In this document: in pieces, positions 1-64,000 of the stretch | Numbering within the stretch: position 1 is the first letter of the stretch | Layout: each line of letters starts with the position of its first letter | DNA from: Acidobacteriota bacterium | GTDB lineage: Bacteria > Acidobacteriota > Vicinamibacteria > Vicinamibacterales > UBA8438 | Direction of reading: 5' to 3' | NCBI GenBank assembly: GCA_009861545.1 | Contig: VXME01000110.1 | Location: 22,284-86,283 of the forward strand | Length of the DNA stretch: 64,000 nucleotides | Translations under genes and position numbers: made by a program | Notes under the pieces: generated by a model | Seen by the model: only the letters and a program-made list of their open reading frames with translations | Databases searched by the model: none | What the model was told of the DNA's origin: nothing

Positions 1-564
1 CTCGATCGCAGCCGCCATTTCCGCGGCCACGACATCCGGCGCCTGTTCGGCGTCGATGCGCACCCAGTCCGGCCGGGCGGCCTGACGCAGGTAGCTCTGC
101 CGAACCCGCGTGAGCAACGCGAGGTCGCGTTCGTACTGATCGCGGCCGGTCTGCTTGCGGGCCGCGGTCGCGTCCGGCGCGGCATCGAGCAGGATGGTCA
201 GCTCCGGCTGCGGAAGAGCCCCCTGGATGGAGGCCAGCCAGTCGGGATCGAGCCCTTGCCCTTCACCGTAGGCAATCCCGGACGCGATGTACCGGTCGAA
301 CAGCACGATCAGGCCGGCGGCGTGCCAGCGCTCGATGTCCGCCTTGCGCTCGAAGCGGTTCGCGACGTACAGCAACTGCATCGCTTCCGGACCGTAGTCC
401 CGCTCGCCCTGCAGCGCCCTGGCGATCTCCTCGCCCAGGAAGCTGTCGTAGTCCGGGAAAGAGACGACCCGCGACTTGTACCCGGAGGCGCGGAGTCGAT
501 CCCGCAGGTGCTGCGCCTGTGTCGTCTTGCCGGTCTGGTCCAGCCCTTCAACCGCCACCAGCAT
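1..564 (-). CDS. tmk: thymidylate kinase (partial, C-terminus runs off window)
   Basis: Not in the ORF track because it leaves the window. Manual minus-strand translation from ATG 564-562 (GAGG upstream) gives MLVAVEGLDQTGKTTQAQHLRDRL...FDRYIASGIAYG... The P-loop GxxxxGKT and DRY motif are typical of dTMP kinase. The frame stays open to position 1. Confidence 0.8.
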   Translation of the reverse strand, partial: MLVAVEGLDQTGKTTQAQHLRDRLRASGYKSRVVSFPDYDSFLGEEIARALQGERDYGPEAMQLLYVANRFERKADIERWHAAGLIVLFDRYIASGIAYGEGQGLDPDWLASIQGALPQPELTILLDAAPDATAARKQTGRDQYERDLALLTRVRQSYLRQAARPDWVRIDAEQAPDVVAAEMAAAIE

Positions 565-609
565 CGTATTCGCCTCGCTCCCTCGGCGGCTCCGGTCCGC
601 CTTGCACGG

Positions 610-1851
610 TCACGACTCGCAGGCCAGCAGGTCTTCCACCGTCTGGCGACGGCGGATCATCCGCCAGGCGCCGCCCTCCACCAGGGCCTCGGCCGGCAGG
701 GCGCGGCGGTTGTAGTTGGATGCCATCGCCGACCCGTAGGCCCCCGCGTCGCGCACCAGGACCAGATCGCCGACCTCCGGCAGCGGCATCGACTGCCCGA
801 GCCGGATCACGTCGGTCGTCTCGCAGATCGGCCCGACCACGTCGCACGTGACATCCGGCCCGGCGCGCTCGGTCAGCCGCTCCAGACGGTGCTCGGCGCC
901 GTAGAGAGCCGGCCGCAGAAGCTCGCTCATGCCGGCATCGAGCACCACGAAGTAGCGTCCGGCGCGCCGGGGCTTCACGTCCACCACGGTTGCCACGAGC
1001 GCACCCGCCGGCCCGACGATCCAGCGGCCCGGCTCGACGAGCAGCGTCAGTCCCGTCGGCGCCACCGCCTCCACGAGCGTCCCGGCGTACTCCGCGACAT
1101 CGAGCGCCGGACTCCCATCGTACGAGATCCCGAGCCCGCCGCCGAGATCGACGTGCTCGAGCGCGACGCCCGCGTCACGCAGATCCTGCGCGAAGCGCGC
1201 CATCGTCGAGGCGGTCCTCGCCACCGCGTCCAGGGTCGTCAACTGCGATCCCACGTGCGCATGCACGCCGACGAGGACGAGTCCGGGACGGCCCGCCGCA
1301 TCGCGGCACACGGCGCCCGCGTCCTCGATCGGCACCCCGAACTTGTGCTCCGGACCGCCGGTCACGATGCCGGGATGGCTGTCGGCCTCGATGCCGGGAT
1401 TGATCCGCACGGCCACCCGCGCCCGCACGCCGCGCGCGGTCGCGATTCGATCGATGCGGTCCACCTCGCCGGCCGATTCGGCGTTGATCGCGCCGACGCC
1501 GATGCACACCGCCTCCTCGAGCTCGGCCGCGGTCTTGCCCACGCCGGTGAAGACGATGTCCCGGGGATCCACGCCGGCCCGTCGCGCCACCGCCATCTCG
1601 CCGCCCGAGTTGGCGTCCACGGCGCTGCCCGCCGAGTGCAGCAGGCGCACGATGCCGAGCGTCGAGTTCGCCTTCAGCGCGTAGTGCACGCGATGGGGAT
1701 ACGCGCCGAGCGCGGCGTCCAGCGCGCGGTAGCGGTCGACGATGAGGGCCGCGCTGTAGACGTACAGGGGCGTCCCCTCGGCAGCCGCCAGGGCCGCCGG
1801 ACTCACCCCGTCGCAGGTCACCGGGTGCGGTGAGAACGTGAATCCGGGCAT
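610..1851 (-). CDS. lysA: diaminopimelate decarboxylase
   Basis: 413-aa ORF with YALKAN (PLP lysine), GGGLGISY, EPGR and CETTD...YGSAMASNYN motifs of the Orn/DAP/Arg decarboxylase fold. Length and N-terminus are typical of LysA. Confidence 0.9.
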   Translation of the reverse strand: MPGFTFSPHPVTCDGVSPAALAAAEGTPLYVYSAALIVDRYRALDAALGAYPHRVHYALKANSTLGIVRLLHSAGSAVDANSGGEMAVARRAGVDPRDIVFTGVGKTAAELEEAVCIGVGAINAESAGEVDRIDRIATARGVRARVAVRINPGIEADSHPGIVTGGPEHKFGVPIEDAGAVCRDAAGRPGLVLVGVHAHVGSQLTTLDAVARTASTMARFAQDLRDAGVALEHVDLGGGLGISYDGSPALDVAEYAGTLVEAVAPTGLTLLVEPGRWIVGPAGALVATVVDVKPRRAGRYFVVLDAGMSELLRPALYGAEHRLERLTERAGPDVTCDVVGPICETTDVIRLGQSMPLPEVGDLVLVRDAGAYGSAMASNYNRRALPAEALVEGGAWRMIRRRQTVEDLLACES

Positions 1852-1950
1852 GGGGAATCGTGACGACGCACGGCGCGGCGCATTGTACGCGGGGCCGGCG
1901 GCCCTGTCGAACCGGGCGGTCCGGAACGGCGGCGATTTGACCCGCCACGC

Positions 1951-2607
1951 GTGCCCGCGCGAAACTTACGGCTTGTGCCCACCGATCCGCTGGCCGGGCC
2001 GGCCGACTCCACCGACACCCTCATCGAGGCCTGTCTGCGGGGAGACCAGTCGGCGTGGGACGCCATCGTCCGCCGCTACCGCCGGAAGGTGTTCAACGTC
2101 GCGTACACGTTCGTGGGTCGCCACGACGAGGCCGAGGATCTGACGCAGGACATCTTTCTGAAGGTCTTCAAGGCGCTCGGCACGTTCGACCGCCGGGCCA
2201 ACTTCACCACGTGGATCATCAGCGTCAGCCGCAACCTCTGCATCGATCACTACAGGCGCGTGCGAAAGGAACGCGAGGTCGTCGATCACCGCGTGGACGC
2301 GAGCGAGCTGACACCGGTGTCCGGAGGTCTCGACGCGTTCGCACGACTCGATCGCTTCGACCGGCGGGCGTTGCTGCGCGAGGCCCTCGCGGCGCTGCCG
2401 GAAACGCTCCGGGAAGCGGTCGCTTTGCGCGATCTGCAGGAACTGTCCTATCAGGAAATCGCCAGGCAACTCGGTCTTCCGGACGGCACGGTGAAGTCGC
2501 GAATCAACCGGGGACGCCACGAGCTGGCGCGCCAGGTGCTGCGGATCGAGAAGGCGCAGCGCGCGGACAACAGCCGGCGTGCGGGAGCAGCGGCGGCCAC
2601 CCCATGA
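1951..2607 (+). CDS. ECF (group 4) RNA polymerase sigma factor
   Basis: Region 2 (DLTQDIFLKVFKALGTFDRRANFTTWIISVSRNLCIDHYRR) and region 4 HTH (LSYQEIARQLGLPDGTVKSRINRGRHEL) are present. The start (GTG 1951) is uncertain. Confidence 0.85.
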   Translation: MPARNLRLVPTDPLAGPADSTDTLIEACLRGDQSAWDAIVRRYRRKVFNVAYTFVGRHDEAEDLTQDIFLKVFKALGTFDRRANFTTWIISVSRNLCIDHYRRVRKEREVVDHRVDASELTPVSGGLDAFARLDRFDRRALLREALAALPETLREAVALRDLQELSYQEIARQLGLPDGTVKSRINRGRHELARQVLRIEKAQRADNSRRAGAAAATP

Positions 2608-2963
2608 GCGGAGCAACGGGAATGAACTTGTCAAGCGAACGCGTCGGCAGAGCGGTTCTCGTCCGGGTGGGCGAGGCCAAACTGACGTACCAGATCCTCT
2701 CCAAGTTCGCGGACGCGGTGACGAAGCTGTTCGCGGCCGGCGAGAAACGCGTGATCATCGATCTGTCGCGGGTCGTGTACGTCGACAGCGCGACGATCGG
2801 CTGCCTGATGGACCTGTACCGCCAGGCCGACAAGCTCGGCGGCGCGATCAAGCTGGCAGGCGTGCAGAAGCGTGTCGAAACGATGCTGACCATGACGGGC
2901 GCGCACAATTTCATCGAGCTGCACGCGGACGAGGCCGGCGCCGCCAGCAGCTTTGGGGAATGA
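2604..2963 (+). CDS. STAS-domain protein (anti-sigma-factor antagonist-like)
   Basis: C-terminal part of track ORF 2055..2963. VIIDLSRVVYVDSATIGCLMDLYRQADKLGGAIKLAGVQKRVETMLTMTG is a typical SpoIIAA/RsbV-like STAS core. ATG 2604 overlaps the sigma stop (ATGA). Confidence 0.75.
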   Translation: MSGATGMNLSSERVGRAVLVRVGEAKLTYQILSKFADAVTKLFAAGEKRVIIDLSRVVYVDSATIGCLMDLYRQADKLGGAIKLAGVQKRVETMLTMTGAHNFIELHADEAGAASSFGE

Positions 2964-3268
2964 ACATGCGCACGATCAAGACGACCTCAGGCACCGAAAT
3001 CGGTCTGGACGGCGACCTGCTGGGGGTGCTCGAAACGCTGTATCGCGAACTCCATTCCCGTCACGGGCTCGACTACAGCTTCGAGGACACCATGCGCGAG
3101 ATCCGGCACCTCATCGGCCAGATGGCGGAGACGGACCGCGAGACCTACCTGCTCGAGAGCCTCTTCCTGAACTCGGTGACCTACGAGAACGAGAAGCTGG
3201 GCGCCTACGTCCGTAAGCTCACGTCGGATACGGGGCCGCCGGTCGCGCACACGGCCGACCGTCCCTGA
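2960..3268 (+). CDS. hypothetical small acidic protein, translationally coupled to the STAS gene
   Basis: C-terminal part of track ORF 2579..3268. ATG 2960 overlaps the STAS stop (ATGA). Protein-like composition (MNMRTIKTTSGTEIGLDGDLLGVLETLYRELHSRHG...). No family recognised and no TM segment. Confidence 0.5.
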   Translation: MNMRTIKTTSGTEIGLDGDLLGVLETLYRELHSRHGLDYSFEDTMREIRHLIGQMAETDRETYLLESLFLNSVTYENEKLGAYVRKLTSDTGPPVAHTADRP

Positions 3269-3311
3269 CCGACCGCGGCCGCCAGTCCGGCACTCCGAAT
3301 CGGAAGGACAG

Positions 3312-4220
3312 TCAGCGCGCCGGGACGGCGCCGGGACTGACCGCGGGGACGGGCTCCTCGGATGGCCCGGGCTGGAATTCGACGAGGCGCCACGCGTCGG
3401 TCTCTTCCAGTATCTTCCGGGCGAAACCGGCGTGGAGCGCGTGTCCGCCCCTGTGGGCGACCACGTGCCCGATGATCGGGTAACCGACGAGCGCCAGATC
3501 GCCGATCACGTCGAGAATCTTGTGGCGGACGAACTCGTCGTCGAAGCGCAGCGTGTTGTTCAGGAAGCCGGTCTCGCCGAGCACGATGGCGTTGTCGAGC
3601 GAGCCGCCGAGCGCGAGCCCCTTCTTGCGCAACTGCTCGACCTCCTTCAGGAAGCCGAACGTGCGCGCGGGCGCGATCTCCTCCTGGAACGTCTCCTCCG
3701 TCACGTGCTGGGTCCGCGACTGGTGCCGCAGCAGCGGATGATCGAAGCTGATGCTGTAGGTGACCTTGAAGTGATCGGAGGCGTAGACGGCAATCCGCTT
3801 GTTGCCGTTGGAGAGCGCGATGGGGCGGACGACCTTCAGGAATCGCCGGGCCGCCTTGAGCTTGCGCACGCCGGCCTCGTGCACGAGGTAGACGAAGGAT
3901 GCGGCGCTGCCGTCCATGATCGGCACTTCCGCCTGATCCAGCTCGACGCTCACGTTGTCGATCCCGAGACCGACCAGCGCCGCCAGCAGATGCTCCACCG
4001 TGCCGACCGACGCCGCGTCCTGCGCCAGACCGGTGGCGTAGCTGATGCCCGCTATCCGGTCCGCCACCGCGGGTACTTCCAGACCGTCGAGGTCGAGACG
4101 TTTGAAGCGGATACCGTGATCGGGTGGGGCGGGCTTGAGTCGAAGGGTCACCTTCCGCCCCGAGTGGAGCCCGATACCGGTGCACGAAACCGACCGCCTA
4201 AGAGTCCGCTGGGTCGTCAT
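3312..4220 (-). CDS. lpxC: UDP-3-O-acyl-N-acetylglucosamine deacetylase
   Basis: Motifs GIGLHSG, VEHLLAAL, PIMDGSA, HKILDVIGDLAL and AHRGGHALH are present. The track ORF extends to 4277. I placed the start at the internal ATG 4220 (MTTQRTL), which fits usual LpxC N-termini. Confidence 0.9.
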   Translation of the reverse strand: MTTQRTLRRSVSCTGIGLHSGRKVTLRLKPAPPDHGIRFKRLDLDGLEVPAVADRIAGISYATGLAQDAASVGTVEHLLAALVGLGIDNVSVELDQAEVPIMDGSAASFVYLVHEAGVRKLKAARRFLKVVRPIALSNGNKRIAVYASDHFKVTYSISFDHPLLRHQSRTQHVTEETFQEEIAPARTFGFLKEVEQLRKKGLALGGSLDNAIVLGETGFLNNTLRFDDEFVRHKILDVIGDLALVGYPIIGHVVAHRGGHALHAGFARKILEETDAWRLVEFQPGPSEEPVPAVSPGAVPAR

Positions 4221-4342
4221 TCCGAGCGACTGTGAGCCTCCCGCAACGCCTCGGTTCGGTCGTGCCTGGCCAGCCACTCGAAGCTGGCGACCCCGGCAGT
4301 GCCCGGCCGACCGATTGTCATCGGTCGACTCACAGATGGGCT

Positions 4343-4351
4343 CTTATACCA
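4343..4351 (-). promoter_or_regulatory. candidate extended -10 (TGGTATAAG) upstream of lpxC
   Basis: The minus-strand reading of 4351..4343 is TGGTATAAG, in a locally less GC-rich patch of the 280-bp uvrA-lpxC spacer. No good -35 is present. Sequence pattern only. Confidence 0.3.
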
Positions 4352-4501
4352 CACACGACCACCGCCGGCTAGCATCTTCTGGGACTATCGGGTGCCGCTG
4401 CCGTCAACTTTAGCGGAAGTCGACCACCGGATACCAGTCGCGCCCTTCCCGCCTCCCGGATCCGGTCTCCACGCTCGAAGGGAGGACGACGGGCGGCCGG
4501 A

Positions 4502-7345
4502 TCAGCGTCCGAGCAGCGGCCGGAGAAACGCGCCCGTCTCGGAACCGCCGTGCGCCGCCACTTCCTCCGGCGTGCCCTGAGCGACGATTCGCCCGCCGGC
4601 GTCGCCGCCCCCCGGGCCGAGGTCCAGAACGTGGTCGGCGGTCTTGATGACGTCGAGGTGATGCTCGATCACGACCACCGTGTTGCCCTGCCCCACGAGA
4701 AGATGAAGCACGTCGAGCAGGCGCCGCGTGTCTTCCAGGTGCAGCCCCGTCGTCGGCTCGTCCAGGATGTAGAGCGTCCGGCCGGTGCTCCGGCGCGACA
4801 GCTCCTTGGCCAGCTTCACCCGTTGCGCCTCGCCGCCGCTCAGCGTCGTGGCCGACTGCCCCAGCGTCACGTAGCCGAGGCCGACGTCCTGCAGCGAACG
4901 CAACTTCGCGGCGACCGACGGCACGTTCTCCAGAAGCGGAACGGCCTGATCCACCGTCAGCGCCAGCATGTCGGCGATGGAGATGCCGCGGTACCTGACC
5001 TCCAGGGTCTCCCGGTTGTAGCGGCGTCCCTTGCACTGCTCGCACGTCACGTAGACGTCCGGGAGAAAGTGCATCTCGATGGCGATCATTCCATCGCCCT
5101 GACAGGTCTCGCATCGCCCGCCCTTGACGTTGAACGAGAACCGTCCCGGCCGATAACCGCGGGCGCGCGACTCGGGGAGCATGGCGTAGAGCTCGCGGAT
5201 GAACGTGAACAGGCCCGTGTAGGTGGCGGGGTTGGACCGCGGCGTGCGCCCGATCGGCGACTGATCGATCTGAATCACCTTGTCGATGGACTCGATGCCG
5301 TCGACCGCCGTGTGCGGGCCGGGATCGTCGCTCGCCCGGTAGAGGGCCCGCGCCAGCGTGCGATAGAGGATGTCGTTGACCAGCGTGGACTTGCCCGACC
5401 CGCTGACCCCGGTGACGGCGGTCAGCAGTCCCAGCGGCACCCCCGCGTCGATGTTCTTCAGATTGTTCGCCCGGGCGCCGCGGATCCGCAGTTCGCCGCC
5501 GAGCGCGCGACGACGGGTCGCCGGCACCGGGATCGTCCGCTCGCCTTTCAGGTACAAGGCCGTGAGCGATTCCCCGCCCGCCGTCTCCAGGACGCCGGAC
5601 GGCCCCTGGAAGATCACGCGCCCCCCGTGCTCCCCCGCGCCCGGCCCGAGGTCCACCACGTAGTCCGCCGCGCGAATGGTCTCCTCGTCGTGCTCGACGA
5701 CCACCACCGTGTTGCCCAGATCGCGGAGGCGCTCCAGCGTCGCCAGCAGCAACTGGTTGTCGCGCTGGTGCAACCCGATCGACGGTTCGTCGAGCACATA
5801 CAGGACCCCGGTCAGGTTGGCCCCCACCTGCGTGGCGAGCCGGATACGCTGCGTCTCGCCCCCCGACAGCGTCGTCGCGCTCCGCGCCAGGGTCAGATAG
5901 CCGACGCCCACGTCGCACAGGAACCGCATCCGGTCGCGGATCTCGCGGAGGACACGCTCCGCCACCGGCGACTCCCGGTCGCTCAGCTCGAGCCCGTCGA
6001 TCATCGCCAGCGCATCCGCCACGGACACGTCGACGTAGTCCGCCATCGTGCGGCCCTTCACCCGTACCGCGCAGCTCTCGGGCCGCAGCCGCCGGCCGCC
6101 GCACGCCGGGCACGGCTGCAGGGTCCGGTAGCTCTCCAGCGCCTCCTGCTGCGACCAGGCTCCCTCGTCGTAGCGGCGCCGCAGGTTGGGAATGATGCCC
6201 TCGAAGTCCTTGCCGAACGGATCGACCCGACCGGGTCCGGCACGCCGTCCCCGGGCGGACGCGGGCGCGCGGGGAGGCGTTGCGCCACCGTTCGGGCCGA
6301 AGAGCAACAGGTCGCGGTGGCGCCGCGGCAGCTTGCCGAACGGCACGTCGAGCTCGATGCCGAAGCAGCGCGACAACCGCGACAGCGCCCGCTTCACGAG
6401 CTGGCGGTCGCCGGCTGCCCAGGCCTCGATGGCGCCACCGGACAGCGTGACCGTTTCGTCGGGCACGATCCGGGCGGGATCGAAGTCCTCCACGGCGCCG
6501 AGCCCGTGGCAGGCGGGACACGCACCGTGCGGCGAGTTGAAGGAGAAGGCGCGCGGCGTCATCTCGGGGACGCTGATTCCGCAGTCGACGCAGGCCATCC
6601 GGCGCGAGAACAGCCTGTCGCCGCCGCCCAGCGTGTTGATGATGACGACGTCGTCGGCGAGGGTCAGTGCGTACTCGATGGACTCGGTGAGGCGCCGTTC
6701 GGCGCCGCGGCGCACGACGAGTCGGTCCACCACGACTTCGATCCAGTGGTTGCGGCGCCGATCCAGGCGGGTCTCCTCCTCGACGGCGCGCACCTCCCCG
6801 TCGATCCGGACGCGCGTCAGTCCGCGTTCCCGGATGGCGGCCAGCTCCTTCCGGAACTCGCCCTTGCGGCCGCGCACGATGGGCGCGAGGACGTTGACCC
6901 GCTCGGTCGCGGGCTCGACCATGATGGTCTCGACGATGCGCTCCACCGATTGCGACGTGATCACTTGCCCGCACGACGGACAGTGCGGCACCCCGATATT
7001 GGCGAACAGCAGGCGGAGATAGTCGTAGATCTCGGTGACGGTCCCCACCGTCGACCGCGGATTCGACCCGGTGGTGCGCTGCTCGATGGAGATGGCGGGC
7101 GACAGGCCGTCGATCTGATCGACATCCGGCTTTTCGACCTGCTCCAGGAACTGGCGGGCGTAGGCGGACAGCGACTCGACGTAGCGCCGCTGCCCTTCGG
7201 CGTAGAGGGTGTCGAACGCCAGCGACGACTTGCCCGAACCGGACAGGCCGGTCACGACGACCAGCCGGTTGCGCGGAATCCGGACGTCGATGTCCTTCAG
7301 ATTGTGAACGCGGGCCCCGCGGATGTCGATCCAGTCGTGCGGCAT
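4502..7345 (-). CDS. uvrA: excinuclease ABC subunit A
   Basis: 947 aa with two ABC ATPase modules ([54 protein letters not shown]), zinc-finger Cys clusters and a canonical N-terminus ([14 protein letters not shown]). Confidence 0.95.
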
Positions 7346-7399
7346 GGCATCGTGAGCCCCCTTCGACGGAAACCCAAACCCGTCATGCTAGCACGCCGG

Positions 7400-8428
7400 T
7401 CAGGGAAGGCCCGGTTGCCCTATCGCCACGGCGCCGGGATCGAGTCGATACGCCGTGTCTCCGGACGCCACCACGACGCCGCCCGAGGGATCGAAGGCAA
7501 CGCCGACGAGGCTCGTCGCAGCCAGCACCAGCGTGCGCGTCCCGTCGCCGTCGATCCGGTAGAGGCCGCTGGCGCCCGCGAGCGCTTCGACCACGTGGAG
7601 CACGCCCTGCGCGTCGAATGCGAGTCCCTGCGGCCGGCCGAAGCCCGACGAGACCGTCGCCACCGCGCCGGTGCGCTCGATGCGATAGACGCGATCGCAG
7701 GTCGCGAGCGTCGGGGCGGAGACGTACAGGCCGTCGTCGTGCCCCCAGGCGAGGTGAAAGGCGGCGACGCTGGGCGGAAGCGTCGCGAACGGCGTGGCCC
7801 GGCCGGTGGTCGCCACCCTGAAGACGGTACCGGACCGGTCGCCGACGTAGAGCGTACCGTCGGGACTGAAGGCCATTCCGCACGTCACGCCGAGGTCGCT
7901 CGCGAACACGTCGTACGAACCGTCCTCGGCGATGCAGTAGACGGAACCCTCGGAGCGGCTCGACACGTGCAGTCTGCCGTCCGGCGACAGGGCCATCGAG
8001 GTCGCGTTGACGATGCCGGTGACGAACGGCTCGCGGTAGCCGTCGGAGCGGACCCGGAAGATCGACACGGGCGACCGCTCTCCCCGGGGCCCGCTGTAGG
8101 TGACGAACAGGGTCCCGTCGCCGTCGATGACGGGATTGTCCACCTGGTGCACGCCGGTCGCCACCGGACGCCCCACCTCGAGGAACGCGGTCGCGCCGGA
8201 CGCCCCGCCGACCCGCACCGGGGTCCGTCCCCCGTCGAGACCCGCCGGCACGGTGACCGAGACGGAACGCGGCGAGGCGGCGACGACGCGCGCGGTCGAC
8301 GCGCCGATCCGGACCTCGGGCAGGAGAGCCTCCCCATCCCCGGATCCCAGGCCTTCCCCGCGAATGGTGATCCGTCCGCCCTCGACCGCCCACGGCGGCT
8401 GCACGGCGGTGATGCGTGGTTCGGGCAC
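7400..8428 (-). CDS. IPT/TIG domain + NHL/SGL-like beta-propeller protein
   Basis: The N-terminal ~90 aa form an Ig-like segment (ITAVQPPWAVEGGRITIRGEGL...VTVPAG). Repeated blades follow (SPDGRLHVSS, SPDGTLYVGD, FDAQGVLHVVE, FDPSGGVVVAS). GTG start. No signal peptide seen. Confidence 0.65.
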   Translation of the reverse strand: MPEPRITAVQPPWAVEGGRITIRGEGLGSGDGEALLPEVRIGASTARVVAASPRSVSVTVPAGLDGGRTPVRVGGASGATAFLEVGRPVATGVHQVDNPVIDGDGTLFVTYSGPRGERSPVSIFRVRSDGYREPFVTGIVNATSMALSPDGRLHVSSRSEGSVYCIAEDGSYDVFASDLGVTCGMAFSPDGTLYVGDRSGTVFRVATTGRATPFATLPPSVAAFHLAWGHDDGLYVSAPTLATCDRVYRIERTGAVATVSSGFGRPQGLAFDAQGVLHVVEALAGASGLYRIDGDGTRTLVLAATSLVGVAFDPSGGVVVASGDTAYRLDPGAVAIGQPGLP

Positions 8429-8479
8429 CCGTTCAGTACCCGCGGCGGAGAACGGTGGAGGCTGACGGGGCCCGATGCA

Positions 8480-9013
8480 TCACGTCCGGTCGAGCTCGAC
8501 GTTCCAGTACAGATAGTCGCGCCAGCTCGCCGGCGCTTCGCGCAGCCCGAAGGTGATGCGCACGACCGGCGACCGCGTGGGACGACAGGGCTGCCGGATG
8601 ACGCGCATCCCGGCCTGGGCCGGCGTGCGCCCGCCCTTTCGGCGGTTGCACGGGATACAGGCCGTCACGATGTTCTCCCAGTCCTTGCGCCCGCCCTGCG
8701 AGACGGGCACGACGTGATCGAAGGTCAGCTCCGCGACCGGGAACTCCCACCCGCAGTACTGGCATCGGTGCTCGTCCCTGGCGTAGATGTTGGCGCGCGA
8801 GAACGGCACGTCGTCCAGCCGCCGGCTGATCGTAATGTAGCGCAGGAGGCGAATCACGGAGGGCAGCCGAAAAGTCACCGACACCGAGTGGATCTCGCGG
8901 TCGTACTCGGAAACGACCTCCACCTTGCCCTGACACAGCAGGGTCATCGCCTTGCGCCAGTCGACCACCTTCAGCGGCTCGTACGTCGCGTTCAGCAGCA
9001 AGGTCTGCTCCAC
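8480..9013 (-). CDS. HNH endonuclease family protein
   Basis: RCQYCG...LTFDHVVPVSQGG...NIVTACIPCNRRKG is a classic HNH/CCHH core. 177 aa. Confidence 0.8.
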   Translation of the reverse strand: MEQTLLLNATYEPLKVVDWRKAMTLLCQGKVEVVSEYDREIHSVSVTFRLPSVIRLLRYITISRRLDDVPFSRANIYARDEHRCQYCGWEFPVAELTFDHVVPVSQGGRKDWENIVTACIPCNRRKGGRTPAQAGMRVIRQPCRPTRSPVVRITFGLREAPASWRDYLYWNVELDRT

Positions 9014-9125
9014 GGCCCCCCCCGGAATGCTGCGCCATTCTCGCCGACGCCCAACCCGGTGTCAACCGAACCGCCATGTAACACGTTGCGCACACGAGAG
9101 TTACCTCACCGGACGCGCAATGCCG

Positions 9126-10616
9126 TCAAGCGCCCGGCCGCACGACCTTGACGACGTCCCCGGGCAACGGCTGCTCGTTCACCGGATAGCCGTTCATGAT
9201 CGCGAGCGTGGCGGCCGAGACAATCTCGTCTCCGACCCGCTGCGCGATGCGCTGCCACGTGTCCCCGTCCTGCACGTGGTAGAGGGCGAGCCGATTGGGC
9301 CGGATCCTCTCCGCCTCGTCGCGGCTGATCTGCCGAAACGAATGAATGCTGTCGTGCGCATCGCGCTCGATGAGCCGGAAGCCGTCCGCGTCGGCGAAGG
9401 CGCCGAACAGGTACACCGAAGAGCCGGAACGTATGAACGCGACCCGCGCGATCATGGGGCCCACCCCGCGGACGTCCTGCGTGTAGGTGCCGATGTAGGC
9501 GTCGAGGCCGTTGATCCGGGTCGTCGTCGCCTGCACCTCGACGAAGCCGGCGCCGCGCATCTCGCGCTCGGCGAACCGCTGGAGGTCGTAGCCCGTTTCC
9601 TGCGCGATCTGCAGCAGCATGTACCGCTCCTGCCCGGGCTCGCGCGCGATGACCATCTCGGCGCCGTTGTGCACCTCCCAGCCGGGGGGAAACGCAAGCG
9701 CGAAGCGGAGGGCCGGGTGCAGGAACTCCCGGCCGCGGACGACGCCCTGCTCGGGGTTGTCGCCATAGACGATGCCGTCCACGCGGGCCAGGTACCCCGC
9801 GCGGTCGACGCGAAGCGCGGACAGGTCGCTCGTGTCCGCAAGCAGGGTCTCGACGGTGCCGGCAACGCCGGCGACGCGGTCGGCCGGCTCCGGATGGGTG
9901 GCGAGCCAGTTGGGGGTCCCTCGGCGGTCGGTCGTGTCCGCGATACGCCCCAGCGTCGTCAGCATGTCTCCGACGCCGTGCGGGTCCCAGCCGGAGGCGA
10001 CGGCGTACTCGGCGCCGAGACGATCCGCCTGCCGTTCGTCGTCGCGCCCGAATTTCAGGAACAGCAACCCCAGTCCCTGCCCCGCGGCGTCGCCGACTCC
10101 GGGTGCTCCGTACCGGGGACGCATGGCCGGAACGAAGATCTGACCGAGAAGCAACCCCATCTGGGCCCCGGCGGCGCGGCTGTACGCCTGCACCGAGTGG
10201 CGGGCCGTCACGTGGCCGATCTCGTGGCCGAGCACGCCGGCCAGCTCCGCCTCGTCGTTCAGGTACGCCAGCAGGCCGCGCGTCAGATAGATGTAACCGC
10301 CCGGCACGGCGAACGCGTTCACGACCGGCGAATCGATGACCGCGAACTGCCACGGCAGGTCCGGGCGATGCGATACCGCGGCCAGCTCGTTGCCCACCCT
10401 CGCGATGTACTCCTGCAGCGCCGCATCTTCATAGACGCCCATCTCGCTGCGGATCTGCGCGTCGGCCGAGCGGCCCAGATCGGCCTCCTGCGACTCGCTC
10501 ATGAAGACGAGCTCGCGGCTCCCGGTGACCGGGTTCGTGGCGCAGGCCGCGGCCACACCCGCGAGCAGAACCGCGGCGAGCAGCCGTCCGGCGCGTGACT
10601 GAAGCAGATAAGCCAT
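9126..10616 (-). CDS. M48 family metallopeptidase with C-terminal LysM domain (lipoprotein-like signal)
   Basis: HEIGHVTARH zinc motif and a C-terminal YHVQDGDTWQRIAQRV...GDVVKVV LysM-like segment. Start placed at ATG 10616 (MAYLLQSRAGRLLAAVLLAGVAAACA, lipobox-like); the track ORF extends to 10688. Confidence 0.8.
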   Translation of the reverse strand: MAYLLQSRAGRLLAAVLLAGVAAACATNPVTGSRELVFMSESQEADLGRSADAQIRSEMGVYEDAALQEYIARVGNELAAVSHRPDLPWQFAVIDSPVVNAFAVPGGYIYLTRGLLAYLNDEAELAGVLGHEIGHVTARHSVQAYSRAAGAQMGLLLGQIFVPAMRPRYGAPGVGDAAGQGLGLLFLKFGRDDERQADRLGAEYAVASGWDPHGVGDMLTTLGRIADTTDRRGTPNWLATHPEPADRVAGVAGTVETLLADTSDLSALRVDRAGYLARVDGIVYGDNPEQGVVRGREFLHPALRFALAFPPGWEVHNGAEMVIAREPGQERYMLLQIAQETGYDLQRFAEREMRGAGFVEVQATTTRINGLDAYIGTYTQDVRGVGPMIARVAFIRSGSSVYLFGAFADADGFRLIERDAHDSIHSFRQISRDEAERIRPNRLALYHVQDGDTWQRIAQRVGDEIVSAATLAIMNGYPVNEQPLPGDVVKVVRPGA

Positions 10617-10737
10617 GCCGTCCACCTCCGCGAGGCGTGGAAATCGGGAGCGGTGCCCGAGCTCCGGACCGCGCACCGTCCTTCGCACCAGCGTACCACG
10701 GGCGGCCGGGACCCGGCGGCGGACCGCGGCGCCGGGA

Positions 10738-11661
10738 TCAGGCTACCGGCACGCGCAGGTGGTCCAGCGCCCGGCGGATCTCCCCGGTCGCGCCCTCGCT
10801 CGCAGGGCGGAGCGGGGGGCAGGGATCGCCGCCGGTGAAACCGAGCAGCGAGACGGCCGCCTTGAGGCCCGGCACGCCGTACCTCGACGTCACCAGGCCC
10901 GCGAGCGGCGTCAGGCGACGCTGGAGATCGCGCGCCTCGTCGAGACGGCCGGCACGGACCAGGTCGTACAGGTCGACGCACAGGTCGGGCACGACCGAGG
11001 CGAGAGCCAGAATCCCGCCGGCGGCGCCCACCAGCAGGCTGGCATAGAACACCGGCGCCGACCCCGCCATGACCGCGAAGTCGTCGGGCGTGCCGTCGAT
11101 GAGCGCGGTCAGGAACTTGAGGTCGCTTCCCGACTCCTTCATGCCGACGATGTTGGGGTGCTCGGCCAGCCTCGCGACCGCGTCCACGCCCAGCGTGACG
11201 CCGGTCAGCGCCGTGTAGTTGTAGAGCACCACCGAAACCGGCGACGCGTCCGCCACCGCCGTGTAGTGCGCCACGAACGCGTCGGACGTCAGCAGCGGCT
11301 TGAAGTACGAAGGGGTTCGGACCAGCACCGCGTCGGCCCCCAAGTCGGCCGCGCGCCGCGAGGCGCCGATGGCGGCGGCGGTCGACTCGCGTCCGGTGCC
11401 GGCGAGGCAGAGCCGGCCGCTCGGCACCGCGTCGCGCGCGGCCGCGATCGCCGCGTCCGATTCCGCTTCGTCGATCAGGGGCGCCTCGCCGTTCGAGCCG
11501 AGCACCACGACGCCGCGGATGCGGGTCGCCATCCAGCGCTCGACGTTCGACGCCATCGCCGCGACGTCGACCCGGCCGTCCTTGAAGGGGGTTGGAATGG
11601 GCGGAAACACGCCATCTATATGCACGGATGGTGTTGTAGCCGCGCCGCCGCACGGTGTCAA
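10738..11661 (-). CDS. dihydrodipicolinate synthase/N-acetylneuraminate lyase family protein
   Basis: PPIPTPF...VLGSNGEAPLIDEAE...GTGRESTAAAI...ADAVLVRTPSYFKP and MKESGSD (Schiff-base lysine context) are typical of the DapA-like class I aldolase family. The start is uncertain. Confidence 0.75.
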   Translation of the reverse strand: MTPCGGAATTPSVHIDGVFPPIPTPFKDGRVDVAAMASNVERWMATRIRGVVVLGSNGEAPLIDEAESDAAIAAARDAVPSGRLCLAGTGRESTAAAIGASRRAADLGADAVLVRTPSYFKPLLTSDAFVAHYTAVADASPVSVVLYNYTALTGVTLGVDAVARLAEHPNIVGMKESGSDLKFLTALIDGTPDDFAVMAGSAPVFYASLLVGAAGGILALASVVPDLCVDLYDLVRAGRLDEARDLQRRLTPLAGLVTSRYGVPGLKAAVSLLGFTGGDPCPPLRPASEGATGEIRRALDHLRVPVA

Positions 11662-11666
11662 GCGCA

Positions 11667-11750
11667 GCGCAGGAGTCTCGCGCCAGCGAAACTCCCAACG
11701 CGACCGCCGCGCAGGAGTTTCGCGCCAGCGAAACTCCCAACGCGACCGCA
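11667..11750. repeat. tandem 42-bp direct repeat (2 copies), each containing a 10-bp-stem hairpin
   Basis: Copy 1 (11667-11708) is gcgcaggagtCtcgcgccagcgaaactcccaacgcgaccgcC. Copy 2 (11709-11750) differs at 2 positions. Core palindrome: GGAGTTTCGC-GCCA-GCGAAACTCC. A third small palindrome, CGCGACC-gca-GGTCGCG, lies at 11741-11757. Confidence 0.85.
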
Positions 11751-11760
11751 GGTCGCGCAG

Positions 11761-14118
11761 TCAGCGCAGGATGTCGAACAGGTAGCTGTATTTCACCGTC
11801 AGGCTGCGGCCGGACCGGATGATGAAGTCGCCGCGCTCGAGGCCCAGCGGCTGGATGTCGTTGTACACGACGAACAGCCCGGTGTTGGCGTCCGACAGCA
11901 GGCCGAACCGCAGGTTCGACGACCAGAGGTTGGCCCGGTCGTTGTACTGCACGAGCGCCTGGAAGAACATGCGGGTGGAGAACGAATAGGACGTCCGCAG
12001 GCGGATCAGGTTGGTCGTGAAGTGCCCGAGCGGCAGGTCCAGGTCGTTGTAGCTCCACTCGAGCAACGCGTTGAAGGTCTCGCCGGCGCGCGCGGCGATG
12101 GACGGGGTGATGGTGACGCGCTGGCCGCCGAACAGGCCGCCGATGATGGCGTTGAAGTTGCCGCTCACCGGCGCGCCGAGGTTCGTGTTCCCGGCGATCT
12201 GCGCCTCGCTGTGATCGTACCGCCCAGGCGGCACGATGACCCCCGGGAAGATCTCGAACGGCTCGAAGACCCCTTCCCGGGTGACGTTCACGCCGGTGTG
12301 GATCTCGTAGCCGTTGCGCCACTCGATGTGGTTGTCGATGTGGGTGAACTGCGTCTCCTGCCAACCGGTGTGGAAGTCGAAGATGGTGAAGTGGGAGATG
12401 TGGGGACGGAACTCGTGGACGCCCCAGAAGTCGTCGGGCCGCAGGGTGGAGAACACGCTGCCGTTCATCCGGCGGTAGCTCCGCCGGGCGAGGAACCCGA
12501 CCTCGGGGTTGAATTCGGGCGCGACCTCCGTATAGCCGAGACTCAGGCGCAGGGTCTGCGACTGGTGCTGCGCGCTGAAGGCGTAGGCGTGGTTGTCGTC
12601 CCCCGGCCGCCCGGGGCTGTCGGTCTGCGAGACGAATCCGGCGAGGGTGCCGCCCTCGCCGATGCCCCAGCGCCCGTCGAGCGCGTAGGCCCGGTTGTAG
12701 TCCTGATCCCCCGCCAGCGCCCCGCTCGCCTGGCGGTTGACGAACATCGCGCCGACGTTGGAACGGTTCGCCATATCCTGGCGGACGCGGCCCACCGTGA
12801 AGTTCTGCTGCGGCGTGCCGGTCGAGTCGACGGCGCCGGTCTGCATGTTCAGGAAGCCGACGTTGGTGTTGTTCCCGACCCTGCCGGAGAGCCGTCCGCC
12901 GCCGAGAATGGGAATCTGCTCGCCGCTCTCGCCGAGGCCGATGCGCCGGCTGAAGAAAATGTCGACGGCCCCGGACTGGCCCACCGAGAACAGCCCCGCG
13001 TTCTCCAGGAAGAAGGGCCGCTTCTCGGGAAAGAACAGCGTGAACCGGTCGAGGTTGACCTGCTCGTCGTCCACCTCCACCTGCGCGAAGTCCGTGTTGA
13101 TGGTGGCGTCGAGGGTCATGCTCGGCGTGATGCTGTACTTCAGATCGCCGCCGACGGCGCCGGTGCGGTCGGTGCGCCGCACCTCGCTGCTGTAGGCCGC
13201 GTCTCCGAGGAGGTACGGCATCAACTGCAGGTTCCGCTGGGCCGGAACGCTGAGGCCCTGGAGCTCGCCGGCCAACGTCAGGCGGTTGAGGGTGAACTGC
13301 CGCGGCAACGGCGACCAGTACGCCTGCTCGTTGTTGAAGCGGATGTTGCGCTGGAAGTTCATGCCCCAGGTCTGCACGTCGGCGGGCGGATAGCGCAGCG
13401 TGCGGAACGGGATGGCGATCTCGGCCGTCCAGCCGACGTCGGTGATGCTCGTGGCCACTTGCCACGCGCCGTCCCAGTTCACGTTCAGGCCGCCGCCCGA
13501 TCCGCGCTGCTGCCGGCTGTTGCTCGGCCGTCCGCTCCCGCCGCCGCCGAAACGGCCGCTCCCCTGCCCCTCGTTCGTCAGTTGCCCGTCGTACTCGACG
13601 CCGGCCGGATTGGTCCCGAAGACGAAGCCGTTGAGGCCGTCGTGGTAGGTGTCGAGGATGAGCCGGAAGCTGTCGGTCTCGGTCAGGTCGGAGTCGCGGC
13701 GGCTGTCGGCCACGATGATCGTGGACGGGTCGTCCGTATAGCAGACGACGCCGAAATACAGCGTGTCCTCCGTGTAGACGATGCGTACCTCGGTCCGCTC
13801 CGAGGCGGGCCGCCCCTCGAAGGGACGGCTCTGCACGAAGCCGGTCGCCAGCCGCGCGTCCCCGTAGGCCGGGTCGGCCAGTACATCGCCGTCGACCGCC
13901 GGCGCCTCCCCGACGCGCAGCGCGAACGCGATCGGGGCGCCGGTCGCGGTGAGTGCGCGGGCCTCGAGGGCGGAGAACGTCTGCGCGCCGGCCTCCGCCG
14001 GCTCGCCGCCGCCGTTGCCGCTGGTAGACTGCCCGGCCGCCCCCAGCGGCAGCCCGGCGGCCAGAATCACGACGGCGATGGAGCGGCCGATGCGGAGCCG
14101 GTGCTGGTGATTGCTCAT
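11761..14118 (-). CDS. CBM9-like + DUF5916-like exported protein
   Basis: Signal peptide is present (RSIAVVILAAGLPLGAAGQ). The N-terminal block VDGDVLADPAYGDA...FVQSRPFEGRPASERTEVRIVYTEDTLYFGVVCYTDDP...RRDSDLTETDSFRLILDTYHD...GFVFGTNPAGVEYDG matches my memory of the carbohydrate-binding family 9 / DUF5916 architecture. The rest is beta-rich. Confidence 0.65.
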   Translation of the reverse strand: MSNHQHRLRIGRSIAVVILAAGLPLGAAGQSTSGNGGGEPAEAGAQTFSALEARALTATGAPIAFALRVGEAPAVDGDVLADPAYGDARLATGFVQSRPFEGRPASERTEVRIVYTEDTLYFGVVCYTDDPSTIIVADSRRDSDLTETDSFRLILDTYHDGLNGFVFGTNPAGVEYDGQLTNEGQGSGRFGGGGSGRPSNSRQQRGSGGGLNVNWDGAWQVATSITDVGWTAEIAIPFRTLRYPPADVQTWGMNFQRNIRFNNEQAYWSPLPRQFTLNRLTLAGELQGLSVPAQRNLQLMPYLLGDAAYSSEVRRTDRTGAVGGDLKYSITPSMTLDATINTDFAQVEVDDEQVNLDRFTLFFPEKRPFFLENAGLFSVGQSGAVDIFFSRRIGLGESGEQIPILGGGRLSGRVGNNTNVGFLNMQTGAVDSTGTPQQNFTVGRVRQDMANRSNVGAMFVNRQASGALAGDQDYNRAYALDGRWGIGEGGTLAGFVSQTDSPGRPGDDNHAYAFSAQHQSQTLRLSLGYTEVAPEFNPEVGFLARRSYRRMNGSVFSTLRPDDFWGVHEFRPHISHFTIFDFHTGWQETQFTHIDNHIEWRNGYEIHTGVNVTREGVFEPFEIFPGVIVPPGRYDHSEAQIAGNTNLGAPVSGNFNAIIGGLFGGQRVTITPSIAARAGETFNALLEWSYNDLDLPLGHFTTNLIRLRTSYSFSTRMFFQALVQYNDRANLWSSNLRFGLLSDANTGLFVVYNDIQPLGLERGDFIIRSGRSLTVKYSYLFDILR

Positions 14119-14332
14119 GAGCTGCGTGCCTTGGACGACACGTCGATTCTAGCCGTCTTTCGACGGCTTCCGGAGCCGGACCGTTTACCCCTGCCCGTTC
14201 CCTGCGCCGTCGGACGTTGCCAATCCGACCTCGCCGGCCACCGCCCGGAGCGTCCGCATCGCCTTGACCGGGCCTCCACGTTCCGCGCAACATCGTGGTC
14301 CTCGACGTGGAGCCGGATCGAATCGTGACGCC

Positions 14333-15106
14333 ATGCGCATCGTGAGCTGGAACGTCAACGGCCTGCGGGCCTGCGCCCGGAAGGGCTTCCTCCGCTTCCT
14401 GGAAGACGCCGAGGCCGATGTCGTCGGGATCCAGGAGGTGCGCGCCTTCGAGCACCAGCTCGAGCCGGCGGTGCGCGCGCCGCTCGGCTGGCATGCGACC
14501 TTCTCTCCTGCCGAGCGGGCCGGCTACAGCGGGGTCGCGATCTACTCCCGCAAGCCGCCCGACCGCGTCGAGACGTCCCTCGACGAACCGCGTTTCGACG
14601 CCGAGGGCCGCCTGGCCATCGCCCGCTTCGGGCGACTCTGCGTGGCGTCGGTCTACTTCCCCAAGGGCAGCGGGAGAGACCGCGACAACCGTCGCGTGCC
14701 CTACAAGCTCGACTTCTACGCGGCGCTCTTCGAACGCCTGCAGGCGCTACGGCGCCGCGGGCCGGTGTTCGTCGTCGGCGACTACAACACGGCGCGCGCG
14801 CCGATCGATCTCGCACGGCCCGCCGCCAACACGAAGACCAGCGGCTTCCTGCCGGAGGAGCGGGCGGAGCTGACGCGCTGGGTCGACGCGGGCTGGGTGG
14901 ACACGTTCCGCGCCCTCCATCCCGGCGAGGCGGGCCACTACACGTGGTGGCGGCAGTGGGGCGGCGCCCGCGAGAACAACGTCGGATGGCGCATCGACTA
15001 CGTGCTGGCGTCGCCGTCCGCGGCGCGGCGGGTGACCAGCGCCTTCATCTGGCCCGCGGTGACCGGATCCGATCATTGCCCGGTCGGCGTCGATCTGACG
15101 CCCTGA
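14333..15106 (+). CDS. xth: exodeoxyribonuclease III
   Basis: MRIVSWNVNGLRA...DVVGIQE...GDYNTA...WRIDYVL...SDHCPV are canonical EEP/ExoIII motifs. Start at ATG 14333 inside track ORF 14264..15106. Confidence 0.9.
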   Translation: MRIVSWNVNGLRACARKGFLRFLEDAEADVVGIQEVRAFEHQLEPAVRAPLGWHATFSPAERAGYSGVAIYSRKPPDRVETSLDEPRFDAEGRLAIARFGRLCVASVYFPKGSGRDRDNRRVPYKLDFYAALFERLQALRRRGPVFVVGDYNTARAPIDLARPAANTKTSGFLPEERAELTRWVDAGWVDTFRALHPGEAGHYTWWRQWGGARENNVGWRIDYVLASPSAARRVTSAFIWPAVTGSDHCPVGVDLTP

Positions 15107-15251
15107 CCACGAGGCAGCCCCGCAATCGGACGCGCCCGAGACGCCCGCCGCCGCGGCCCCTGTTGCCCGCCCGAGTTCAGGCAAACTTCAGAAATCGCCG
15201 ACCGGCTGCCTCTTGCGGCTTCCGCGCGGTCTCCGCTATGGTCGAAGCTCG

Positions 15252-15554
15252 ATGATCACAGGAGGACCCATGCACGCAGGGCTCGCGCGACGCAGCCTTG
15301 GCCGGCGCATCCGGATCGCCGTTCTGGCGATGGCGCTGGTCGGTGCTGCATCCACCGCGACCGCCCGGCACGAGGAGCACGCAGCCGACCAGGACTGCGC
15401 GGTCTGCCAGTTCCGACACCAGCCCGCCGCACTCTCCGAGTCCGTGCAAGTCGGGTTCGCGGACGTCCCGAAGCCGTTCGAGCCGGCTCCCGCCGCCGCA
15501 TGGATCGCATCCGGCCACACCCGCCGTCTCCCGGCCCGCGCCCCACCCGCCTGA
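15252..15554 (+). CDS. small exported Cys/His protein, paralog P1 (DUF2946-like, ends ARAPPA)
   Basis: 100 aa with an N-terminal hydrophobic signal/anchor, then HEEHAADQDCAVCQFRH and a C-terminal WIASGHTRRLPARAPPA. It is a close paralog of 27771..28076. The alternative start 15270 has AGGAGG upstream. Confidence 0.7.
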   Translation: MITGGPMHAGLARRSLGRRIRIAVLAMALVGAASTATARHEEHAADQDCAVCQFRHQPAALSESVQVGFADVPKPFEPAPAAAWIASGHTRRLPARAPPA

Positions 15555-15788
15555 TTCCCGTCAACGCCGCAACCGTCGGGCGCGCAGCCATCGCCGCCGA
15601 GCCGGCGAGCCCGAGGTACATGTACGTGCGTCGCGGCGTGAGCGCCCTGCAATCCGACGCCGTTCAGGACGACGACGGCGTTCGGAACGTCTCCCGAGCA
15701 GTGCAGGGGGGCGAGCGCGGGCATGGCGTTTCACGCCACCGCGCCGCACAGGGTAGACGAAACCGTTGAGAACTTGGGGAGGGAAACG

Positions 15789-18092
15789 ATGTACCGATTG
15801 ATTGCGACATGTCTCGTGGGAACCGTGGCCGCGGCCGCCCTGGCCGGTACGACGGCCTCGGCCCAGGAGGCCGGCGCCGTACGCGGTACGGTGACGTTGG
15901 AAGAGAACGGGGAGCCCGTCCACGGCGCGGTGATCCTCGTGGTCGGCTCGGGCGCGTTCGCGCTGACCGACGAACAGGGAATGTTCGAGATCGACAACAT
16001 ACCCGCGGGCTCGTACGACGTCCTCGCGCAACGCGAGCACCTGACGGCGGGGCGGCAGTCGGTGACTGTCGACCCCGATGGGCCGGCGACGGTGGACTTC
16101 GTGCTCGGGCTCTCCCCGGTCCACGAGGACGTGACCGTCACCGCCTCGGTGGGCGGCACCGAGACGACATTCGAAGCCTTCAACGCCGTCACCACGATGG
16201 ACTCGTTCGACATCACCAGGGAGTCGGCCGGCAGCCTCGGCGACGCGCTCCGGAACGAGCCGGGGATCGCCAGCCGCAGCTTCGGCCCCGGGTCGAGCCG
16301 GCCGATCATCCGCGGCTTCGACGGCGACCGCGTGCTCATTCTCGATGACGGGCTCCGCACGGGCGACCTTTCCAGCCAGTCGGGCGATCACGGCGTGACG
16401 ATCGACCCGAACGGCGCCGAGCGCATCGAGATCGTGCGGGGACCGGCGACCCTGCTCTACGGGTCGAACGCGGTCGGCGGCCTCGTCAACATCATCACCC
16501 CGCACGAGAGCTACCGCGAGTCGCTCTTCGAGGGCGCGCGGGCGCAGTTCGGCACCAACGTGGGCAGCGCGAACGCCGAGGCGGGCACCACCGCCAGCCT
16601 GCAGTACTCGCAGAACAACGTGCTCGTCTGGGGCGGCGGAAGCATGCGGCGCACGGATGACTACGCCACGCCCGAGGGAGCCGTCGAGAATTCCGCCTCC
16701 GAGCTGACGAACGCGCGGGCCGGCCTCGGCTGGTTCGGCGACCGGGCCTTCGCCAGCGGCGGGCTCACGCTGGAGGACGGCCGCTACGGGGTGCCGTTCG
16801 CGGACGAGTTTCACCAGGCGCACGGCGTACACGCAGGGGAAGGTCCCAGGGAGACGGCGATCGACCTCGCGTCGCGCCGCCGCGTCGGGCGCTTCGACAT
16901 GGGCCTCCGCAACCTCGCCAACACCTTCATCGAGGGAGTGCGCGTGGCCCTGAACGTGATCGACTGGAAACACGACGAGCTGGAGATCGAGGACGGCGTC
17001 GAGCGCATCGGCACCCGGTTCACGAACCGGACCTACATCATGCGGGCCGACGTCGATCAGCGGCAGACCGAGCGGCTCTCGGGCAGGTTCGGGGCCTGGG
17101 CCCAGCTCCGCGATTTCGAGGCGGTGGGCGTCGAGGCGCTCGCGCCCCGGACCGACCAGACATCCTTCGCCGCGTTCGCCTACGAAGAGGTCGACTTCCA
17201 ACGTACCCGGCTGCAGTTCGGCGGGCGCGTCGAGCAGAACGATTACCGGACCGCGGGCCGCATGGTTCCCGACGCCCCCGGCGACGACCACGGTCACTCC
17301 CATGGTCTCGAAGTGCCCGACGCGCCCGATCGGCAGTTCCTCGGCGCGTCAGCCTCGGTGGGCCTGCACACCGACGTCGGCGCCGGCAGCGCTTTCGTCG
17401 CCAACCTCACCCACTCGCACCGCGCGCCGGCGCTCGAGGAGCTCTACAATTTCGGTCCGCACGTCGGCAACCTCGCCTTCGAGATAGGCAACCCGACGCT
17501 CGACGCCGAGACGACGCTCGGCGTCGACGTGAGCTTCCGCCACCAGGCCGGCCGCGTGCGCAGCAACCTGAACGCCTACGTCTACTCCATCGACAACTTC
17601 ATCTTCGGCGACCGCACGGGCGAGGTGGAGGACAACCTGCCGGTCTGGTACTTCATCCAGGGCGACAGCCGCTTCGTCGGCTTCGACGCCAAGAGCAGCG
17701 TGCGATTGGGTGGGAACGCCTGGGCGACGCTCGGCATCGGCTACGTCGATGCGGACCTGACCACGACCGGCGAGCCGCTGCCGCGCATCCCACCGTTGCG
17801 CGGGACCGTGAGCCTCGACGTCCCGTACGGCGGATTCACGTTCGGTCCGCAACTGGAATTCGCGGGGCAGCAGGCCAACGTGTTCCGGGACGAGACGGAG
17901 ACGAACGGCTACTCCATCGTCAACCTGCGAGCGTCCTACGTCTGGCCGCGGCAGCACACGGCGCACATCCTGTCGTTCACCGGCTACAACCTGACGAACG
18001 AGCTCTATCGCAACCACACCTCGTTCATCAAGGATCTGGCCCCCGAGATGGGCCGCGGGGTCCGGGTGAACTACTCGGTGCGGTTCTTCTAG
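15789..18092 (+). CDS. TonB-dependent receptor with CarboxypepD_reg-like N-domain and His-rich loops (TBDR1)
   Basis: Signal peptide, then VRGTVTLEENGEPVHGAVILV...GSYDV (carboxypeptidase regulatory-like). Plug motifs follow (RGFDGDRVLILDDGLR, IEIVRGPATLLYGSNAVGGLVNI), then a beta-barrel ending in F. His-rich inserts: DEFHQAHGVHAGEG and PGDDHGHSHGLEV. RBS GGGGAGGG lies before ATG 15789. Confidence 0.9.
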   Translation: MYRLIATCLVGTVAAAALAGTTASAQEAGAVRGTVTLEENGEPVHGAVILVVGSGAFALTDEQGMFEIDNIPAGSYDVLAQREHLTAGRQSVTVDPDGPATVDFVLGLSPVHEDVTVTASVGGTETTFEAFNAVTTMDSFDITRESAGSLGDALRNEPGIASRSFGPGSSRPIIRGFDGDRVLILDDGLRTGDLSSQSGDHGVTIDPNGAERIEIVRGPATLLYGSNAVGGLVNIITPHESYRESLFEGARAQFGTNVGSANAEAGTTASLQYSQNNVLVWGGGSMRRTDDYATPEGAVENSASELTNARAGLGWFGDRAFASGGLTLEDGRYGVPFADEFHQAHGVHAGEGPRETAIDLASRRRVGRFDMGLRNLANTFIEGVRVALNVIDWKHDELEIEDGVERIGTRFTNRTYIMRADVDQRQTERLSGRFGAWAQLRDFEAVGVEALAPRTDQTSFAAFAYEEVDFQRTRLQFGGRVEQNDYRTAGRMVPDAPGDDHGHSHGLEVPDAPDRQFLGASASVGLHTDVGAGSAFVANLTHSHRAPALEELYNFGPHVGNLAFEIGNPTLDAETTLGVDVSFRHQAGRVRSNLNAYVYSIDNFIFGDRTGEVEDNLPVWYFIQGDSRFVGFDAKSSVRLGGNAWATLGIGYVDADLTTTGEPLPRIPPLRGTVSLDVPYGGFTFGPQLEFAGQQANVFRDETETNGYSIVNLRASYVWPRQHTAHILSFTGYNLTNELYRNHTSFIKDLAPEMGRGVRVNYSVRFF

Positions 18093-18195
18093 GACCTTGC
18101 ACCGCAGAACGCAGCGAAGCGAAGTGCTGAGGCGCAAGGTCATGAAGCGGGGGGGATGGGCCGAAACGCCGAGCCTGCGAGGCGTTTCGGGGCGC
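18093..18195 (+). repeat. ~100-bp intergenic repeat element, copy A (second copy at 49551-49643)
   Basis: Positions 18102-18195 align with 49551-49643 (same orientation) with roughly 10 substitutions plus one indel by my manual alignment. There is an imperfect hairpin gaccttgcaccgcag...ctgaggcgcaaggtc and a perfect hairpin CCGAAACGCC-gagcctgcga-GGCGTTTCGG. Confidence 0.7.
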
Positions 18196-18303
18196 TAGGA
18201 GGCCCGGTTAACCGAGGGACGGGTCGTCTTCGGCCCGTCCAGGCGCTCGGCCGCTCGCCGGACTCCCTCCCCCGGCGGGCGGCCGGCGCTGTATCTTCAG
18301 TCG

Positions 18304-20913
18304 ATGCCCGCTCCGTCCCGGCAATCGAGCCCCGCTCTGCACCGGGCCCCGCTGTTCGCCCTCGTCTTCCTGTCCGGGGCGGCGAGCCTCGTCTACGAGG
18401 TGCTCTGGCTCAAGGAGCTGGGCCTGCTCTTCGGGAGTACCGCCTACGCCGCCTCCACCACGCTGGCCGTCTTCTTCCTCGGTCTGGCGGTCGGCGGGGC
18501 CGTGTTCGGCCGCTGGTCGCCGCGCCTGCGATCGCCGCTGCGCGCCTACGCCTGGATCGAGCTGGGGATCACGGTATCGGCCGCGGTCTATTTTGTCCTG
18601 CTCGAGATCTACTTCCAGCTCTACGGTCCGCTGTACGACGCACTGAGCGACCGCCCCGCGGCCTTCAACGCAGCCAGGACCGCCCTGGCGATGCTGGCGC
18701 TACTGCCGCCGGCCGCCCTGATGGGCGGCACCATCCCGGTTCTGGGTCAGCACCTCGTGCGGCGTCCGGACGAGCTGGGGCGCATCGGGTCGTTCCTGTA
18801 CGCGGTGAACACGCTCGGCGCGGCCACCGGCGCGTTCCTGGCCGGGTTCGTGCTGCCGCTCGCGCTCGGCTTCGACCGGGCGTATCTGCTGGCCATGGCC
18901 GTCAACCTCGCGGTCGCCGGTCTCGCCTGGCGGCTGGCCGGAGCCGCCGAGGCGCACGGCGCGCCCGCCCCGGAGCCGCCGGCCGACCACCAGCGTTCGC
19001 AACGGCCGGGGAAGGCCCCCGGCAGACGGCCGGCGGTTCCCGCCGCCGACACGGCCTGCCCCGCGTGGCTTCTGGCCACCGTCGCCTGCCTGTCGGGTGC
19101 GTTCGCGCTCGGGCTCGAGGTGCTCTGGACGCGGATGTTCGCGCAGGTTCTGCAGAACTCGGTCTACACCTTCTCGATCATCCTGGTGGTGTTCCTGGCC
19201 GCGCTCGCGACCGGTTCGGCGATCGCGAACCGCCTCTGCCGGGTACGGGCGGCGCCGGCGCAGGTCCTGTGGCTGCTGCTGACGCTGTCGGGCCTGGGCG
19301 TGGCCGTCATTCCGTTCGGGTTCCACGATCTGACCGGCGGCCTCGGCACGCTCGTGACCGGCGACGGATGGCTGCTGTACGTCTTCTCGATCTTCGCCAA
19401 CACGGCGCTGCTGCTGTTCGTCCCGGCGGCTCTGCTCGGCAGCGCGTTCCCGTACCTGCTGCGCGCGGCGGAGGGTTCGCGCGCCGAACCGGGCGCCATC
19501 ATCGGGAGACTCAATGCCCTGAACACCGGCGGCGCCGTGGTCGGGTCGCTGGCCGCCGGATTCGTCCTGCTCGGGAGCATCGGACTGTGGAACAGCATGC
19601 GGCTGTTCGCCTTCGGCTACCTCGTCCTGGCGCTGGCGGCCTGCTGGAACGGCTGGCGGACGCTCGGCGCGCGGCTCCTGCCGGCGGCGGCCACGATCGG
19701 CGCCGTGGTGCTGCTCGGCACGCTGGTCGACGCCTCACGCCTGCCGGTCGTCAACGTCAACACGGATCGCGGCGAACGGCTGATCGAGACATGGGAGGGC
19801 CCCGACGGCGTCGTCGCCGTCGTCGAGCGTCCCGGGAACCGGCGCATCAAGGTGAACAACTTCTACACGCTCGGCGGCACGGCCTCCATGGAGCACGAGC
19901 AGAACCAGGCCCTGCTGCCGCTGATGACGCACCCGCGGCCGCGCGCGGTCTTCATGCTGGGCCTGGGCACCGGCATCACCGCGGGAGCGGCCCTCCGGCA
20001 TCCCGTCGAGCGGCTGCTGGTCTGCGAGATAGCCGCCGACGTGATCGCGGCCTCCGCGGCCTGGTTCGACGTCCCGAGCGGCGGCCTCTTCAACGACCCG
20101 CGTGCGACGGTCCGCGCCTGCGACGCCCGCAATCACCTGCTGGGCACGACCGAGCGCTTCGACGCGATCATCGCCGACCTGTTCGTCCCGTGGCGGGCCG
20201 GCGTCGGGAACCTCTACAGCCGCGAGCACTTCCAGGCCTCCCGCGAGCGCCTCGCGCCGGGCGGCCTGTTCGTCCAGTGGCTGCCGCTGTACCAGTTGTC
20301 GCGGAGCGAGTTCGAGGTGGTCGCCCGCACCATGCTCACCGTCTTCGAGCAGGTCACGGTCTGGCGCGGCAGCTTTGCGGCGGAGCGGCCGGTCCTGGCG
20401 CTGATCGGCGCCTCCGGGCCGACCCTGCTCGACCCGGACGTGATCGACCTCAACGGGCAGTACCTGAGCGGCGGCCGCGAGTTGCCCCCGTCCACCTCGC
20501 TCGCGGTAACGCTCCCCTTCTATGCGGGGAACCTGTCGGCGGCCGACGGACTGATTCCGTCCGGGCCGATCAACACCGACGACCGGCCGCTCGTGGAGTA
20601 CCTGACGCCCGTGACGCAACGGGAAGAGCGCACCGGGGCGACCGAGTGGTTCAACTCCGCCGAGCTGGGCGCCTTCCTCCGGCGCCTCCACCAGCTCGTG
20701 CCGCCGGAGCGCGACCCGCACCTGAGCTTGCTGACCGCCGCGCAGCGCGACTTCGTCGTGGCCGGGCTCCGCTACCACGAAGGCGCGGTCGCCAGCCTGC
20801 TCGGACGGGAAGCCGACGCCGACGCGCATTTCGGCGAGTTCGCGCGGCGCATCCCCATCGAGTTCCGCCCGTCGATCGAGGAGGACGACGCGTCCGTGGA
20901 CATCGTCCCGTAG
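18304..20913 (+). CDS. fused polytopic membrane domain / spermidine synthase-like protein
   Basis: The N-terminal ~480 aa carry many TM helices (LFALVFLSGAASLVYEVLWLKELGLLFG...). A class I MTase/aminopropyltransferase-like core follows (VFMLGLGTGITAGAAL...CEIAADVI...FDAIIADLFVPW...LYSREHF...LAPGGLFVQWLPLYQL). Confidence 0.75.
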   Translation: MPAPSRQSSPALHRAPLFALVFLSGAASLVYEVLWLKELGLLFGSTAYAASTTLAVFFLGLAVGGAVFGRWSPRLRSPLRAYAWIELGITVSAAVYFVLLEIYFQLYGPLYDALSDRPAAFNAARTALAMLALLPPAALMGGTIPVLGQHLVRRPDELGRIGSFLYAVNTLGAATGAFLAGFVLPLALGFDRAYLLAMAVNLAVAGLAWRLAGAAEAHGAPAPEPPADHQRSQRPGKAPGRRPAVPAADTACPAWLLATVACLSGAFALGLEVLWTRMFAQVLQNSVYTFSIILVVFLAALATGSAIANRLCRVRAAPAQVLWLLLTLSGLGVAVIPFGFHDLTGGLGTLVTGDGWLLYVFSIFANTALLLFVPAALLGSAFPYLLRAAEGSRAEPGAIIGRLNALNTGGAVVGSLAAGFVLLGSIGLWNSMRLFAFGYLVLALAACWNGWRTLGARLLPAAATIGAVVLLGTLVDASRLPVVNVNTDRGERLIETWEGPDGVVAVVERPGNRRIKVNNFYTLGGTASMEHEQNQALLPLMTHPRPRAVFMLGLGTGITAGAALRHPVERLLVCEIAADVIAASAAWFDVPSGGLFNDPRATVRACDARNHLLGTTERFDAIIADLFVPWRAGVGNLYSREHFQASRERLAPGGLFVQWLPLYQLSRSEFEVVARTMLTVFEQVTVWRGSFAAERPVLALIGASGPTLLDPDVIDLNGQYLSGGRELPPSTSLAVTLPFYAGNLSAADGLIPSGPINTDDRPLVEYLTPVTQREERTGATEWFNSAELGAFLRRLHQLVPPERDPHLSLLTAAQRDFVVAGLRYHEGAVASLLGREADADAHFGEFARRIPIEFRPSIEEDDASVDIVP

Positions 20914-21001
20914 CGCCCCCGGGGCGCCCGCTCCGCGCGCGACGGCGCAGTTGCGGCAGCGCAGACGCCCCGTTCGACCAATCCCGTTCGCCGCCTCGGT
21001 G

Positions 21002-22432
21002 TCAGTCGGCTCCCCGCACCCGCCCGAGGCCGGCCCCGGCGCCGGCGATCACCAGGACGACCAGTCCGCCGAGAACGGTCAGCGGAACCGCTGCCCGCCC
21101 GGCGACCTCCGCGGGTTCCTCGTCCACGAACCGGAACGCCGGCACGTCGGGCAGGACGTCGGCGGTCATCTGCTCGCTGGCGAGGATCGCCGGCACGAAG
21201 AACTGCCGCCACTCTTCGGCGAAAGCGCGCACCTGCAACTGGAACCGGGCGAAGCGCGCGTCTCCCGTCCCCGCCGCGTCGATGAGCACCTCCTGGGCCA
21301 GCAGCGCCGGCGACAGGAAGCGGTAGCGGCGGACCAGGGCCAACTGGTCGGCGCGGCTGGCGTCGTGCACCGCCGACACCTCCTCCAGGCGCGTGTTCAC
21401 GGCGTCGGTGGCGGCCCAGGCGAGCGCGCCCAGGCCGGGCTCGTCGGCCACCACGCCACTGGCCATCTCCGGATGGTCTTCCAGGTAGCGGGCGAGCAGC
21501 TCGCTGCGGCGGCTCACGGCCTCGTTCGAGGCCTCGCGCTGGGCGGTGATCATCTCCACGCGCGACGGCAACGGGTGCAGCATGCCGGCCGCGATGTTCA
21601 CGGCAGCCGGCAGCACCACCACCAGCACGAGCCACGCGCCCACCAGGACCGTGGCGTTCCAGGCGGAGGACCGCCGCAGGCTGTTCACCCACGCCGCGAG
21701 CGCGAACCAGAACAGCGCGTACAGGACCACCGTGGCGCACCACAGGACCACCCGGCCGGCCGAGCCGAAGCCGCCGGTGGCCAGGATGCCGAGCAGCGAG
21801 ACCCCCGCGGCGAGACCGACCACGAGCAACGCCCGGAACGCCAGCTTCGCGCCCACCACGTCGCGGGCCGACACGGGCTGCGACAGCGTCAGGGCCAGCG
21901 TCCCCTGCTCACGCTCCTCCGAGAGGACGTTGAAGCTGAGGGCCAGCACGAGCAGCGGCAGCAGGTACACCGTCACGAAGGCCAGGTCGAATCGGCCCAC
22001 CAGGAGGTTGAGGGGGTTCTCCACTTCGCCGTTCTGCTGGAAGGTCGATTCGTTGGTGTAGATGCTGACGTCGTAGTGGTACGGCAGCAGGTCGCTCTGC
22101 CCGACCGCCAGCGCGGCCAGGGGGCCCGGCTCCAGCACCGCGGCGTGCGCGCCGCGGGCGCCGCCGAGGACGTTGGGGGCGCGGGGGTCGCGGAAGGGCG
22201 AGGATGGCTGTCCGCCGTTCGCGATGTCGGTCAGCTCCTGCTCGAGGGCGCTCACGCGCTCGGCGCTCCCGGTCCGCGCGGCCTCCACCGTCCGCTCCTG
22301 GAAGCGCTCCCAGGCCATGCCGTTGGCCAGCGCGTAGAGGAAGAGGACGGCGAAGACCGCGAGCACGATCCGCAGCGCCGGGTCCGCCGCCAGCAGGCGC
22401 CACTCGTTCCGCAGGACGGTACGCAGGGCCAC
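21002..22432 (-). CDS. ABC-2 type permease, DUF3526-like (second of pair)
   Basis: N-terminal TM, large extracytoplasmic segment, a cluster of 5 TMs, then a C-terminal soluble region and a final TM. It is a paralog of the upstream permease. Start set at GTG 22432, just after the upstream stop; the track ORF extends to 22495. Confidence 0.65.
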   Translation of the reverse strand: MALRTVLRNEWRLLAADPALRIVLAVFAVLFLYALANGMAWERFQERTVEAARTGSAERVSALEQELTDIANGGQPSSPFRDPRAPNVLGGARGAHAAVLEPGPLAALAVGQSDLLPYHYDVSIYTNESTFQQNGEVENPLNLLVGRFDLAFVTVYLLPLLVLALSFNVLSEEREQGTLALTLSQPVSARDVVGAKLAFRALLVVGLAAGVSLLGILATGGFGSAGRVVLWCATVVLYALFWFALAAWVNSLRRSSAWNATVLVGAWLVLVVVLPAAVNIAAGMLHPLPSRVEMITAQREASNEAVSRRSELLARYLEDHPEMASGVVADEPGLGALAWAATDAVNTRLEEVSAVHDASRADQLALVRRYRFLSPALLAQEVLIDAAGTGDARFARFQLQVRAFAEEWRQFFVPAILASEQMTADVLPDVPAFRFVDEEPAEVAGRAAVPLTVLGGLVVLVIAGAGAGLGRVRGAD

Positions 22433-22434
22433 GG

Positions 22435-23847
22435 CTACGCCACCTCCGCGCGCCGCACGCCGGCCGCCGCGGCCCAGACCGCGCCGGCGAGCCACAAGCC
22501 CAGCACCAGGAGCGACAGGATCCGGTTGTTCAGGACCCAGCCCAGCGTCGGGGCGTCGTACTGCAGGGGCGGCACCTCGGCCCAGAGGTCGGGTCCGGCG
22601 GCGTACGAGAAGTCCCCGCTACGGGAGTTCTCCGCCAGGTCGCCGTTCATCCGCCGCATCAGGTCCCTGCGGTACGTCTCGGCCGCGGTCGCGAAGTGCC
22701 GGTGCTGCTCGACGTCGGTGCCGGCCAGCCCCATCGACAGCGTGCGCACCGCCAGCAGCGGCGCCGCCACCGCGAGCGCCTCGTGGACGACACCCTGGCG
22801 CTCGAACGTGTCCCACAGCGCACCGTAGTTGCGGTCGAAGATCCGGTTGCCGAACTCCTCGCTCTCCTGCAGGTAGATCCCCACGTCGTTCACCGGCAGG
22901 TCCTCGGCCCGTTCCACGCCGTGCTCCGCGAGGAGGCTCTCGGTCAACGCCGCCCGGTCCGGTCGCTGGATGTCATCCACGCCGGCGGCCATCTCGCGTT
23001 CCAGCGTTTGTGCGAACTCGACCGCGGACGGCGTCGGATGGATCCACTTGGAGAGGTCCACCGCCGCGCGCGGGGCCACGAGCCCGTTCACCACCCACAC
23101 CGCCAACAGGACGACCAGCGCGGTGCGCGCCGAGCGGGCCCACGCCGACACGGCCAGCGACAACCCCACGAAGGCGGCGAAGTAGGCCAGGTAGACGCCG
23201 GCCAGGACTGCTCCCCGGGCCAGCGGAGACGCGGCCGGACCCGTGCTGCCGACGACGAGGGCGGCCGCGCCCACCAGCGCCGCCGGCACCAGCAGCAGCG
23301 CCAGCGCGCCGGCGATGCCCAGGGCCTTGCCCAGGGCCAGATCCGAGCGGCCGATACCGGTGGCCAGGAGCTGGCGCAGGGTCCCCTGCTCCCGCTCGCC
23401 GGCCAGCGCGCCGAAGGTCAGCAGGATGATGAGCAGCGGCACCAGGTGCTGCAAGACCCCCGCGGCAGTCAGGGCGCCGACGCGCTGGGCGGACGTCGCG
23501 TCCTGCGCCGGGCGCATGAGGAAGTCGTTCTGCCGGTGCGCCTCCAGCCACACCGACGTGCCCGTGTAGGGATCCACGCCCTCGTCGACGAACGACAGCG
23601 CCAGGCGGGGCTTGAACGCGTAGATGCCGTAATGGGCCGCCGAGTGCGGATTCTTCTCGCCCTGCGACTCCCAGTGATCGCGGGCGGTGGCCTGCGCGGC
23701 CGCAAGCTCCTCCTGCGCCTGGCGCGACTGGACCCAGCCGTGCCCCAGCGAGACCAGGAGAAGCGCGCCTACCACGGCCGCGCACCAGCGGAAGCGGCCG
23801 TCCCGAACCACGTCGGTGAACTCCTTGCGTGCGATGTGCTTGATCAT
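22435..23847 (-). CDS. ABC-2 type permease, DUF3526-like (first of pair)
   Basis: MIKHIARKEFTDVVRDGRFRW is a typical ABC-2 permease N-terminus. The central TM cluster contains EREQGTLRQLL, and a C-terminal domain ends in a TM. Confidence 0.7.
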   Translation of the reverse strand: MIKHIARKEFTDVVRDGRFRWCAAVVGALLLVSLGHGWVQSRQAQEELAAAQATARDHWESQGEKNPHSAAHYGIYAFKPRLALSFVDEGVDPYTGTSVWLEAHRQNDFLMRPAQDATSAQRVGALTAAGVLQHLVPLLIILLTFGALAGEREQGTLRQLLATGIGRSDLALGKALGIAGALALLLVPAALVGAAALVVGSTGPAASPLARGAVLAGVYLAYFAAFVGLSLAVSAWARSARTALVVLLAVWVVNGLVAPRAAVDLSKWIHPTPSAVEFAQTLEREMAAGVDDIQRPDRAALTESLLAEHGVERAEDLPVNDVGIYLQESEEFGNRIFDRNYGALWDTFERQGVVHEALAVAAPLLAVRTLSMGLAGTDVEQHRHFATAAETYRRDLMRRMNGDLAENSRSGDFSYAAGPDLWAEVPPLQYDAPTLGWVLNNRILSLLVLGLWLAGAVWAAAAGVRRAEVA

Positions 23848-23862
23848 CGTCAGCTCCCTCGC

Positions 23863-24627
23863 CTACTCGTGCATGTGCTCCAGATAAATGCGCTCGAGGT
23901 CGGCGTGGCCGATCTCGTCCGTGCTCATCTCCCTGACCAGGCGCCCGTGGCGCATGATGCCGACACGCGTGCCGGTCTCCTTGGCGCGAAACAGATCGTG
24001 CGTCGCCATGAGCACCGCGACGCCGCGGTCCCTGAGCCGCCCGAGCAGCTCCGAGAACTCGTTCGACGCCTGCGGGTCGAGGCCGGACGTCGGCTCGTCG
24101 AGCAGCAGCGCGTCGGCCTCCTTGGCGATGGCGATGGCTACGCCGACCTTCTGGCGCATGCCCTTGGAGTACTCGGACACCCGCCGCCGGACGGCGTCGC
24201 GCGGCAGGCCCGCGCCGACCAGGACGTCGGTGAGGTGCTCCGGGGCCAGCGATCCCCGCCCGCCCAGTGCGGCGAAGTACTCGAGGTTCTCCAGGCCGCT
24301 GAGGTTGCGGTACAGCATCACCTGCTCGGGGATGTAGGCCAGGCGTCGCTTGGACTCCAGCGGCTCGGCGGCGACGTCGAGGCCGGTCACGTGCACGCTC
24401 CCCGCCGTCGGCTCGAGGAACCCCAGAAACAGGTGGATGGTGGTCGTCTTGCCGGCCCCGTTGGGTCCGAGCAGACAGTAGATCTCGGATGGTCCGACGC
24501 GTAGGTCGAGGCCCGCGACGGCCTCCACGTCGCCATACCGCTTGGACAACGCCTGCGCCTCGAGCACGGGGTTCGAGGCGACGGCGGTGGAGGCGGGGCG
24601 GGCATCGATCGGCGCGACTTCGCTCAT
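23863..24627 (-). CDS. ABC transporter ATP-binding protein (ABC-2/NosF-like)
   Basis: Walker A GPNGAGKTT, signature YSKGMRQKV, Walker B LLLDEPTSGLD and the H-loop ATHD are present. Confidence 0.9.
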   Translation of the reverse strand: MSEVAPIDARPASTAVASNPVLEAQALSKRYGDVEAVAGLDLRVGPSEIYCLLGPNGAGKTTTIHLFLGFLEPTAGSVHVTGLDVAAEPLESKRRLAYIPEQVMLYRNLSGLENLEYFAALGGRGSLAPEHLTDVLVGAGLPRDAVRRRVSEYSKGMRQKVGVAIAIAKEADALLLDEPTSGLDPQASNEFSELLGRLRDRGVAVLMATHDLFRAKETGTRVGIMRHGRLVREMSTDEIGHADLERIYLEHMHE

Positions 24628-24748
24628 GGTCTCGACAGGAGTCCCGGTGGATCACCAGGGCTCCCCCCTCCAAAGGAAAAGAACGGGCCGGTGCGCCGAC
24701 GGCGTCGACGCGACTACGGAGCCAGAGAGTCGGGATGTGGTCGCGGCG

Positions 24749-25018
24749 TCAGGCGGGCGGCGCCCGCGAGCCGTGCCCCTCGACCTCCGCGGGGCGGGCA
24801 TGCCCCGGCGCATCCGCACAGGGGTTGCGGACAGCGCATGGGTCGGGGTGATCGAGGACGCCGGAAGCGACAGGCGGCGAACCCTGCACGTGGCACAGCA
24901 CGCACGTGCCGTCCCGCGCCTCCGCCTCGTCGTGGAAATGAAGCGTCGTCGCGAGAGCCGGCAGCGCGAGCGCGAGAACGGCGCCCCACTGCAACAGCGT
25001 CGATCGGCCTCGCCGCAT
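24749..25018 (-). CDS. small exported Cys/His protein, paralog P5 (ends SRAPPA)
   Basis: 89 aa with a signal peptide (LLQWGAVLALALPALA), then HFHDEAEARDGTCVLCH, two further Cys and a C-terminal GHGSRAPPA. It sits between TBDR2 and the ABC ATPase. Confidence 0.6.
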   Translation of the reverse strand: MRRGRSTLLQWGAVLALALPALATTLHFHDEAEARDGTCVLCHVQGSPPVASGVLDHPDPCAVRNPCADAPGHARPAEVEGHGSRAPPA

Positions 25019-25163
25019 TGTGTCTTGTAGCGTGTTCCCGCGAATCCGTCAAGGCGCCACGCGCCGGGGAGCGTTTAGCGCGGCCGCCCGCCGGGGAGGG
25101 AAATGTCCGGCGGGCGGCCATGCGCACGGACGGGACGCAGGCGTCCCGACCGACCCTCGAGCA

Positions 25164-27521
25164 CTAGTGGAACCGCACGGCGTAGCTCGCCCGGACCCCG
25201 CGGCCCATCTCGGGCGCCAGGTCCTTGATGTACGAGGAGTGGTTCCGATACAGCTCGTTCGTCAGGTTGTAGCCCGTGAACGACAGGATGTGCGCCGTGT
25301 CCTGCCGCGGCCAGACGTACGACGCCCGCACGTTGACCAGGGAATAGCGGCCCGTCTCGGTCTCGCCCCGGAACACGTCGGCCTGCCGCGCCGCGAACTC
25401 CAGTTGCGGGGTCAGCGTGAACCCGCCGTAGGGGATGTCGAGGTCCACCGTGCCTCGCAACGGCGGAATCCGCGGCAGGGGCTCCCCGGTCGCCAGCCGC
25501 GCGTCGACGTACCCGAGGCCGAGCGTCAACCAGGTCTGTCCGGCGAGCCGGGTGCTGCCGCGTGCGTCGAAGCCGCGGAAGCGGCTGTCGCCCTGCAGGA
25601 TGTTGTACACCGGCAGGTTGTCCGCCACTTCGTCGCTGCGGTCGCCGAAGATGAAGTTGTCGATGTCGTACACGAAGAAGTTCAGTGCGCCACGGACGCG
25701 GTCGCCCCGGTGCCGCAAGCTCAAGTCCAGTCCGAGGGTGGACTCGGCATCGAGATCCGGGTTGCCGACGTCGAACGAGAGCGTGCCGACGTGCGGGCCG
25801 AAGTTGTACAGCTCCTCGATGGCCGGGGGGCGGTGGGAGCGGGTCAGGTTCGCGACCAGGGCGTTGCCGGCGCCGAGGTCCGCGTGGAGTCCGACCGACG
25901 CGGATGCACCCGCGAAGTCGCGGTCGCGGGCGTCGGGCGCCTCGAGCACGCCATGGTCGTGCCCCTCGTGGCCATCGTCGTCATCGTCGTTCGCAAATGC
26001 GCCGGTACGCTCCGCCACGCGGTAGTTGTCACGGTCGACGCGACCGCCGAACTGCACGCGTAAGCGCCCCAGGTTCAGCTCTTCGTAGGCGAAGGCCGCG
26101 AAGGACGACAGGTCGGTCCGCGGCGCCAGCGCCTCGAAGCCCGCGGCTTCGAAGTCCCGTATCTGCGTCCAGGCGCCGAACCTCCCCGACAGACGCTCCG
26201 TCTGCCGCTGATCCACATCGGCGCGGAGGATGTAGACCCGGTTGTCGAAGCGCGTGCCGACGTTTTCGTTCCCGCCCTCTATTTCCAGCTCGTCGTGGCC
26301 CCAGTCGACGGCCTTCAGGCTGAGTCGCACCCCCTCGACGACGCGGTTGGCAAGGCCCTGGAGGCCGACGTCGAAGCGCATCGCGCGACGCTGCCAATCG
26401 AGCGCGATGGAGGTCGCGCCGCCTTCATCGACCCCGTGATCGTCCCGGTGCCCGCCGGCATCCACTTCGTGGTGTCCGTGGAACTGCTCGGCGAACGGCA
26501 CGCCGTAACGGCCGTCGTTCAAGGTCACCCCGGCGCTCGCGAAGAGCCGGTCGCCCGACCAGCCGACACCGGCCTCCGCGTTGGCCGACTCGGTGGCGGA
26601 GTTCTGGACGGTCCCCAGGGGCGTGGCGTAGTCCCCCGTCCGCCGCGTGCTGCCGCCGGCCCAGTAGCGCACCCCGTTCCGCGCGTGCTGCAGGCCGACG
26701 TTGGTGCCCGCCTGCGCGTTCGCGCTCCCGAGGTCGGCGTTCAACTGTGCCCGCGTGCCCTCGAGCAGTGACGCGCGGCTGCTCTCGTGGGGCGTGATCA
26801 CGTTCACGACCCCGCCGACCGCGTTCGAGCCGTACAACAACGTCGCCGGCCCGCGCACGATCTCGATGCGCTCCGCGCTGCTGGGGTCGACCGTGACGAC
26901 ATGGTCGCCGGAATTGTTCGACAGGTCCCCGGTGCGGACGCCGTCCTCCAGAATCAGCACCCGATCGCCGTCGAAGCCGCGGATGATCGGCCGGCTCGCG
27001 CCGGGGCCGAAGCCGCGGACCGCAATGCCCGGCTCGTTCCGCAGGGCGTCTCCGAAACCGGGGACCGACTCTCTTGCGATGTCGAACGAGTCCACCGTGG
27101 TGACCGCGTTGAAGGCCTCGTACGTCGTCTCGGCTCCACCCGCCGAGGCGGTCACGGTCACCTCCTCGTGCACGGGCGAGAGGCCCAGCACGAAGTCCGC
27201 CGTCACCGTCCCGCCGGGTTCGACGGTCACCGTCTGCCGGCCCGCGGTCAGATGGTCCCGCTGCGCGAGAACCTCGTACGAGCCGGCCGGCACGCGGTCG
27301 ATCACGAAACTGCCCTGCGTGTCGGTCAGCGCGAAGGCGCCGGAGCCGACGACGAGGATCACCGCGCCGCTGATGAAGTCCCCGTTCTCTTCCAGCGTCA
27401 CCGTCCCGCGCACGACGCCGCTCTCCTGCGCCGGCAGCGGCGCTACGGTCGAAGCCGTGGCAACCGCGACCGCTCCAAGACATCTCGCAATCCACCGGTA
27501 TCTGCGCATCGCTCTTTGCAT
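25164..27521 (-). CDS. TonB-dependent receptor with CarboxypepD_reg-like N-domain and His/Asp-rich loops (TBDR2)
   Basis: Paralog of TBDR1 with the same block structure (VRGTVTLEENGDFISGAVILV..., RGFDGDRVLILEDGVR, IEIVRGPATLLYGSNAVGGVVNV). Inserts: EQFHGHHEVDAGGHRDDHGVDEGG and NDDDDDGHEGHDHGVLE. Start at ATG 27521 with GGAG upstream; the track ORF extends to 27644. Confidence 0.9.
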   Translation of the reverse strand: MQRAMRRYRWIARCLGAVAVATASTVAPLPAQESGVVRGTVTLEENGDFISGAVILVVGSGAFALTDTQGSFVIDRVPAGSYEVLAQRDHLTAGRQTVTVEPGGTVTADFVLGLSPVHEEVTVTASAGGAETTYEAFNAVTTVDSFDIARESVPGFGDALRNEPGIAVRGFGPGASRPIIRGFDGDRVLILEDGVRTGDLSNNSGDHVVTVDPSSAERIEIVRGPATLLYGSNAVGGVVNVITPHESSRASLLEGTRAQLNADLGSANAQAGTNVGLQHARNGVRYWAGGSTRRTGDYATPLGTVQNSATESANAEAGVGWSGDRLFASAGVTLNDGRYGVPFAEQFHGHHEVDAGGHRDDHGVDEGGATSIALDWQRRAMRFDVGLQGLANRVVEGVRLSLKAVDWGHDELEIEGGNENVGTRFDNRVYILRADVDQRQTERLSGRFGAWTQIRDFEAAGFEALAPRTDLSSFAAFAYEELNLGRLRVQFGGRVDRDNYRVAERTGAFANDDDDDGHEGHDHGVLEAPDARDRDFAGASASVGLHADLGAGNALVANLTRSHRPPAIEELYNFGPHVGTLSFDVGNPDLDAESTLGLDLSLRHRGDRVRGALNFFVYDIDNFIFGDRSDEVADNLPVYNILQGDSRFRGFDARGSTRLAGQTWLTLGLGYVDARLATGEPLPRIPPLRGTVDLDIPYGGFTLTPQLEFAARQADVFRGETETGRYSLVNVRASYVWPRQDTAHILSFTGYNLTNELYRNHSSYIKDLAPEMGRGVRASYAVRFH

Positions 27522-27770
27522 CGCTTCTCCAACCCTCTCCAATCTCGTACCCAACGGTTTCGTCGATCCGGCGCCCGTCGCCGCATGGGACGGCGCGTGC
27601 CGCCGAGCCGCCGCCGGACACCGGGGAAACTCCTCCGGGTGCACCGGCGGTCGACAAGCCGAAACGGCGTCCAGGCACGGCCGATGCGACGGCGCGCACG
27701 CATTGCCTCGGACGCAGGCGAACTCGCGGGCTATCGCGGCACGACAGGCGAACGGAAATTGCGAACGGGA

Positions 27771-28076
27771 CTAGGCGGGCGGAGCGCGGGCGGGGAGGCG
27801 GCGCAAATGACCGGATGCAATCCAACCGCCGGCGACGACCTGTTCGAGCGGCTGCGGGACGTCCGCGAATCCGATCTCCAGGGATCCGGACGGTTCGGCA
27901 GCCGGCTGGTGCCGGAGCTGGCAGACTGCGCAGTCATGGTCCGCTGCGTGGTCTTCGTGGCAGATGGCCTCTGCGGCCGTGGCGCCGGCCAGCACGAGCG
28001 CCAGGAAGACGATCCAGGCGCGCCAACCGGAACTACGTGCTGCGAGCCCCGCGTGCACGGGGTCTCTCTGGGCCAT
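27771..28076 (-). CDS. small exported Cys/His protein, paralog P2 (ends ARAPPA)
   Basis: 101 aa. HEDHAADHDCAVCQLRHQPAA...IGFADVPQP...WIASGHLRRLPARAPPA is near-identical in these blocks to P1. It is the first gene of the minus-strand TBDR2 operon. Confidence 0.7.
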   Translation of the reverse strand: MAQRDPVHAGLAARSSGWRAWIVFLALVLAGATAAEAICHEDHAADHDCAVCQLRHQPAAEPSGSLEIGFADVPQPLEQVVAGGWIASGHLRRLPARAPPA

Positions 28077-28139
28077 AAGCTGTCGACGCTAGCAGAGATC
28101 GGCCCCAGGTGGCAAGGGGCGCGACCCGACGGCCGCGCC

Positions 28140-28169
28140 TTGACTCCGGCTCGCCTTTGCTTCTTCAAT
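28140..28169 (+). promoter_or_regulatory. candidate sigma70-like promoter for the plus-strand cluster (TTGACT-N18-TTCAAT)
   Basis: TTGACT lies at 28140-28145 and TTCAAT at 28164-28169, in the 99-bp divergent spacer. The -10 ends 6 nt before ATG 28176, so the transcript would be leaderless or translation starts at the next ATG (28194). Pattern only. Confidence 0.25.
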
Positions 28170-28175
28170 AGGCGG

Positions 28176-28460
28176 ATGGCGTCCTCGAAGCGCATGACGG
28201 CGATGGGTGCGGCACTCTTCGTGGTGCTCGCGCTCGCGTCGGTCGGCGTCGCGCTCCACGAGCACGACGCCGACGTGCAGTCCGCCGCTCACGCGGATTG
28301 CGACGCCTGCCATATCCGACACCTGTCGGTAGTCGAGACCGACGGTACGCCGGCGCTGCCGACGCCGGCTCTCGTGGCCCACGGCGTCGTTTCCGCCGGC
28401 CCGGATGGCGAGCGCGCCGCGGTTCTCGGCATCCTTGCCACGCGCGGACCGCCCGCGTAG
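28176..28460 (+). CDS. small exported Cys/His protein, paralog P3 (ends TRGPPA)
   Basis: C-terminal 94 aa of track ORF 26787..28460: signal peptide (MGAALFVVLALASVGVA), LHEHDADVQSAAHADCDACHIRH and a C-terminal ILATRGPPA. Confidence 0.6.
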   Translation: MASSKRMTAMGAALFVVLALASVGVALHEHDADVQSAAHADCDACHIRHLSVVETDGTPALPTPALVAHGVVSAGPDGERAAVLGILATRGPPA

Positions 28461-28597
28461 CCGCCCCGTCGCACTTCCCCGCGACACCCCGTATCGCACG
28501 ATCGTCGGTTGTCGGGCTCGGCGTCGGCACAGGCACGGACGCCGGTGCGCGCCCCGCCCATCCGGAAATCAACGCTCGCACCTGGAGGAACACTGCC

Positions 28598-29545
28598 ATG
28601 TCGATTCTTCGCAGAGAACAGCTCGCTTCCCGCTGGATGGCGGTCGCCGCGCTGCTGGCCCTTTGCAGCACGGGCCCGGCGACCGTCGCGCACGCTCAGG
28701 ATGCTGCCGACCAGCCCTTCATGGCGGGGGCGCCGCTCGACCTGTCGTCGAACGCCAAGACCTACGGCGGCTTCCGCTTCGCCGAGAGCATGGCCTACGA
28801 CGAAGCCCGCGACCTGTACGTCGCGGTCAACGCCGGGATCGCCCAGAACGTCATTCCGAACGACGGCTACATCTCGCTGATCAACCCCGACGGCAGCGCC
28901 CACACGCTGAAGTGGATCGGCGTCAACCGGAACGGCCTGACGTTGAACCACCCCCTCGGCAGCGACATCATCAACGGCCTGCTGTACGTGGCCGACATCA
29001 ACGTGGTGCGCTGGTTCGACATGGAGAGCGGCGAGCCGCGGGGCAGCGTCACCGTCGAGGACGCGCAGCGCTTCAACGACATCGAGGTCGCCGAGGACGG
29101 GACCATCTGGGCCTCGCAGACCGGGACCGAGGAGAGCGGCACCTGGCGCCTGTACCGCATCGGACCGGACGGCGACTCGTCGGTCGTCGTCGAGGGAGCC
29201 CCGCTGGCCCGGCCCAACGGCGTAGCCTTCGACCCGGACGGCAACGTCGTCGTGGTGAACATCAACGACAACGCGGTGCTCACGTTCTCGCCCGACGGCG
29301 AGCTCGTCAAGACCGAGCACGCCGTGGACGGCGGCAACGACGGACTGGTGATTCTGGACGACGGCACGAAGTACGTCTCCAGCGTCAGGATCGGCACCGT
29401 CTCGCGCATCCGTCCCGGAGAAGAGGCCGAGGTCGTGGCGTCCGGCATCCCGAGCGCCGCCTCGATGTCCTACGACTCGAAGCGGAACCGGCTGCTCATC
29501 CCGATGAACAACTGGAACGCCATCACCATCGTCGAACTCGACTGA
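28598..29545 (+). CDS. periplasmic six-bladed beta-propeller protein (SGL/NHL-like)
   Basis: Start at ATG 28598 inside track ORF 28298..29545. Signal peptide (WMAVAALLALCSTGPATVAHA). Blade-like repeats include LYVAVNAG, LYVADINVV, DGTIWASQ, PNGVAFDPDGNVVVVN and DGLVILDDG. Confidence 0.65.
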   Translation: MSILRREQLASRWMAVAALLALCSTGPATVAHAQDAADQPFMAGAPLDLSSNAKTYGGFRFAESMAYDEARDLYVAVNAGIAQNVIPNDGYISLINPDGSAHTLKWIGVNRNGLTLNHPLGSDIINGLLYVADINVVRWFDMESGEPRGSVTVEDAQRFNDIEVAEDGTIWASQTGTEESGTWRLYRIGPDGDSSVVVEGAPLARPNGVAFDPDGNVVVVNINDNAVLTFSPDGELVKTEHAVDGGNDGLVILDDGTKYVSSVRIGTVSRIRPGEEAEVVASGIPSAASMSYDSKRNRLLIPMNNWNAITIVELD

Positions 29546-29596
29546 TCGGGACCGCGAACGCCGGTCCCCAGACGCAACCATCGACCCGCCGGAACC

Positions 29597-29881
29597 ATGA
29601 AGAAGCCGAGCCGGCCGCTCGCGTTCGCAGCGCTGGTGCTGACGTGCGTCCTGCTGCCGGCCGGCTCTTTCTTCCACGAACACGACGAAGGAGACGCGAC
29701 CGGCGGCGACCACCACAACTGCGTCATCTGCTGTATTGCGCACTACGCCGCGATAGAGGCCCGCGCAGCGCCGACGGCGTCGACGCCCGAACTCACGGCG
29801 CTCGCTGCAGCGCGGACGCACTACCGAATCGGCCCGCGCACCGCGCTCGACATCCGACCCACGCGCGGACCGCCCGCGTAG
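29597..29881 (+). CDS. small exported Cys/His protein, paralog P4 (ends TRGPPA)
   Basis: 94 aa with a signal peptide (LAFAALVLTCVLLPAGS), then FHEHDEGDATGGDHHNCVICCIAH and a C-terminal IRPTRGPPA. It lies directly upstream of TBDR3. Confidence 0.65.
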   Translation: MKKPSRPLAFAALVLTCVLLPAGSFFHEHDEGDATGGDHHNCVICCIAHYAAIEARAAPTASTPELTALAAARTHYRIGPRTALDIRPTRGPPA

Positions 29882-30015
29882 CACCTCCCCCTTGCCGCGT
29901 CGACCCGGACGGTCCCCGAGGACCATCCGCGTGTCGGCCGTTCGAATGACGAAATCGGCGGGAGGCTCGCCGGCCGGCGTGGCTGACGAGTGACCGCCGC
30001 GGAGGTGGACTCGGG

Positions 30016-32466
30016 ATGCGTGTACGGAATCAGGTAGCTGCTTCGTTCGTTTCGGGCGCAATCGTCGTCGGCGGGCTGTTCGCCGCGGAGACGGCATTCG
30101 GACTCGAGGAAACCGGTTCGATCCAGGGAACCGTCGCGGCCGAGGACGGCGGGGTGCCGCTGCCGGCCGCGCGGGTAGCTCTGGAAGGCACCGACATGTC
30201 TGCCACAACGGGGGCCGACGGCGCATTCGCGATCGACGGCGTCCCTGCCGGAACGTATCGGCTGACGGTGACGCGCGAAGCCTTTGCGCCGCTCACGTCG
30301 CCGGTGACGGTGGCAGTCGGCGAACCCGTGCTTCTCGATCTCCGGCTCCCGGTGCTGGAGTTCGAGGAGAGCGTCGTGGTGACCGCGACGCAGACCGAGC
30401 GGGCGGTCACCGAGGTCGCGGCCAGCGTCACGATTCTCGACGCACGGACCATCGAAGCGTCGTCGGCCCGCAACCTGCAGGATCTGCTGCGCCGGACGCC
30501 GGCCATCGATCTCGCCGAGACCTCCGGCATGGCCGCCCGCGCCAACTCGTCGCTCGTCATGCGCGGCGTCCCCGGCACCAAGCGGGCCCTGCTCCTGGTG
30601 GACGGGCTGCCGGCCAACGATCTGGGTCTCGGCACGCTCGCCGCGCTGAGCCTCGTGCCGCTGGCCTCGGTGGAGCGCGCCGAGGTGGTCCGCGGACCGT
30701 TCTCGAGCCTCTACGGCGCCAACGCCTTCGCCGGCGCCATCAATGCCATCACCCGGCCCGGCGAGGGCCCGCCGGTGGCCGACTTCTTCGCCAGTGGCGG
30801 CGCGGCCGGCTACTACCAGCTCGGCACGTCCGTGCGCGGCGAAACCGGCCCCGTCGGCTACGCGTTCACCGCGGATCGCCGCAAGATCGACAACGTCTAC
30901 AACCGCGACACGCGCACCGTGCCGCGCGTCGCCGAAGACCGCAGCCTGCAGCAGGAGACCGTGCCCCTCCGCAACGTCGGGTACGAGGACGTGCGGCTGA
31001 CGGGCCGGCTGGACTTCTCCGTCTCGGACGCCTGGGACGTGACGCTGCTGCCGCGGATCTCCAGCTACGAGACGGGCCTCGACGTGTCGGCCCGCCTGCC
31101 GGTTGCGGTCGACGAGCACAAGCGCGACACGGCGGTGAACCTCGGCGGCATCTTCCGCTACAACGGGGCGGGTCCGCTGTCGGCGCAGATCCGAACCAGC
31201 TACCGCTACTCGAACCAGCGTCTCTTCCAGGAGAACTTCACGCTCGCCCCGACGCGGCAGACGACCATCGTCGATCCGCCCGGGCCGGCCGTCGTCGAGT
31301 CGGTGTCGCACGGCGTGTTTCCTTTCGCGGCCCTCACCGGCCAGGACACCGACTTCCGCAGCGTGCTCGTCGAGCCGCAGGTCACCTGGGCGCCGAACCT
31401 CGCTCACACGGTCGTCCTCGGGGCGAGCTACACGAGCGAGCGCGGCTCGTTCGGCGACAGCACCATCGCCGATCATTCCAACCTGCTCGGCTCGGACGCC
31501 ACGCTCGCGCGGGTTGCCGCGGGCATCCAGGCCGGCATGGCGGCGGGAGGCGTGCCCAATCCGACCGTCACCCTCGTCCGGGATCCCGCGATCGGCAACG
31601 TCTTCCCCCTGTCACGGGGCCAACGGGAGCAGTTCGACATCTTCTCCGCGTACGTGCAGGACGAGTGGGTGCTGGCCGACCGGCTGCGACTGGTCCCCGG
31701 CCTGCGCTACGACCAGCACTCGGAGTTCGGCTCGGTCGGTTCGCCGAAGGTGTCGCTGCTGTACGCCCTGACGCCGGCGACGCGAGTGCGCACCTCCGCC
31801 GGCCGCGCCTTCCGCGCCCCGAGCCTCTTCGAGCTGTTCGGCAACGTCGTCTTCCACGGTCCCATTCCCGGACTGCCGAATCCGGACCTGGAACCCGAGC
31901 ACATCACCTCGTTCGACGGCGGGATTCAGCACGAGGTCAGCCGCGCGCTCCGGGCGGAGATGAACGTCTTCCACAACGACATGACGGATCTCATCCAGCT
32001 CGTAGTCTCGCCGCAGCGCGACCACTTCGACTGGGTGAACGTCGCCGACGCGCGCTCGACCGGCCTGGAGCTGGTGGCGAACGGGCAGGCGGCCTCGTGG
32101 CTGGGCTACTACGCCAACTACGCGTACACGGACAGCGAGGACCGCGCCACCGGCAACCCGCTGGCGCTGGTGCCGCGGCAGAAGGTCAACGCGGGCATCC
32201 AGTTGGGGGCGGCGCTCGGGTCGTGGCGCCTGACCGGGTCCGTCGATCAGCGCTGGGTCGGCGAGCGGACGCAGAGCTCGCAGGGCGTCCCGGTGCTGCT
32301 CGACGAGTACATGCGCACCGACCTCGCGGTCTACCTGCATCCCAACGACGACCTGCGTGTGGGTGTTCACGTCCTGAACGTGATGGATGCCGACTACCAG
32401 GAAACGGCGGCGAGCCCGACGCTCGGACGTCTCGTTTCGGTGAGCCTGGCGATAACGCCTTTCTAG
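30016..32466 (+). CDS. TonB-dependent receptor with CarboxypepD_reg-like N-domain (TBDR3)
   Basis: GSIQGTVAAEDGGVPLPAARVAL...GTYRLTV is followed by plug motifs (VVVTATQTERAV..., LLRRTPAIDL, MRGVPGTKRALLLVDGLPAND, VERAEVVRGPFSSLYGANAFAGAIN) and a barrel ending ITPF. GGAGG lies 10 nt before the ATG. Confidence 0.9.
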   Translation: MRVRNQVAASFVSGAIVVGGLFAAETAFGLEETGSIQGTVAAEDGGVPLPAARVALEGTDMSATTGADGAFAIDGVPAGTYRLTVTREAFAPLTSPVTVAVGEPVLLDLRLPVLEFEESVVVTATQTERAVTEVAASVTILDARTIEASSARNLQDLLRRTPAIDLAETSGMAARANSSLVMRGVPGTKRALLLVDGLPANDLGLGTLAALSLVPLASVERAEVVRGPFSSLYGANAFAGAINAITRPGEGPPVADFFASGGAAGYYQLGTSVRGETGPVGYAFTADRRKIDNVYNRDTRTVPRVAEDRSLQQETVPLRNVGYEDVRLTGRLDFSVSDAWDVTLLPRISSYETGLDVSARLPVAVDEHKRDTAVNLGGIFRYNGAGPLSAQIRTSYRYSNQRLFQENFTLAPTRQTTIVDPPGPAVVESVSHGVFPFAALTGQDTDFRSVLVEPQVTWAPNLAHTVVLGASYTSERGSFGDSTIADHSNLLGSDATLARVAAGIQAGMAAGGVPNPTVTLVRDPAIGNVFPLSRGQREQFDIFSAYVQDEWVLADRLRLVPGLRYDQHSEFGSVGSPKVSLLYALTPATRVRTSAGRAFRAPSLFELFGNVVFHGPIPGLPNPDLEPEHITSFDGGIQHEVSRALRAEMNVFHNDMTDLIQLVVSPQRDHFDWVNVADARSTGLELVANGQAASWLGYYANYAYTDSEDRATGNPLALVPRQKVNAGIQLGAALGSWRLTGSVDQRWVGERTQSSQGVPVLLDEYMRTDLAVYLHPNDDLRVGVHVLNVMDADYQETAASPTLGRLVSVSLAITPF

Positions 32467-32479
32467 ACCGGAGGATCCG

Positions 32480-35400
32480 ATGACTGCCAGGACAGAACCG
32501 GCACGCGAGCGGACGGTGAGGACCCGGCTGGCCGACCTGTGGTCCCATCGCAAGCGGATCGCGGCGGCGGTGCTCGCGGCGGCGGTGCTCTGGGGCGGGT
32601 TCGCGGCCTACCAGCGCCATCTCGCGGTGACCCGAGTCGCCTTCGTCAACTTCCCCGGCTTCCAGCTCGCGCGCATCGAGCGCGCGCGACCGCACGGCGC
32701 GGTGCGCATCGAGCCGCTGGACATGGCGACGCTGGACCGGGCCGCCGACTATCCGGTCGTCTACATCTTCGGACGCGGCCTGCAGCTCGAAGAGGCGCAG
32801 CTCGAGCACCTGCGCGAAGCCGGCCGCCGGGGCGCGCGCCTGTTCGTGCAGGGGGCCACGAACCCGGCCCTCGACGTCACCAACCTGCGCGGCGCGCAGC
32901 TCGACGCCGTCAACGGCTACCTCGAGTTCGGGGGCGCCGACAACTACGCCCGGCTGCTCAACTTCTCGCGCGTCGAGCTCGACGGCAAGGCGTTCCGCTC
33001 GGATCCGGTGCAGCCCCCGGTCGAGCGTTCCATGGACGTGCTGTTCCATCTGGACGACGACCTGACGTTCGAGACCGTCGACGCGTTCGACGCCTACTAC
33101 GACGCGCAGGGTCTGGCGAAACCGAACGCCCCGAACATCGCCCTGATCACCAGCGTGCCCGGCCCGTTCAACGCCAACCGGGATCACGTCGATGCGTTCA
33201 TCCAAGCGCTTGAGGGCCGCGAGTGGAACGTCTACCCGATTGCCGCCGTCGAGAAGCGCCTCGACTTCCTCAAGGAGATCGAACCCGATCTCGTGGTGCT
33301 GATGCCGCACGGCCGGCTCACCCTGGGCCGCGCCGACGAGGCGATCGCGTGGCTGCGGGAGCGCGACATCCCCATGCTGACGCCGCTCTCGGTGTTCCAG
33401 AACCACGACGAGTGGGTGACCGACCAGCAGGGAATGGCCGGCGCCCTGCTCACGATGAGCGTCGTGCTACCCGAGCTCGACGGCGGCATCGCACCCTACG
33501 CGGTGGCGGCGCAGTTCACCGACGCGGACGGCTACGAGATCTTCGACGTGGTGCCGGGGCGGCTCGACACCTTCTGCGACCTCGTCGAGCGCTGGCTGGC
33601 GCTGAAGGCGAAGCCCAACCGCGACAAGCGCGTGGCCATCTACTACTACAAGGGACCGGGCAAGAACGCCATGCACGCCGGCAGCATGGAGGTGGCGCCG
33701 AGCCTGCTGAACCTGCTGCGCTCGCTGCGCGACGCCGGCTACACGGTCGAGGGGCTCCCCGAGACCGACGACGAGTTCTGGGAGCTCGTCCAGGCAAAGG
33801 GCCCGGTGCTCGGACCGTACGCGCGCGGCGCGTTCGAGGAGTACGTGGCCACCGGCGATCCGGCCCTGGTGCCGGCCGCCGAGTACGCCGCGTGGATGGC
33901 GGCGGACCTCGAGCCGGGCATGCGCGACGCCGTCGTCGAGCAGTACGGCCCCGCCCCGGGCGAGTACATGACGGTCGGCGAGGGCGACGAGACCGCGCTG
34001 GCGGTGGCCCGCGTGCAGTTCGGCAACGTCGTCATCCTGCCGCAGCCCCTGCCGGGCGTCGGCGACGACACGTTCCGGCTCGTGCACGGCGCGCGGAAGG
34101 CCCCGCCCCATCCCTACGTGGCCTCCTACCTGTGGACCCGCAATGCCTTCGGGGCCGACGCCGTGATGCATCTCGGCACGCACGGCAGCCTGGAGTTCAG
34201 GCCCTGGAAGCAGATTGCGCTGTCGACATTCGACTGGTCGGACGCCCTCGTCGGCGGGCTCCCGCACGTCTACGTCTACGTCATGAGCAACATAGGCGAG
34301 GGGATCATCGCCAAGCGCCGCTCCTACGCCACCACGGTGACCCACCTGACGTCCCCGTTCATGGAGGGCGGGCTGTACGAGGGGCTGCGGCCGCTGCGAA
34401 ACCGGCTCGACAGTTATCGCAACGCAGCCGACGGGCCGGTCCGGGCGGAGCATGCGCGCACGATCCGACGCCTTGCGACGGAGATGAACCTGCACGTCGA
34501 CCTCGGCCTCGACCCCGACGCGGCGTGGTCGGCGGACGACTTCTTCCGGCTGAGCAACCACGTCGAGACCATCGACGGGGAGAAGGTCGCGCAGGGCCTC
34601 TACACCCTCGGGAACGCCTTCACGGAGGCGGAGGTCGACTCGACGGCGGAGCTGATGGCGATCGATCCGATCGCCTACGCCCTGGCCCGCATCGACACGA
34701 TCAAGCGTGCGGTCGACGCCGCCGACCTGGAGGACGAGGTGCTCTTCGAGCGCCGCTACCGCCGGCGGGCCCGCGACGCCTATGCGCGGCGGGTGGCGGG
34801 CGGCGACGCCGATGCGGTGCTCTCCGACCTGGTGGCGGACGCCGACCGGCAACACGCCCACGCCTGGCGGGAAGCGGCGCGCCGGCCGTCGGACGACGAC
34901 ATCATCCGCGGGTTCATCTCGATGGGCGCGGGCAGCCGCAACCGGCCGGACGCGACCGTGTCCGCAGCCCGCGCGGGCGAACTCGAGGACCTGGTGGCGC
35001 GCATCCTGCCGCATCCGCGCAAGGTCGAATTCGTCGAGCGGATGCAATCGGAGCAGGAGTTCGCGCGGACGTCGCAACTGCTGGATCCCGTGCAGCGCGA
35101 GCGCGCGAAGACCATCGCCGCGGTCATCCCCCCGATGGCCGAGGCCATCGAGATCGCCGAGGACCCGGACGTTTTCGCCCTGCTGGAGGTGATGCAGGAC
35201 GCGGCGCTCCGCGAGCGGACCTTCGCCCTGCTGAAGGACCCGGGACTCGTCGACCGCGTTGAGGAGGAAAAGCGGCGGCTGGCGGCGGAGCGGCTCGCGT
35301 TCGCCCTCGATGCGCCTCAGGTCGAGGCGCTCGGGCGGGCCTGGGGCCACGAATCGGCCGGCGAGCTGGTGACCGCCGCCAGCGAGGACATCGAGAAGGC

Positions 35401-37270
35401 CCTGGAAGCAGCCACCTTCTACCGGGAGCACCGCGCGGCGCTCGGCGGCCAGCTTCGGGAGGTCGACGCGCCAGCGGCGGATCGCCTGCGAGAAATCCTC
35501 GACGACCCGTCGTTCGACCGGCGCCTCGACGGCGCCGTCGGCGCCGCGGAGATCGAGATGGAGAAGCGAGCGGCCCGGGACGCGGAGCTCGCACGCGCAG
35601 TCCTGACGCTGGAAGCGAGCGTCGCCGGCATCGACCGGCATCGGCAGGGCCTGCGCAACAGCACGGATCTGGAGCTCGGGAGCGTGGCACGCGCCCTCGG
35701 CGGCGGCTATGTGGAGCCTTCGCCCGGAGGTGACCCCATCGTCAACCCCGACGCCGTCCCCACCGGTCGCAACCTCTTCTCCATCGACGCCGAGAAGACC
35801 CCGTCGCCGGAGGCGTGGACGGTGGGGCGCGGTCTGGCGGAGGCGCTCCTCGAGGAGCACCGGCGGCGGCACGACGCGTATCCCCGGAAGGTCGCGTTCA
35901 CGCTCTGGCCCACCGACTTCATCGGCACCGAGGGCGCGACCATCGGCCAGATCTTCTACCTGCTGGGCGTCGAGCCGGTCTGGGACGCGTTCGGGAGGGT
36001 CGCCGACCTGCGCCTGATGCCGGCGGCCGACCTCGGCCGGCCCCGCATCGACGTCGTCGTCCAGACCGCCGGCCAGCTCCGGGACCTCGCCGCCTCGCGC
36101 CTCGCGCTCATCAACCGCGCCGTCGCGATGGCGGCCGAGGCTCGCGATGCGGACGGGCACGCCAACTTCGTCCAGGCGGGGCGCCTGCGGGCGGAAGAGG
36201 TGATGAAGGAGAAGGGCCTGTCGCCCGCGGACGCGCGCCGCTACTCGACGCTGCGGGTCTTCGGCGGCGTGAACGGCATCTACGGGACGGCCATCATGGA
36301 GATGGTCGAAAGTGGCGACCGCTGGGAGGACGATGCCGAGGTTGCCGGCCAGTACCTGCGCAACATGGGCGCCGTCTACGACGAAGGCGAGCTCTGGAGC
36401 TTCTACGCCGAGGGCATCTTCGAGGCGGCGCTCGCCGACACCGAGATCGTCGTGCAGCCGCGGGAGAGCCACACCTGGGGCGCCCTCAGCCTGGACCACG
36501 TCTACGAGTTCATGGGCGGGCTGAGCATGGCCGTCCGCCACGTGACCGGCCGGGACGCCGACGCCTACTTCAACGACTTCCGCAACGCGCAGCGGCCGCG
36601 GGTGACCGACCTCACCGAGACGGTCTGGACCGAGGCGCGGTCGACGCTGCTGAACCCGGCCTACATCGGCGAGATGCAGGAGGGCGGCGCCTCGTCGGCC
36701 GAGCACTTCGCCGAGACGTTCCGCAACACCTACGGGTGGAACGTGATGAAGCCGGCGGCCATCGACGACGCGCTCTGGAACGAGCTGTACGAGGTGTACG
36801 TCGACGACCGCTACGACATCGGGATCGAGGACTTCTTCCGCCGCGAGAACCCGTACGCACTGCAGGAGATGACGGCGGTGATGCTTGAGACCGTGCGCAA
36901 GGGCTACTGGGAAGCCTCGGCGCGGCAGGTCGAGGTGCTGGCGGAGTTGCACACCCGCCTGGTGGAGGAGTTCGAGGCGGGCTGCAGCGGGTTCGTCTGC
37001 GACAACGCGGCCCTGGCGACGTTCATCGCCGAGCAGGCCCCGGCAGACCTCGCGGCGAGCTATCGGAGCGAGCTGCAGCGGGCGCTGACGTCGAGCGTGG
37101 AGCTGACCGAGGCGAGCGTGGTCCTGGCGGACCAGGACGCCGAGGCGCGGCCGGCCGATGCGCCGGCGAACCAGCCGCCCGCGCGACGCCTGGCCTACCT
37201 GGGCGCAATCATAGTCGCCGGGCTGCTCGCGATCGCGCTGCTCGTCCTGCGGCGCCGGAGCACGACCTGA
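32480..37270 (+). CDS. CobN/Mg-chelatase-like large subunit homolog with N- and C-terminal membrane anchors
   Basis: 1596 aa. CobN-like blocks: YYYKGPGKNAMHAG, FGNVVILPQPLPG, HPYVASYLWTRNAFGADAVMHLGTHGSLEFRPWK, PHVYVYVMSNIGEGIIAKRRSYATTVTHL, GGGYVEPSPGGDPIVNPDAVPTGRNLFS, RKVAFTLWPTDFIGTEGATIGQIFYLLGVEP and RPRIDVVVQTAGQLRD. Hydrophobic helices lie at aa ~27-45 and ~1565-1588. GGAGGA RBS, 13 nt after the TBDR3 stop. Confidence 0.85.
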   Translation: MTARTEPARERTVRTRLADLWSHRKRIAAAVLAAAVLWGGFAAYQRHLAVTRVAFVNFPGFQLARIERARPHGAVRIEPLDMATLDRAADYPVVYIFGRGLQLEEAQLEHLREAGRRGARLFVQGATNPALDVTNLRGAQLDAVNGYLEFGGADNYARLLNFSRVELDGKAFRSDPVQPPVERSMDVLFHLDDDLTFETVDAFDAYYDAQGLAKPNAPNIALITSVPGPFNANRDHVDAFIQALEGREWNVYPIAAVEKRLDFLKEIEPDLVVLMPHGRLTLGRADEAIAWLRERDIPMLTPLSVFQNHDEWVTDQQGMAGALLTMSVVLPELDGGIAPYAVAAQFTDADGYEIFDVVPGRLDTFCDLVERWLALKAKPNRDKRVAIYYYKGPGKNAMHAGSMEVAPSLLNLLRSLRDAGYTVEGLPETDDEFWELVQAKGPVLGPYARGAFEEYVATGDPALVPAAEYAAWMAADLEPGMRDAVVEQYGPAPGEYMTVGEGDETALAVARVQFGNVVILPQPLPGVGDDTFRLVHGARKAPPHPYVASYLWTRNAFGADAVMHLGTHGSLEFRPWKQIALSTFDWSDALVGGLPHVYVYVMSNIGEGIIAKRRSYATTVTHLTSPFMEGGLYEGLRPLRNRLDSYRNAADGPVRAEHARTIRRLATEMNLHVDLGLDPDAAWSADDFFRLSNHVETIDGEKVAQGLYTLGNAFTEAEVDSTAELMAIDPIAYALARIDTIKRAVDAADLEDEVLFERRYRRRARDAYARRVAGGDADAVLSDLVADADRQHAHAWREAARRPSDDDIIRGFISMGAGSRNRPDATVSAARAGELEDLVARILPHPRKVEFVERMQSEQEFARTSQLLDPVQRERAKTIAAVIPPMAEAIEIAEDPDVFALLEVMQDAALRERTFALLKDPGLVDRVEEEKRRLAAERLAFALDAPQVEALGRAWGHESAGELVTAASEDIEKALEAATFYREHRAALGGQLREVDAPAADRLREILDDPSFDRRLDGAVGAAEIEMEKRAARDAELARAVLTLEASVAGIDRHRQGLRNSTDLELGSVARALGGGYVEPSPGGDPIVNPDAVPTGRNLFSIDAEKTPSPEAWTVGRGLAEALLEEHRRRHDAYPRKVAFTLWPTDFIGTEGATIGQIFYLLGVEPVWDAFGRVADLRLMPAADLGRPRIDVVVQTAGQLRDLAASRLALINRAVAMAAEARDADGHANFVQAGRLRAEEVMKEKGLSPADARRYSTLRVFGGVNGIYGTAIMEMVESGDRWEDDAEVAGQYLRNMGAVYDEGELWSFYAEGIFEAALADTEIVVQPRESHTWGALSLDHVYEFMGGLSMAVRHVTGRDADAYFNDFRNAQRPRVTDLTETVWTEARSTLLNPAYIGEMQEGGASSAEHFAETFRNTYGWNVMKPAAIDDALWNELYEVYVDDRYDIGIEDFFRRENPYALQEMTAVMLETVRKGYWEASARQVEVLAELHTRLVEEFEAGCSGFVCDNAALATFIAEQAPADLAASYRSELQRALTSSVELTEASVVLADQDAEARPADAPANQPPARRLAYLGAIIVAGLLAIALLVLRRRSTT

Positions 37271-37334
37271 CACGGGCGTAAGGGGGCCTTCGACGCAACC
37301 CGGGAACACGAGCAGTTCGAGACTGGAGACGACC

Positions 37335-39626
37335 ATGCGATGCACCCCTGCAGCCTCCGCCCTGTTGGCGGCGGTCATCCTGGCGAGCGGAGCAGGCGCG
37401 GGCGACGGCGTGAGGGCGCACGCGCAGTCCCCCTTGATGCCGGCCGCGCCACCCGAGACCGCGCCGCCTCTCCCGCACGCATCAGCGGACGTGTCCGGGG
37501 CCTACGCCGGCGACGTGCTCTACATGCATGCAGGAGAGCAACCGCCCGCCTCCCGCACTGCCGCGGGCGCCGGGAGGGCCGCTCTCTACGCGCTCTCCCC
37601 GGCCGACGCGTTCTGGAGGACGGTCTGGACCGGCAGCCCGGTACTCGGCTCGGTGCTCGTCAGCGACGGCGAGGACCTCTACCGCGTGGGAGGCGCCGAG
37701 ATCACGGGCGCCCGTCGGGCCCGCCCCGACCTGCAGCGGTGGGACCAGGCGGATGGGGAGTGGGTCGACCTGACGCCGATGCCGTCGGGCAGGACGGACC
37801 ACGCGGCGGTGATTGTCGGGCAGCGGCTCTGGGTGCTCGGCGGCTGGGCGCCCTCGGCGGTGGCCGAGAGCCCCCGAGCGCGCCTCCGCCCGCCCGCCGT
37901 GCCGGCCGAGGACTGGCGCGACGACGTGCTCGTCGCCGACCTCGACGCGGACCCGGTGACCTGGACGGTGGTCGAGACGGCATCCCTGCGCCTGCATTCC
38001 CTTGCCGCGGCCGTCCACGAGGACGCCGTCTGGCTCGCCGGGGGCATGACGCCCGGCGGGCCGGCGCTCGACGTGCAGCGGCTGGACCTGCGGACCCGGA
38101 CCCTGGCGCCCGCGCCCGTTCCGCCGATTCGCGGCCGCAGCCGGGGCGTCGGCCTGGGCATGGCCGCGACCGGCGGGAACCTGTACGTGAGCAACGTGAA
38201 CCAGTTGTTCCGTCTCGACGCCGGCGGACGCGCCTGGCAGGCGCTCACCTACGACATCGCGCCGGAACGTGCCTACCACGCCCTGGTCGGCGGACCCGGC
38301 GTGCTGCACATCGTGGGGGGAGCCGCGCACGGCCGCACCCACGCGGTGGTCGACCGGGTCGAGGCGGCCTCGCTGCGGCCGAGCGACGTGCTCGAAACGC
38401 CGCGGCGGACGGCGGGCGCGGCAGGCGACCGGCCGCCGCTGGCCGGAGCCCGGCGCTGGCCCGGCTTTCGGGGAGCGGCGTTCGGTCACAGCCAGGCCCG
38501 CGACCTTCCGCTGGCCTGGTCGGACGACGAGAACCTCGCGTGGCGGCACGCCATCGGCGGCTACGGCCAATCGAGCCCCGTGGTCTGGGACGGGCACGTG
38601 TTCGTCACCGCCATCGACGGCCCGCGGCGCGAGACGCAGATCGTCGAGGCCGTCGACGCGCGGACCGGCGAGCTGCGGTGGCGCCACACCCTGGCGTCGA
38701 GCCAGCCCGTCGAGGTCACGAACTTCGTGGCCAAGGGCGCGCCGACGCCGCGAGTCGACGCCGAACGTGTCTACTACCTGTTCGAGAGCGGCGACCTCGG
38801 CGCGCTGCGCCATGACGGCGAGCCGCTCTGGTCCCGGTCGCTGAAGGCGGACTACGGCGAGATCGAGGGCTACGGCCTCGGCGGCTCGCTCGCCGGCAAC
38901 GACGAGTCGCTGTTCGTCCTCGCCGCCCACGACGGTCCGTCGTACCTGCTGGCCGTCGATGCAGCCACCGGCGAGACGCGGTGGAAGGCGGATCGTCCCG
39001 CCGCGTCGGCCTGGACGACGCCGATCGTCGTGCCCTGGGAGGACGGCGAGCTCGTGGTGGTCAGCATCGACGGCACGGTCGAGGCGTACGACGCGGGGAC
39101 CGGCGAACGGGTCTGGTGGATCGACGGGCTCTCCGGCAACAGACTCCCGTCGCCGATCCTCGCCGGGGGGCGCATCGTCGTCTCGTCGTCGGACTCCCGG
39201 TCCAACCTCGTCCTGCCCGTCGGGCACCGGGGACGGCTCGCGGAGGAACAGGTCGTCTGGCGCGGCCGCAGCGCGACGGCTTCGATGTCGTCGCCGGTCG
39301 TGAACGGCGAGGCGATCTACTTCATCAACTCCCGGGGCGTCATCCGCTGCCTCGAGCTGGACTCGGGCCGGTCGCGGTGGGCGACCCGCCTCGCGTCGGC
39401 CGCGTGGGCGACGCCGATCGTCAACGGCGACCGCGTCTACGTGTTCGGGACCGACGGCGTGGCCTCGATCTTCGCCGCGGACGCGGCCGAGCCGCTCGAG
39501 CTGGCGAGGAACTCGCTGACCGTCTCCGAGCGCGTGTACGGCACGGCCGCCGTCGACGGCGGGCTGCTCGTCAGGACGGGGCGGGAACTGATCCGCATCG
39601 GGCGCGGCGGCGGCACCGGGCGCTGA
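37335..39626 (+). CDS. exported Kelch-like + PQQ/BamB-like double beta-propeller protein
   Basis: Signal peptide is present. The N-half has Kelch-like blades (LYRVGGAE, RLWVLGGWA, AVWLAGGMTPGG, LHIVGGAAHG). The C-half has PQQ-like repeats (WPGFRG...SSPVVWDGHVFV, DARTGELRWRH, DAATGETRWKA, DAGTGERVWW, LDSGRSRWAT). Confidence 0.7.
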   Translation: MRCTPAASALLAAVILASGAGAGDGVRAHAQSPLMPAAPPETAPPLPHASADVSGAYAGDVLYMHAGEQPPASRTAAGAGRAALYALSPADAFWRTVWTGSPVLGSVLVSDGEDLYRVGGAEITGARRARPDLQRWDQADGEWVDLTPMPSGRTDHAAVIVGQRLWVLGGWAPSAVAESPRARLRPPAVPAEDWRDDVLVADLDADPVTWTVVETASLRLHSLAAAVHEDAVWLAGGMTPGGPALDVQRLDLRTRTLAPAPVPPIRGRSRGVGLGMAATGGNLYVSNVNQLFRLDAGGRAWQALTYDIAPERAYHALVGGPGVLHIVGGAAHGRTHAVVDRVEAASLRPSDVLETPRRTAGAAGDRPPLAGARRWPGFRGAAFGHSQARDLPLAWSDDENLAWRHAIGGYGQSSPVVWDGHVFVTAIDGPRRETQIVEAVDARTGELRWRHTLASSQPVEVTNFVAKGAPTPRVDAERVYYLFESGDLGALRHDGEPLWSRSLKADYGEIEGYGLGGSLAGNDESLFVLAAHDGPSYLLAVDAATGETRWKADRPAASAWTTPIVVPWEDGELVVVSIDGTVEAYDAGTGERVWWIDGLSGNRLPSPILAGGRIVVSSSDSRSNLVLPVGHRGRLAEEQVVWRGRSATASMSSPVVNGEAIYFINSRGVIRCLELDSGRSRWATRLASAAWATPIVNGDRVYVFGTDGVASIFAADAAEPLELARNSLTVSERVYGTAAVDGGLLVRTGRELIRIGRGGGTGR

Positions 39627-39739
39627 AGACGGGGCCTCGGGCGGTCGCCGCGCAGGCAGGTATCCTGATGCAGCAATCGTCGTCTGGGCCCAGCGCGAAG
39701 TTCCTGCGACGGCGGAGAACGACCTGACACCCGCGAACC

Positions 39740-40465
39740 ATGGAGGCGGTACTCGACATCGTCGCGGGAACGGGTGTCGTCCTGTTCCTGCTGGCGCTGG
39801 CGTACATCGAGCGTGCCTGGGGCCGGTTGCTGGCCGTCGCGATGGTCGCGGCAATCGCCTACGCCGTGCACCCGATCGCGGTGCGCCAGAGCCTGCCCGC
39901 CTTCGTCGGCGCCCTGGACGGTGTCGACCTCCAGACGCTGGCCGCCGTCCTCACGCTCGACGGTGTCCTGGGCTGCACCGGGGCGACCCTGCTGCTGGGA
40001 GCCCGTGGCGCGGCCTCCGCGAAGAATCTCCACGGACTCTCGGAAACTCGGCACGGCCTGCCCTTGCATCGCCTCCGGCGACTCGCGGCACACCATGTCG
40101 GCGTCATCCCCGCGCCGGCGCTGTTCTACCTGGAGATGAAGGCGTTCGACGCGTCACCATGGCCCTTCTCGACGACCGCCCTGGCGCTGTGCGGCGCCGT
40201 CGTCGTTGCCGGTCTCGCGGGGAGCGAGGCGATTCGACGGCTGCTTCCGGATCGGGATCTACGGGCCGAGCTGCGCCTGCTCGTGCACGCCGCGCAGGTG
40301 ATGCTGGCGGCCGGGCTGACCGCGTTCGCCTTGCAGGGCGGTGTGAACCGCTCGGCGGCGGCGCTCGAAGCGGGGCCCCATGCCGTCGTCGCCGCCGCGG
40401 CGGCGCTCGGGATCGGCATCGGTTACTGGAGCCATCGCCGGCGCCTGCGCCGCGGCGCAGAGTGA
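39740..40465 (+). CDS. polytopic integral membrane protein (possibly DUF2162/HmuT-like)
   Basis: 241 aa with about 6 hydrophobic helices and an Arg-rich C-terminus. Position and size fit the membrane protein that precedes MotA/ExbB-like genes in CobN-like clusters. The family call is unverified. Confidence 0.55.
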   Translation: MEAVLDIVAGTGVVLFLLALAYIERAWGRLLAVAMVAAIAYAVHPIAVRQSLPAFVGALDGVDLQTLAAVLTLDGVLGCTGATLLLGARGAASAKNLHGLSETRHGLPLHRLRRLAAHHVGVIPAPALFYLEMKAFDASPWPFSTTALALCGAVVVAGLAGSEAIRRLLPDRDLRAELRLLVHAAQVMLAAGLTAFALQGGVNRSAAALEAGPHAVVAAAAALGIGIGYWSHRRRLRRGAE

Positions 40466-40544
40466 GACCGTGGAACCGCCGACACGTCCGTTCTCCTCCG
40501 GGAAGTCCCGCTCGGCGCCGGGCCGCATCGCAGAGTGAAGCCCC

Positions 40545-41153
40545 ATGGAGCTGTTGACCCGCACCCTGTATCTGCTCTCGACCGGCCTGCTGGTCCCGGT
40601 CATCGTCCTGCTGCTGATCCTCTTCGCCCGATCGCTGCTGCTCGCCGGACGCACCTACGGCGCCTGGCTGTCGCGGCTTCGGTTCCGATCCGCGTTGCGC
40701 CCGCTGCTCGACCGGCTCGATCGCGACAACGCGGAGTCCCTGCTCCGCGACGCCGACCTGCCCCCCGAGCCGCGGTGGAAGCCGGCGATCTGGCGTCTGC
40801 TCGACCACGGCCGGTCGGCGGCGCAGCGCGAGAAGGCGCTCGCCGACTTCGAGGCGGGCTGCGAGGAGGACCTCGCGCCGGCGCGGACCATGGCCCGCCT
40901 GGGCCCGATGCTCGGCCTGATGGGAACGCTCATCCCGATGGGACCGGCGCTGGTGGGACTGGCCGCCGGCGACATCGCGACGATGGCCGAGAACCTGCAG
41001 GTGGCCTTCTCGACCACGGTCGTGGGCCTCTTCGTCGGCGGCATCGGCTTCGCCGTCTCGCAAGCGAAGCAACGCTGGCACGGCGAGGCGCTCAACGACC
41101 TGGAGTTCGTGAGCGGGCTCATCGGCGAACGGACATCCACACAAGAAGAGTAG
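40545..41153 (+). CDS. MotA/TolQ/ExbB proton-channel family protein
   Basis: An N-terminal TM and a cytoplasmic loop are followed by the conserved C-terminal TM pair (LGPMLGLMGTLIPMGPAL...LQVAFSTTVVGLFVGGIGFAV), typical of the ExbB/TolQ core. Confidence 0.85.
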   Translation: MELLTRTLYLLSTGLLVPVIVLLLILFARSLLLAGRTYGAWLSRLRFRSALRPLLDRLDRDNAESLLRDADLPPEPRWKPAIWRLLDHGRSAAQREKALADFEAGCEEDLAPARTMARLGPMLGLMGTLIPMGPALVGLAAGDIATMAENLQVAFSTTVVGLFVGGIGFAVSQAKQRWHGEALNDLEFVSGLIGERTSTQEE

Positions 41154-41221
41154 TCGTCTCGCCCCCGGGGGGCCTCGCCCCATCGGCGAACAGACGTCCA
41201 CACAAGAAGCAGGAGGCCCGG

Positions 41222-41569
41222 ATGGCAGGCAGGAGACGGCGGCGGCGGCTCGGCGCCGCGTTTCGTGACGACACCGACCCGCTCGGCGCCATCGCGAACC
41301 TGTTCGACGTCGCCATGGTCTTCGCCGTGGCGCTCATGGTCGCCATGGTCAGCCGCTGGCAGTTGACGGAGTTCCTCACGCAGGAGGACTTCACGATGGT
41401 CAAGAACCCCGGCACCGCAGAGATGGAGATCATCACCCAGGAGGCCGGCGAGATCACCCGCTATCGGGCCGAGGACGTGAACGACGCCGCGGGCCGCCGC
41501 GGCCGGCGGGTCGGCATCGCCTACCAACTCGACAGCGGCGAGATCATCTACGTGCCGGAAGCGCCCTGA
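41222..41569 (+). CDS. single-pass membrane protein, DUF2149-like (ExbD-position partner)
   Basis: C-terminal part of track ORF 40535..41569, with AGGAGG 6 nt before ATG 41222. An Arg-rich N-terminus is followed by GAIANLFDVAMVFAVALMVAMV (the NLFDVAMVF motif I associate with DUF2149) and a ~70-aa soluble tail. Confidence 0.65.
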   Translation: MAGRRRRRRLGAAFRDDTDPLGAIANLFDVAMVFAVALMVAMVSRWQLTEFLTQEDFTMVKNPGTAEMEIITQEAGEITRYRAEDVNDAAGRRGRRVGIAYQLDSGEIIYVPEAP

Positions 41570-41578
41570 CCCGGTCCA

Positions 41579-42598
41579 CTACCGGACAGGGCGGTAGTTC
41601 TCCTCGAGGCCAGGTGCATACACCGGCGGACTGCCATACGGCTCGCCCCGGAGGAACTCGATGGAACGCCCTTGCGTGAGGCCGTCGAGTTGCTCCGACG
41701 CGTCCTGGAACGCCACGAAGTCCGGTCCGTTGCCGCCCATGCCGACCGCGCCGTCACGGACCGCGAGAAAGTGCTCGTAGCTGGCGTAGCGGGCCAGGTA
41801 GTACACCTCGTCGTAGTCGTCGCTCTCGACCGGGTCGCTGTTCGGCAGGTACGCGACCCGCCACAGGCCCACTGGCCGAACCCCGATCTTCTCCACGTAG
41901 GGCCAGACCCGATCGCGGGCGATGGCGTGATACTCCTCGAAGGCGCCCTTCCCGATCCGCGAGTGCTCCAGCGCGAGCAGGCCGTCTCCGGGCCGAGCCC
42001 GGCCCAACCGCACCGGGTAGGGTGCGGAAGAGGCCGGATCGGGGCTGCCGTCTATCTGCTCGTAGCGTTCGACGAGCCCGGGCATGTAGAGCGGGCGGAT
42101 CTCCGCCAGGTAGCCCTGCAGAAAGATGCCGCCGCGGGATCCCTGCTGGTACTGGCGGCGGGTGCGTAGCGCCTCCCGCGACGCATCGCTGAAGCCGCCG
42201 TCGCCGCCGAGCCGCCCGGCGCCTCCCGTATCGCCGGCGAGGGCGCCGCCGCGGGTGGCCTGCCAGTGCTCGTAGCTGGCGTATCGCGCGAAACGAAGCG
42301 CCTCGTCCCGGCCGGGCGTGGCGTCGTCGCCCGCGGGATAGACGACCTCGAAGTCGCCGAGTATCCGAGCGCCCAGCCTCTCGAACCAGGGCCACACCCC
42401 CGACCGGCTGGCTTCATGCCAGGCCTCGTAGCGGCCTTCCTCGAGATAGGCATGGCGCATCATGATGACTTCCTGCTGCCCCACTCTGGGCACGTCGTTG
42501 CGGACCGGGGTGGGCGCCTGGGCCCCCGGCGCCGGACCGAGCGCGAGCGCTGCCAGTCCGACCGCCATGACGGCGGTTCGTGCTCTACGGTTCTTCAT
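41579..42598 (-). CDS. exported tandem dimeric alpha/beta-barrel (NIPSNAP/ABM-like) protein
   Basis: Start at ATG 42598 (MKNRRARTAVMAVGLAALALGPAPGAQA). There is an internal duplication: ALRFARYASYEHWQATRGG in half 1 and VYYLARYASYEHFLAVRDG in half 2. The family call is tentative. Confidence 0.55.
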   Translation of the reverse strand: MKNRRARTAVMAVGLAALALGPAPGAQAPTPVRNDVPRVGQQEVIMMRHAYLEEGRYEAWHEASRSGVWPWFERLGARILGDFEVVYPAGDDATPGRDEALRFARYASYEHWQATRGGALAGDTGGAGRLGGDGGFSDASREALRTRRQYQQGSRGGIFLQGYLAEIRPLYMPGLVERYEQIDGSPDPASSAPYPVRLGRARPGDGLLALEHSRIGKGAFEEYHAIARDRVWPYVEKIGVRPVGLWRVAYLPNSDPVESDDYDEVYYLARYASYEHFLAVRDGAVGMGGNGPDFVAFQDASEQLDGLTQGRSIEFLRGEPYGSPPVYAPGLEENYRPVR

Positions 42599-42663
42599 GA
42601 CTGCGACTCCTGGTGCGACGTTGCGATTCCGAGATCTGCCCTGACTGTCCCCGCACATTCGGC

Positions 42664-43677
42664 TCACACGTCGTTGGCCCTCGCTTCTAGATCGGCGCAG
42701 CCGTCGATGAGCACGTCAAACGGTTCGGCATCATCGAGCATGCCGCCGGAGACCATCCGCTCGTAATCTTGCCGCAGCGCGTCCCGAGCGGGTCCCTCGG
42801 GAACCAGTTGCATCCCGCCGGAAACGGCAGCGCTGTAGTCGATCCATCGGCCGCCGGAATCCTTCTCACGGAAGAACGCCGCCTTGTGGCGCGCCACCGA
42901 CAGGGCGAGCGAGCGGTCGGCGAGCGCCTTGCCCGCATATCCGGTCTCGTCCAGACGAACGACGTCATGCCAATGACGAGACAGCCGATCGCCCCGCTGA
43001 CGCTGCTGGCGACAGAACACGTGCATCGCGGTCGCCTTTTCCCAGAAGGTACGTTCGGCCATCATGACCGACGGCGAGGCCGTCGGAAAGACGATGTCGG
43101 GAAGATGACGCGCCGCATCGCACGCGACGGGGCACGTCTCGTGGGGTTCGCCGGTTCCACGCGCCCCGAACTCGACGACAACTTCGGGCCGAACGAATCC
43201 GTAGGCGTCGAGCACCGGTTCGTAACGAAGGACGAGCCGTTCGCCAGAGGCGCTGACTTCGCCGGAGAGGCCCGGCCGGCCGAGGCCCTCGCCGACCGCC
43301 GCTAGCGCCTCGCCCCGGACCCACTCGGTGAGGCGTGAGCGGATCGCCCTGCTCCAGCGTTGCTCCTGACTTCGCGTGGACGGCAACGCCTCGGTGCCGG
43401 CGCCGGTCACGAGATCGGGCGCGAAGGCGCGGATGTCGTATGTGACATCGATGTCCTCCGAGAACCGGCGGATGGCGTGGTAGGCCTTGGCGAGCGACGT
43501 GCCGCCCTTGAACACGAGGTCGGTACCGAACGGCGCGCCGAAAAGGACACGCAGCATCCGGACGATCCAGACGTCCTTCTCCAGGAGGAACGCTCGCCGC
43601 CCGCCCGCTTGCTGAGCGACGTTCAGCGCCTCGCGCCTGTCTCGAACCGACAACGACTCGAACGGGGTCTCAGCCAT
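42664..43677 (-). CDS. AbiEii/AbiGii family nucleotidyltransferase toxin (type IV TA)
   Basis: LLEKDVWIVRMLRVLF...LVFKGGTSLAKAY..IRRFSEDIDVTYD is the characteristic DUF1814/AbiEii N-terminal NTase core. The gene overlaps the upstream antitoxin gene by 8 nt. Confidence 0.85.
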   Translation of the reverse strand: MAETPFESLSVRDRREALNVAQQAGGRRAFLLEKDVWIVRMLRVLFGAPFGTDLVFKGGTSLAKAYHAIRRFSEDIDVTYDIRAFAPDLVTGAGTEALPSTRSQEQRWSRAIRSRLTEWVRGEALAAVGEGLGRPGLSGEVSASGERLVLRYEPVLDAYGFVRPEVVVEFGARGTGEPHETCPVACDAARHLPDIVFPTASPSVMMAERTFWEKATAMHVFCRQQRQRGDRLSRHWHDVVRLDETGYAGKALADRSLALSVARHKAAFFREKDSGGRWIDYSAAVSGGMQLVPEGPARDALRQDYERMVSGGMLDDAEPFDVLIDGCADLEARANDV

Positions 43678-44266
43678 GCGCGACGAGCAGGCTCACCGGC
43701 TCCGCCATCCAGTGCGGCATGGTCGCCCGCGCCTCGGCGAGATCGCTGATGTCCTCGGGAGACAAGCCCGGCAGAACGGCCTCGAGCCCTACTCGGACCT
43801 CGGTCGGGCCGAGCCACGCCAGCGCGCGGATGATCTCGCCCGCCCGGCGCCGGGGAGCGGCGAGCTGCCAGCGCGGGGCGTGCCGCAGGTCAACGTCCAG
43901 ATTGCCGAAGCGCAAGCGGCGCCCGGAACCGGAGGTGAGGTAGACCGACCGGATCGGGATCTGGGTGGTGAACCCGAGCACGTGCGCCGCCGCACCGCCG
44001 CAAGGGACGATGGTCACGTTCCACAGATTCGCGAGTGCGTCGAGCGCCTTGTCGAGGTTGGGTGCGCAGGGCCCGAACCGGGTCTCGACGGGGCGCATGT
44101 AGATCCCCTGACAGATTCGCATCAGTCTCCCCGAGCGGGCGAGCCGCGAGAGAGCCTGGTCGACGGCCGTGCGGTTGCCGAGATGAAGCAAGGCGCCAGC
44201 GCAGATCGGCGTGGCTTCGGGGAGCGAGCGGGCGTGCGCCACGATACGCTTCGACACGCTGTGCAT
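43670..44266 (-). CDS. AbiEi family antitoxin (wHTH, DUF6088-like)
   Basis: Start at ATG 44266 inside track ORF 43670..44584. MHSVSKRIVAHARSLPEATPICAGALLHLGNRTAVDQALSRLARSGRLMRICQGIYMRP is typical of the AbiEi N-terminal winged helix. 198 aa. Confidence 0.8.
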   Translation of the reverse strand: MHSVSKRIVAHARSLPEATPICAGALLHLGNRTAVDQALSRLARSGRLMRICQGIYMRPVETRFGPCAPNLDKALDALANLWNVTIVPCGGAAAHVLGFTTQIPIRSVYLTSGSGRRLRFGNLDVDLRHAPRWQLAAPRRRAGEIIRALAWLGPTEVRVGLEAVLPGLSPEDISDLAEARATMPHWMAEPVSLLVAHG

Positions 44267-44289
44267 GATGATGGGCGGCTGAGCCGATG

Positions 44290-44317
44290 TGTCAGAAATA
44301 TGATAGTTATATTGACA
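44290..44317. promoter_or_regulatory. AT-rich imperfect inverted repeat TGTCA-N18-TGACA upstream of abiEi (candidate operator/promoter)
   Basis: tgtcagaaatatgatagttatattgaca is the most AT-rich stretch I noticed in the window, 24 nt upstream of the AbiEi start. The minus strand reads TGTCAATATAACTATCATATTTCTGACA, with -10-like TATAAC/CATATT. Confidence 0.35.
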
Positions 44318-44429
44318 TCCTTCTTCAAGGGCGCTTGCCTCCCTCCTGGCGCGGGACCGAGACCCCGCAGGGCCCGACCGGCAGGCGAAGGGAGCGATCA
44401 GACCGCCAGCCAAGCGACGCGGGTGAAAC

Positions 44430-44987
44430 ATGCACGACCGGATTCGTCGAGAACTGCAACGGCTCGCCACGCGGCGCGTGGTCATCCCGACAGCGCTGGC
44501 CGCGCTGCTCTGCGTGGCCGGCTTCGAGTGGCGAGACGCTCGACTGGATGGTCTCGAGCTCCTCGACACCCGGCAGTGGTACACGCCCGAGCAGGCCGCG
44601 GACTTGTTCGGAGCGCTCGATCAGCTCGACTCGCGGGCAAGGGCCGTCTACGCCTGGACCGAGGTGTCGATCGACATGATCTTCCCGATCGCCTACGGCC
44701 TGCTCTTCGCGCTCCTGCTGCTTCGCGTCCTCGGGGACGGACGGCCGTTCTACCTGCTGCCGATCGCGGGGGCCGCAGCGGACGTCCTCGAGAACCTCTC
44801 CATCGCCTTGCTGGCCTCGACCTACGACGGTGACCCGACGTCCTGGTCGAGAGTGGCGGCGATCTTCACGCTGCTGAAGAGCGTGTTGATCCTGGCGACG
44901 CTGGCCGCGGCGGTCGGCGGGGCGATTCGACGGCTGTGGGTGATTCGACGTGAAAGTGGTTGGAACGCGCGCCGCAGGGGGCTATGA
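44430..44987 (+). CDS. hypothetical membrane protein
   Basis: 185 aa with about 4 hydrophobic helices (VVIPTALAALLCVAGF, MIFPIAYGLLFALLLL, FYLLPIAGAAADVL, SVLILATLAAAVGGAI). No family recognised. Confidence 0.5.
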   Translation: MHDRIRRELQRLATRRVVIPTALAALLCVAGFEWRDARLDGLELLDTRQWYTPEQAADLFGALDQLDSRARAVYAWTEVSIDMIFPIAYGLLFALLLLRVLGDGRPFYLLPIAGAAADVLENLSIALLASTYDGDPTSWSRVAAIFTLLKSVLILATLAAAVGGAIRRLWVIRRESGWNARRRGL

Positions 44988-45024
44988 TGCCGGGTAATCG
45001 CATCCCGATGCGGAGGACAGAATC

Positions 45025-46410
45025 ATGATGATCACCAGGAAGGCCATCCCCCGGCGAACCGTGCTCCGCGGCGCCGGCGCCGCGCTCGCGCTGCCGCTGC
45101 TCGACGGCATGGTGCCGGCGCTGACCGCGCTGTCGAAGACCCCGGCCCGGCGGGTTTCCCGTTTCTGCGCGGTGTACGTGCCGAACGGGATCATCATGAA
45201 GGACTGGACGCCGGCCGCCGAAGGGAGCGCCTTCGAGTTCACGCCGACGTTGAAGCCGCTCGCGGCCCATCGCCGGCAACTGCTGGTGGTGAGCGGGCTC
45301 GACAACACCGGGGCCAGCTCGCGGACCGGGAACCCCGGGTCGCACGCCAAGCCGGCCGGCGCCTTCCTGACCGGGGTCGAGCCGCTCCAGACGACGAGCA
45401 GCTCGAGCCTGGACCTGGGCATCTCCATGGATCAGATCCTGGCGAAGACGATCAGCCAGGACACGCCGCTGCCGTCGCTGGAGTTGGGCCTGGAGGGCGC
45501 CGACACCGTCAACGGCGTCGGGACGTGCGGCGTCGGCTTCAATTGCGCCTACCAGAACACCCTGGCATGGGCCGGCCCGTCGACGCCGCTGCCGGTGGAG
45601 CCGAACCCGCGCGTGGTTTTCGAGCGTCTGTTCGGCGACATCGGCAGCACGGATCCGGCCGCGCGGAACGCCCGCCTGCGCCGGCAGAGCAGCATCCTCG
45701 ACTCCGTGCTCGACAAGGTCCGCCACCTGCACGGCGACCTCGGGCATCGCGACCAGCGGAAGATCGACGAGTACGTCGACTCGGTCCGCGAGATCGAGCG
45801 GCGCATCCAGAACGCCGAGGCGGACGGCCGCGAGCTGCCGCTGGTCGACTCGCCGGCCGGCATCCCGGTGGACTACGACGAGCACGCGCGGCTGATGTTC
45901 GACATGCAGGCGCTTGCGTTCCAGACCGATTCGACGCGCGTCATCACGTTCCAGATCGGCCGCGAGCAGAGCGGTGCGACGTACCCGCAGATCGGCGTCT
46001 CGGACTCGCACCACCCGATCTCGCACCACGGCGGCGACCCGAAGAAGATCGCCTCCCTGCAGCGCATCAACGCCTACCACGTCTCGCTGCTCGGCTACTT
46101 CCTCGACAAGCTGGCGGCGACCGACGACGGCGACGGTTCGGTCCTCGACAACGTCGCCATCCTGTACGGCAGCGCCATCAGCGAGGGCAACCGGCACGAT
46201 TCCCGGAACCTCCCGCTGCTGCTGGCCGGCGGGGCGGGCGGACGCCTCGCCGGCGGGCGCCATCTCCGGTATCCGCGCCGCACCCAGCGGCTGACGAACC
46301 TGCAGTTGACGCTGCTCAACCTGCTGGGGGTGCCGGCGGAGAAGTTCGGCGACAGCACCGGCGAGCGGCTCGGCGAGCTTGCCGGCGTCGCACGGGCGAC
46401 CACGGGCTAG
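45025..46410 (+). CDS. DUF1552 domain protein (Tat-signal)
   Basis: MMITRKAIPRRTVLRGAGAALALPLLDGM is followed by FCAVYVPNGIIMKDWTP...LVVSGLDN...SLELG...HHPISHHGGDP...LLLAGGAGGRL. This matches the DUF1552 family pattern as I recall it. It is a paralog of 50909..52249. Confidence 0.8.
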   Translation: MMITRKAIPRRTVLRGAGAALALPLLDGMVPALTALSKTPARRVSRFCAVYVPNGIIMKDWTPAAEGSAFEFTPTLKPLAAHRRQLLVVSGLDNTGASSRTGNPGSHAKPAGAFLTGVEPLQTTSSSSLDLGISMDQILAKTISQDTPLPSLELGLEGADTVNGVGTCGVGFNCAYQNTLAWAGPSTPLPVEPNPRVVFERLFGDIGSTDPAARNARLRRQSSILDSVLDKVRHLHGDLGHRDQRKIDEYVDSVREIERRIQNAEADGRELPLVDSPAGIPVDYDEHARLMFDMQALAFQTDSTRVITFQIGREQSGATYPQIGVSDSHHPISHHGGDPKKIASLQRINAYHVSLLGYFLDKLAATDDGDGSVLDNVAILYGSAISEGNRHDSRNLPLLLAGGAGGRLAGGRHLRYPRRTQRLTNLQLTLLNLLGVPAEKFGDSTGERLGELAGVARATTG

Positions 46411-46429
46411 GACTTGCACAGGCCAGGAA

Positions 46430-46462
46430 TTGCGCCCTCCCGCGTCGTGCGGAAGGGCGCAA
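46430..46462. terminator. hairpin between convergent genes (candidate bidirectional terminator)
   Basis: TTGCGCCCT-cccgcgtcgtgcgga-AGGGCGCAA has a 9-bp perfect stem and lies between the stops at 46410 (+) and 46492 (-). There is no U-tract. Confidence 0.4.
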
Positions 46463-46491
46463 CCCCGGCACGGTGCAGCCTTTCCCCGCGT

Positions 46492-47259
46492 TCACGGAAG
46501 CGTCGGCATCGTGAGCTCGCTGCCGGGCGGCCGCTGCACGTCGAACGCCTTCAACGTGTAGTTCACCAGCGTGTAGTGGCCGATCAGGCCGGCGATGTCC
46601 ATCAGGCCCTGGTTGCCGAAGATCCGCTGCGCCGCCTCGAACGCCTCGTCGCTCAGCTTCGGCTCGCGGATCAGCTCGCGGACGACGCGGATGATGGTCC
46701 GCTCCGGCTCGTTCAACCCGGGCAGCTCTCCGGCGTCGGCCAGCGGGGTGTCCCACCGCAGCAGATCGATGATCTCCTCCTCGAGCCCCGCGCTGCGGCC
46801 CAGCCCTTCGTGGGCGGACCACTCGTACTGGCTGTTCAGCGCGCGGGCGGCGGTCAGGATGGCGAGCTCGGCGAGCCGCTGGTCCCGGTTGCCGTCGGCG
46901 CCGTAGCGCAGGTAGGAGCTGGCCGGGAACAGGTGCTCGGCCATGAGCGGGCTGTTCATCCACATGCCGATCGGGCCGCGCAGGCCGGTGGCGTAGCGGC
47001 TGCCCGGATTGACGATGACGTCGTACGCCCGCTGGCCGTCGGCGTCGAGGGAGTCGCGCGTGATCTGCGGCACGCGCGCCCACGAGTCCTCGTGGATGCC
47101 CGACGGGATGTCCTCGGGCGTGACGACGTGCGGCGTGAAGTCGCCGCTCTGGGCCGACGCGGCTACGGCGAATGGGGCGCCGGCCCCGGCCGCGACGATG
47201 CCGACGACGGCGGCGAGCGCGGCGACGCACGCGGTTGCGATCAGGTGATTCAGCTTCAC
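46492..47259 (-). CDS. carboxymuconolactone decarboxylase (AhpD-like) family protein with signal peptide
   Basis: ELAILTAARALNSQYEWSAHEGLGRSAGLEEEIIDLL and a second helical repeat are typical of the CMD family. The N-terminus MKLNHLIATACVAALAAVVGIVAAGAGA looks exported. Confidence 0.7.
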   Translation of the reverse strand: MKLNHLIATACVAALAAVVGIVAAGAGAPFAVAASAQSGDFTPHVVTPEDIPSGIHEDSWARVPQITRDSLDADGQRAYDVIVNPGSRYATGLRGPIGMWMNSPLMAEHLFPASSYLRYGADGNRDQRLAELAILTAARALNSQYEWSAHEGLGRSAGLEEEIIDLLRWDTPLADAGELPGLNEPERTIIRVVRELIREPKLSDEAFEAAQRIFGNQGLMDIAGLIGHYTLVNYTLKAFDVQRPPGSELTMPTLP

Positions 47260-48173
47260 GGGTCTCCTCCTTGTTCGATGTTCGGCAACGCGATGTAGTC
47301 GTGCCCGGCCACCGGTTCAACGGTGTAGCCGAGCGTCTCCAACCGGTCCCAGGTAGCGTGGATCCGCTCCCGCACGGCGGGCGACGCCGTCGCGTAATCC
47401 TCGCCGCCCATGATCTCGATCAGGATCGCCGGCCGGTTGCGGCGGATGGTCTCGACGGCTCCTGCGAGCACCTCGTTCTCGTAGTGCTCCACGTCGATCT
47501 TCAGCAGCGACACGCGCTCGAAGCCGAAGCTGTCGAGGCTGCGCAGCTCCGCCCGGTCGCCCCCGGCGCCGACGCCGGTGCCGCCCTCGTTGCCCTGCGT
47601 GGCGGGATTCATCTCGATGACGCGCGTCTCCCCCGCGCCGATCGCATAGCGCAGCGGCACGACGTTGTTCAGACCGTTCAGGGCGAGGTTGTGGTACAGC
47701 TCGCGGTAGATCTTCCGCTGCGGCTCGAACGCGTAGACGCGGCCCCAGGGCCCGACCAGGCGGGCGAGCGACACGGTGTGGCTGCCGATGTGCGCCCCGA
47801 CCTCGACCGCCACGGAGCCCGGCTCGACGTGCTCCTCGAACAGCTCCGCCTGGTGCCGCTCCCACGCGTAGCCGGCCACGATGACCTGCTTGATCATGTC
47901 GGACGGATCGTCGATGAAGAAGCGGCCGACGCCCGCGACCTCGTGCTGCTCGTATTCCTCGATCGGGAACGCGTTGAGATGGCGCCGTGTCCTCTCCACG
48001 TCGTCGAGCAGCGCCGGGGCCACGGACGCGATCGGCAACGGGACGTAGTCTTCGGGAGGATTGCCCGGCCCGCAGGCCAGCAGCACGCCCGCGGCGATCG
48101 CCGGGATCGACGTCCGTCTCGTCAACGACTTCACCCACGCGACTCGCCGCCCCGCGATCGAACCAGGGTCCAT
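47256..48173 (-). CDS. FkbM family methyltransferase with lipobox-like N-terminus
   Basis: VAVEVGAHIGSHTVSLARLVGPWGRVYAFEPQRKIY...LLKIDVEHYENEVLAGA...NRPAILIE is the FkbM/MTase_21 pattern. Start at ATG 48173 (…IPAIAAGVLLACGPG); the track ORF extends to 48413. There is a 4-nt overlap with the CMD gene. Confidence 0.8.
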   Translation of the reverse strand: MDPGSIAGRRVAWVKSLTRRTSIPAIAAGVLLACGPGNPPEDYVPLPIASVAPALLDDVERTRRHLNAFPIEEYEQHEVAGVGRFFIDDPSDMIKQVIVAGYAWERHQAELFEEHVEPGSVAVEVGAHIGSHTVSLARLVGPWGRVYAFEPQRKIYRELYHNLALNGLNNVVPLRYAIGAGETRVIEMNPATQGNEGGTGVGAGGDRAELRSLDSFGFERVSLLKIDVEHYENEVLAGAVETIRRNRPAILIEIMGGEDYATASPAVRERIHATWDRLETLGYTVEPVAGHDYIALPNIEQGGDP

Positions 48174-48225
48174 CGCCGCCAATACTACAGGGGCGGCGCT
48201 GCCGCCGGCGGCGGCCGGCGCGCGC

Positions 48226-49527
48226 TCACCCGTCCCGCGCCGCCCGCCGCAGGACCTCGCCGGTCCGCGCCGCCGCCGCCGCCCAGTCGAACCCCCCGGC
48301 CCGCTCCCGTCCCAGCTCGGCCAGACGCCCGCGCAGGATCTCGTCGTGCGCGAGCGCGACCAGCGCCCGCTTCCAGGCCGCGGGATCGTGCACCGGCGCG
48401 AAGACGGCCGCATCGCCGGCGACCTCCCGGAACACCGGAATGTCGCTCGCCACGACCGGCGTGCCGGCCGCCATTCCCTCGACCAGCGGCAGGCCGAAGC
48501 CCTCGTACAGCGAGGGACAGACGACGGCGAGCGCTCCGCGGTAGAGGGCGGCCAACGCGTCGTCGTCGACGTAGCCGGGATGATGCAGCCAGCCGGCCGC
48601 GGCGGCGCGGTCGAACGCCGCGTGCAGCGCCTCGCTCTTCCAGCCCCGCCGGCCGCACAGCAGGAGCGCCGGCGCCGCCGGGTCGTCGGCCACCCACGAC
48701 TCCCACACGCCGAGCAGCAGCTCGATGTTCTTGCGCGGCTCGATGGTGCCGACGTGCAGCATGTAGCGCCCGGGGGTTCCGGGAGGCGGCGCCCCGCCCT
48801 TCCGCGTCGACAGGTGCCCCGGACCGTGGTGAATCGCGGTGACCCGCGCCGCCCCGATCGCCTCGGTCGCGAGGAGCTCGTCGCGAACCGTGCGCGACAC
48901 GGTGATCACGGCGCTCGCGCGGGCCAGCGTGCGATGGAACTGCGCATCGAGAGCGGCGCGCGTCTCCTCGCGAACCGTCCCCGGCAGCCGGCGGAACGCG
49001 AGGTCGTGGACCGTCGCCACGGTCGCTCCGCGGGACAGCCGAAACGCCCGCGGCAGTATGAAGTTCGGCGCGAAGAGCACCGCGTTGCGCTGCAGGGCGA
49101 AGACCAGCGGCTCCATCAGCCGCAGGGCGCGCAGCACGCTGCGCCGCCGGCCCCACCGGCCGGGCGGCGCCAGCCCCGTCACCATCTCGATGGCCGGGCC
49201 GCGGGGCGGGTCCACGACCGGACCCGGCGCGTCCGGGTTGGGAAACAGCGTCGGTCCGTAGAGCCGCAGGCGCAGCCCCTCCGCCGCGGCCAGGTGCCGG
49301 AGGAGCTCGTACAGGTACCAGCCGACGCCGGTCAGGGGCTCCCAGAACGCGCGGACGTCGACCGCAACGGTCAGTCGCCCGTCCGGGGACGCGCCAGCCG
49401 CGGCGGCGCCCAGGCGCCGCAACCAATCGCCTGCCGCGCGGACGCCCGCGGCGGCCCGCTCCCGGCGCGCGCGGATGCCGTTCTCCTTTCCCGGCTCACT
49501 CGCAACATCCTTGGCGGACGCAGGCAC
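48226..49527 (-). CDS. glycosyltransferase family 4 (GT-B, GT1/GT4-like)
   Basis: HVGTIEPRKNIELLL...LLLCGRRGW...PSLYEGFGLPLVEGMAAGTPVVASDIPVFREVAGDAA is the classic EX7E GT4 C-domain. The start is uncertain. I trimmed to GTG 49527 because the track extension to 49800 runs through repeat copy B. Confidence 0.8.
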   Translation of the reverse strand: MPASAKDVASEPGKENGIRARRERAAAGVRAAGDWLRRLGAAAAGASPDGRLTVAVDVRAFWEPLTGVGWYLYELLRHLAAAEGLRLRLYGPTLFPNPDAPGPVVDPPRGPAIEMVTGLAPPGRWGRRRSVLRALRLMEPLVFALQRNAVLFAPNFILPRAFRLSRGATVATVHDLAFRRLPGTVREETRAALDAQFHRTLARASAVITVSRTVRDELLATEAIGAARVTAIHHGPGHLSTRKGGAPPPGTPGRYMLHVGTIEPRKNIELLLGVWESWVADDPAAPALLLCGRRGWKSEALHAAFDRAAAAGWLHHPGYVDDDALAALYRGALAVVCPSLYEGFGLPLVEGMAAGTPVVASDIPVFREVAGDAAVFAPVHDPAAWKRALVALAHDEILRGRLAELGRERAGGFDWAAAAARTGEVLRRAARDG

Positions 49528-49550
49528 GCCGTGGATTCTAGAAGCTCGCG

Positions 49551-49643
49551 CCGCAGAACGCAGCGATGCGGAGTTCCGAGGCGCAAGGTCATGGAGTGGG
49601 GGGATGGGCAAGGACTCCGAGCCTGCGAGGCGTTTCGGGGCGC
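49551..49643 (+). repeat. ~100-bp intergenic repeat element, copy B
   Basis: ccgcagaacgcagcgatgcggagttccgaggcgcaaggtcatggagtggggggatgggcaaggactccgagcctgcgaggcgtttcggggcgc aligns with 18102-18195. It lies in the divergent GT4/cyclase spacer. Confidence 0.7.
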
Positions 49644-49775
49644 GCCGCCAAACCCGTCGCCGGGCTCCGTGTTCGGCCCCATCCCTGCGTCTCGGAGCTC
49701 CCGTCACGAGCTGTTGGAACATAATGCTCTGCGTCGATACATCATCAGGCACGCGTATCGGGGGGGAGCACGCAG

Positions 49776-50768
49776 ATGACTCGCAGATCCAGCACGGCAT
49801 TCCTCAGGCTCGTCGCACTCGTCGCCGCGGCCGCGTTCGCCGCCGCCGTCACCGTCGAAACCCAGGAGCCGCGCAACCCGCGCAACGTCGAAGAGTTCGA
49901 CGCGATGTTCCAGGAGCTGAACAACTGGGGCCGCTGGGGCGCCGACGACGAGCTCGGCACGATGAATCTGATCACGCCCGAGAAGACGCGCGAAGCGGCG
50001 GCGCTCGTGCAGCGGGGCATCACCGTGTCGCTGGCGCACAACCCGATGCCGGACGAGGCGGTGGACAACCCCGACGCCGCGTTCAACCACACGATGGGCG
50101 CGTCGTTGCGGAGCGATACGTACGAGTTCCGATACCACGGCTACGGGGTCAGCCACATCGACTCGCTCTGCCACTTCCTGTGGAACGACCGGATGTACAA
50201 CGACATCCCGCCGTCGGCGAGCTCGCTGGAGGAGGGCTGCGGCAAGCTCGGCATCCAGAACCTGAAGCAGGGCATCGTCACGCGCGGCATCCTGCTCGAC
50301 TTCGCGCGCCTGAAGGGCGTGCCGTACCTGGAGCCGCAGACGCCGATCTACGTCGAGGACATCGAGGCCTGGGAAGAGATGGCCGGGGTCACGGTCTCGC
50401 CGGGCGACGTCGTCTTCGTGCGGACCGGCCGCTGGGCGCGCCGCGCCGCGCTCGGGCCGTGGCAGGTCTCGGGCAACAGCGCCGGGCTGCACGCGTCGGT
50501 GCTGCCCTGGATCAAGGAGCGCGGCGTCGCCATCGTCGGCAGCGACGCGGCCAGCGACGTGATGCCGTCGCTGGTCGAGGGCGTCACCCAGCCCGTCCAC
50601 ACGATGCTCATCGCCGGGCTCGGCACGCACATCTTCGACAACATGGACCTGGAGGCGCTGGCCGAGACCGCGGCGCAGGAGAACCGCTGGGAGTTCATGC
50701 TGACCGCCGGGCCGATCCCGGTCGAGGGAGGCACCGGCTCACCGCTCAACCCGATCGCGATCTTCTGA
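49776..50768 (+). CDS. cyclase family protein (kynurenine formamidase-like fold) with signal peptide
   Basis: WGRWGADDELGTMNLITPE...HGYGVSHIDSLCHF...VVFVRTGRW... resembles the putative cyclase family (HxGTHxDxPxH-like metal motif). The N-terminal signal is AFLRLVALVAAAAFAAA. Confidence 0.7.
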   Translation: MTRRSSTAFLRLVALVAAAAFAAAVTVETQEPRNPRNVEEFDAMFQELNNWGRWGADDELGTMNLITPEKTREAAALVQRGITVSLAHNPMPDEAVDNPDAAFNHTMGASLRSDTYEFRYHGYGVSHIDSLCHFLWNDRMYNDIPPSASSLEEGCGKLGIQNLKQGIVTRGILLDFARLKGVPYLEPQTPIYVEDIEAWEEMAGVTVSPGDVVFVRTGRWARRAALGPWQVSGNSAGLHASVLPWIKERGVAIVGSDAASDVMPSLVEGVTQPVHTMLIAGLGTHIFDNMDLEALAETAAQENRWEFMLTAGPIPVEGGTGSPLNPIAIF

Positions 50769-50908
50769 CCGCAGACCACGGCGCCGGGCTGGTGCAAGCG
50801 CACCACCCGGCGTCACGCCTTCTCCACGGACGCCCGGCGTCCCAGCACGGGCCCGGGCGCCCACCCACTCTGACCAGTCAACGAGCGACGGGCTCCCGAT
50901 AGAGCTCC

Positions 50909-52249
50909 TCAGATCTCCGCCAGGCGCCCGGTGCTGTCGCCGAGGCGGTCGCGGTGGACGTCCACCTTGTCCAGGATCGACAGCAGCAGGTTGGTCAGCG
51001 GGGTGCCGTCCGCACAGACCGCGTGGCGGCCGCCCTGCAGCCGGCCCCCGGCGCCGCCGGCCAGCAGCACCGGCAGATCGGTGTGCAGGTGCAGGTTCCC
51101 GTTGCTGATGCAGCCGCCGTACAGCAGCAGCGAATGATCCAGCAGCGTGCCGTCGCCGTCCGGCGTCTCGCGCAGCCGGTCCAGGAAGTAGCGGAACAGG
51201 CTGACGTGGTACGTGTTGATCTTCGCGTGCTTCGCCACCTTGTCGGCCGCGTTGCCGTGGTGCGAGATGGCGTGGTGCGGATCGGGCACGCCGATGTGGC
51301 TGTAGGTCCGCGTCGACGCTTCGCGCGCGAGCATGAACGTGCTGACGCGCGTGACGTCGGTCTGGAAGGCCAGCACCTGCAGGTCGTACATCAGCTTCAC
51401 GTGGTCGTCGTACAGCTCGGGCACCCCGACCGGCATCTCCGGCAGCTCGATGTGCTCGCCGACGCGCGCCTCCACCTTGCGGACGCGCTGCTCCACGTCG
51501 CGCACGCTGTCCAGGTACTCGTGCACGCGCGCGGCGTCGGCGGCGCCGAGCCGGGTCCGCAGGCGGCCCACCTCGCCGACGATGGCATCCAGGATGCTCC
51601 GGTCCCGGCCGAGCTGCCGCCGGCGCTCCTCCGCACCGAGACCCTCCCCGAACAGGCGCTCGAAGACGACGCGCGGATCGGTCTGCATGGGCAACGGCGT
51701 CGTCGCCGTGCGCCACGACAGCGTGTTGACGTAGCTGCACGAGTAGCCGATGTCGCACCCGCCGACGGCCGTGAAGTCCTCGGCGGCCACTTCCAGCGAG
51801 CGCAACTGCGTTTCGCGGCCCAGCTCGTCGGCCGCAAGTTGGTCGATGGTCTTGGCGCCGCGAACGTCGGCCCCCTGGGTCCGCCTGGGATGCACGCCGG
51901 TCAGCCACACCGCGCTGGCCCGCGCGTGGTCGCCCGAGCCCTCGCCCTCGGCCGCCTCCGCCGGGCGCGAGTCGAGGCCCGACAGGACGACGAGCCGGTC
52001 GCGGTGCGGCTCCAGCGACGCGAGTATCGGCGGCAGATCGAACGCCGTCCCCGCCGCGGCCGGCGTCCACTGCTCCATGATCGCGCCGTTCGGGATGTAG
52101 GAGAACGCGAGCCGGCGCACCGGCGCCGCCGCCGTGCGGGACATGGCCGACAGCGCGGGCACCATGGCGTCGAGCAACGGGAGCGCCAGCGTCGCGCCGG
52201 CGCCGCGCAGGAACGTCCGCCGCGGCAAGGCCTTCTTCGTGATGATCAT
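50909..52249 (-). CDS. DUF1552 domain protein (Tat-signal)
   Basis: MIITKKALPRRTFLRGAGATLALPLLDAM..., SYIPNGAIMEQWTP, LVVLSGLD, HHAISHHGN and LLAGGAGGRL are present. It is a paralog of 45025..46410 and lies immediately downstream of the DUF1592-type gene. Confidence 0.85.
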   Translation of the reverse strand: MIITKKALPRRTFLRGAGATLALPLLDAMVPALSAMSRTAAAPVRRLAFSYIPNGAIMEQWTPAAAGTAFDLPPILASLEPHRDRLVVLSGLDSRPAEAAEGEGSGDHARASAVWLTGVHPRRTQGADVRGAKTIDQLAADELGRETQLRSLEVAAEDFTAVGGCDIGYSCSYVNTLSWRTATTPLPMQTDPRVVFERLFGEGLGAEERRRQLGRDRSILDAIVGEVGRLRTRLGAADAARVHEYLDSVRDVEQRVRKVEARVGEHIELPEMPVGVPELYDDHVKLMYDLQVLAFQTDVTRVSTFMLAREASTRTYSHIGVPDPHHAISHHGNAADKVAKHAKINTYHVSLFRYFLDRLRETPDGDGTLLDHSLLLYGGCISNGNLHLHTDLPVLLAGGAGGRLQGGRHAVCADGTPLTNLLLSILDKVDVHRDRLGDSTGRLAEI

Positions 52250-52293
52250 CTGCGTCGCTCCCTCCCGTTCACTGACGATACGCCGCCCACCGG

Positions 52294-54828
52294 CTACGGC
52301 ACCGCCGCCCTTGCGCCCGCCGTCTCATCCGAAGCGGGCCGCTTCATCTTCATGCGAAATGCATCGCTCATCACGATGCCGGCGACGATCGACGAGAACC
52401 GGTAGTCCCGGTCGGCCGCCTGCCCGACGATCCTGCGCACCGCGGGCGCGTCGTAGTACTCCAGCCCCCGGCCAATCCCATACGTCAGCAGCTTGCGCGT
52501 GAACGTCTCGACGAACGTCCCGGGCCTCTGCAGGATGGCCTCCCGCAGCTCGCTCGGACCGTCGAACGCGGTCCCGTCGGGGAGGACGTCCGAGGCGTCG
52601 ATCGACTGCCCGTCGGCGCCGGTCCCGCGCCAGCGGCCGATCGCGTCGAAGTTCTCCAGCCCGAACCCGTACGGATCCATGCGCGCGTGACACGTGGCGC
52701 AGGCGGGGTTCGCGCGGTGCCGCGTCAGGCGCTCGCGGATGGACAGGCCCTCGGCGCTGCCCGTGTCCTCCAGGTCCGGCACGTCGGGCGGCGGGGGCGG
52801 CGGGGGCGCGCCCAGCAGGTTCTCGAGAATCCAGTTCCCGCGCAGCACCGGGGATGTCCGCGTCGCGTACGAGGTGACCGTCAGCACGCTGCCGTGGCCC
52901 AGCAGCCCGCGCCGCGCCGCGTCGGTCACGCGCACGCGGCGGAACCGATCCCCGTAGATGCCCCGCATCCCGTAGTGGCGCGCCAGGCGCTCGTTCACGA
53001 ACGTGTAGTCGGCGGTCAGCAGATCGAGGACGCTGCGATCCTCGTGCAGGATGCTCTCGAAGAACAGCTCCGTCTCGCGCTGCAGCGCGCGGCGCAGGTT
53101 GTCGTCGAAGTCCGGGAAGGTCGGCGGATCGGGATGCGTATTGCCCAGGTTCCGCAGGTACAGCCACTGGCCGGCGAAGTTCTCCACCAGCGCCGACGCG
53201 CGGGGATCGGCCAGCATGCGCCGCACCTGCCGCATCAGCTCCGCCGGATCCGTCAGGCGCCCGCCTTCGGCCGCCGCCAGCAACTCCTCGTCCGGGATGC
53301 TGCTCCAGAGAAAGAACGACAGCCGCGAGGCGAGGTCCAGGTCCGCCAGCGGATAGACGGCGCCGGCCGCGACAGCGGCGGGCTCGGCCTCCAGGCGGAA
53401 GATGAACTGCGGGCTGGCCAGGACGAAGCGCAGCGCCAGCTCGATACCCGCCTCGAAGCCGCCGTCGCGGCCGCCTTCCCGGTAGAAGTCGATCAGCCGG
53501 TCGAGCTCCGGCGCTTCGAGAGGCCGGCGGTAGGCCAGGCGACCCAGCCGCGAGAGAATCGAGCGGGCGCACGGCAGCTCGTCGGCGGAGCCCTCCGGAC
53601 GGCACGTGAAGATGCGCCGCCGGCTCGGCGTGTCCTCCGGCCGCACGGCGTCGAACGGCCCGGCGATCAGGACGCGGTCGACATCCGGCAACCCCCGGCG
53701 GCTGCTCGTACCGACGTAGCTGCGGAGAAACGGCCTCGCGACCTCTTCCGACAGCGCCGCGGGCCGGCCCACGAACGAGGCGACGATCTCGTGACGGCCG
53801 GCCGTGATCGGCAGCCGCACGCGCATCGACTCGTCCGCGGTGAACGCCTTCGTGGCAGTCTGGCCGGGGTTCTGCTCGTTGATCACGATCGGCCGGTAGG
53901 CGTCCTCGCTGCCGACCGGAAACAGGGCGACCCGCTCGCCGTCCAGGGTCAGCTCGACCCGATGCTCCTCGCCGATCCCGCGGATGGCGCCCACCGCGGT
54001 CCGCCGCAGCCGCACGCGAATCTCGTATTCGGCGTCGACCGGGAAGTGCTCCGCCACGCGGACGCCTCCGCGAGTGCCGAGCGGCAGGTCGCGCAGGTGG
54101 TAGTCCTGGGTCAGGTCTTCCGGCGTCTTGTAGGTAACGGTCGCCGCCGGGATCGCGGGGCTGCCGACGGCCAGCCGGCTGACCTTGCGCGCCGTCGTCA
54201 CGTAGCTCTCGATGAGCAGCGGGGACACCCCCAGGGCGTCCGCGATGTTGTCGAAGCCGTAGGTGGAATCGTCAGCGGGCAACGCGCTGACGTCGGCATC
54301 GACGCCCAGCAGATCGCGCACCGCGTTGCGGTACTCCGTGCGGTTCATCCGGTGCAGCAGCGGGCGACCCGGGTTGGGGCGCGCGAGCGCGGCCGTATCG
54401 AGCGTCGTCTCCAGCCACGAGGCGAAGGCGCTGTACGCGGCCCCCGCCGGCCGCGGGCGCCCCGCCGGGGGCATGGTGCGGCTACGCAGCTTCTGGACGA
54501 CCTTCTCCCACAGCTCGGGGTGGGCGGCGACGTGCTCCGCGGAGACCTCGACCGCGTCCAAAGCAAGGCCGGCGGTCCGCAACCGGCCGTTGTGGCAGGT
54601 CACGCAATAGCGCTGCACGAGCGCGGCGTGGTCGTCGGGCGCCGCCGCGGCGGGTGCGGCGCCGACGGCTCGCGGCGCCTGCACCAAGGCCGTTGGCGCG
54701 GCAGCCACGGCGGCCTGCGACGCCTCGGCAGGAGCGATGCCGGTCAGCAAACTGCCGGCCAGCAGACTGCCGGCCAGCCGCGCCAACCCCACGTGTCGCA
54801 GTCGCCGGACGCGCCGTCCGACTGCCAT
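52294..54828 (-). CDS. DUF1587/DUF1592/DUF1595/DUF1588/DUF1585-type protein with two CxxCH motifs
   Basis: YCVTCHNGRLRTAGLALD...MPPAGRPRP is at the N-terminus and NPACATCHARMDPYGFGLENFD near the C-terminus. This is the typical partner architecture of DUF1552. Start set at ATG 54828 (signal-like MAVGRRVRRLRHVGLARLAGSLLAGSLL); the track ORF extends to 54963. Confidence 0.8.
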   Translation of the reverse strand: MAVGRRVRRLRHVGLARLAGSLLAGSLLTGIAPAEASQAAVAAAPTALVQAPRAVGAAPAAAAPDDHAALVQRYCVTCHNGRLRTAGLALDAVEVSAEHVAAHPELWEKVVQKLRSRTMPPAGRPRPAGAAYSAFASWLETTLDTAALARPNPGRPLLHRMNRTEYRNAVRDLLGVDADVSALPADDSTYGFDNIADALGVSPLLIESYVTTARKVSRLAVGSPAIPAATVTYKTPEDLTQDYHLRDLPLGTRGGVRVAEHFPVDAEYEIRVRLRRTAVGAIRGIGEEHRVELTLDGERVALFPVGSEDAYRPIVINEQNPGQTATKAFTADESMRVRLPITAGRHEIVASFVGRPAALSEEVARPFLRSYVGTSSRRGLPDVDRVLIAGPFDAVRPEDTPSRRRIFTCRPEGSADELPCARSILSRLGRLAYRRPLEAPELDRLIDFYREGGRDGGFEAGIELALRFVLASPQFIFRLEAEPAAVAAGAVYPLADLDLASRLSFFLWSSIPDEELLAAAEGGRLTDPAELMRQVRRMLADPRASALVENFAGQWLYLRNLGNTHPDPPTFPDFDDNLRRALQRETELFFESILHEDRSVLDLLTADYTFVNERLARHYGMRGIYGDRFRRVRVTDAARRGLLGHGSVLTVTSYATRTSPVLRGNWILENLLGAPPPPPPPDVPDLEDTGSAEGLSIRERLTRHRANPACATCHARMDPYGFGLENFDAIGRWRGTGADGQSIDASDVLPDGTAFDGPSELREAILQRPGTFVETFTRKLLTYGIGRGLEYYDAPAVRRIVGQAADRDYRFSSIVAGIVMSDAFRMKMKRPASDETAGARAAVP

Positions 54829-54937
54829 CGTCACCTCCGTGCTCCGCGGCGTCGCCGCAACGACGGACGGCTCACCCCGAACAGCCCGCCGTCCGATCGA
54901 CATCTTCATTTCCGTGCCTCGCACACCCCGCATGTCA

Positions 54938-56476
54938 TCAACGCGAGACCGCGCGGTCCGCATCGTCCTCTGACGCCGGCGTCGGCTCGGCGCCGAGCTC
55001 CCGCAGCAGCGCCGCCGCGTTGTCGCGCCGGATCACGCTGGCCACCTGGTTGAATCCCTGCTCGGCGAGATCCAGCGGGTTCCGTTCCAGCTCGTCCTGG
55101 AAATCCGTCCGGGCGCCGGCCTCGACCAGGCGCCGAATGATGCTGTTCGCGGCCCGGTAGACCGCGCCGTGCAGCGCCGTCTGGCCGTTGGCGTTGCTCG
55201 CATTGACGTCGACGCCGGCGGCCAGCGCCATCCTGACCGCTTCGAGCGCATTCCCCTCGGAGCGGAACGGCCGCGATCCTTCGACGTATCCCACCCCGGC
55301 GGCCAGCATCACGGCCGTGTTGTTGGCGTAGGTCGCCAGCCGCTCGTCCGCGCCGTGCGCGGCCAGCACGCGCATCGCCTCCACGTCGGCCGCCTGGGCG
55401 GCCAGCAGGTACGGCGTCGCCCCGCCCAGGTTGACCCGGTTGTCCATGAGGGGCCGGCCGGCGCTGAAGATGCCCTCGTCGGTCCACCGCTCGTGCACTA
55501 TCGGCACCGGCTCCGTCCGGGCATTGGGATCCGCGCCGCGCTCCAGGAGCATGCGCATCAGGTCCAGGCCGTCGAGCTGGGAATGATCCCGTCCCGTGCC
55601 GTCGACGAACTGGTTGGCCACGCGGCGCTGCGGCGCCCGGGCGCGCACCAGGTCGTGCAGGATGGCGTTACCGCGCCCGTCGCGCGCGTTCGGGTCGGCG
55701 CCCGCCTCGAGCAGCATCGCCGCCGCCGTGTAATGGCCGACGGTCACGGCCATGCTCAGCAGACTTCCCGTGGCGGGCTCACGGCCGGCGGCCAGCGCGG
55801 CGGGGTCGGGCTGGTGAACGTCAACCTCGGCGCCCGCCGCAATGAGAAGTCGCAGCGCGTCGCGGGCGTCCTGGCGCACCGCGAACATCAGCGCCGTGAA
55901 GCCGCCCGTCGAGGAAGCATCGACGGCAGCGCCGGCCTCGAGCAACAAGTTCATGACCGGGACGTGGTTCTCGGCGGCAGCCCACATCAGCGGGGTCTGG
56001 CCCCGCCAGGCATCCACCGCGTCGATGTCGGCCCCGCGGGCAAGCAGCGCCCTGACCGCGGCGACACGCCCGGTGCGCGCGCAAGTCAGGATCGGAGGCT
56101 CCCCGGTCGGCGCCAGATGCGGGTCCGCACCCGCGTCCAGCAGGCGCGCAACCACGGCGGTACCGGCGCTGGCGCAGGCAAGGGCGAGCGGGGTGGATCC
56201 ATTCCGGTTGACGGCGTCGGGATCCGCGCCGGCATCGAGCAGCAGCCCGGTCAGTTCGGCGTCGTCGTCGTAGGCGGCCCAGTGCAGCGCGGCGGTGCCG
56301 TCCACCTGCGTCGCGTCGACGTCTACGCCGTCCTCCTGCAGCAGGCGCGCGACCGCGGCGCGATCACCTGCACGCGCCAGCTCCGGCAGCCGGGAATCGG
56401 GCTCGTTGGCCTGGAGCCCGGCGCTCGCGAGCGACAGCAGCAGGAGCAGTGACGCGAGCCTTTCTGGCTTTCCCAT
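54938..56476 (-). CDS. exported ankyrin-repeat protein
   Basis: Start at ATG 56476 (MGKPERLASLLLLLSLASAGLQA). There are at least 8 ankyrin repeats (GTAALHWAAYDDDAELTGLLLDAGADPDAVNRNGSTPLALA, GQTPLMWAAAENHVPVMNLLLEAGAAVD, and so on). Confidence 0.85.
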   Translation of the reverse strand: MGKPERLASLLLLLSLASAGLQANEPDSRLPELARAGDRAAVARLLQEDGVDVDATQVDGTAALHWAAYDDDAELTGLLLDAGADPDAVNRNGSTPLALACASAGTAVVARLLDAGADPHLAPTGEPPILTCARTGRVAAVRALLARGADIDAVDAWRGQTPLMWAAAENHVPVMNLLLEAGAAVDASSTGGFTALMFAVRQDARDALRLLIAAGAEVDVHQPDPAALAAGREPATGSLLSMAVTVGHYTAAAMLLEAGADPNARDGRGNAILHDLVRARAPQRRVANQFVDGTGRDHSQLDGLDLMRMLLERGADPNARTEPVPIVHERWTDEGIFSAGRPLMDNRVNLGGATPYLLAAQAADVEAMRVLAAHGADERLATYANNTAVMLAAGVGYVEGSRPFRSEGNALEAVRMALAAGVDVNASNANGQTALHGAVYRAANSIIRRLVEAGARTDFQDELERNPLDLAEQGFNQVASVIRRDNAAALLRELGAEPTPASEDDADRAVSR

Positions 56477-56734
56477 GGTGCATTGCCCGTTACGCTCGTC
56501 TGCCGAAGGCCGACCACACATGCACGGGGCCAGCTTGGCGCCGCGCGCAACACACGGAATCCCGCATCGTATCCGACCGGCGCTCGCACAATCAACGGTT
56601 GGCTGCCGCTTCAAAGCGCCGCGATCCGGGCACGCAGATCGACCACCGCGGTGTCCGGCAGCATGGTTATGCCATGGTCGACCTGACAGGCCTCGCGTGT
56701 GGGGCACACGATGAACAGGTGATCGAGCGCCAGC

Positions 56735-56878
56735 GTGTCCACGCGACCCAGTGATGACATAAGGCATACAATCCGCTACGCGTATCTCGTCCCGTTCGTC
56801 GAATCGGAAGCGGAGGTGTTTCTCAAGACCATCATCCCGAGTCGAGCGGCCGCGAAGCGGTACCTGGGAGAGTCATGA
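56735..56878 (+). pseudogene. possible toxin relic (C-terminal fragment) overlapping the antitoxin start
   Basis: The frame reads ...DDIRHTIRYAYLVPFVESEAEVFLKTIIPSRAAAKRYLGES*, with its stop TGA 56876-56878 overlapping ATG 56875 (TCATGATG). An in-frame stop at 56720 limits it to about 47-51 codons. The tail loosely resembles BrnT/RelE-type toxin C-termini. Weak. Confidence 0.25.
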
Positions 56879-57150
56879 TGGCGCAACTGACCAGGGAGGA
56901 ACGGGAAATCGTCAAGGCCTTCGAGGCGGGTACGCTGCAGTCCCCGCCGGACCGGTCGGCGATCTTGAAGGCGCACCGCGAGTACGCTGCAGCGACGTTC
57001 CGCAAGGATCGGCGAGTGAACGTGAGGATTTCCAGCCGGGACCTGGATGCGCTCAGGAAAAGAGCCCTGTCGGAGGGCATCCCCTACCAGACTCTGATCT
57101 CCAGCGTGCTCCACAAGTATGTCGAGGGCACGCTGCGGCCGACCGGCTGA
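56875..57150 (+). CDS. CopG/RHH-type antitoxin (COG5304-like)
   Basis: LTREEREIVKAFEAG...KDRRVNVRISSRDLDALRKRALSEGIPYQTLISSVLHKYVEG has the GIPYQTLIS..LHKY signature of CopG-type TA antitoxins. Confidence 0.75.
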   Translation: MMAQLTREEREIVKAFEAGTLQSPPDRSAILKAHREYAAATFRKDRRVNVRISSRDLDALRKRALSEGIPYQTLISSVLHKYVEGTLRPTG

Positions 57151-57209
57151 ACGTGCGCTCGGCGTGCCGCACCAGCCCCCAAGCCGCGTCGTCCAGCAAC
57201 GGCGGCCCG

Positions 57210-58052
57210 TCAGTCCGCGCGCTCGAACTCGCTCCACTGCGTCGTCGTGTTCCGGCGGGTGGTCCGGAACAGGACCCGCACGTGGAAGTAGATCTCGAAT
57301 TCGGTGTCCAGCCAGACGTCTCCCGCGACGGGCCGGCGTTCGAGGCGCCCGGTGGCGTCGGAAATGGAGCCGATGATGCCCCACCAGAGGCGCACGCGGT
57401 CCATCAACTGGAAGCTGACCCGCGCGATCTCGTAGGTCTCGGTGTCGATCCAGACCTCGCCCCGCGACCGGTTCAGGGCGTGGTCGATCCGCCTGCGCAC
57501 CGGGAGCCTCCCCGGCCGGGGCTCGAACGTGATGACGTGGCTGGGGCGACCCCGCAGGTCCTGCACCCCGTCCAGCCTGGCCGTGTACCGGCCGATCAGC
57601 TCTTCGTCGAACCTGATCTCGTTCTCCTCCGCTTCCCGCTCGCGCGCCGCCCGCTTCTCCGGGTCGTCGATCTCGACCTGGAATTCCTCCCAGCGCCGCT
57701 CCTGCTCGCGCCGCCCGCGCGCGTCGATCGGTTCGCCGTCCCTGGCCATCAGCCGGGCGAACAGGGCGCCCTGGTAAGGCTCCACCTGGTAGCGCAGCGT
57801 CTCGTCGTCGGTGACCTCGCCGTCCCCGTCGAACCGCTGGACGCGCCGGGTCATCGCACGCCGGTAGCGGGTCTCGAAACCCTCCTCCTCGGCCCAGGCC
57901 GCGCGTTCGAGGCCCCGGTCGATGATCTCGCGCAGCGCCGGGTCCTCGGGGTCCGGCGGGACGGTCTGGTTGCCGGCGACGCCGAGGACCGCGAATCCGG
58001 CGACGAAGGCGACGGTCAGGAACCAGGAAGACGGCGAAGGTCTGTGCTGCAT
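57210..58052 (-). CDS. hypothetical exported protein (possibly LolA-like lipoprotein-sorting fold)
   Basis: 280 aa with an N-terminal anchor (WFLTVAFVAGFAVLGVAG), a charged Arg/Glu-rich middle and a beta-rich C-terminus. It lies 50 nt downstream of the ADOP permease. The family is not recognised with confidence. Confidence 0.5.
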   Translation of the reverse strand: MQHRPSPSSWFLTVAFVAGFAVLGVAGNQTVPPDPEDPALREIIDRGLERAAWAEEEGFETRYRRAMTRRVQRFDGDGEVTDDETLRYQVEPYQGALFARLMARDGEPIDARGRREQERRWEEFQVEIDDPEKRAAREREAEENEIRFDEELIGRYTARLDGVQDLRGRPSHVITFEPRPGRLPVRRRIDHALNRSRGEVWIDTETYEIARVSFQLMDRVRLWWGIIGSISDATGRLERRPVAGDVWLDTEFEIYFHVRVLFRTTRRNTTTQWSEFERAD

Positions 58053-58102
58053 GGGCGTGTGTGAGCGTACCCCGGGATCCTATCGCTCGGACCGGCCGGC
58101 GC

Positions 58103-60802
58103 TCAGTCGGTCCGCAGCGCCACGATGGGACTGACCCTACTGGCGCGGCGGGCCGGCAGCCAGGCTGCGAGAAGGGCCACGGCGCCGAGCACCAGCGGCA
58201 CGCCGACGAACGTCAGCGGGTCGAGCGCGTCGACCTCGAACAGCAGCCCGCCCAGCAGGCGGGTCGCGGCGACGGCGAGCGCCAGACCGAGCGCGCCGCC
58301 GAGGACCACCAGCTTGAGACCGCTGGTGACGAGCAGCCGGACGACGCGGCCACCGTCGGCGCCGAGCGCCTGCCGGATGCCGATCTCGCGCGTCCGCCAG
58401 GCGACGCCGTAGCTGACCACCCCGTAGAGGCCGACCGCGGCCAGCGCCAGCGCCAGCACCGCGAACGCCGACAGGATGAAGGCGGAGAGCTGCTGGGGCA
58501 GCCGCATCAGCGCCAGGTGGCGCTCCATCGTCTTCGTCTCGAGGACCCGCAGGTCGGGATCCAGCGCGCGGCCGGCGGCCAGCAGGGCGAGCGCGGCCCG
58601 CTCCGGGTCGAGGGACGTCCTCGCCACGACGGTCAGCGACGGCGTGAACCGTTGCGAGTACGGCAGATAGACCATGTTGCGGGGCGACTCGCCGAGCTGC
58701 CTCACCTTCGCGTCGCTCGCCACGCCGACGACCAGCCAGGGGGGAGCGTCGCCGCGCCGCCGGACGAGCCGGCCGACCGCGTCGCCGTCCGTCCAGAAGC
58801 GCCGGGCCATCGCGTCGCTGACGATGACCACGGGCCGGGTGTCCGGCCGGTCGGCGTCGTGGAAGTTGCGCCCGCGGACGATCTCGATGCCGGCCGCCGC
58901 GAAGAACCCCGGCTCGACCGCGACCCGGTCCGCGATGAAGGCGCCGTGGTCCGTCGGCGGCTCGAACCCGTCGACGTTGAAGTCGCTCGAGCTCTGGCTG
59001 AGCGGGTTCAGGTGCAGGTTGCTGATGGCGCCGACCGCCTCGACGCCGGGGAGCGCCCGGAAGCGATCGAGGAGGCGCCGCGTGTAGACGCGCGCCTCGT
59101 CGGGCGTGAACCGGGTAGCCGGCGTCTGGAAGGTCATCAGCGCCGTCGGCTCGCGGCCGAAGCCCGGGTCGACCGACTGCACCCGCTGAAAGCTGCGGAG
59201 GAACAACCCGGCGCCGACCAGCAGCACCAGCGAGATCGTCAGTTGCACGACGACCAGCGCGTTGCGCCACCGGAGCTGACCGGGCTGGCCGCCCCCGGCG
59301 TTCTCGCTTCTCAGGGCGCCGGCCACGTCCGGCCGGGTGCTCTGCAGCGCCGGCACCAGGCCGAGCAGCGCGCCGGCCGCGACCGAGACGCCGAACGTGA
59401 ACCCGAGGACGTTTCCGTCGAGACCGAGATCGAGCGTGACCGGCGTCGGCAGCGGGAGGTCCGCGGTCAACAGCAGGTCGAGCAACCAGACCGCCAGCCC
59501 GACGCCGGCGCCCCCGGCCAGCAGGCTCAGCAGCGTCGTCTCGGTCAGCAGCCGCCGCACCAGCGACCCGCGCGACGCGCCCAACGCCAGCCGCACCGCG
59601 ACCTCCTTGCGCCGGTCGAGGGCGCGCGCGAGCAGGAAGCTGGCGAGGTTGGTGCACGCCAGCAGCAGCACCAGCCCTACGACCACCATCAGCAGCCACG
59701 CCGCCGCCCGGATGAAGACGTCCATCGGCGGGAACAGCAGCACGTCGGTGAGCGGGAGGAGCGCGAACTGCCCGGCCGGATCCCAGTTCTCGATGCGGTC
59801 CCGGGTGAGCTGCGCGGCTATCGCCCCGACGGCCGCCTCGGCCCGGGGCAGGGTGACGCCCGGCCGCAGACGCGCCTTGACGAAGAGCGAAGTGTGGCCC
59901 CGCTCGTCGAACAGAGGGAATCCGTTCAGCTCCTCGGCCATCATGAACGGGACGTAGAACGTCGGCACAAGGCCGCGGACGGTGCCCGCGAACTCGGGCG
60001 GCCCCACCCCGATCACCGTGTACGCCCGGCCGCCGACGCGCATCTCGCGGCCGACGACGTCCGGGTCGCCGGCGAAGGCGCTCTGCCAGTAGCGATAGTC
60101 GAGCATCACGACCGGGTGCCCGCCGCGCGAGACGTCGTCGCTCGGCAGCAGGGTGCGTCCGACCGCCGCCTCGATGCCCAGCATCGGGAAGTAGCTGCCG
60201 GTCACCGCCTCCGCCGGCGCCAGACCGACGCCGCCGCCCTCGCCGCGGTCGATCGTCAGCGGCAGGAAATGCGAGGCCGCGATGTCGCTGAACACCGCGG
60301 CGGTGCCGTCGCGGACGTCCTCGAAATCGGGGTACGACAACGTGCCGAACTCGAACGATGCCTGGTGCAAGTAGAGGTTGACCACCTCTTCCGGCCGCTC
60401 GATCGAGGTATCCCGAAGGATCACCGCGTTGACGAGGCTGAAGATGGCCGTGTTGGCCCCGATGCCGAGGGCCAGCGAGAGAACGGCGACCGCCGTGAAC
60501 GCCGGGCGCCTGGCCAGGGACCGGAGGCCGTCGCGGATGTCGCGAGCCACCCCGAGCTGGAGTCCCGACCGCCAGGCCCAGCCGCCGCGGCCGTCACGCA
60601 CCGCGTCCTTGTGCGCGTCGACGCCGCCGAAGACGGCGCGCGCCCGCCGACGCGCTTCCCGCGGGTCGATTCCCGCCTCGCGCACCAGGCGCGCCGTTTC
60701 CATGTCGAGATGGAAGCGGAACTCCTCGTCCATCCGCTGCTCGACCTCTTCACGGAACAGCAGCAGGCGGATACGGGCGCGGGCGGCGTCCATCCACCGC
60801 AT
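58103..60802 (-). CDS. ADOP family duplicated FtsX/MacB-like permease
   Basis: Start at ATG 60802 (MRWMDAARARIRLLLFREEVEQRMDEEFRFHLDMETARLVREAG..., the hallmark ADOP N-terminus). Two MacB_PCD + FtsX modules are present. The track ORF extension to 61051 overlaps the PadR gene in another frame. Confidence 0.85.
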   Translation of the reverse strand: MRWMDAARARIRLLLFREEVEQRMDEEFRFHLDMETARLVREAGIDPREARRRARAVFGGVDAHKDAVRDGRGGWAWRSGLQLGVARDIRDGLRSLARRPAFTAVAVLSLALGIGANTAIFSLVNAVILRDTSIERPEEVVNLYLHQASFEFGTLSYPDFEDVRDGTAAVFSDIAASHFLPLTIDRGEGGGVGLAPAEAVTGSYFPMLGIEAAVGRTLLPSDDVSRGGHPVVMLDYRYWQSAFAGDPDVVGREMRVGGRAYTVIGVGPPEFAGTVRGLVPTFYVPFMMAEELNGFPLFDERGHTSLFVKARLRPGVTLPRAEAAVGAIAAQLTRDRIENWDPAGQFALLPLTDVLLFPPMDVFIRAAAWLLMVVVGLVLLLACTNLASFLLARALDRRKEVAVRLALGASRGSLVRRLLTETTLLSLLAGGAGVGLAVWLLDLLLTADLPLPTPVTLDLGLDGNVLGFTFGVSVAAGALLGLVPALQSTRPDVAGALRSENAGGGQPGQLRWRNALVVVQLTISLVLLVGAGLFLRSFQRVQSVDPGFGREPTALMTFQTPATRFTPDEARVYTRRLLDRFRALPGVEAVGAISNLHLNPLSQSSSDFNVDGFEPPTDHGAFIADRVAVEPGFFAAAGIEIVRGRNFHDADRPDTRPVVIVSDAMARRFWTDGDAVGRLVRRRGDAPPWLVVGVASDAKVRQLGESPRNMVYLPYSQRFTPSLTVVARTSLDPERAALALLAAGRALDPDLRVLETKTMERHLALMRLPQQLSAFILSAFAVLALALAAVGLYGVVSYGVAWRTREIGIRQALGADGGRVVRLLVTSGLKLVVLGGALGLALAVAATRLLGGLLFEVDALDPLTFVGVPLVLGAVALLAAWLPARRASRVSPIVALRTD

Positions 60803-61131
60803 CACGTGCTCCGCAACACCGCGCCGAGCCCTTCGGCGAAGCGCTCCCAACTGTCGATCTCGTCGCCGAGCGCGCGCCGGCCCGACGGCGTCAACCGGTA
60901 GTAGCGCGCCCGCCGGTTGTTGTCGGTCGTTCCCCAGTCGCTGCGAATCAGCCCCTGCTTCTCGAGGCGCTGGAGGGCCGGATACAGCGAGCCCTGGTTG
61001 ACCTCCAGCACCCCCGAGGACATCCGCCGGATCCGTTAGCCGATGCCCCAACCGTGCGTCGGCGCCAGCGAGAGTGTCTTCAGGATCACCAGATCGAGCG
61101 AGCCTCGAAGGTCTTCGAGTCTTCTAGCCAT
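60802..61131 (-). pseudogene. PadR family transcriptional regulator interrupted by an in-frame TAA (codon 32)
   Basis: Manual translation from ATG 61131 gives [87 protein letters not shown]... The TAA at 61038-61036 sits where PadR proteins usually have Gln. The stop TGA shares one nt with the ADOP ATG. Confidence 0.8.
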
Positions 61132-61165
61132 CTAGAGGAAGGATGGCTCATGGCTCCTCTAGATG
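61129..61165. promoter_or_regulatory. perfect 11-bp inverted repeat CATCTAGAGGA-N15-TCCTCTAGATG over the PadR start codon (candidate operator)
   Basis: The arms are at 61129-61139 and 61155-61165. The spacer contains the tandem ATGGCTC ATGGCTC. It lies in the divergent PadR / PQQ-dehydrogenase spacer. Confidence 0.5.
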
Positions 61166-61225
61166 TCAAGAGGACGTTGGGAGTCGCGCCGATGCCGGCA
61201 GCCACCGTCGTATCATGGCGGGGTC

Positions 61226-63310
61226 ATGAGAATCTCTGCGCCGCCAAACCCGTCGCCAAGGCGCCGCGTTCGGCCCCAGCCCCCACCACCCCAGGAATCT
61301 GCGCCGCAGAACTCACGCCGTTGCGTTCTACGGTGCAGACTCCTGGCCATCGTCGCCGTTCTGGTCCTCTCGACGGCGAGCCTCGCCGCGGCCGACGGCG
61401 AGGAGTCGTACCGCACCCGCTGCGCGCTCTGCCACGGCGGCAACGCCGCGGGCAGCGACCGCGCCGGGTCGATTCTCGCGACGCTGGATGCGAGCGGACC
61501 GGCGCAGTTGGCGCGCATCATCACCGAGGGGGTGCCGTCGCGGGGCATGCCCGGCATCGAGATGCCGGACGAGGAGCTGACGCCGCTCGTCGCCTACCTC
61601 AAGGAACTGGCCGCCGCGGCGCCGCCGGCGGCCCGTGATCCGCGGGCGCCGCAACCGCGCGCCGCCTCCATACCGCTCGCGGGGGGCGATGCGCTGGAAG
61701 GCACCATCCTCAACGAGAGCGGGTTCGACGCACAGTTGCGGACGGCCGGGGGCGACATCGTGCTGCTCCGCCGCGAGGGCGACGCCTACCGCGAGGCGGC
61801 CATCGAGCCGTACGTCGACTGGCCGTCCTACCACGGCAGCTATTCCGGGAACCGCCACAGTCCGCTGGACCAGATCAACCGGGACAACATCGGCGGGCTG
61901 TCGATGCAGTGGTTCTATCCCATTCCCGACATGCCGATGATCGAGGGGACACCGGTGGTGATTGCCGGCGTGATGTACGTCACCGCGGTGAACCAAATGT
62001 ACGCGCTCGACGCGGCGACGGGGCGCGAGATCTGGCGCTACGCGCAGCCACGCACGGAAGGTCTGGTCGGCGACCCGGGCATCGGCCTCAACCGCGGGGT
62101 CGCGGTGCGCGACGACCTCGTGTTCAGCGTCACCGACCACGCCCACGTCATCGCCCTCGACCGCTTCACCGGCGAGTTGGTCTGGGACATCGAGATGGAC
62201 GACTACCGCGAGCATTACGGCGCCGTCGTGGCGCCGCTGGTGGTGGGCGATCTGGTCATTGCCGGCATCAGCGCGGGAGACACCGGGCTGCGCGACTTCC
62301 TCGACGCCTATCACGCCGAGACGGGCGAGCGCGCATGGCGCTTCTGGACCATTCCCGCGCCCGGGGAACCGGGATCGGAGACCTGGGGCGACCCGGAGGT
62401 GTTGCGCCGCGGCTGCGGCGCCACCTGGCTGACGGGCAGCTACGACGCCGAGCTCGACCTGCTGTACTGGGCCACCGGCAACCCCTGCCCGGACATGAAC
62501 GGCGACCGGCGCCCGGGCGACAACCTGTACACGAACTCGGTGGTGGCGCTGCGGCCCCGCACCGGGGAGATGATCTGGTACTTCCAGTTCACGCCGCACG
62601 ACACCCACGACTGGGATGCGCAGGAGCCGCTGCTGCTGATCGACGAGCAGTTCCGGGGCCGGCCGCGCAAGCTGCTCATCCAGGGCAACCGCAACGGTTT
62701 CTTCTACGTGCTCGACCGCACCAACGGGCAGTTCCTCCTCGGCGAGCCGTTCGTCAACCAGACCTGGGCCGAAGGGCTCGACGATTCCGGGCGTCCCATC
62801 GTCCTGCCCGAGTCCTTCCCCACCGAGGCCGGCACCGTCACCTGCCCGGCCATCTACGGCGCGACCAACTGGTGGTCGTCGAGCTACCACCCCGGAACCG
62901 GGCTCTTCTACATGATGGCGCTCGAATCGTGCAACACGTACACGAAGACCGACGAGGAGTGGCAGCGCGGCCGAAACTGGATGGGCGGCACGACCTGGCT
63001 CCCGGACGGCGCCCCGAACCAGAAGTTCATCCGCGCGCTCGACATCCAGACCGGCCGGACGGTGTGGAGCTATGCGCAGTCCGGAGAGGCGCGCACCTTC
63101 TCCGGCGTCCTGTCGACGGACGGCGACGTGGTGTTCTTCGGGGAGAACAGCGGCGCGTTCGCCGCGCTGGATGCGCGGAGCGGCGAGCCGATCTGGCACC
63201 GGCAGATCAACCAGGAGTGGAGAGCGTCGCCGATGACCTACATGGTCGGGGGGCGGCAGTACGTCGCGATAGCGTCCCGGCTTGGGTTCTGGGCGTTTGG
63301 GTTGCCTTGA
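61226..63310 (+). CDS. PQQ-dependent dehydrogenase (methanol/ethanol family-like) with N-terminal cytochrome c domain
   Basis: CALCHGGNAAG...GMPG forms a c-type haem motif. It is followed by DWPSYHGSYSGNRHSPLDQINRDNIGGLSMQW, GTPVVIAGVMYV, LDAATGREIWRY and NLYTNSVVALRPRTGEMIWYFQFTPHDTHDWD, the 8-bladed PQQ propeller pattern. Start at ATG 61226 is tentative. Confidence 0.85.
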   Translation: MRISAPPNPSPRRRVRPQPPPPQESAPQNSRRCVLRCRLLAIVAVLVLSTASLAAADGEESYRTRCALCHGGNAAGSDRAGSILATLDASGPAQLARIITEGVPSRGMPGIEMPDEELTPLVAYLKELAAAAPPAARDPRAPQPRAASIPLAGGDALEGTILNESGFDAQLRTAGGDIVLLRREGDAYREAAIEPYVDWPSYHGSYSGNRHSPLDQINRDNIGGLSMQWFYPIPDMPMIEGTPVVIAGVMYVTAVNQMYALDAATGREIWRYAQPRTEGLVGDPGIGLNRGVAVRDDLVFSVTDHAHVIALDRFTGELVWDIEMDDYREHYGAVVAPLVVGDLVIAGISAGDTGLRDFLDAYHAETGERAWRFWTIPAPGEPGSETWGDPEVLRRGCGATWLTGSYDAELDLLYWATGNPCPDMNGDRRPGDNLYTNSVVALRPRTGEMIWYFQFTPHDTHDWDAQEPLLLIDEQFRGRPRKLLIQGNRNGFFYVLDRTNGQFLLGEPFVNQTWAEGLDDSGRPIVLPESFPTEAGTVTCPAIYGATNWWSSSYHPGTGLFYMMALESCNTYTKTDEEWQRGRNWMGGTTWLPDGAPNQKFIRALDIQTGRTVWSYAQSGEARTFSGVLSTDGDVVFFGENSGAFAALDARSGEPIWHRQINQEWRASPMTYMVGGRQYVAIASRLGFWAFGLP

Positions 63311-63368
63311 GGGCGACAGCGCCGACGTGTTTGAAGATCCTCCCCGCAGATCGAGCCTTCGCGCGGTC

Positions 63369-63397
63369 TTGACGCGGTCGGCGCTCGAATGTACGCT
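63369..63397 (+). promoter_or_regulatory. sigma70-like promoter candidate TTGACG-N17-TACGCT
   Basis: The -35 is at 63369-63374 and the -10 at 63392-63397. It would drive a ~300-nt untranslated RNA before the ORF at 63708. Pattern only. Confidence 0.25.
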
Positions 63398-63707
63398 GCT
63401 CGGTGAGGCGCAAGCACGTGTTGCCTTCCTTCCGAGGCCCGCGCTCCGGCGCAGGCCTTTGTGTTCCTGGAGGATGGAGTACGTCCCGGACTCTCATCGA
63501 AATAGGGATTCACTTCGACCTAACGTGGATGCTTGTCGAACCGGAAGTCGGACGCCCGATTCAGCGGACCCAGGTCAAGCGCCAATGGGCGAAGGTAACA
63601 GTGGGCAATTCCTCGTGGCACAAGAAACGACGAGACCTTGCGGTAGTGGGACTGGAAACATCCCCCCGCAGGTCTGAATCGCTCGGCGGACATTGAGCGC
63701 GTGGTCC

Positions 63708-64000
63708 ATGCCCGGTTCATCCACGTTCGACGTCGGCGAGGCGGTCCACAAGCTCCGTCAATCGCTCCCCAACCGACAGGTGATTCATGGGGCAGTCGGG
63801 CAGGCCCGCGGGCGCCTGTTCAATGTGTCAACCCGCTGCGCGGCGGTCGAGAAGCTCCGGGAGTCGCTCAAGGAACACGAGAGCCTTCGCGAGCAGGTCG
63901 AGCAGGCCAGCGTAAGGCTGTTCGAACAGCGGCAACGGGTTGCCGCCGAGGTGATCGAGCCCGTGGAGGAATACGTCAACGGGCTGGCGAACACGCCCAA
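63708..64000 (+). CDS. hypothetical protein, N-terminal fragment (runs off window)
   Basis: Not in the track because there is no stop before the window end. Manual translation gives MPGSSTFDVGEAVHKLRQSLPNRQVIHGAVGQARGRLFNVSTRCAAVEKLRESLKEHESLREQVEQASVRLFEQRQRVAAEVIEPVEEYVNGLANTP. It is coiled-coil-like and the frame stays open to the end. Confidence 0.45.
   Translation, partial: MPGSSTFDVGEAVHKLRQSLPNRQVIHGAVGQARGRLFNVSTRCAAVEKLRESLKEHESLREQVEQASVRLFEQRQRVAAEVIEPVEEYVNGLANTP

Follow-up and report, generated by a model that had tools for sequence, protein, structure and literature searches.

The 64,000-nt stretch of the Acidobacteriota contig VXME01000110.1 that was analysed (the window) contains five small ORFs of 89-101 aa, whose coordinates and strands are all as originally predicted:

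15252..15554, plus strand: P1, 100 aa from ATG 15252; signal/anchor, HEEH, CAVC, 43-residue gap, RAPPA-stop
27771..28076, minus strand: P2, 101 aa; signal/anchor, HEDH, CAVC, 44-residue gap, RAPPA-stop
28176..28460, plus strand: P3, 94 aa; signal, HEHD, CDACH, 44-residue gap, RGPPA-stop
29597..29881, plus strand: P4, 94 aa; signal, HEHDE, CVICC, 44-residue gap, RGPPA-stop
24749..25018, minus strand: P5, 89 aa; signal, HFHDE, CVLCH, 42-residue gap, RAPPA-stop

All five terminate with R[AG]PPA directly before the stop codon (RAPPA in P1, P2 and P5, RGPPA in P3 and P4), and their CxxC pentamers agree with those listed earlier; the gap given above is counted from CxxC to the Arg. An H-x-H-[DE] motif had been assigned to the whole set, but is present in P3, P4 and P5 only, P1 and P2 having H-E-[ED]-H instead. 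P1 and P2, formerly described as nearly identical in three blocks, share 62% identity. A second in-frame ATG of P1 at 15270 gives a product of 94 aa with the Shine-Dalgarno sequence AGGAGG at 15260-15265, and its position is the called start in most P1 orthologues (94-95 aa). Hydropathy supported the signal-peptide-like N-termini, with 15-aa cores of Kyte-Doolittle (KD) score 1.9-2.7 and +2 to +5 charges ahead of them, and the helix over residues 7-41 in the AlphaFold model agrees with this. The N-terminal helix is the only structure in the model; the mature part, which is His/Cys-rich and acidic, is predicted to be disordered (mean pLDDT 59.9).

The ORFs had been regarded as a diverged, locally amplified DUF2946-like family adjoining metal-type TonB-dependent receptors (TBDRs), which is supported by sub-threshold matches to the DUF2946 profile, PF11162. 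Four of the five ORFs matched in the correct register, over profile positions about 47-117 and ending at the C-terminus, with 20.9 (P4, the best), 16.2, 11.3 and 8.3 bits, all below the Pfam gathering threshold of 23.7 bits; P3 gave no match to PF11162 in the Pfam search. Of 138 family representatives, 44 gave an E<=0.01 match to PF11162, which ran to the C-terminus each time; other Pfam families were matched by one representative at most. Orthologues at 63 Acidobacteriota loci, mostly of Vicinamibacterales, preserve frame, spacing, motif and gene order, with synteny maintained across Vicinamibacterales. Frame, length and stop position are preserved in more than 100 orthologues, and dN/dS is about 0.37. 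The C-terminal motif recurs in homologues: R[AG]PP plus one residue ends 118 of the best 120, among which the gap is 44 residues in 108, 42 in 8 and 43 in 2. When representatives were clustered at 50% identity, 136 out of 150 had R[AGS]PP at most 8 residues from the end, mostly with gaps of 42-45. Codons for the Arg, Ala and first Pro of the motif drift synonymously with the amino acids fixed. For the second Pro, 100 of 105 small ORFs use CCC, although CCG dominates in the genome's genes. This CCC bias reflects selection on the very site of the proposed arrest, as discussed below.

Conserved -35/-10 elements are located immediately 5' of the P1/P2, P3 and P5 classes:

15213..15242, plus strand: P1 promoter-like element, TTGCGG, 18 nt, TATGGT; ends 9 nt before ATG 15252
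28086..28115, minus strand: P2 promoter-like element, TTGCCA, 18 nt, TAGCGT, 9 nt to ATG
28140..28169, plus strand: P3 promoter-like element, TTGACT, 18 nt, TTCAAT, 6 nt to ATG; predicted leaderless
25024..25052, minus strand: P5 promoter-like element, TTGACG, 17 nt, TACAAG, 5 nt to ATG; predicted leaderless

Four of the five ORFs (P1, P2, P3 and P5) thereby appear to have a conserved promoter of their own, with putative transcripts that are leaderless or nearly so. A consensus promoter scan reported nothing for the P1 element; this promoter is proposed from conservation (P1 orthologues preserve TTGCCG...TGCTAGCGT), and it would give an mRNA with little or no leader. The P2 and P3 elements stand back to back, the latter being nearly invariant in 16 orthologues. 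Since the P5 promoter is conserved in orthologues, P5, the ABC ATPase and the permeases were assigned to their own transcription unit. P4 lies inside the P3 operon, 51 nt past the SGL stop codon, and no conserved promoter of its own was found among orthologues. DUF2946 genes stand at the head of operons by the published rule, from which P4 departs with P3 and the SGL gene ahead of it. An Rfam scan revealed no riboswitch or other Rfam element.

The original prediction placed each small ORF next to a TBDR or its transport genes. TBDRs follow P1, P2 and P4; P5 is followed by ABC-2 genes, and P3 by an SGL/NHL beta-propeller gene:

15789..18092, plus strand: TBDR1, ZnuD-like TonB-dependent receptor (ZnuD model E 4e-65; PDB 4RDR E 1.5e-40)
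25164..27521, minus strand: TBDR2, ZnuD-like TonB-dependent receptor with His/Asp-rich loops (ZnuD model E 1e-62)
21002..24627, minus strand: P5 cargo, ABC-2 ATPase and two permeases, znuGHI-like architecture
23863-24627, minus strand: ABC-2 ATPase of the P5 cargo
22435-23847 and 21002-22495, minus strand: two ABC-2/DUF3526 permeases of the P5 cargo
28598..29545, plus strand: SGL/NHL-type beta-propeller with signal peptide, downstream of P3
30016..37270, plus strand: TBDR3 and CobN-like unit, downstream of P4
30016-32466, plus strand: TBDR3, BtuB/haem-receptor-like, first gene of the P4 cargo
32480-37270, plus strand: CobN/Mg-chelatase-like protein, after TBDR3

The start of TBDR1 was moved to ATG 15789, which is preceded by GGGGAGGG. 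Judged from sequence, the cargo resembles machinery for zinc uptake (ZnuD-like receptors and ZnuGHI-like ABC-2 genes) plus a receptor/CobN-like unit. The metal that P1, P2 and P5 would sense is therefore probably zinc rather than copper; what points to zinc is the cargo and the His/Cys ligand pattern, and only these.

All five ORFs are followed by C-rich intergenic regions of 121-249 nt, whose first 80 nt show a modest C>G skew (C 0.35-0.41 vs G 0.29-0.30):

15555..15788, plus strand: P1-TBDR1 intergenic region, 234 nt; first ~80 nt C-rich (rut-like)
27522..27770, minus strand: P2-TBDR2 intergenic region, 249 nt; TBDR2 Shine-Dalgarno region pairs with the P2 3' end in the predicted fold
24628..24748, minus strand: P5-ABC intergenic region, 121 nt; conserved GC hairpin, U/C-rich tract, then purine-rich GGAGGGGGGAG block
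28461..28597, plus strand: P3-SGL intergenic region, 137 nt; constant in orthologues (124-147 nt)
29882..30015, plus strand: P4-TBDR3 intergenic region, 134 nt; 129-137 nt in orthologues
29882..29888, plus strand: CACCUCC anti-Shine-Dalgarno sequence, directly 3' of the P4 stop

CACCUCC is non-coding, yet all 11 distinct orthologues have it unchanged; the TBDR3 Shine-Dalgarno sequence GGAGGUG at 30001-30007 is its complement. Two internal hairpins in the P4-TBDR3 region are maintained by compensatory changes, with 6 of 28 pairs changed on both sides. A hairpin, GUCGCA...UGCGAC, is conserved just 3' of the P3 stop, and the P5-ABC hairpin (24700-24687), with its U/C-rich tract and T run, resembles a terminator. 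The P1/P2 intergenic regions yielded no consensus structure. Of the predicted Shine-Dalgarno pairing of TBDR2 in the window, 0.65 went to the footprint of a stalled ribosome, vs 0.34 with that segment shuffled; for TBDR3, the predicted pairing of the Shine-Dalgarno region with this footprint was 0.35 vs 0.155. In the same unmasking test TBDR1 was no better than its shuffled control (0.18 vs 0.18), and SGL and ABC were negative. Base composition alone makes the C-rich codons of R-A-P-P-A complementary to every G-rich Shine-Dalgarno sequence.

The earlier statement that DUF2946 proteins have no known function is out of date, as functions of CruR and CutF have been published. Both CruR (PMC9426467) and CutF (PMC9973294; bioRxiv 10.1101/2025.02.05.636593) are DUF2946 members that act in cis as regulatory upstream ORFs and control the next gene; in them a C-terminal RAPP/proline motif arrests the ribosome and the CxxC senses metal. 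No arrest motifs stronger than RAPP and RGPP are known, and both are context-tolerant; arrest by CruR was demonstrated in vitro, where the two Pro codons occupied the P and A sites. The published family definition comprises CXXC and C-terminal RAPP 45 +/- 1-2 residues apart, an export signal and a long intergenic region ahead of a TonB-dependent transporter, and the motif and spacing of P1-P5 match it. Observed here are the ORFs with their motifs and spacing, their conservation, the promoters, the intergenic features and the types of cargo, whereas arrest, metal, polarity and output route are taken from homology; on these grounds we consider it likely that P1-P5 are cis-acting metal-sensing translational-arrest leader peptides of the CruR/CutF (DUF2946) kind. 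The mechanism, already known from these two proteins, would most likely operate here in a diverged Acidobacteria branch.

The invariant R[AG]PP, the fixed 42-44-residue gap to CxxC and the stop one codon past PP favour a nascent-chain regulator, as do the putative own promoters, the long structured intergenic regions and the modelled disorder of the mature part. They are less easily reconciled with a stable hand-off protein in the periplasm or with a signal for docking or sorting. The original prediction had the mature exported peptides serve as periplasmic or outer-membrane metal/ligand hand-off partners of the receptors, with PPA as the docking or sorting signal. The signal-peptide-like N-termini, the His/Cys-rich, acidic mature parts and the strict adjacency to transporters in conserved synteny speak for such a function, and the released mature peptide may have a second, post-translational role besides regulation. 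However, the invariant features, including the A-site CCC, together constitute an arrest module, those family members that have been characterised act solely in cis and escape detection as mature proteins, and the genes after P3 and P5 encode a propeller protein and an ABC ATPase instead of receptors, so that hand-off is unlikely to be the explanation. We know of no sorting signal of PPA-type form, and a docking or sorting function of PPA found no support. Precursors of ribosomally made metallophores (RiPPs), exported and re-imported via the adjacent receptors, could also appear as small Cys/His peptides beside TonB-dependent receptors and an ABC transporter, and P1 has a very weak NCBIfam match to the cyclophane RiPP precursor AmcA (E 0.09). 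Yet this match is at noise level, the locus carries no gene for a maturase, radical-SAM enzyme, MbnB/C-like protein or protease, a Sec signal rather than a RiPP leader forms the N-terminus, and conservation is highest at the extreme C-terminus with fixed spacing, unlike a leader/core pattern, which leaves this reading highly improbable. We give almost no credence to the view that the ORFs go untranslated and that their sequence either is conserved as an RNA element or arose by chance at 70% G+C: high-GC genomes do yield many spurious Arg/Ala/Pro/Gly-rich ORFs, one of them ending in RGPPA in the window, but ORFs of at least 60 aa with the exact R[AG]PPA ending number six, P1-P5 included, vs a mean of 0.04 (maximum 1) in 100 Markov-2 simulations, third-position GC of P1-P5 is 0.78-0.85, as expected of coding sequence, and the preserved frames, the dN/dS, the synonymous drift at invariant amino acids and the lack of Rfam matches all argue for translation. 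The sixth ORF (58135-58317), which is spurious, lacks CxxC and falls within a long gene on the opposite strand.

As metal-sensing arrest leaders, P1, P2, P3 and P5 would be translated from leaderless or near-leaderless mRNAs started at their own promoters, and P4 within the P3 operon. The ribosome would make the signal/anchor, then the His-plus-CxxC(+His) metal site and then 42-44 more residues; at R-[A/G]-P-P, the peptide bond to the second Pro (the almost invariant CCC, in the A site) would be blocked. The stall point would be two codons before the stop, with the metal site just out of the exit tunnel. By shielding the stop codon and the first intergenic bases, the stalled ribosome would keep the downstream gene expressed through one or both of two routes: it may bar Rho from the C-rich stretch, as in CruR, or melt the pairing of the ORF 3' end or post-stop anti-Shine-Dalgarno sequence with the downstream ribosome-binding site, a SecM/CutF-like route that would be clearest for P4-TBDR3. 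Metal on the nascent His/Cys site would free the arrest by folding or pulling, the ribosome would terminate, and the uptake genes would be turned off. This polarity is assumed from CruR; that of CutF is opposite.

CruR (Bp2923 of Bordetella pertussis, DUF2946; PMC9426467) is likewise small and exported and is encoded at the head of an operon for a TonB-dependent transporter, with CXXC followed by C-terminal RAPP (45 residues apart, vs 42-44 here), a mature part predicted to be poorly structured and a long GC-rich intergenic region with a C>G stretch (162 nt, vs 121-249 nt). It differs in length (145 aa vs 89-101 aa), in the stop three residues past PP instead of one, in RAPP where P3 and P4 have RGPP, and in lacking the extra HxH/HxxH motif and the His after CxxC; the Pfam scores of P1-P5, in turn, are below threshold. 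Its cargo is the Cu-regulated BfrG/PepSY pair rather than ZnuD-like, zinc-type genes, and the present locus, from another phylum (Acidobacteriota), carries five copies within 15 kb, of which P4 sits inside an operon. The DUF2946-like CutF of Rhodobacter capsulatus (PMC9973294) shares the Sec signal, Cys metal motif and C-terminal proline arrest motif, and its stalled ribosome melts a stem-loop hiding the next ribosome-binding site, which the CACCUCC/GGAGGUG pair of P4-TBDR3 resembles. Unlike P1-P5, CutF has CxxxC and an EF-P-dependent PPP, and much shorter intergenic regions. It stalls with copper present, inducing a detoxifying oxidase, whereas the cargo here is uptake machinery, and the opposite polarity is therefore expected. 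TonB-like neighbours and probable non-copper members were already noted in the CutF work (PMC9973294; bioRxiv 10.1101/2025.02.05.636593), and upstream ORFs with RAPP/RGPP ahead of TonB-related genes had been listed for Gram-negative phyla in a GTDB-wide survey (PMC10951233, PMC12992588). ApdA, ApdP, ApcA and SecM-type RAGP peptides (PMC10951233, PMC12992588) are also small exported proteins encoded 5' of the regulated gene and share the core arrest tetrapeptide of P1-P5 near the C-terminus; they monitor Sec/YidC activity by pulling force without a metal site, whereas the ORFs here have a His/Cys site whose spacing from the proposed arrest point is fixed. In Caulobacter crescentus, the znuK (TBDR) and znuGHI genes (PMC4176598) are not headed by arrest-peptide ORFs as each unit here would be, and the Zur regulon genes stand under Zur boxes, whereas no AT-rich Fur/Zur-like box was seen at our locus. 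TBDR2, the ABC-2 ATPase and the two permeases nevertheless reproduce the znuK-znuGHI architecture, which supports a zinc-uptake role of the cargo.

The five small ORFs P1-P5 lie at the coordinates and on the strands given in the original prediction, with the C-terminal motif it described, and encode proteins of 89-101 aa (below, the gap is the number of residues between CxxC and the Arg of R[AG]PP):

15252-15554, + strand: P1; signal/anchor-like N-terminus, HEEH, CAVC, gap 43, RAPPA-stop
24749-25018, - strand: P5; HFHDE, CVLCH, gap 42, RAPPA-stop
27771-28076, - strand: P2; HEDH, CAVC, gap 44, RAPPA-stop
28176-28460, + strand: P3; HEHD, CDACH, gap 44, RGPPA-stop
29597-29881, + strand: P4; HEHDE, CVICC, gap 44, RGPPA-stop

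The H-x-H-[DE] motif that had been assigned to all five was found in P3, P4 and P5, whereas P1 and P2 carry H-E-[ED]-H. CxxC is present in every copy (CAVC, CAVC, CDAC, CVIC and CVLC in P1-P5, respectively), and both cysteines are invariant or nearly so in each alignment that we made. The aligned sensor segments follow the pattern H..H-x7-10-CxxC-x0-3-H, that is, two His, two Cys and usually another His. All five N-termini consist of a positive N-region followed by a 15-aa hydrophobic core (Kyte-Doolittle 1.9-2.7). In P1, as in the orthologues of its class, another in-frame ATG (15270 in the window) follows a perfect AGGAGG, and most orthologues are called from there. The AlphaFold prediction (25 homologues) contained only an N-terminal helix, residues 7-41, and no secondary structure beyond residue 56 (mean pLDDT 59.9).

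The relationship to DUF2946 proposed originally holds approximately, with four of the five ORFs matching the Pfam profile, all below its threshold. P4, P1, P5 and P2 matched PF11162 with 20.9, 16.2, 11.3 and 8.3 bits, against a gathering score of 23.7, and P3 gave no match to this profile. The four matches are in the correct register, covering the C-terminal two-thirds of the profile and ending at its last position (117). When 138 family representatives were searched against Pfam, PF11162 was the only family to recur, with 44 matches at E ≤ 0.01, the best at 1.8e-6. A tblastn search of plasmids with P4, seeking canonical DUF2946 genes, returned no match, and P1 matched the CzcI model weakly (E 0.027). 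Judged by these profile matches, the P1-P5 family appears to be a peripheral branch of DUF2946, with which it shares the CXXC, the RAPP-type C-terminus, the fixed spacing, the export signal and a long intergenic region on the 3' side. The published definition of DUF2946 sets the spacing from CXXC to RAPP at 45 residues +/- 1-2 in >2000 members (PMC9426467); in our family the gap is one residue shorter on average (42-44 in the window). A profile of the five ORFs retrieved 446 proteins at E ≤ 1e-3, all unnamed and none with a precomputed Pfam domain. R[AG]PP plus one residue forms the C-terminus of 118 of the best 120 of these homologues, with a gap of 44 in 108, 42 in eight and 43 in two. Among the homologues there are orthologue groups of the P1, P2, P3 and P5 types. 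An exhaustive search of 1.84 billion representatives yielded 182 clusters at E ≤ 1e-3, nearly all of ~90-100 aa; in 136 of the 150 representatives listed, R[AGS]PP lies at most 8 residues from the end, and the gap is 42-45 in 130 of these 136.

The statement that DUF2946 proteins have no known function has been overtaken by work on CruR and CutF. CruR (Bp2923) of Bordetella pertussis is an upstream ORF whose RAPP motif arrests the ribosome; copper at the CXXC relieves the arrest, upon which Rho ends transcription before the TonB-dependent transporter gene bfrG (Roy et al., PMC9426467). The mature part of CruR is likewise reported to be poorly structured (PMC9426467). In Rhodobacter capsulatus, the ribosome stalled on CutF melts a stem-loop that masks the ribosome-binding site of the next gene, and the same authors have already noted TonB-like neighbours and probable non-copper members (PMC9973294; bioRxiv 10.1101/2025.02.05.636593). 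Among arrest motifs, RAPP and RGPP are the strongest and tolerate the widest range of contexts. In a purified system, CruR stalls the ribosome with the P and A sites occupied by its two Pro codons, and ORFs of the RAPP/RGPP type upstream of TonB-related genes are spread across Gram-negative phyla (PMC12992588).

By analogy with CruR and CutF, P1-P5 would most likely be RAPP/RGPP arrest ORFs, each gating the gene that follows it. Three features described below, namely the fixed CCC codon at the presumed A site, the anti-Shine-Dalgarno sequence behind the P4 stop codon and the C>G stretches, are indirect signs of such arrest and control. Because the cargo is uptake machinery, we assumed the polarity of CruR, according to which metal would relieve the arrest and switch the uptake genes off. 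At a distance of 42-44 residues from the arrest site, CxxC and its metal site would have just emerged from the exit tunnel at the moment of stalling. In an engineered construct described in 2015, zinc-dependent folding of the ADR1a zinc-finger domain near the tunnel exit reportedly releases SecM arrest.

The second Pro codon of the motif, presumed to be the A-site codon during arrest, lies at 15546-15548 in P1, 27777-27779 in P2, 28452-28454 in P3, 29873-29875 in P4 and 24755-24757 in P5. Across 105 unique small ORFs it is CCC in 100 (CCU in three, CCG and CCA in one each), whereas the long genes of the window use CCG 402 times and CCC 191 times. At the first Pro all four codons are used, and the rare CCA and CCU are enriched. 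The near-invariance of CCC against the CCG preference of the long genes indicates that selection acts on the codon, its tRNA or the local RNA precisely at the arrest position, and gives a new and simple handle on the tuning of RAPP arrest.

Conserved promoter-like elements precede four of the small ORFs:

15213-15242, + strand: before P1; TTGCGG, 18 nt, TATGGT, 9 nt to ATG
25052-25024, - strand: before P5; TTGACG, 17 nt, TACAAG, 5 nt to ATG
28115-28086, - strand: before P2; TTGCCA, 18 nt, TAGCGT, 9 nt to ATG
28140-28169, + strand: before P3; TTGACT, 18 nt, TTCAAT, 6 nt to ATG

These elements were defined by conservation only, and a generic consensus scan returned no promoter. As 5-9 nt separate the element from the ATG, the transcripts of P1, P2, P3 and P5 appear to be leaderless or nearly so. 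P4 has no conserved element of this kind and begins 51 nt 3' of the stop codon of SGL, the beta-propeller gene that follows P3, which argues for an arrest ORF inside an operon. DUF2946 genes head metal-homeostasis operons, which fits P1, P2, P3 and P5; P4, inside the P3 operon, is the exception. A search of the four promoter regions for Fur/Zur-type AT-rich boxes or palindromes yielded none; it revealed only GC hairpins, which follow the stop codons of SGL and of the TonB-dependent receptor gene TBDR2. At a distant Vicinamibacterales locus (L053, ~9925-10000), the sequence upstream of the small ORF is AT-rich, with GGATAATTTATTGATAGC resembling a Fur/Zur-type box; nothing like this stretch is present in the window.

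The original prediction had regarded the five proteins as hand-off partners of TonB-dependent receptors, with the terminal PPA as a possible docking or sorting signal. The small ORFs do adjoin receptor or transport genes in four cases, since P1, P2 and P4 are followed by receptor genes (TBDR1, TBDR2 and TBDR3, respectively) and P5 by an ABC-2 ATPase gene and two DUF3526 permease genes, but P3 is followed by the SGL/NHL beta-propeller gene. The mature peptides may have a periplasmic hand-off or docking role as a second function. Such a role, however, leaves the fixed CxxC-Arg spacing, the position of the stop codon and the codon constraint unexplained, as well as the promoters and the disordered mature part, and P3 and P5 precede no receptor; the CruR/CutF work has overtaken this reading. 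We rejected the possibility that P1-P5 are precursors of RiPP metallophores, as no maturase gene is present in the locus and the conservation pattern is wrong for such peptides. That the ORFs are non-coding or chance products is excluded by the following controls.

At the 70% G+C of the window, spurious ORFs that encode much Arg, Ala, Pro and Gly are frequent. As a control, we counted ORFs with R[AG]PPA as their exact C-terminus and a length of 60 aa or more, both in the window and in 100 Markov-2 simulations. The window contains six, compared with a simulated mean of 0.04 (maximum 1). The sixth, an RGPPA-ending ORF at 58135-58317 (+), was dismissed as a chance product of GC-rich sequence, for it lacks CxxC and is contained in a 982-aa gene of the opposite strand. 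In 42 orthologues of the P1/P2 class, the median dN/dS over the last 66 codons is 0.37, and the Arg, the Ala and the first Pro of the motif are invariant as amino acids while their codons drift synonymously. The small ORFs are thus real genes under selection; the frame is kept in the orthologues and the motif is not absent from them, the reverse of which had been named as evidence against the original prediction.

In GTDB genomes the family occurs at 63 loci, all in Acidobacteriota and mostly in Vicinamibacterales. Several species keep the whole gene order: a CobN-like gene, TBDR3, small ORF, SGL and small ORF, and divergently small ORF, TBDR2, small ORF, ABC (the ATPase gene 3' of P5) and two permease genes. 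Another recurrent unit consists of exonuclease III, small ORF, TBDR1 and a fused MFS/spermidine synthase gene. At four loci in Vicinamibacterales (L008, L010, L016 and L021, ~9990-11100 each) TBDR2 is absent, and a P2-like ORF is followed in tandem by a P5-like ORF, both of the arrest type, and then by the ABC-2 genes. On a remote metagenomic contig (L066), two family-type ORFs flank an uncharacterized 193-aa gene. A further remote member, with an HHHHH motif (L064, 1763-2549), precedes an outer-membrane efflux gene (OEP/TolC-like) and not a receptor, in line with the published association between RND efflux operons and DUF2946-like ORFs. The contigs that carry remote members are short and reveal little of the gene context.

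The intergenic regions that follow the small ORFs are:

P1 to TBDR1: 234 nt; length not constant in orthologues
P2 to TBDR2: 249 nt; length not constant in orthologues
P3 to SGL: 137 nt; 124-147 nt in orthologues
P4 to TBDR3: 134 nt; 129-137 nt in orthologues
P5 to ABC: 121 nt

C exceeds G over the initial 80 nt 3' of the stop codon in all classes (C 0.35-0.41, G 0.29-0.30), and in this the regions resemble the C>G stretch to which the cruR rut site was mapped. The heptamer CACCUCC (29882-29888), which abuts the P4 stop codon, does not vary in any of the 11 distinct orthologues, although non-coding. Its complement is found in the Shine-Dalgarno sequence of TBDR3, which is GGAGGUG (30001-30007 in the window) in seven orthologues and GGAGG in the other four. 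Two hairpins lie between the two sequences and are maintained by compensatory changes, which are double-sided in 6 of the 28 predicted pairs. We calculated, from base-pair probabilities, what share of the pairing of each Shine-Dalgarno region falls where a ribosome stalled at Pro-Pro would have its footprint. For TBDR3 the share was 0.35, compared with 0.155 after that segment had been shuffled, and the result for TBDR2 was weakly positive (0.305 vs 0.221). TBDR1 was no better than the shuffled control (0.18 for both), and the test was negative for SGL and ABC. Ranked by duplex energy, 53 of 89 cases had their top anti-Shine-Dalgarno window at -30 to +6 relative to the stop codon, a count biased by the C-rich RAPPA codons. 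The P4-TBDR3 junction fits a putative unmasking switch of the SecM/CutF type.

Between P5 and ABC, a conserved GC hairpin with a U/C-rich tract behind it (24677-24700, -) is terminator-like and could act as an attenuator. Among orthologues, 13 intergenic regions have the equivalent element, with a purine-rich GGAGGGAGGAG block on its 3' side ~45 nt ahead of the ATG. Because the footprint results differ by junction and the P5-ABC region is terminator-like, the output route may differ between the copies. Two further candidates in the intergenic regions were discarded. A common fold for the P1/P2 regions was sought with RNAalifold in eight orthologues and gave only short local helices; the alignment of 26 such sequences was too gapped for a consensus structure. 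The P5-ABC region of some orthologues contains a mini-ORF of 10 codons that overlaps the start of ABC (AUGA); it is absent from the window and from the orthologous locus L003. No Rfam family, including the cobalamin riboswitch, was detected in the whole 64-kb window.

For the receptors downstream of P1 and P2, the best of all TonB-dependent receptor models was NCBIfam NF038289 (ZnuD), which TBDR1 and TBDR2 matched over the full length with 220.6 and 212.9 bits (E 4e-65 and 1e-62). As these scores are well below the equivalogue cut-off of 950 bits, we describe both as ZnuD-like and not as ZnuD equivalogues. The best relative in the PDB is ZnuD (4RDR, E 1.5e-40), compared with E ~1e-10 for the copper receptor OprC, and His/Asp-rich loops are visible in both sequences. 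TBDR2 and, 3' of P5, the genes for an ABC-2 ATPase and two permeases are arranged as in znuK/znuGHI of Caulobacter, which are Zur-regulated zinc uptake genes (PMC4176598). The His/His/Cys/Cys(/His) ligand set is suited to Zn(II) no less than to Cu(I). Taken together, the ZnuD-like receptors, the znuGHI-type architecture and the ligand set point to zinc as the most likely signal for P1, P2 and P5. TBDR3 resembles BtuB and haem receptors. It opens a run of genes in one direction (30016-41153) that continues with a 1596-aa CobN/Mg-chelatase-like protein, a PQQ/Kelch beta-propeller, an uncharacterized 241-aa protein and a MotA/ExbB-family protein, and which we take to resemble hmu-type receptor/CobN-like loci.

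The mechanism class itself (CruR, CutF and the RAPP/RGPP peptides) is already known, and a catalogue of RAPP/RGPP ORFs upstream of TonB-related genes exists. The novelty lies in a diverged, sub-threshold branch in Acidobacteriota with zinc-type cargo and five copies in a 15-kb locus, one of them intra-operon, together with the apparently leaderless heads, the anti-Shine-Dalgarno sequence abutting the stop codon and the CCC constraint. It is conceivable, though we consider it rather doubtful in its entirety, that in Vicinamibacterales paralogous arrest peptides and not a Zur-type repressor are the main sensors for uptake of zinc and other non-copper metals, with five sensors of differing His/Cys sites each gating a different transporter unit, one of them intra-operon, an arrest that depends on the CCC codon or its tRNA, and output through unmasking by the post-stop anti-Shine-Dalgarno sequence. 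Under the arrest reading, five 'hypothetical proteins' would gain a specific regulatory mechanism in place of a blank function, and the DUF2946/CruR design would reach below the Pfam threshold into Acidobacteriota and be tied to cargo of the zinc type, not the copper type. The locus would also provide a natural comparison set, in which one arrest module is combined with the metal sites HEEH/CAVC..H, HEHD/CDACH, HEHDE/CVICC and HFHDE/CVLCH; with its differing intergenic designs, it could reveal what determines metal specificity and distinguish Rho from ribosome-binding-site unmasking.

Two other features of the neighbourhood were recorded. Downstream of TBDR1, at 18304-20913 (+), is the gene for the 869-aa fused MFS-like membrane/spermidine-synthase-domain protein, which keeps this place in several genomes (L018, L032, L036, L038 and L043). 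Farther along, two paralogous DUF1552 (HXXSHH) proteins are encoded at 45025-46410 (+) and 50909-52249 (-), with glycosyltransferase, FkbM methyltransferase and cyclase genes between them.

Follow-up and report, generated by a model that had tools for sequence, protein, structure and literature searches.

The window analysed here, the whole stretch of 64,000 nucleotides, comes from a Vicinamibacterales (Acidobacteriota) genome with orthologues in Vicinamibacterales MAGs at 87-93% identity. GC3-based calling and the ORF lists agree with the initial annotation that positions 29597-41569 hold seven co-directional genes on the + strand, with gaps of, in order, 134, 13, 64, 113, 79 and 68 nt. A leader ORF (P3) and an NHL/SGL propeller gene lie upstream on the same strand, and a site scan found no terminator-like sites between the operon genes on the + strand. 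From the spacing alone we infer that 28176-41569 is co-transcribed as a single operon, with the following features:

28140-28168, + strand: promoter-like element TTGACT-18 nt-TTCAAT, an invariant alignment block
28176-28460, + strand: P3, CruR/CutF-like leader ORF of 94 aa, from its motifs
28598-29545, + strand: exported NHL/SGL-type beta-propeller of 315 aa, from Pfam
29597-29881, + strand: P4, CruR/CutF-like leader ORF of 94 aa, from its motifs, with a sub-threshold DUF2946 match
29882-30015, + strand: P4-to-TBDR3 intergenic region of 134 nt, with CACCUCC complementary to the Shine-Dalgarno sequence (SD)
30016-32466, + strand: TBDR3, in the HmuR position, 816 aa, from Pfam
32480-37270, + strand: predicted HmuS-type dechelatase of 1596 aa, 'R-type' long form, from a full-length match to 9d26 HmuS
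34802-35527, + strand: HmuS insert of 242 aa (aa 775-1016), from composition and AlphaFold2
37335-39626, + strand: exported Kelch + PQQ/BamB-like double beta-propeller of 763 aa, from Pfam
39740-40465, + strand: HmuT homologue, polytopic inner-membrane protein of 241 aa, from an iterated HMM
40545-41153, + strand: HmuU, predicted MotA/TolQ/ExbB-family proton-channel subunit of 202 aa, from Pfam
41222-41569, + strand: HmuV, DUF2149 single-pass protein of 115 aa, from Pfam

The kind of system is already known: in Bacteroides it is the hmu operon, which serves haem harvesting. The acidobacterial (soil) version described here is likely an environmental variant of hmuRSTUV. The order R-S-(x)-T-U-V matches hmuRSTUV (PMC11681262), which bears out the earlier proposal of an Hmu-like module outside the Bacteroidota with the hmu core order, and Pfam supports the CobN-Mg_chel, MotA_ExbB, DUF2149 and TonB_dep_Rec assignments made there. 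As also reported there, ChlI/ChlD/CobS/CobT-type AAA+ or vWA proteins, TonB and ExbD were all missing from a Pfam scan of the 34 GC3-called window genes. Rfam families, the cobalamin riboswitch included, gave no match at threshold within the window.

The 1596-aa CobN-like protein matches Pfam CobN-Mg_chel (E = 2e-292) and, among solved structures, scores 1234 bits against HmuS (9d26) versus 370 against ChlH and 333 against CobN, with the HmuS alignment covering residues 31-774 and 1017-1594, i.e., the full length. All catalytic residues (H564/H568, D1339-H1340 and E1343) are present together with the HmuS-specific motif LSLDHVYEFMGG, and H564, H568, D1339, H1340, E1343 and this motif are kept throughout about 79 family sequences. 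At the sequence level this shows an HmuS homologue with an intact catalytic site, confirming the counterpart that the initial annotation had named in Bacteroidota. The protein is 42-45% identical to Bacteroidales HmuS, which falls short of the 50% set as the limit for bona fide HmuS. The terminal helices, at residues ~27-45 behind nine Arg/Lys and at 1568-1595 before RRRSTT, place both ends, with their positive charges, in the cytoplasm and the ~1520-aa body in the periplasm, which shows a periplasm-facing protein with an anchor at either terminus.

Related stretches number at least 583 and occur in many phyla. S, U and V were clustered in every one of the 42 related loci that have sufficient flanking sequence, which represent more than ten phyla, and an iterated HMM placed a T counterpart directly before U-V in 38 of them, showing that the S-T-U-V core is conserved across phyla. 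A TonB-dependent receptor lies within 10 kb in 32/42 loci and is absent at that distance in ten, among them four Lentisphaerae/Victivallales loci and Kuenenia (flanks Pfam-scanned for L048, L034 and L032); PVC-group loci combine a Fur-family regulator and a DUF1559 pilin-like gene with T-U-V-S and carry no receptor. The constant clustering of S, U and V, together with the receptor-less loci, indicates that the proton-channel module tracks the enzyme and not the receptor. U and V are single-copy even in loci with duplicated S and R, and a TonB gene was absent from every cluster examined.

HmuU matches Pfam MotA_ExbB with 42.7 bits (cut-off 22.9, E = 5.9e-11), has three hydrophobic segments and carries the TolQ/ExbB-type motifs GPxLGLMGTLIPMGPAL and AFxTTVxG, at least 95% conserved in 54 sequences; its PDB match to TolQ is weak (E = 0.016). 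HmuV matches Pfam DUF2149 (105 bits), with an Arg-rich N-terminus and the conserved motifs NLFD, KNPG and MEI. It found neither an ExbD Pfam match nor a sequence relative in the PDB, while its Asp29 (in NLFD) is invariant and sits within the transmembrane helix, as does the membrane-embedded Asp of ExbD, TolR and MotB. The 241-aa membrane protein is not DUF2162, since Pfam returned nothing for it up to E ≤ 1; NCBIfam gave no match either. It has at least five hydrophobic segments and is the HmuT homologue, placed before U-V. Its sequence conservation across loci is very poor, and its AF2 model (pLDDT 51.7) is unusable. TBDR3 consists of an N-terminal CarboxypepD_reg domain, a Plug and a TonB_dep_Rec barrel (Pfam) and carries a FRAP(599)-His614-NPDL(622) box; its best NCBIfam matches are TonB-hemin (200 bits) and TonB-B12 (191 bits), both below cut-off, and its closest solved relative is BtuB (108 bits).

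P4 had been read as a DUF2946-like protein in the HmuY position. Its DUF2946 score is only 20.9 bits, under the Pfam cut-off of 23.7, and we rejected the HmuY analogy, as P4 belongs, with four paralogues in the window, to the CruR/CutF type of leader ORF. All five have a CxxC, a spacer of 42-44 aa and a terminal R(A/G)PPA-stop, and they precede TBDR1, TBDR2, an ABC ATPase gene, the NHL propeller gene and TBDR3. P4 itself has a signal peptide, HEHD..DHHNCVICC, CxxC at 42-45 and RGPP at 90-93 within RGPPA-stop, with 44 aa between CxxC and RGPP compared with 45 in Bp2923/CruR (PMC9426467). P3 combines an export signal, HEHD...CDAC (residues 42-45) and, 44 residues further on, RGPP at 90-93 followed by Ala-stop; it lies 137 nt before the NHL gene and is kept upstream of it in Vicinamibacterales loci. 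Across the window and related loci, all 63 leader ORFs show a CxxC-to-R(A/G/S)PP spacing of 42-45, and the same leader type stands ahead of the receptor in hmu-like loci of Chitinophaga, Olivibacter and Chitinophagaceae. By analogy with CruR and CutF, whose mechanisms have been described (PMC9426467; 10.1101/2022.11.11.516240), P4 is probably a metal-sensing arrest peptide controlling TBDR3 and the following genes; counting against such a role, the leader peptides stay under the DUF2946 threshold of Pfam. P3 and P4 would set expression after transcription start: arrest of the ribosome at R-G-P-P-A-stop would leave the receptor ribosome-binding site accessible, and metal on the nascent CxxC motif would modulate the arrest.

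Three nucleotides past the P4 stop, CACCUCC (29885-29891) is complementary to the TBDR3 SD GGAGGUG (30000-30006). In 13 orthologous regions 90% of cells are paired in this helix, compared with 47-65% for slid positions of the partner. Covariation amounts to a single compensatory change, in L014, shuffling gives a weak control (84/500), and RNAalifold favours an alternative helix that likewise covers the SD. Further upstream, TTGACT-18 nt-TTCAAT, missed by a generic promoter scan, is an invariant block among seven orthologous divergent intergenic regions. With 7 nt between its end and the start codon of P3, it is the probable operon promoter and would probably give a leaderless P3 mRNA.

Taken together, we propose that TBDR3 would import a metallotetrapyrrole, with haem as the default candidate, and that HmuS, tethered through both terminal helices to the periplasmic side of the inner membrane, would strip the metal at His564/His568-His1340/Glu1343 in the manner of the Bacteroides enzyme, a membrane-bound, ATP-independent haem dechelatase (PMC12583661), i.e., without ATP or AAA+ partners. 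HmuU, MotA/ExbB-like, and HmuV, with its single helix and buried Asp, could form a proton-driven stator-like unit, and HmuT-U-V would functionally belong to HmuS and power not the receptor but the cycling of the enzyme, at substrate loading or at product release, which is the weakest step of the proposal. Isolated HmuS performs only 1-2 turnovers, whereas membranes with NADH give efficient conversion (PMC12583661). These turnover limits, the clustering of S, U and V with and without a receptor and the invariant HmuV Asp lend indirect support to the earlier claim that the MotA-like and DUF2149 pair serves the chelatase; a role of the proton gradient in driving dechelation goes beyond them and is something that we infer. 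A stator in place of the AAA+ motor is compatible with these data, which do not prove it.

The published model assigns U/V to the receptor (Figure 1 legend, PMC12583661), and HmuU and HmuV could indeed be an ExbB/ExbD paralogue pair that energises the adjacent receptor via a TonB encoded elsewhere, leaving HmuS unassisted. The MotA_ExbB match, the ExbD/TolR-like helix with its Asp and the 32 loci with an adjacent receptor fit this, as does the observation, which runs counter to a stator role, that the window has three receptors and, among its called genes, no other ExbB, ExbD or TonB. Nevertheless, S-T-U-V stay together in the ten receptor-less loci, HmuV lacks an ExbD match and a PDB relative, no cluster examined contains TonB, and U/V remain single where S and R are duplicated, so that we hold this reading to be somewhat unlikely. 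Reviews have proposed a transport role, in which HmuT-U-V would be a proton-gradient-driven inner-membrane transporter that takes the substrate, the porphyrin product or the freed metal into the cytoplasm; HmuT is polytopic and always adjoins U-V, and the operon has no other inner-membrane importer. However, MotA/ExbB-family proteins are known for force generation and not solute carriage, the poor conservation of HmuT would be unusual in a substrate pathway, and in Bacteroides the freed iron enters via FeoB, which makes a transporter distinctly improbable. It is scarcely credible that the large protein is the biosynthetic cobaltochelatase CobN of cobalamin synthesis, as public annotations have it: despite its Pfam CobN-Mg_chel match, and although every named homologue carries the annotation 'cobaltochelatase subunit CobN', it falls below every NCBIfam CobN/BchH equivalog cut-off, its score against solved CobN is 3.7-fold under that against HmuS, which has the specific motif that it shares, its periplasmic topology clashes with this role, and neither CobS/CobT or cob genes nor a B12 riboswitch turned up in the scans of the window.

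The identity of the substrate is a separate matter. In B. theta HmuS, Met-79 is the axial ligand of the non-substrate haem. The window protein has Arg (R99) in its place, and the predicted propionate contacts Ser1014, Ser1067 and Gln1198 are replaced by P1144, A1197 and E1329; R99 co-varies with these three in 42 sequences, while Met/His goes with Ser/Ser/Gln in 30. In place of the Met-rich loop of Bacteroides HmuS, the same position holds the 242-aa insert, which is all-alpha and not Met-rich (4 Met), is folded according to its AlphaFold2 model (pLDDT 88.1 for aa 740-1060) and finds no counterpart in the PDB with Foldseek (best E = 0.63). The pocket changes, the missing Met-rich insertion, the lack in the window operon of the HmuY found in Bacteroides hmu, the 42-45% identity and the BtuB-like receptor indicate that the substrate may not be haem. 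On this view the operon would harvest a metal other than iron (Cu, Zn, Co or Ni) that arrives in a metallotetrapyrrole or corrinoid, and the redox-relay haem site would have gone from the 'R-type' HmuS because its substrate needs no reduction; we consider this reading unlikely. It would suit the characterised CruR-type CxxC leaders, copper sensors of copper-related receptor operons, one of which heads the window operon, yet all window receptors carry a leader. In the Cellvibrionales locus L054 a palindrome resembling a Zur box stands 16 nt ahead of the receptor, the window's divergent neighbour resembles the Zur-regulated znuK-znuGHI cluster, and P. aeruginosa PA1922-25 (TBDR, CobN-like, ExbB-like and DUF2149, the same gene set) is Zur-regulated; against this, PA1923 did not come up among the close relatives, and no Zur/Fur box was seen in the window promoter region. 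Haem, by contrast, is favoured by the FRAP-His-NPDL box and the haemin subfamily as best NCBIfam match of TBDR3, and by catalytic residues identical to those of the haem enzyme.

Both propeller proteins are putative lineage-specific periplasmic accessories. The extra propeller gene singled out by the initial annotation, Kelch-PQQ, is real and lineage-specific, occurring in Vicinamibacterales and one other acidobacterial locus. Its product (Pfam Kelch and PQQ_2/BamB-like, PDB matches to BamB and designed propellers only) is missing from some close relatives (L005, L007 and L014) and is encoded in L001, L006, L009 and the tandem-duplicated loci. The NHL propeller (Pfam SGL E = 2.4e-12, NHL E = 8e-5), with the ribosome-binding site GGAGGA before its ATG, is syntenic in Vicinamibacterales loci with E values of ~1e-185 to 1e-196.

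The region at 29597-41569 is a real hmu-type import-and-dechelation system in Acidobacteriota, and its genes probably form a single operon. GC3-guided gene calling and ORF lists place seven co-directional + strand genes here, with intergenic gaps of 134, 13, 64, 113, 79 and 68 nt, and a generic promoter/terminator scan, which otherwise returned nothing useful for the window, found no terminator-like site between the seven. Behind the small leader ORF P4, the genes of the hmuRSTUV core are co-directional and adjacent: the receptor TBDR3 (a TonB-dependent receptor with an N-terminal CarboxypepD_reg domain in Pfam), HmuS (a 1596-aa protein of the CobN/Mg-chelatase family, Pfam E = 2e-292), HmuT (a 241-aa membrane protein), the MotA/ExbB-like HmuU and the DUF2149 protein HmuV, with the gene of a Kelch + PQQ/BamB-like double propeller (Pfam) standing between HmuS and HmuT. 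Two further genes precede the cluster:

28176-28460, + strand: P3 leader, 5' of the seven-gene cluster
28598-29545, + strand: NHL/SGL propeller, 5' of the seven-gene cluster

Pfam scans of the 34 called window genes revealed no AAA+/vWA chelatase partner, TonB or ExbD, and no HmuY-family match was found among the window genes scanned. Gene calls, Pfam and the 34-gene scan agree in every checkable detail with what the initial annotation had recorded of the genes, their order and the missing partners, and Pfam profiles support its CobN-Mg_chel, MotA_ExbB, DUF2149 and TonB-dependent receptor assignments; its DUF2162 label for the 241-aa membrane protein was abandoned, as this protein has no Pfam or NCBIfam match even at E <= 1. 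The core order receptor, HmuS, HmuT, HmuU, HmuV is common to the window and hmuYRSTUV of Bacteroidota (P. gingivalis PG1551-1556; B. thetaiotaomicron), and neither has an ATPase partner, but the window is without the HmuY hemophore, adds two exported propeller genes and CruR-type leaders, and belongs to a GC-rich soil acidobacterium. A conserved TTGACT-18-TTCAAT element (window 28140-28176) ends 7 nt 5' of the P3 ATG, which suggests that the operon starts at P3 and that its transcript is leaderless, and a second invariant block in this region, TTTCGACGCTAGCAGAGAT, adjoins the start of the divergent leader P2. No Fur- or Zur-type AT-rich palindrome was found in the divergent region 28076-28175, by eye or by alignment, and the whole window holds no Rfam family and therefore no B12 riboswitch.

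In a search of all PDB sequences, the 1596-aa protein matched HmuS of B. thetaiotaomicron (9d26, the cryo-EM structure of this haem dechelatase; PMC12583661) with 1234 bits, against 370 bits for ChlH and 333 bits for CobN, and the 9d26 match spans the whole protein save one internal insert. The catalytic residues are identical to those of B. thetaiotaomicron HmuS and invariant in an alignment of 79 family sequences. The superfamily motif reads H564-L-G-T-H568-G, with both His invariant in the 79 sequences and the second essential in HmuS (PMC12583661); the Phe of the family motif HFG(T/A)HG, which holds catalytic His-538 (Nath et al. 2025, PMC12583661), is changed to Leu in the window protein only. 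The HmuS-specific LSLDHxxEFMGG-type motif, carrying His-1209 and Glu-1212 in the family (Nath et al. 2025, PMC12583661), is present as LSLDHVYEFMGG at 1336-1347 with H1340 and E1343. As in B. thetaiotaomicron there are two terminal membrane anchors, a hydrophobic helix at about 27-45 behind an Arg/Lys-rich N-terminus and a C-terminal helix at 1568-1595 followed by RRRSTT, and these flanking charges place the body on the periplasmic side, as also proposed for HmuS and BtuS. Identity as a biosynthetic CobN (B12) or ChlH was rejected, given that the protein reaches none of the NCBIfam CobN/BchH equivalog cut-offs, has no AAA+/vWA partners in the window and has a periplasmic body. The superfamily fold and the conserved His of HxGTHG are shared with CobNST and ChlHID, but these are cytoplasmic, depend on ATP and AAA+ partners and insert metal, whereas the window protein is periplasmic, membrane-anchored and without an AAA+ partner, and by homology its reaction would run in the reverse direction.

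By every catalytic criterion the window protein is thus predicted to work like HmuS, but it fails three family-defining features, so that its substrate may differ from that of Bacteroides HmuS. It lacks the methionine-rich low-complexity insertion in domain IV that characterizes the family (Nath et al. 2025, PMC12583661) and is disordered in Bacteroides HmuS; the same position is occupied by a 242-aa insert with 4 Met only, which AlphaFold2 predicts to be folded and all-alpha (pLDDT 88) and for which Foldseek found no structural neighbour in the PDB. Bona fide HmuS has been defined by >=50% identity to B. thetaiotaomicron HmuS and a complete six-gene hmu operon (Nath et al. 2025, PMC12583661), and the window protein shares 42-45% identity with Bacteroidales HmuS (loci L072, L074-L076) in a locus that has no HmuY. 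The equivalent of Met-79, the axial ligand of a non-substrate haem in B. thetaiotaomicron HmuS (PMC12583661), is R99, and the His-254 equivalent, H277, is present. Across the 79 sequences this position is Arg in 42, Met in 23 and His in 7, with Arg in all Acidobacteriota of the window's clade, the proteobacterial members, Cytophagales, Chitinophagales and Sphingobacteriales, and Met in Bacteroidales, the PVC group, Gemmatimonadaceae, Omnitrophota and Latescibacterota. In the same alignment, Arg co-varies with three residues that the HmuS structure paper places along the substrate cleft and in contact with the propionates (PMC12583661).

Table. Residues co-varying with Arg at the Met-79 position (B. 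thetaiotaomicron numbering)
Position; R-type HmuS; M-/H-type HmuS
Ser-1014; Pro 36/42; Ser or Gly
Ser-1067; Ala 36/42; Ser 30/30
Gln-1198; Glu 26/42; Gln or Ser

Judged from these alignment columns, an R-type enzyme branch of HmuS exists, a large subfamily including the window protein in which the non-substrate haem ligand is lost and pocket residues are changed, so that haem dechelation may be only one of several specificities. Members of this branch, from Acidobacteriota, Proteobacteria and non-gut Bacteroidota, often stand behind CxxC arrest-peptide leaders or Zur-like boxes.

The 241-aa membrane protein was recognized as the HmuT counterpart by searching 77 loci with window proteins and iterated HMMs; a homologue search found HmuT in Vicinamibacteria only, and it is poorly conserved, with an unusable AlphaFold2 model (pLDDT 51.7). 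HmuU scores 42.7 bits against MotA_ExbB (PF01618; gathering score 22.9) and keeps GPxLGLMGTLIPMGPAL and AFxTTVxG, matching the TM2/TM3 core of TolQ/ExbB, and its PDB sequence relative is marginal. HmuV is strongly conserved across phyla and consists of a single N-in helix with an Arg-rich N-terminus and a DUF2149 domain, and Asp29 (NLFD), near the cytoplasmic end of the helix, is >=95% conserved in 54 sequences. A protonatable Asp at this place in a single helix is the hallmark of ExbD, TolR and MotB. HmuV gave no ExbD Pfam match and has no PDB sequence relative. The pair therefore resembles ExbB-ExbD, TolQ-TolR and MotA-MotB in the TM2/TM3 motifs of HmuU and the buried Asp of a single-pass HmuV, but the periplasmic domain of HmuV is DUF2149 and not ExbD, TolR or OmpA-like, the window has no TonB/TolA-like partner gene, and HmuU and HmuV are linked genetically to the enzyme and HmuT.

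A scan of species-representative genomes returned at least 583 related stretches. The closest relatives among the matches listed, at 87-93% identity, are all Vicinamibacterales MAGs, which identifies the window as acidobacterial, and relatives at 37-53% occur in Bacteroidota, Alpha-, Beta- and Gammaproteobacteria, Chlorobium, Omnitrophota, Latescibacterota, Gemmatimonadaceae, Desulfobacterales, Kuenenia, Isosphaeraceae and Victivallales/Lentisphaerae. For the synteny survey, six-frame ORFs of 77 fetched loci were searched with the window proteins and then with iterated HMMs, and counts were taken from the 42 loci with >=3.5 kb on both sides. The conserved core is S, T, U and V (HmuS to HmuV), in the order S-T-U-V or T-U-V-S. 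U and V are in the cluster in 42/42 loci and T in 38/42; in two loci U or V lies >3.5 kb away, and both of these share with the window the insertion of the propeller gene. Only 32/42 loci have a receptor gene within 10 kb, so that the proton-channel pair U/V is inherited with the enzyme. The core can exist without a linked receptor: in the Lentisphaerae, Victivallales and Kuenenia loci (L048 6615-14797, L034 6630-14761, L032 7198-14896) a prepilin-type N_methyl/DUF1559 protein precedes T-U-V-S and no TonB-dependent receptor was found, and in the first two a Fur-family regulator gene stands first, before the DUF1559 gene. In the current literature, Hmu is regarded as a haem system specific to Bacteroidota and no function is given to HmuT, U and V, and a 2025 review likewise calls the system characteristic of Bacteroidota with unclear roles for the S-T-U-V partners; the core is much more widespread than the published accounts we found state. 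In several Vicinamibacterales MAG loci (L004, L008, L011, L040, L041, L042, L046, L051, L056) there is a tandem duplication with the layout [leader-TBDR-HmuS long form-propeller]-[leader-TBDR-HmuS short form]-T-U-V, in which the short form has about 1310-1400 aa and a 21-aa insert and the two HmuS copies share one T-U-V set; in the window the module is present once.

The HmuS family is defined in part by an NADH-dependent, ATP-independent conversion of haem to protoporphyrin IX and Fe(II) (Nath et al. 2025, PMC12583661). Purified HmuS achieves no more than 1-2 turnovers, whereas most of the haem is converted when membranes are given NADH; ATP is not required for dechelation (PMC12583661). The retention of the S-T-U-V core even where a receptor gene is missing points to the enzyme as the partner of the proton-channel pair, and T-U-V may therefore be coupled to HmuS, a reading favoured by synteny that we hold tentatively but regard as quite possible. 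The authors of the HmuS structure assigned U/V to the receptor in their cartoon and called T unclear (PMC12583661), and U/V could accordingly energise the receptor through a distant TonB; as the synteny seen here favours coupling of T-U-V to HmuS instead, we consider this rather unlikely. Transport of the product or substrate by T-U-V is a distinctly improbable role. Coupling of T-U-V to HmuS, if real, would be a new way to energise periplasmic catalysis and would account for the halt of isolated HmuS at one or two turnovers. A far-reaching version, to which we give little credence, would have R-type HmuS as a distinct, unrecognised branch of periplasmic dechelatases that remove Cu, Zn, Co or Ni from metallotetrapyrroles of the environment, with the catalytic cycle driven mechanically by a dedicated, proton-motive HmuT-U-V stator in place of the AAA+ motor that the related biosynthetic chelatases use; if true, no other enzyme would precede it in running on a motor of the MotA/ExbB type.

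The initial annotation had cast P4, as a DUF2946-like protein, in the position of HmuY, a reading that does not hold, since P4 is one of five paralogous CruR/CutF-type leaders in the window. These small ORFs have an export signal, a His/Asp-rich stretch, a CxxC and R-A/G-P-P-A directly before the stop (RGPP in P3 and P4, RAPP in P1, P2 and the fifth leader), stand before TBDR1, TBDR2, the ABC ATPase gene, the NHL gene and TBDR3, and are followed by gaps of 87-137 nt. Against DUF2946 (PF11162), P4 scored 20.9, P1 16.5 and the fifth leader 10.7 bits, with no score for P2 and P3 and none reaching the cut-off of 23.7. A pattern search turned up 63 ORFs of this kind in the window and the full set of loci, every one with a CxxC-to-RxPP spacing of 42-45 residues. 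CruR (Bp2923, B. pertussis), a copper-responsive arrest peptide, has a CXXC and a RAPP 45 residues apart, the latter three residues from the C-terminus, and is the first gene of a receptor operon with a long intergenic gap (PMC9426467); in CutF of R. capsulatus, these features serve to open a stem-loop in which the ribosome-binding site of the next gene is hidden (10.1101/2022.11.11.516240). The window leaders share the export signal, the CxxC, the spacer of about 45 aa, the motif near the stop and the place at the head of a receptor operon before a long gap, and the downstream SD can be sequestered as in CutF, but they differ in the RGPPA of P3 and P4, in scoring below the Pfam threshold and in their acidobacterial host, the family having been described mostly in Proteobacteria; a hmu-type operon behind such a leader is absent from the published synteny list. 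In Chitinophaga, Olivibacter and a Chitinophagaceae genome, too, hmu-like loci have a similar leader ahead of the receptor. Taken together, these features argue that P4 is a regulatory leader and not a hemophore substitute.

In the P4-TBDR3 gap, CACCUCC, 3 nt past the stop, is complementary to the GGAGGUG of the receptor, and 13 orthologous regions preserve this anti-SD/SD complementarity (90% of cells paired, against 47-65% with the partner slid), with one compensatory change, in locus L014 (CAUCUCC/GGAGAUG), and a weak shuffle control (84/500). RNAalifold prefers a neighbouring alternative helix in which the SD is masked too, and for the intergenic region as a whole the predicted fold is not significantly more stable than those of shuffled sequences (z = -1.46). 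In either helix, the 5' arm would be covered by a ribosome stalled at RGPPA-stop. By analogy with CruR and CutF, arrest-peptide leaders can plausibly control an S-T-U-V core, and soil lineages would thus have a hmu-type operon wired to leaders so far known as copper sensors.

Two further gene groups of the window also contain CruR-like leaders:

15240-15554, + strand: CruR-like leader P1
15642-18092, + strand: TBDR1
18199-20913, + strand: 904-aa fusion of an MFS-like membrane domain and a spermidine/spermine-synthase domain
21002-28088, - strand: cluster that includes two ABC-2/DUF3526 permeases and the four genes that follow
23863-24627, - strand: ABC ATPase
24749-25048, - strand: second CruR-like leader
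25164-27644, - strand: TBDR2
27771-28088, - strand: CruR-like leader

The group at 15240-20913 could be a further uptake unit for a metal or metallophore. The genes at 21002-28088 form the same set as znuK-znuGHI of Caulobacter, a cluster under Zur control; in the window, arrest-peptide leaders stand in front of them.

TBDR3 carries the FRAP/NPNL-type box of haem receptors with a His between (FRAP at 599, H614, NPDL at 622), and TBDR2 has no FRAP motif. Its best subfamily profile is haemin (TIGR01785) with 200 bits, below the cut-off of 317 and near-equal to the 191 bits of the TonB-B12 profile, and its best solved relative is BtuB; its predicted specificity is therefore ambiguous between haem and B12. 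The Bacteroidota hmu operon responds to iron or haem, and in archaea, CobN-like proteins are responsive to the supply of Ni or Fe/S. P. aeruginosa PA1922-PA1925 (TBDR, CobN-like, ExbB-like, DUF2149), a member of the Zur regulon, shares with the window the four-gene logic and, presumably, induction by metal starvation, but it is controlled by Zur at a Zur box rather than by a leader peptide, with no HmuT reported; PA1923 was not among the 120 listed matches of a Pseudomonadales homologue search, and annotation is what links it to the family. Zur-like boxes were seen only in some proteobacterial relatives: in a Cellvibrionales MAG (L054 1554-1566) the palindrome GTTATATCATAAC lies 16 nt upstream of the receptor of a hmu-like cluster, and in an Emcibacteraceae MAG (L026 7031-7043) GTTATACTATAAC lies about 500 nt upstream. 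The window operon itself has CxxC leaders and stands back-to-back with the cluster resembling znuK-znuGHI. These pointers to the metal (iron/haem, Zur, Fur-family, CxxC leaders) disagree. Given the identical catalytic site and the haem-type receptor motifs, we keep haem as the default presumed substrate, and harvesting of a non-iron metal by the window system seems unlikely to us.

Downstream of the operon lie a convergent 362-aa protein (41579-42667, - strand) with an N-terminal hydrophobic stretch, no Pfam match and the repeat 'ARYASYEH(W/F)' twice, and, immediately behind the operon, a pair made up of an AbiEii nucleotidyltransferase toxin and an AbiEi/DUF6088 antitoxin (42664-44584, - strand). 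A DUF1552 (HXXSHH) gene occurs twice in the window, at 45025-46410 (+ strand) and 50909-55032 (- strand), the second copy being paired with a 912-aa DUF1585/1587/1588/1592/1595 + cytochrome-c-like protein as in the Planctomycete-type PSD/PSCyt pair.
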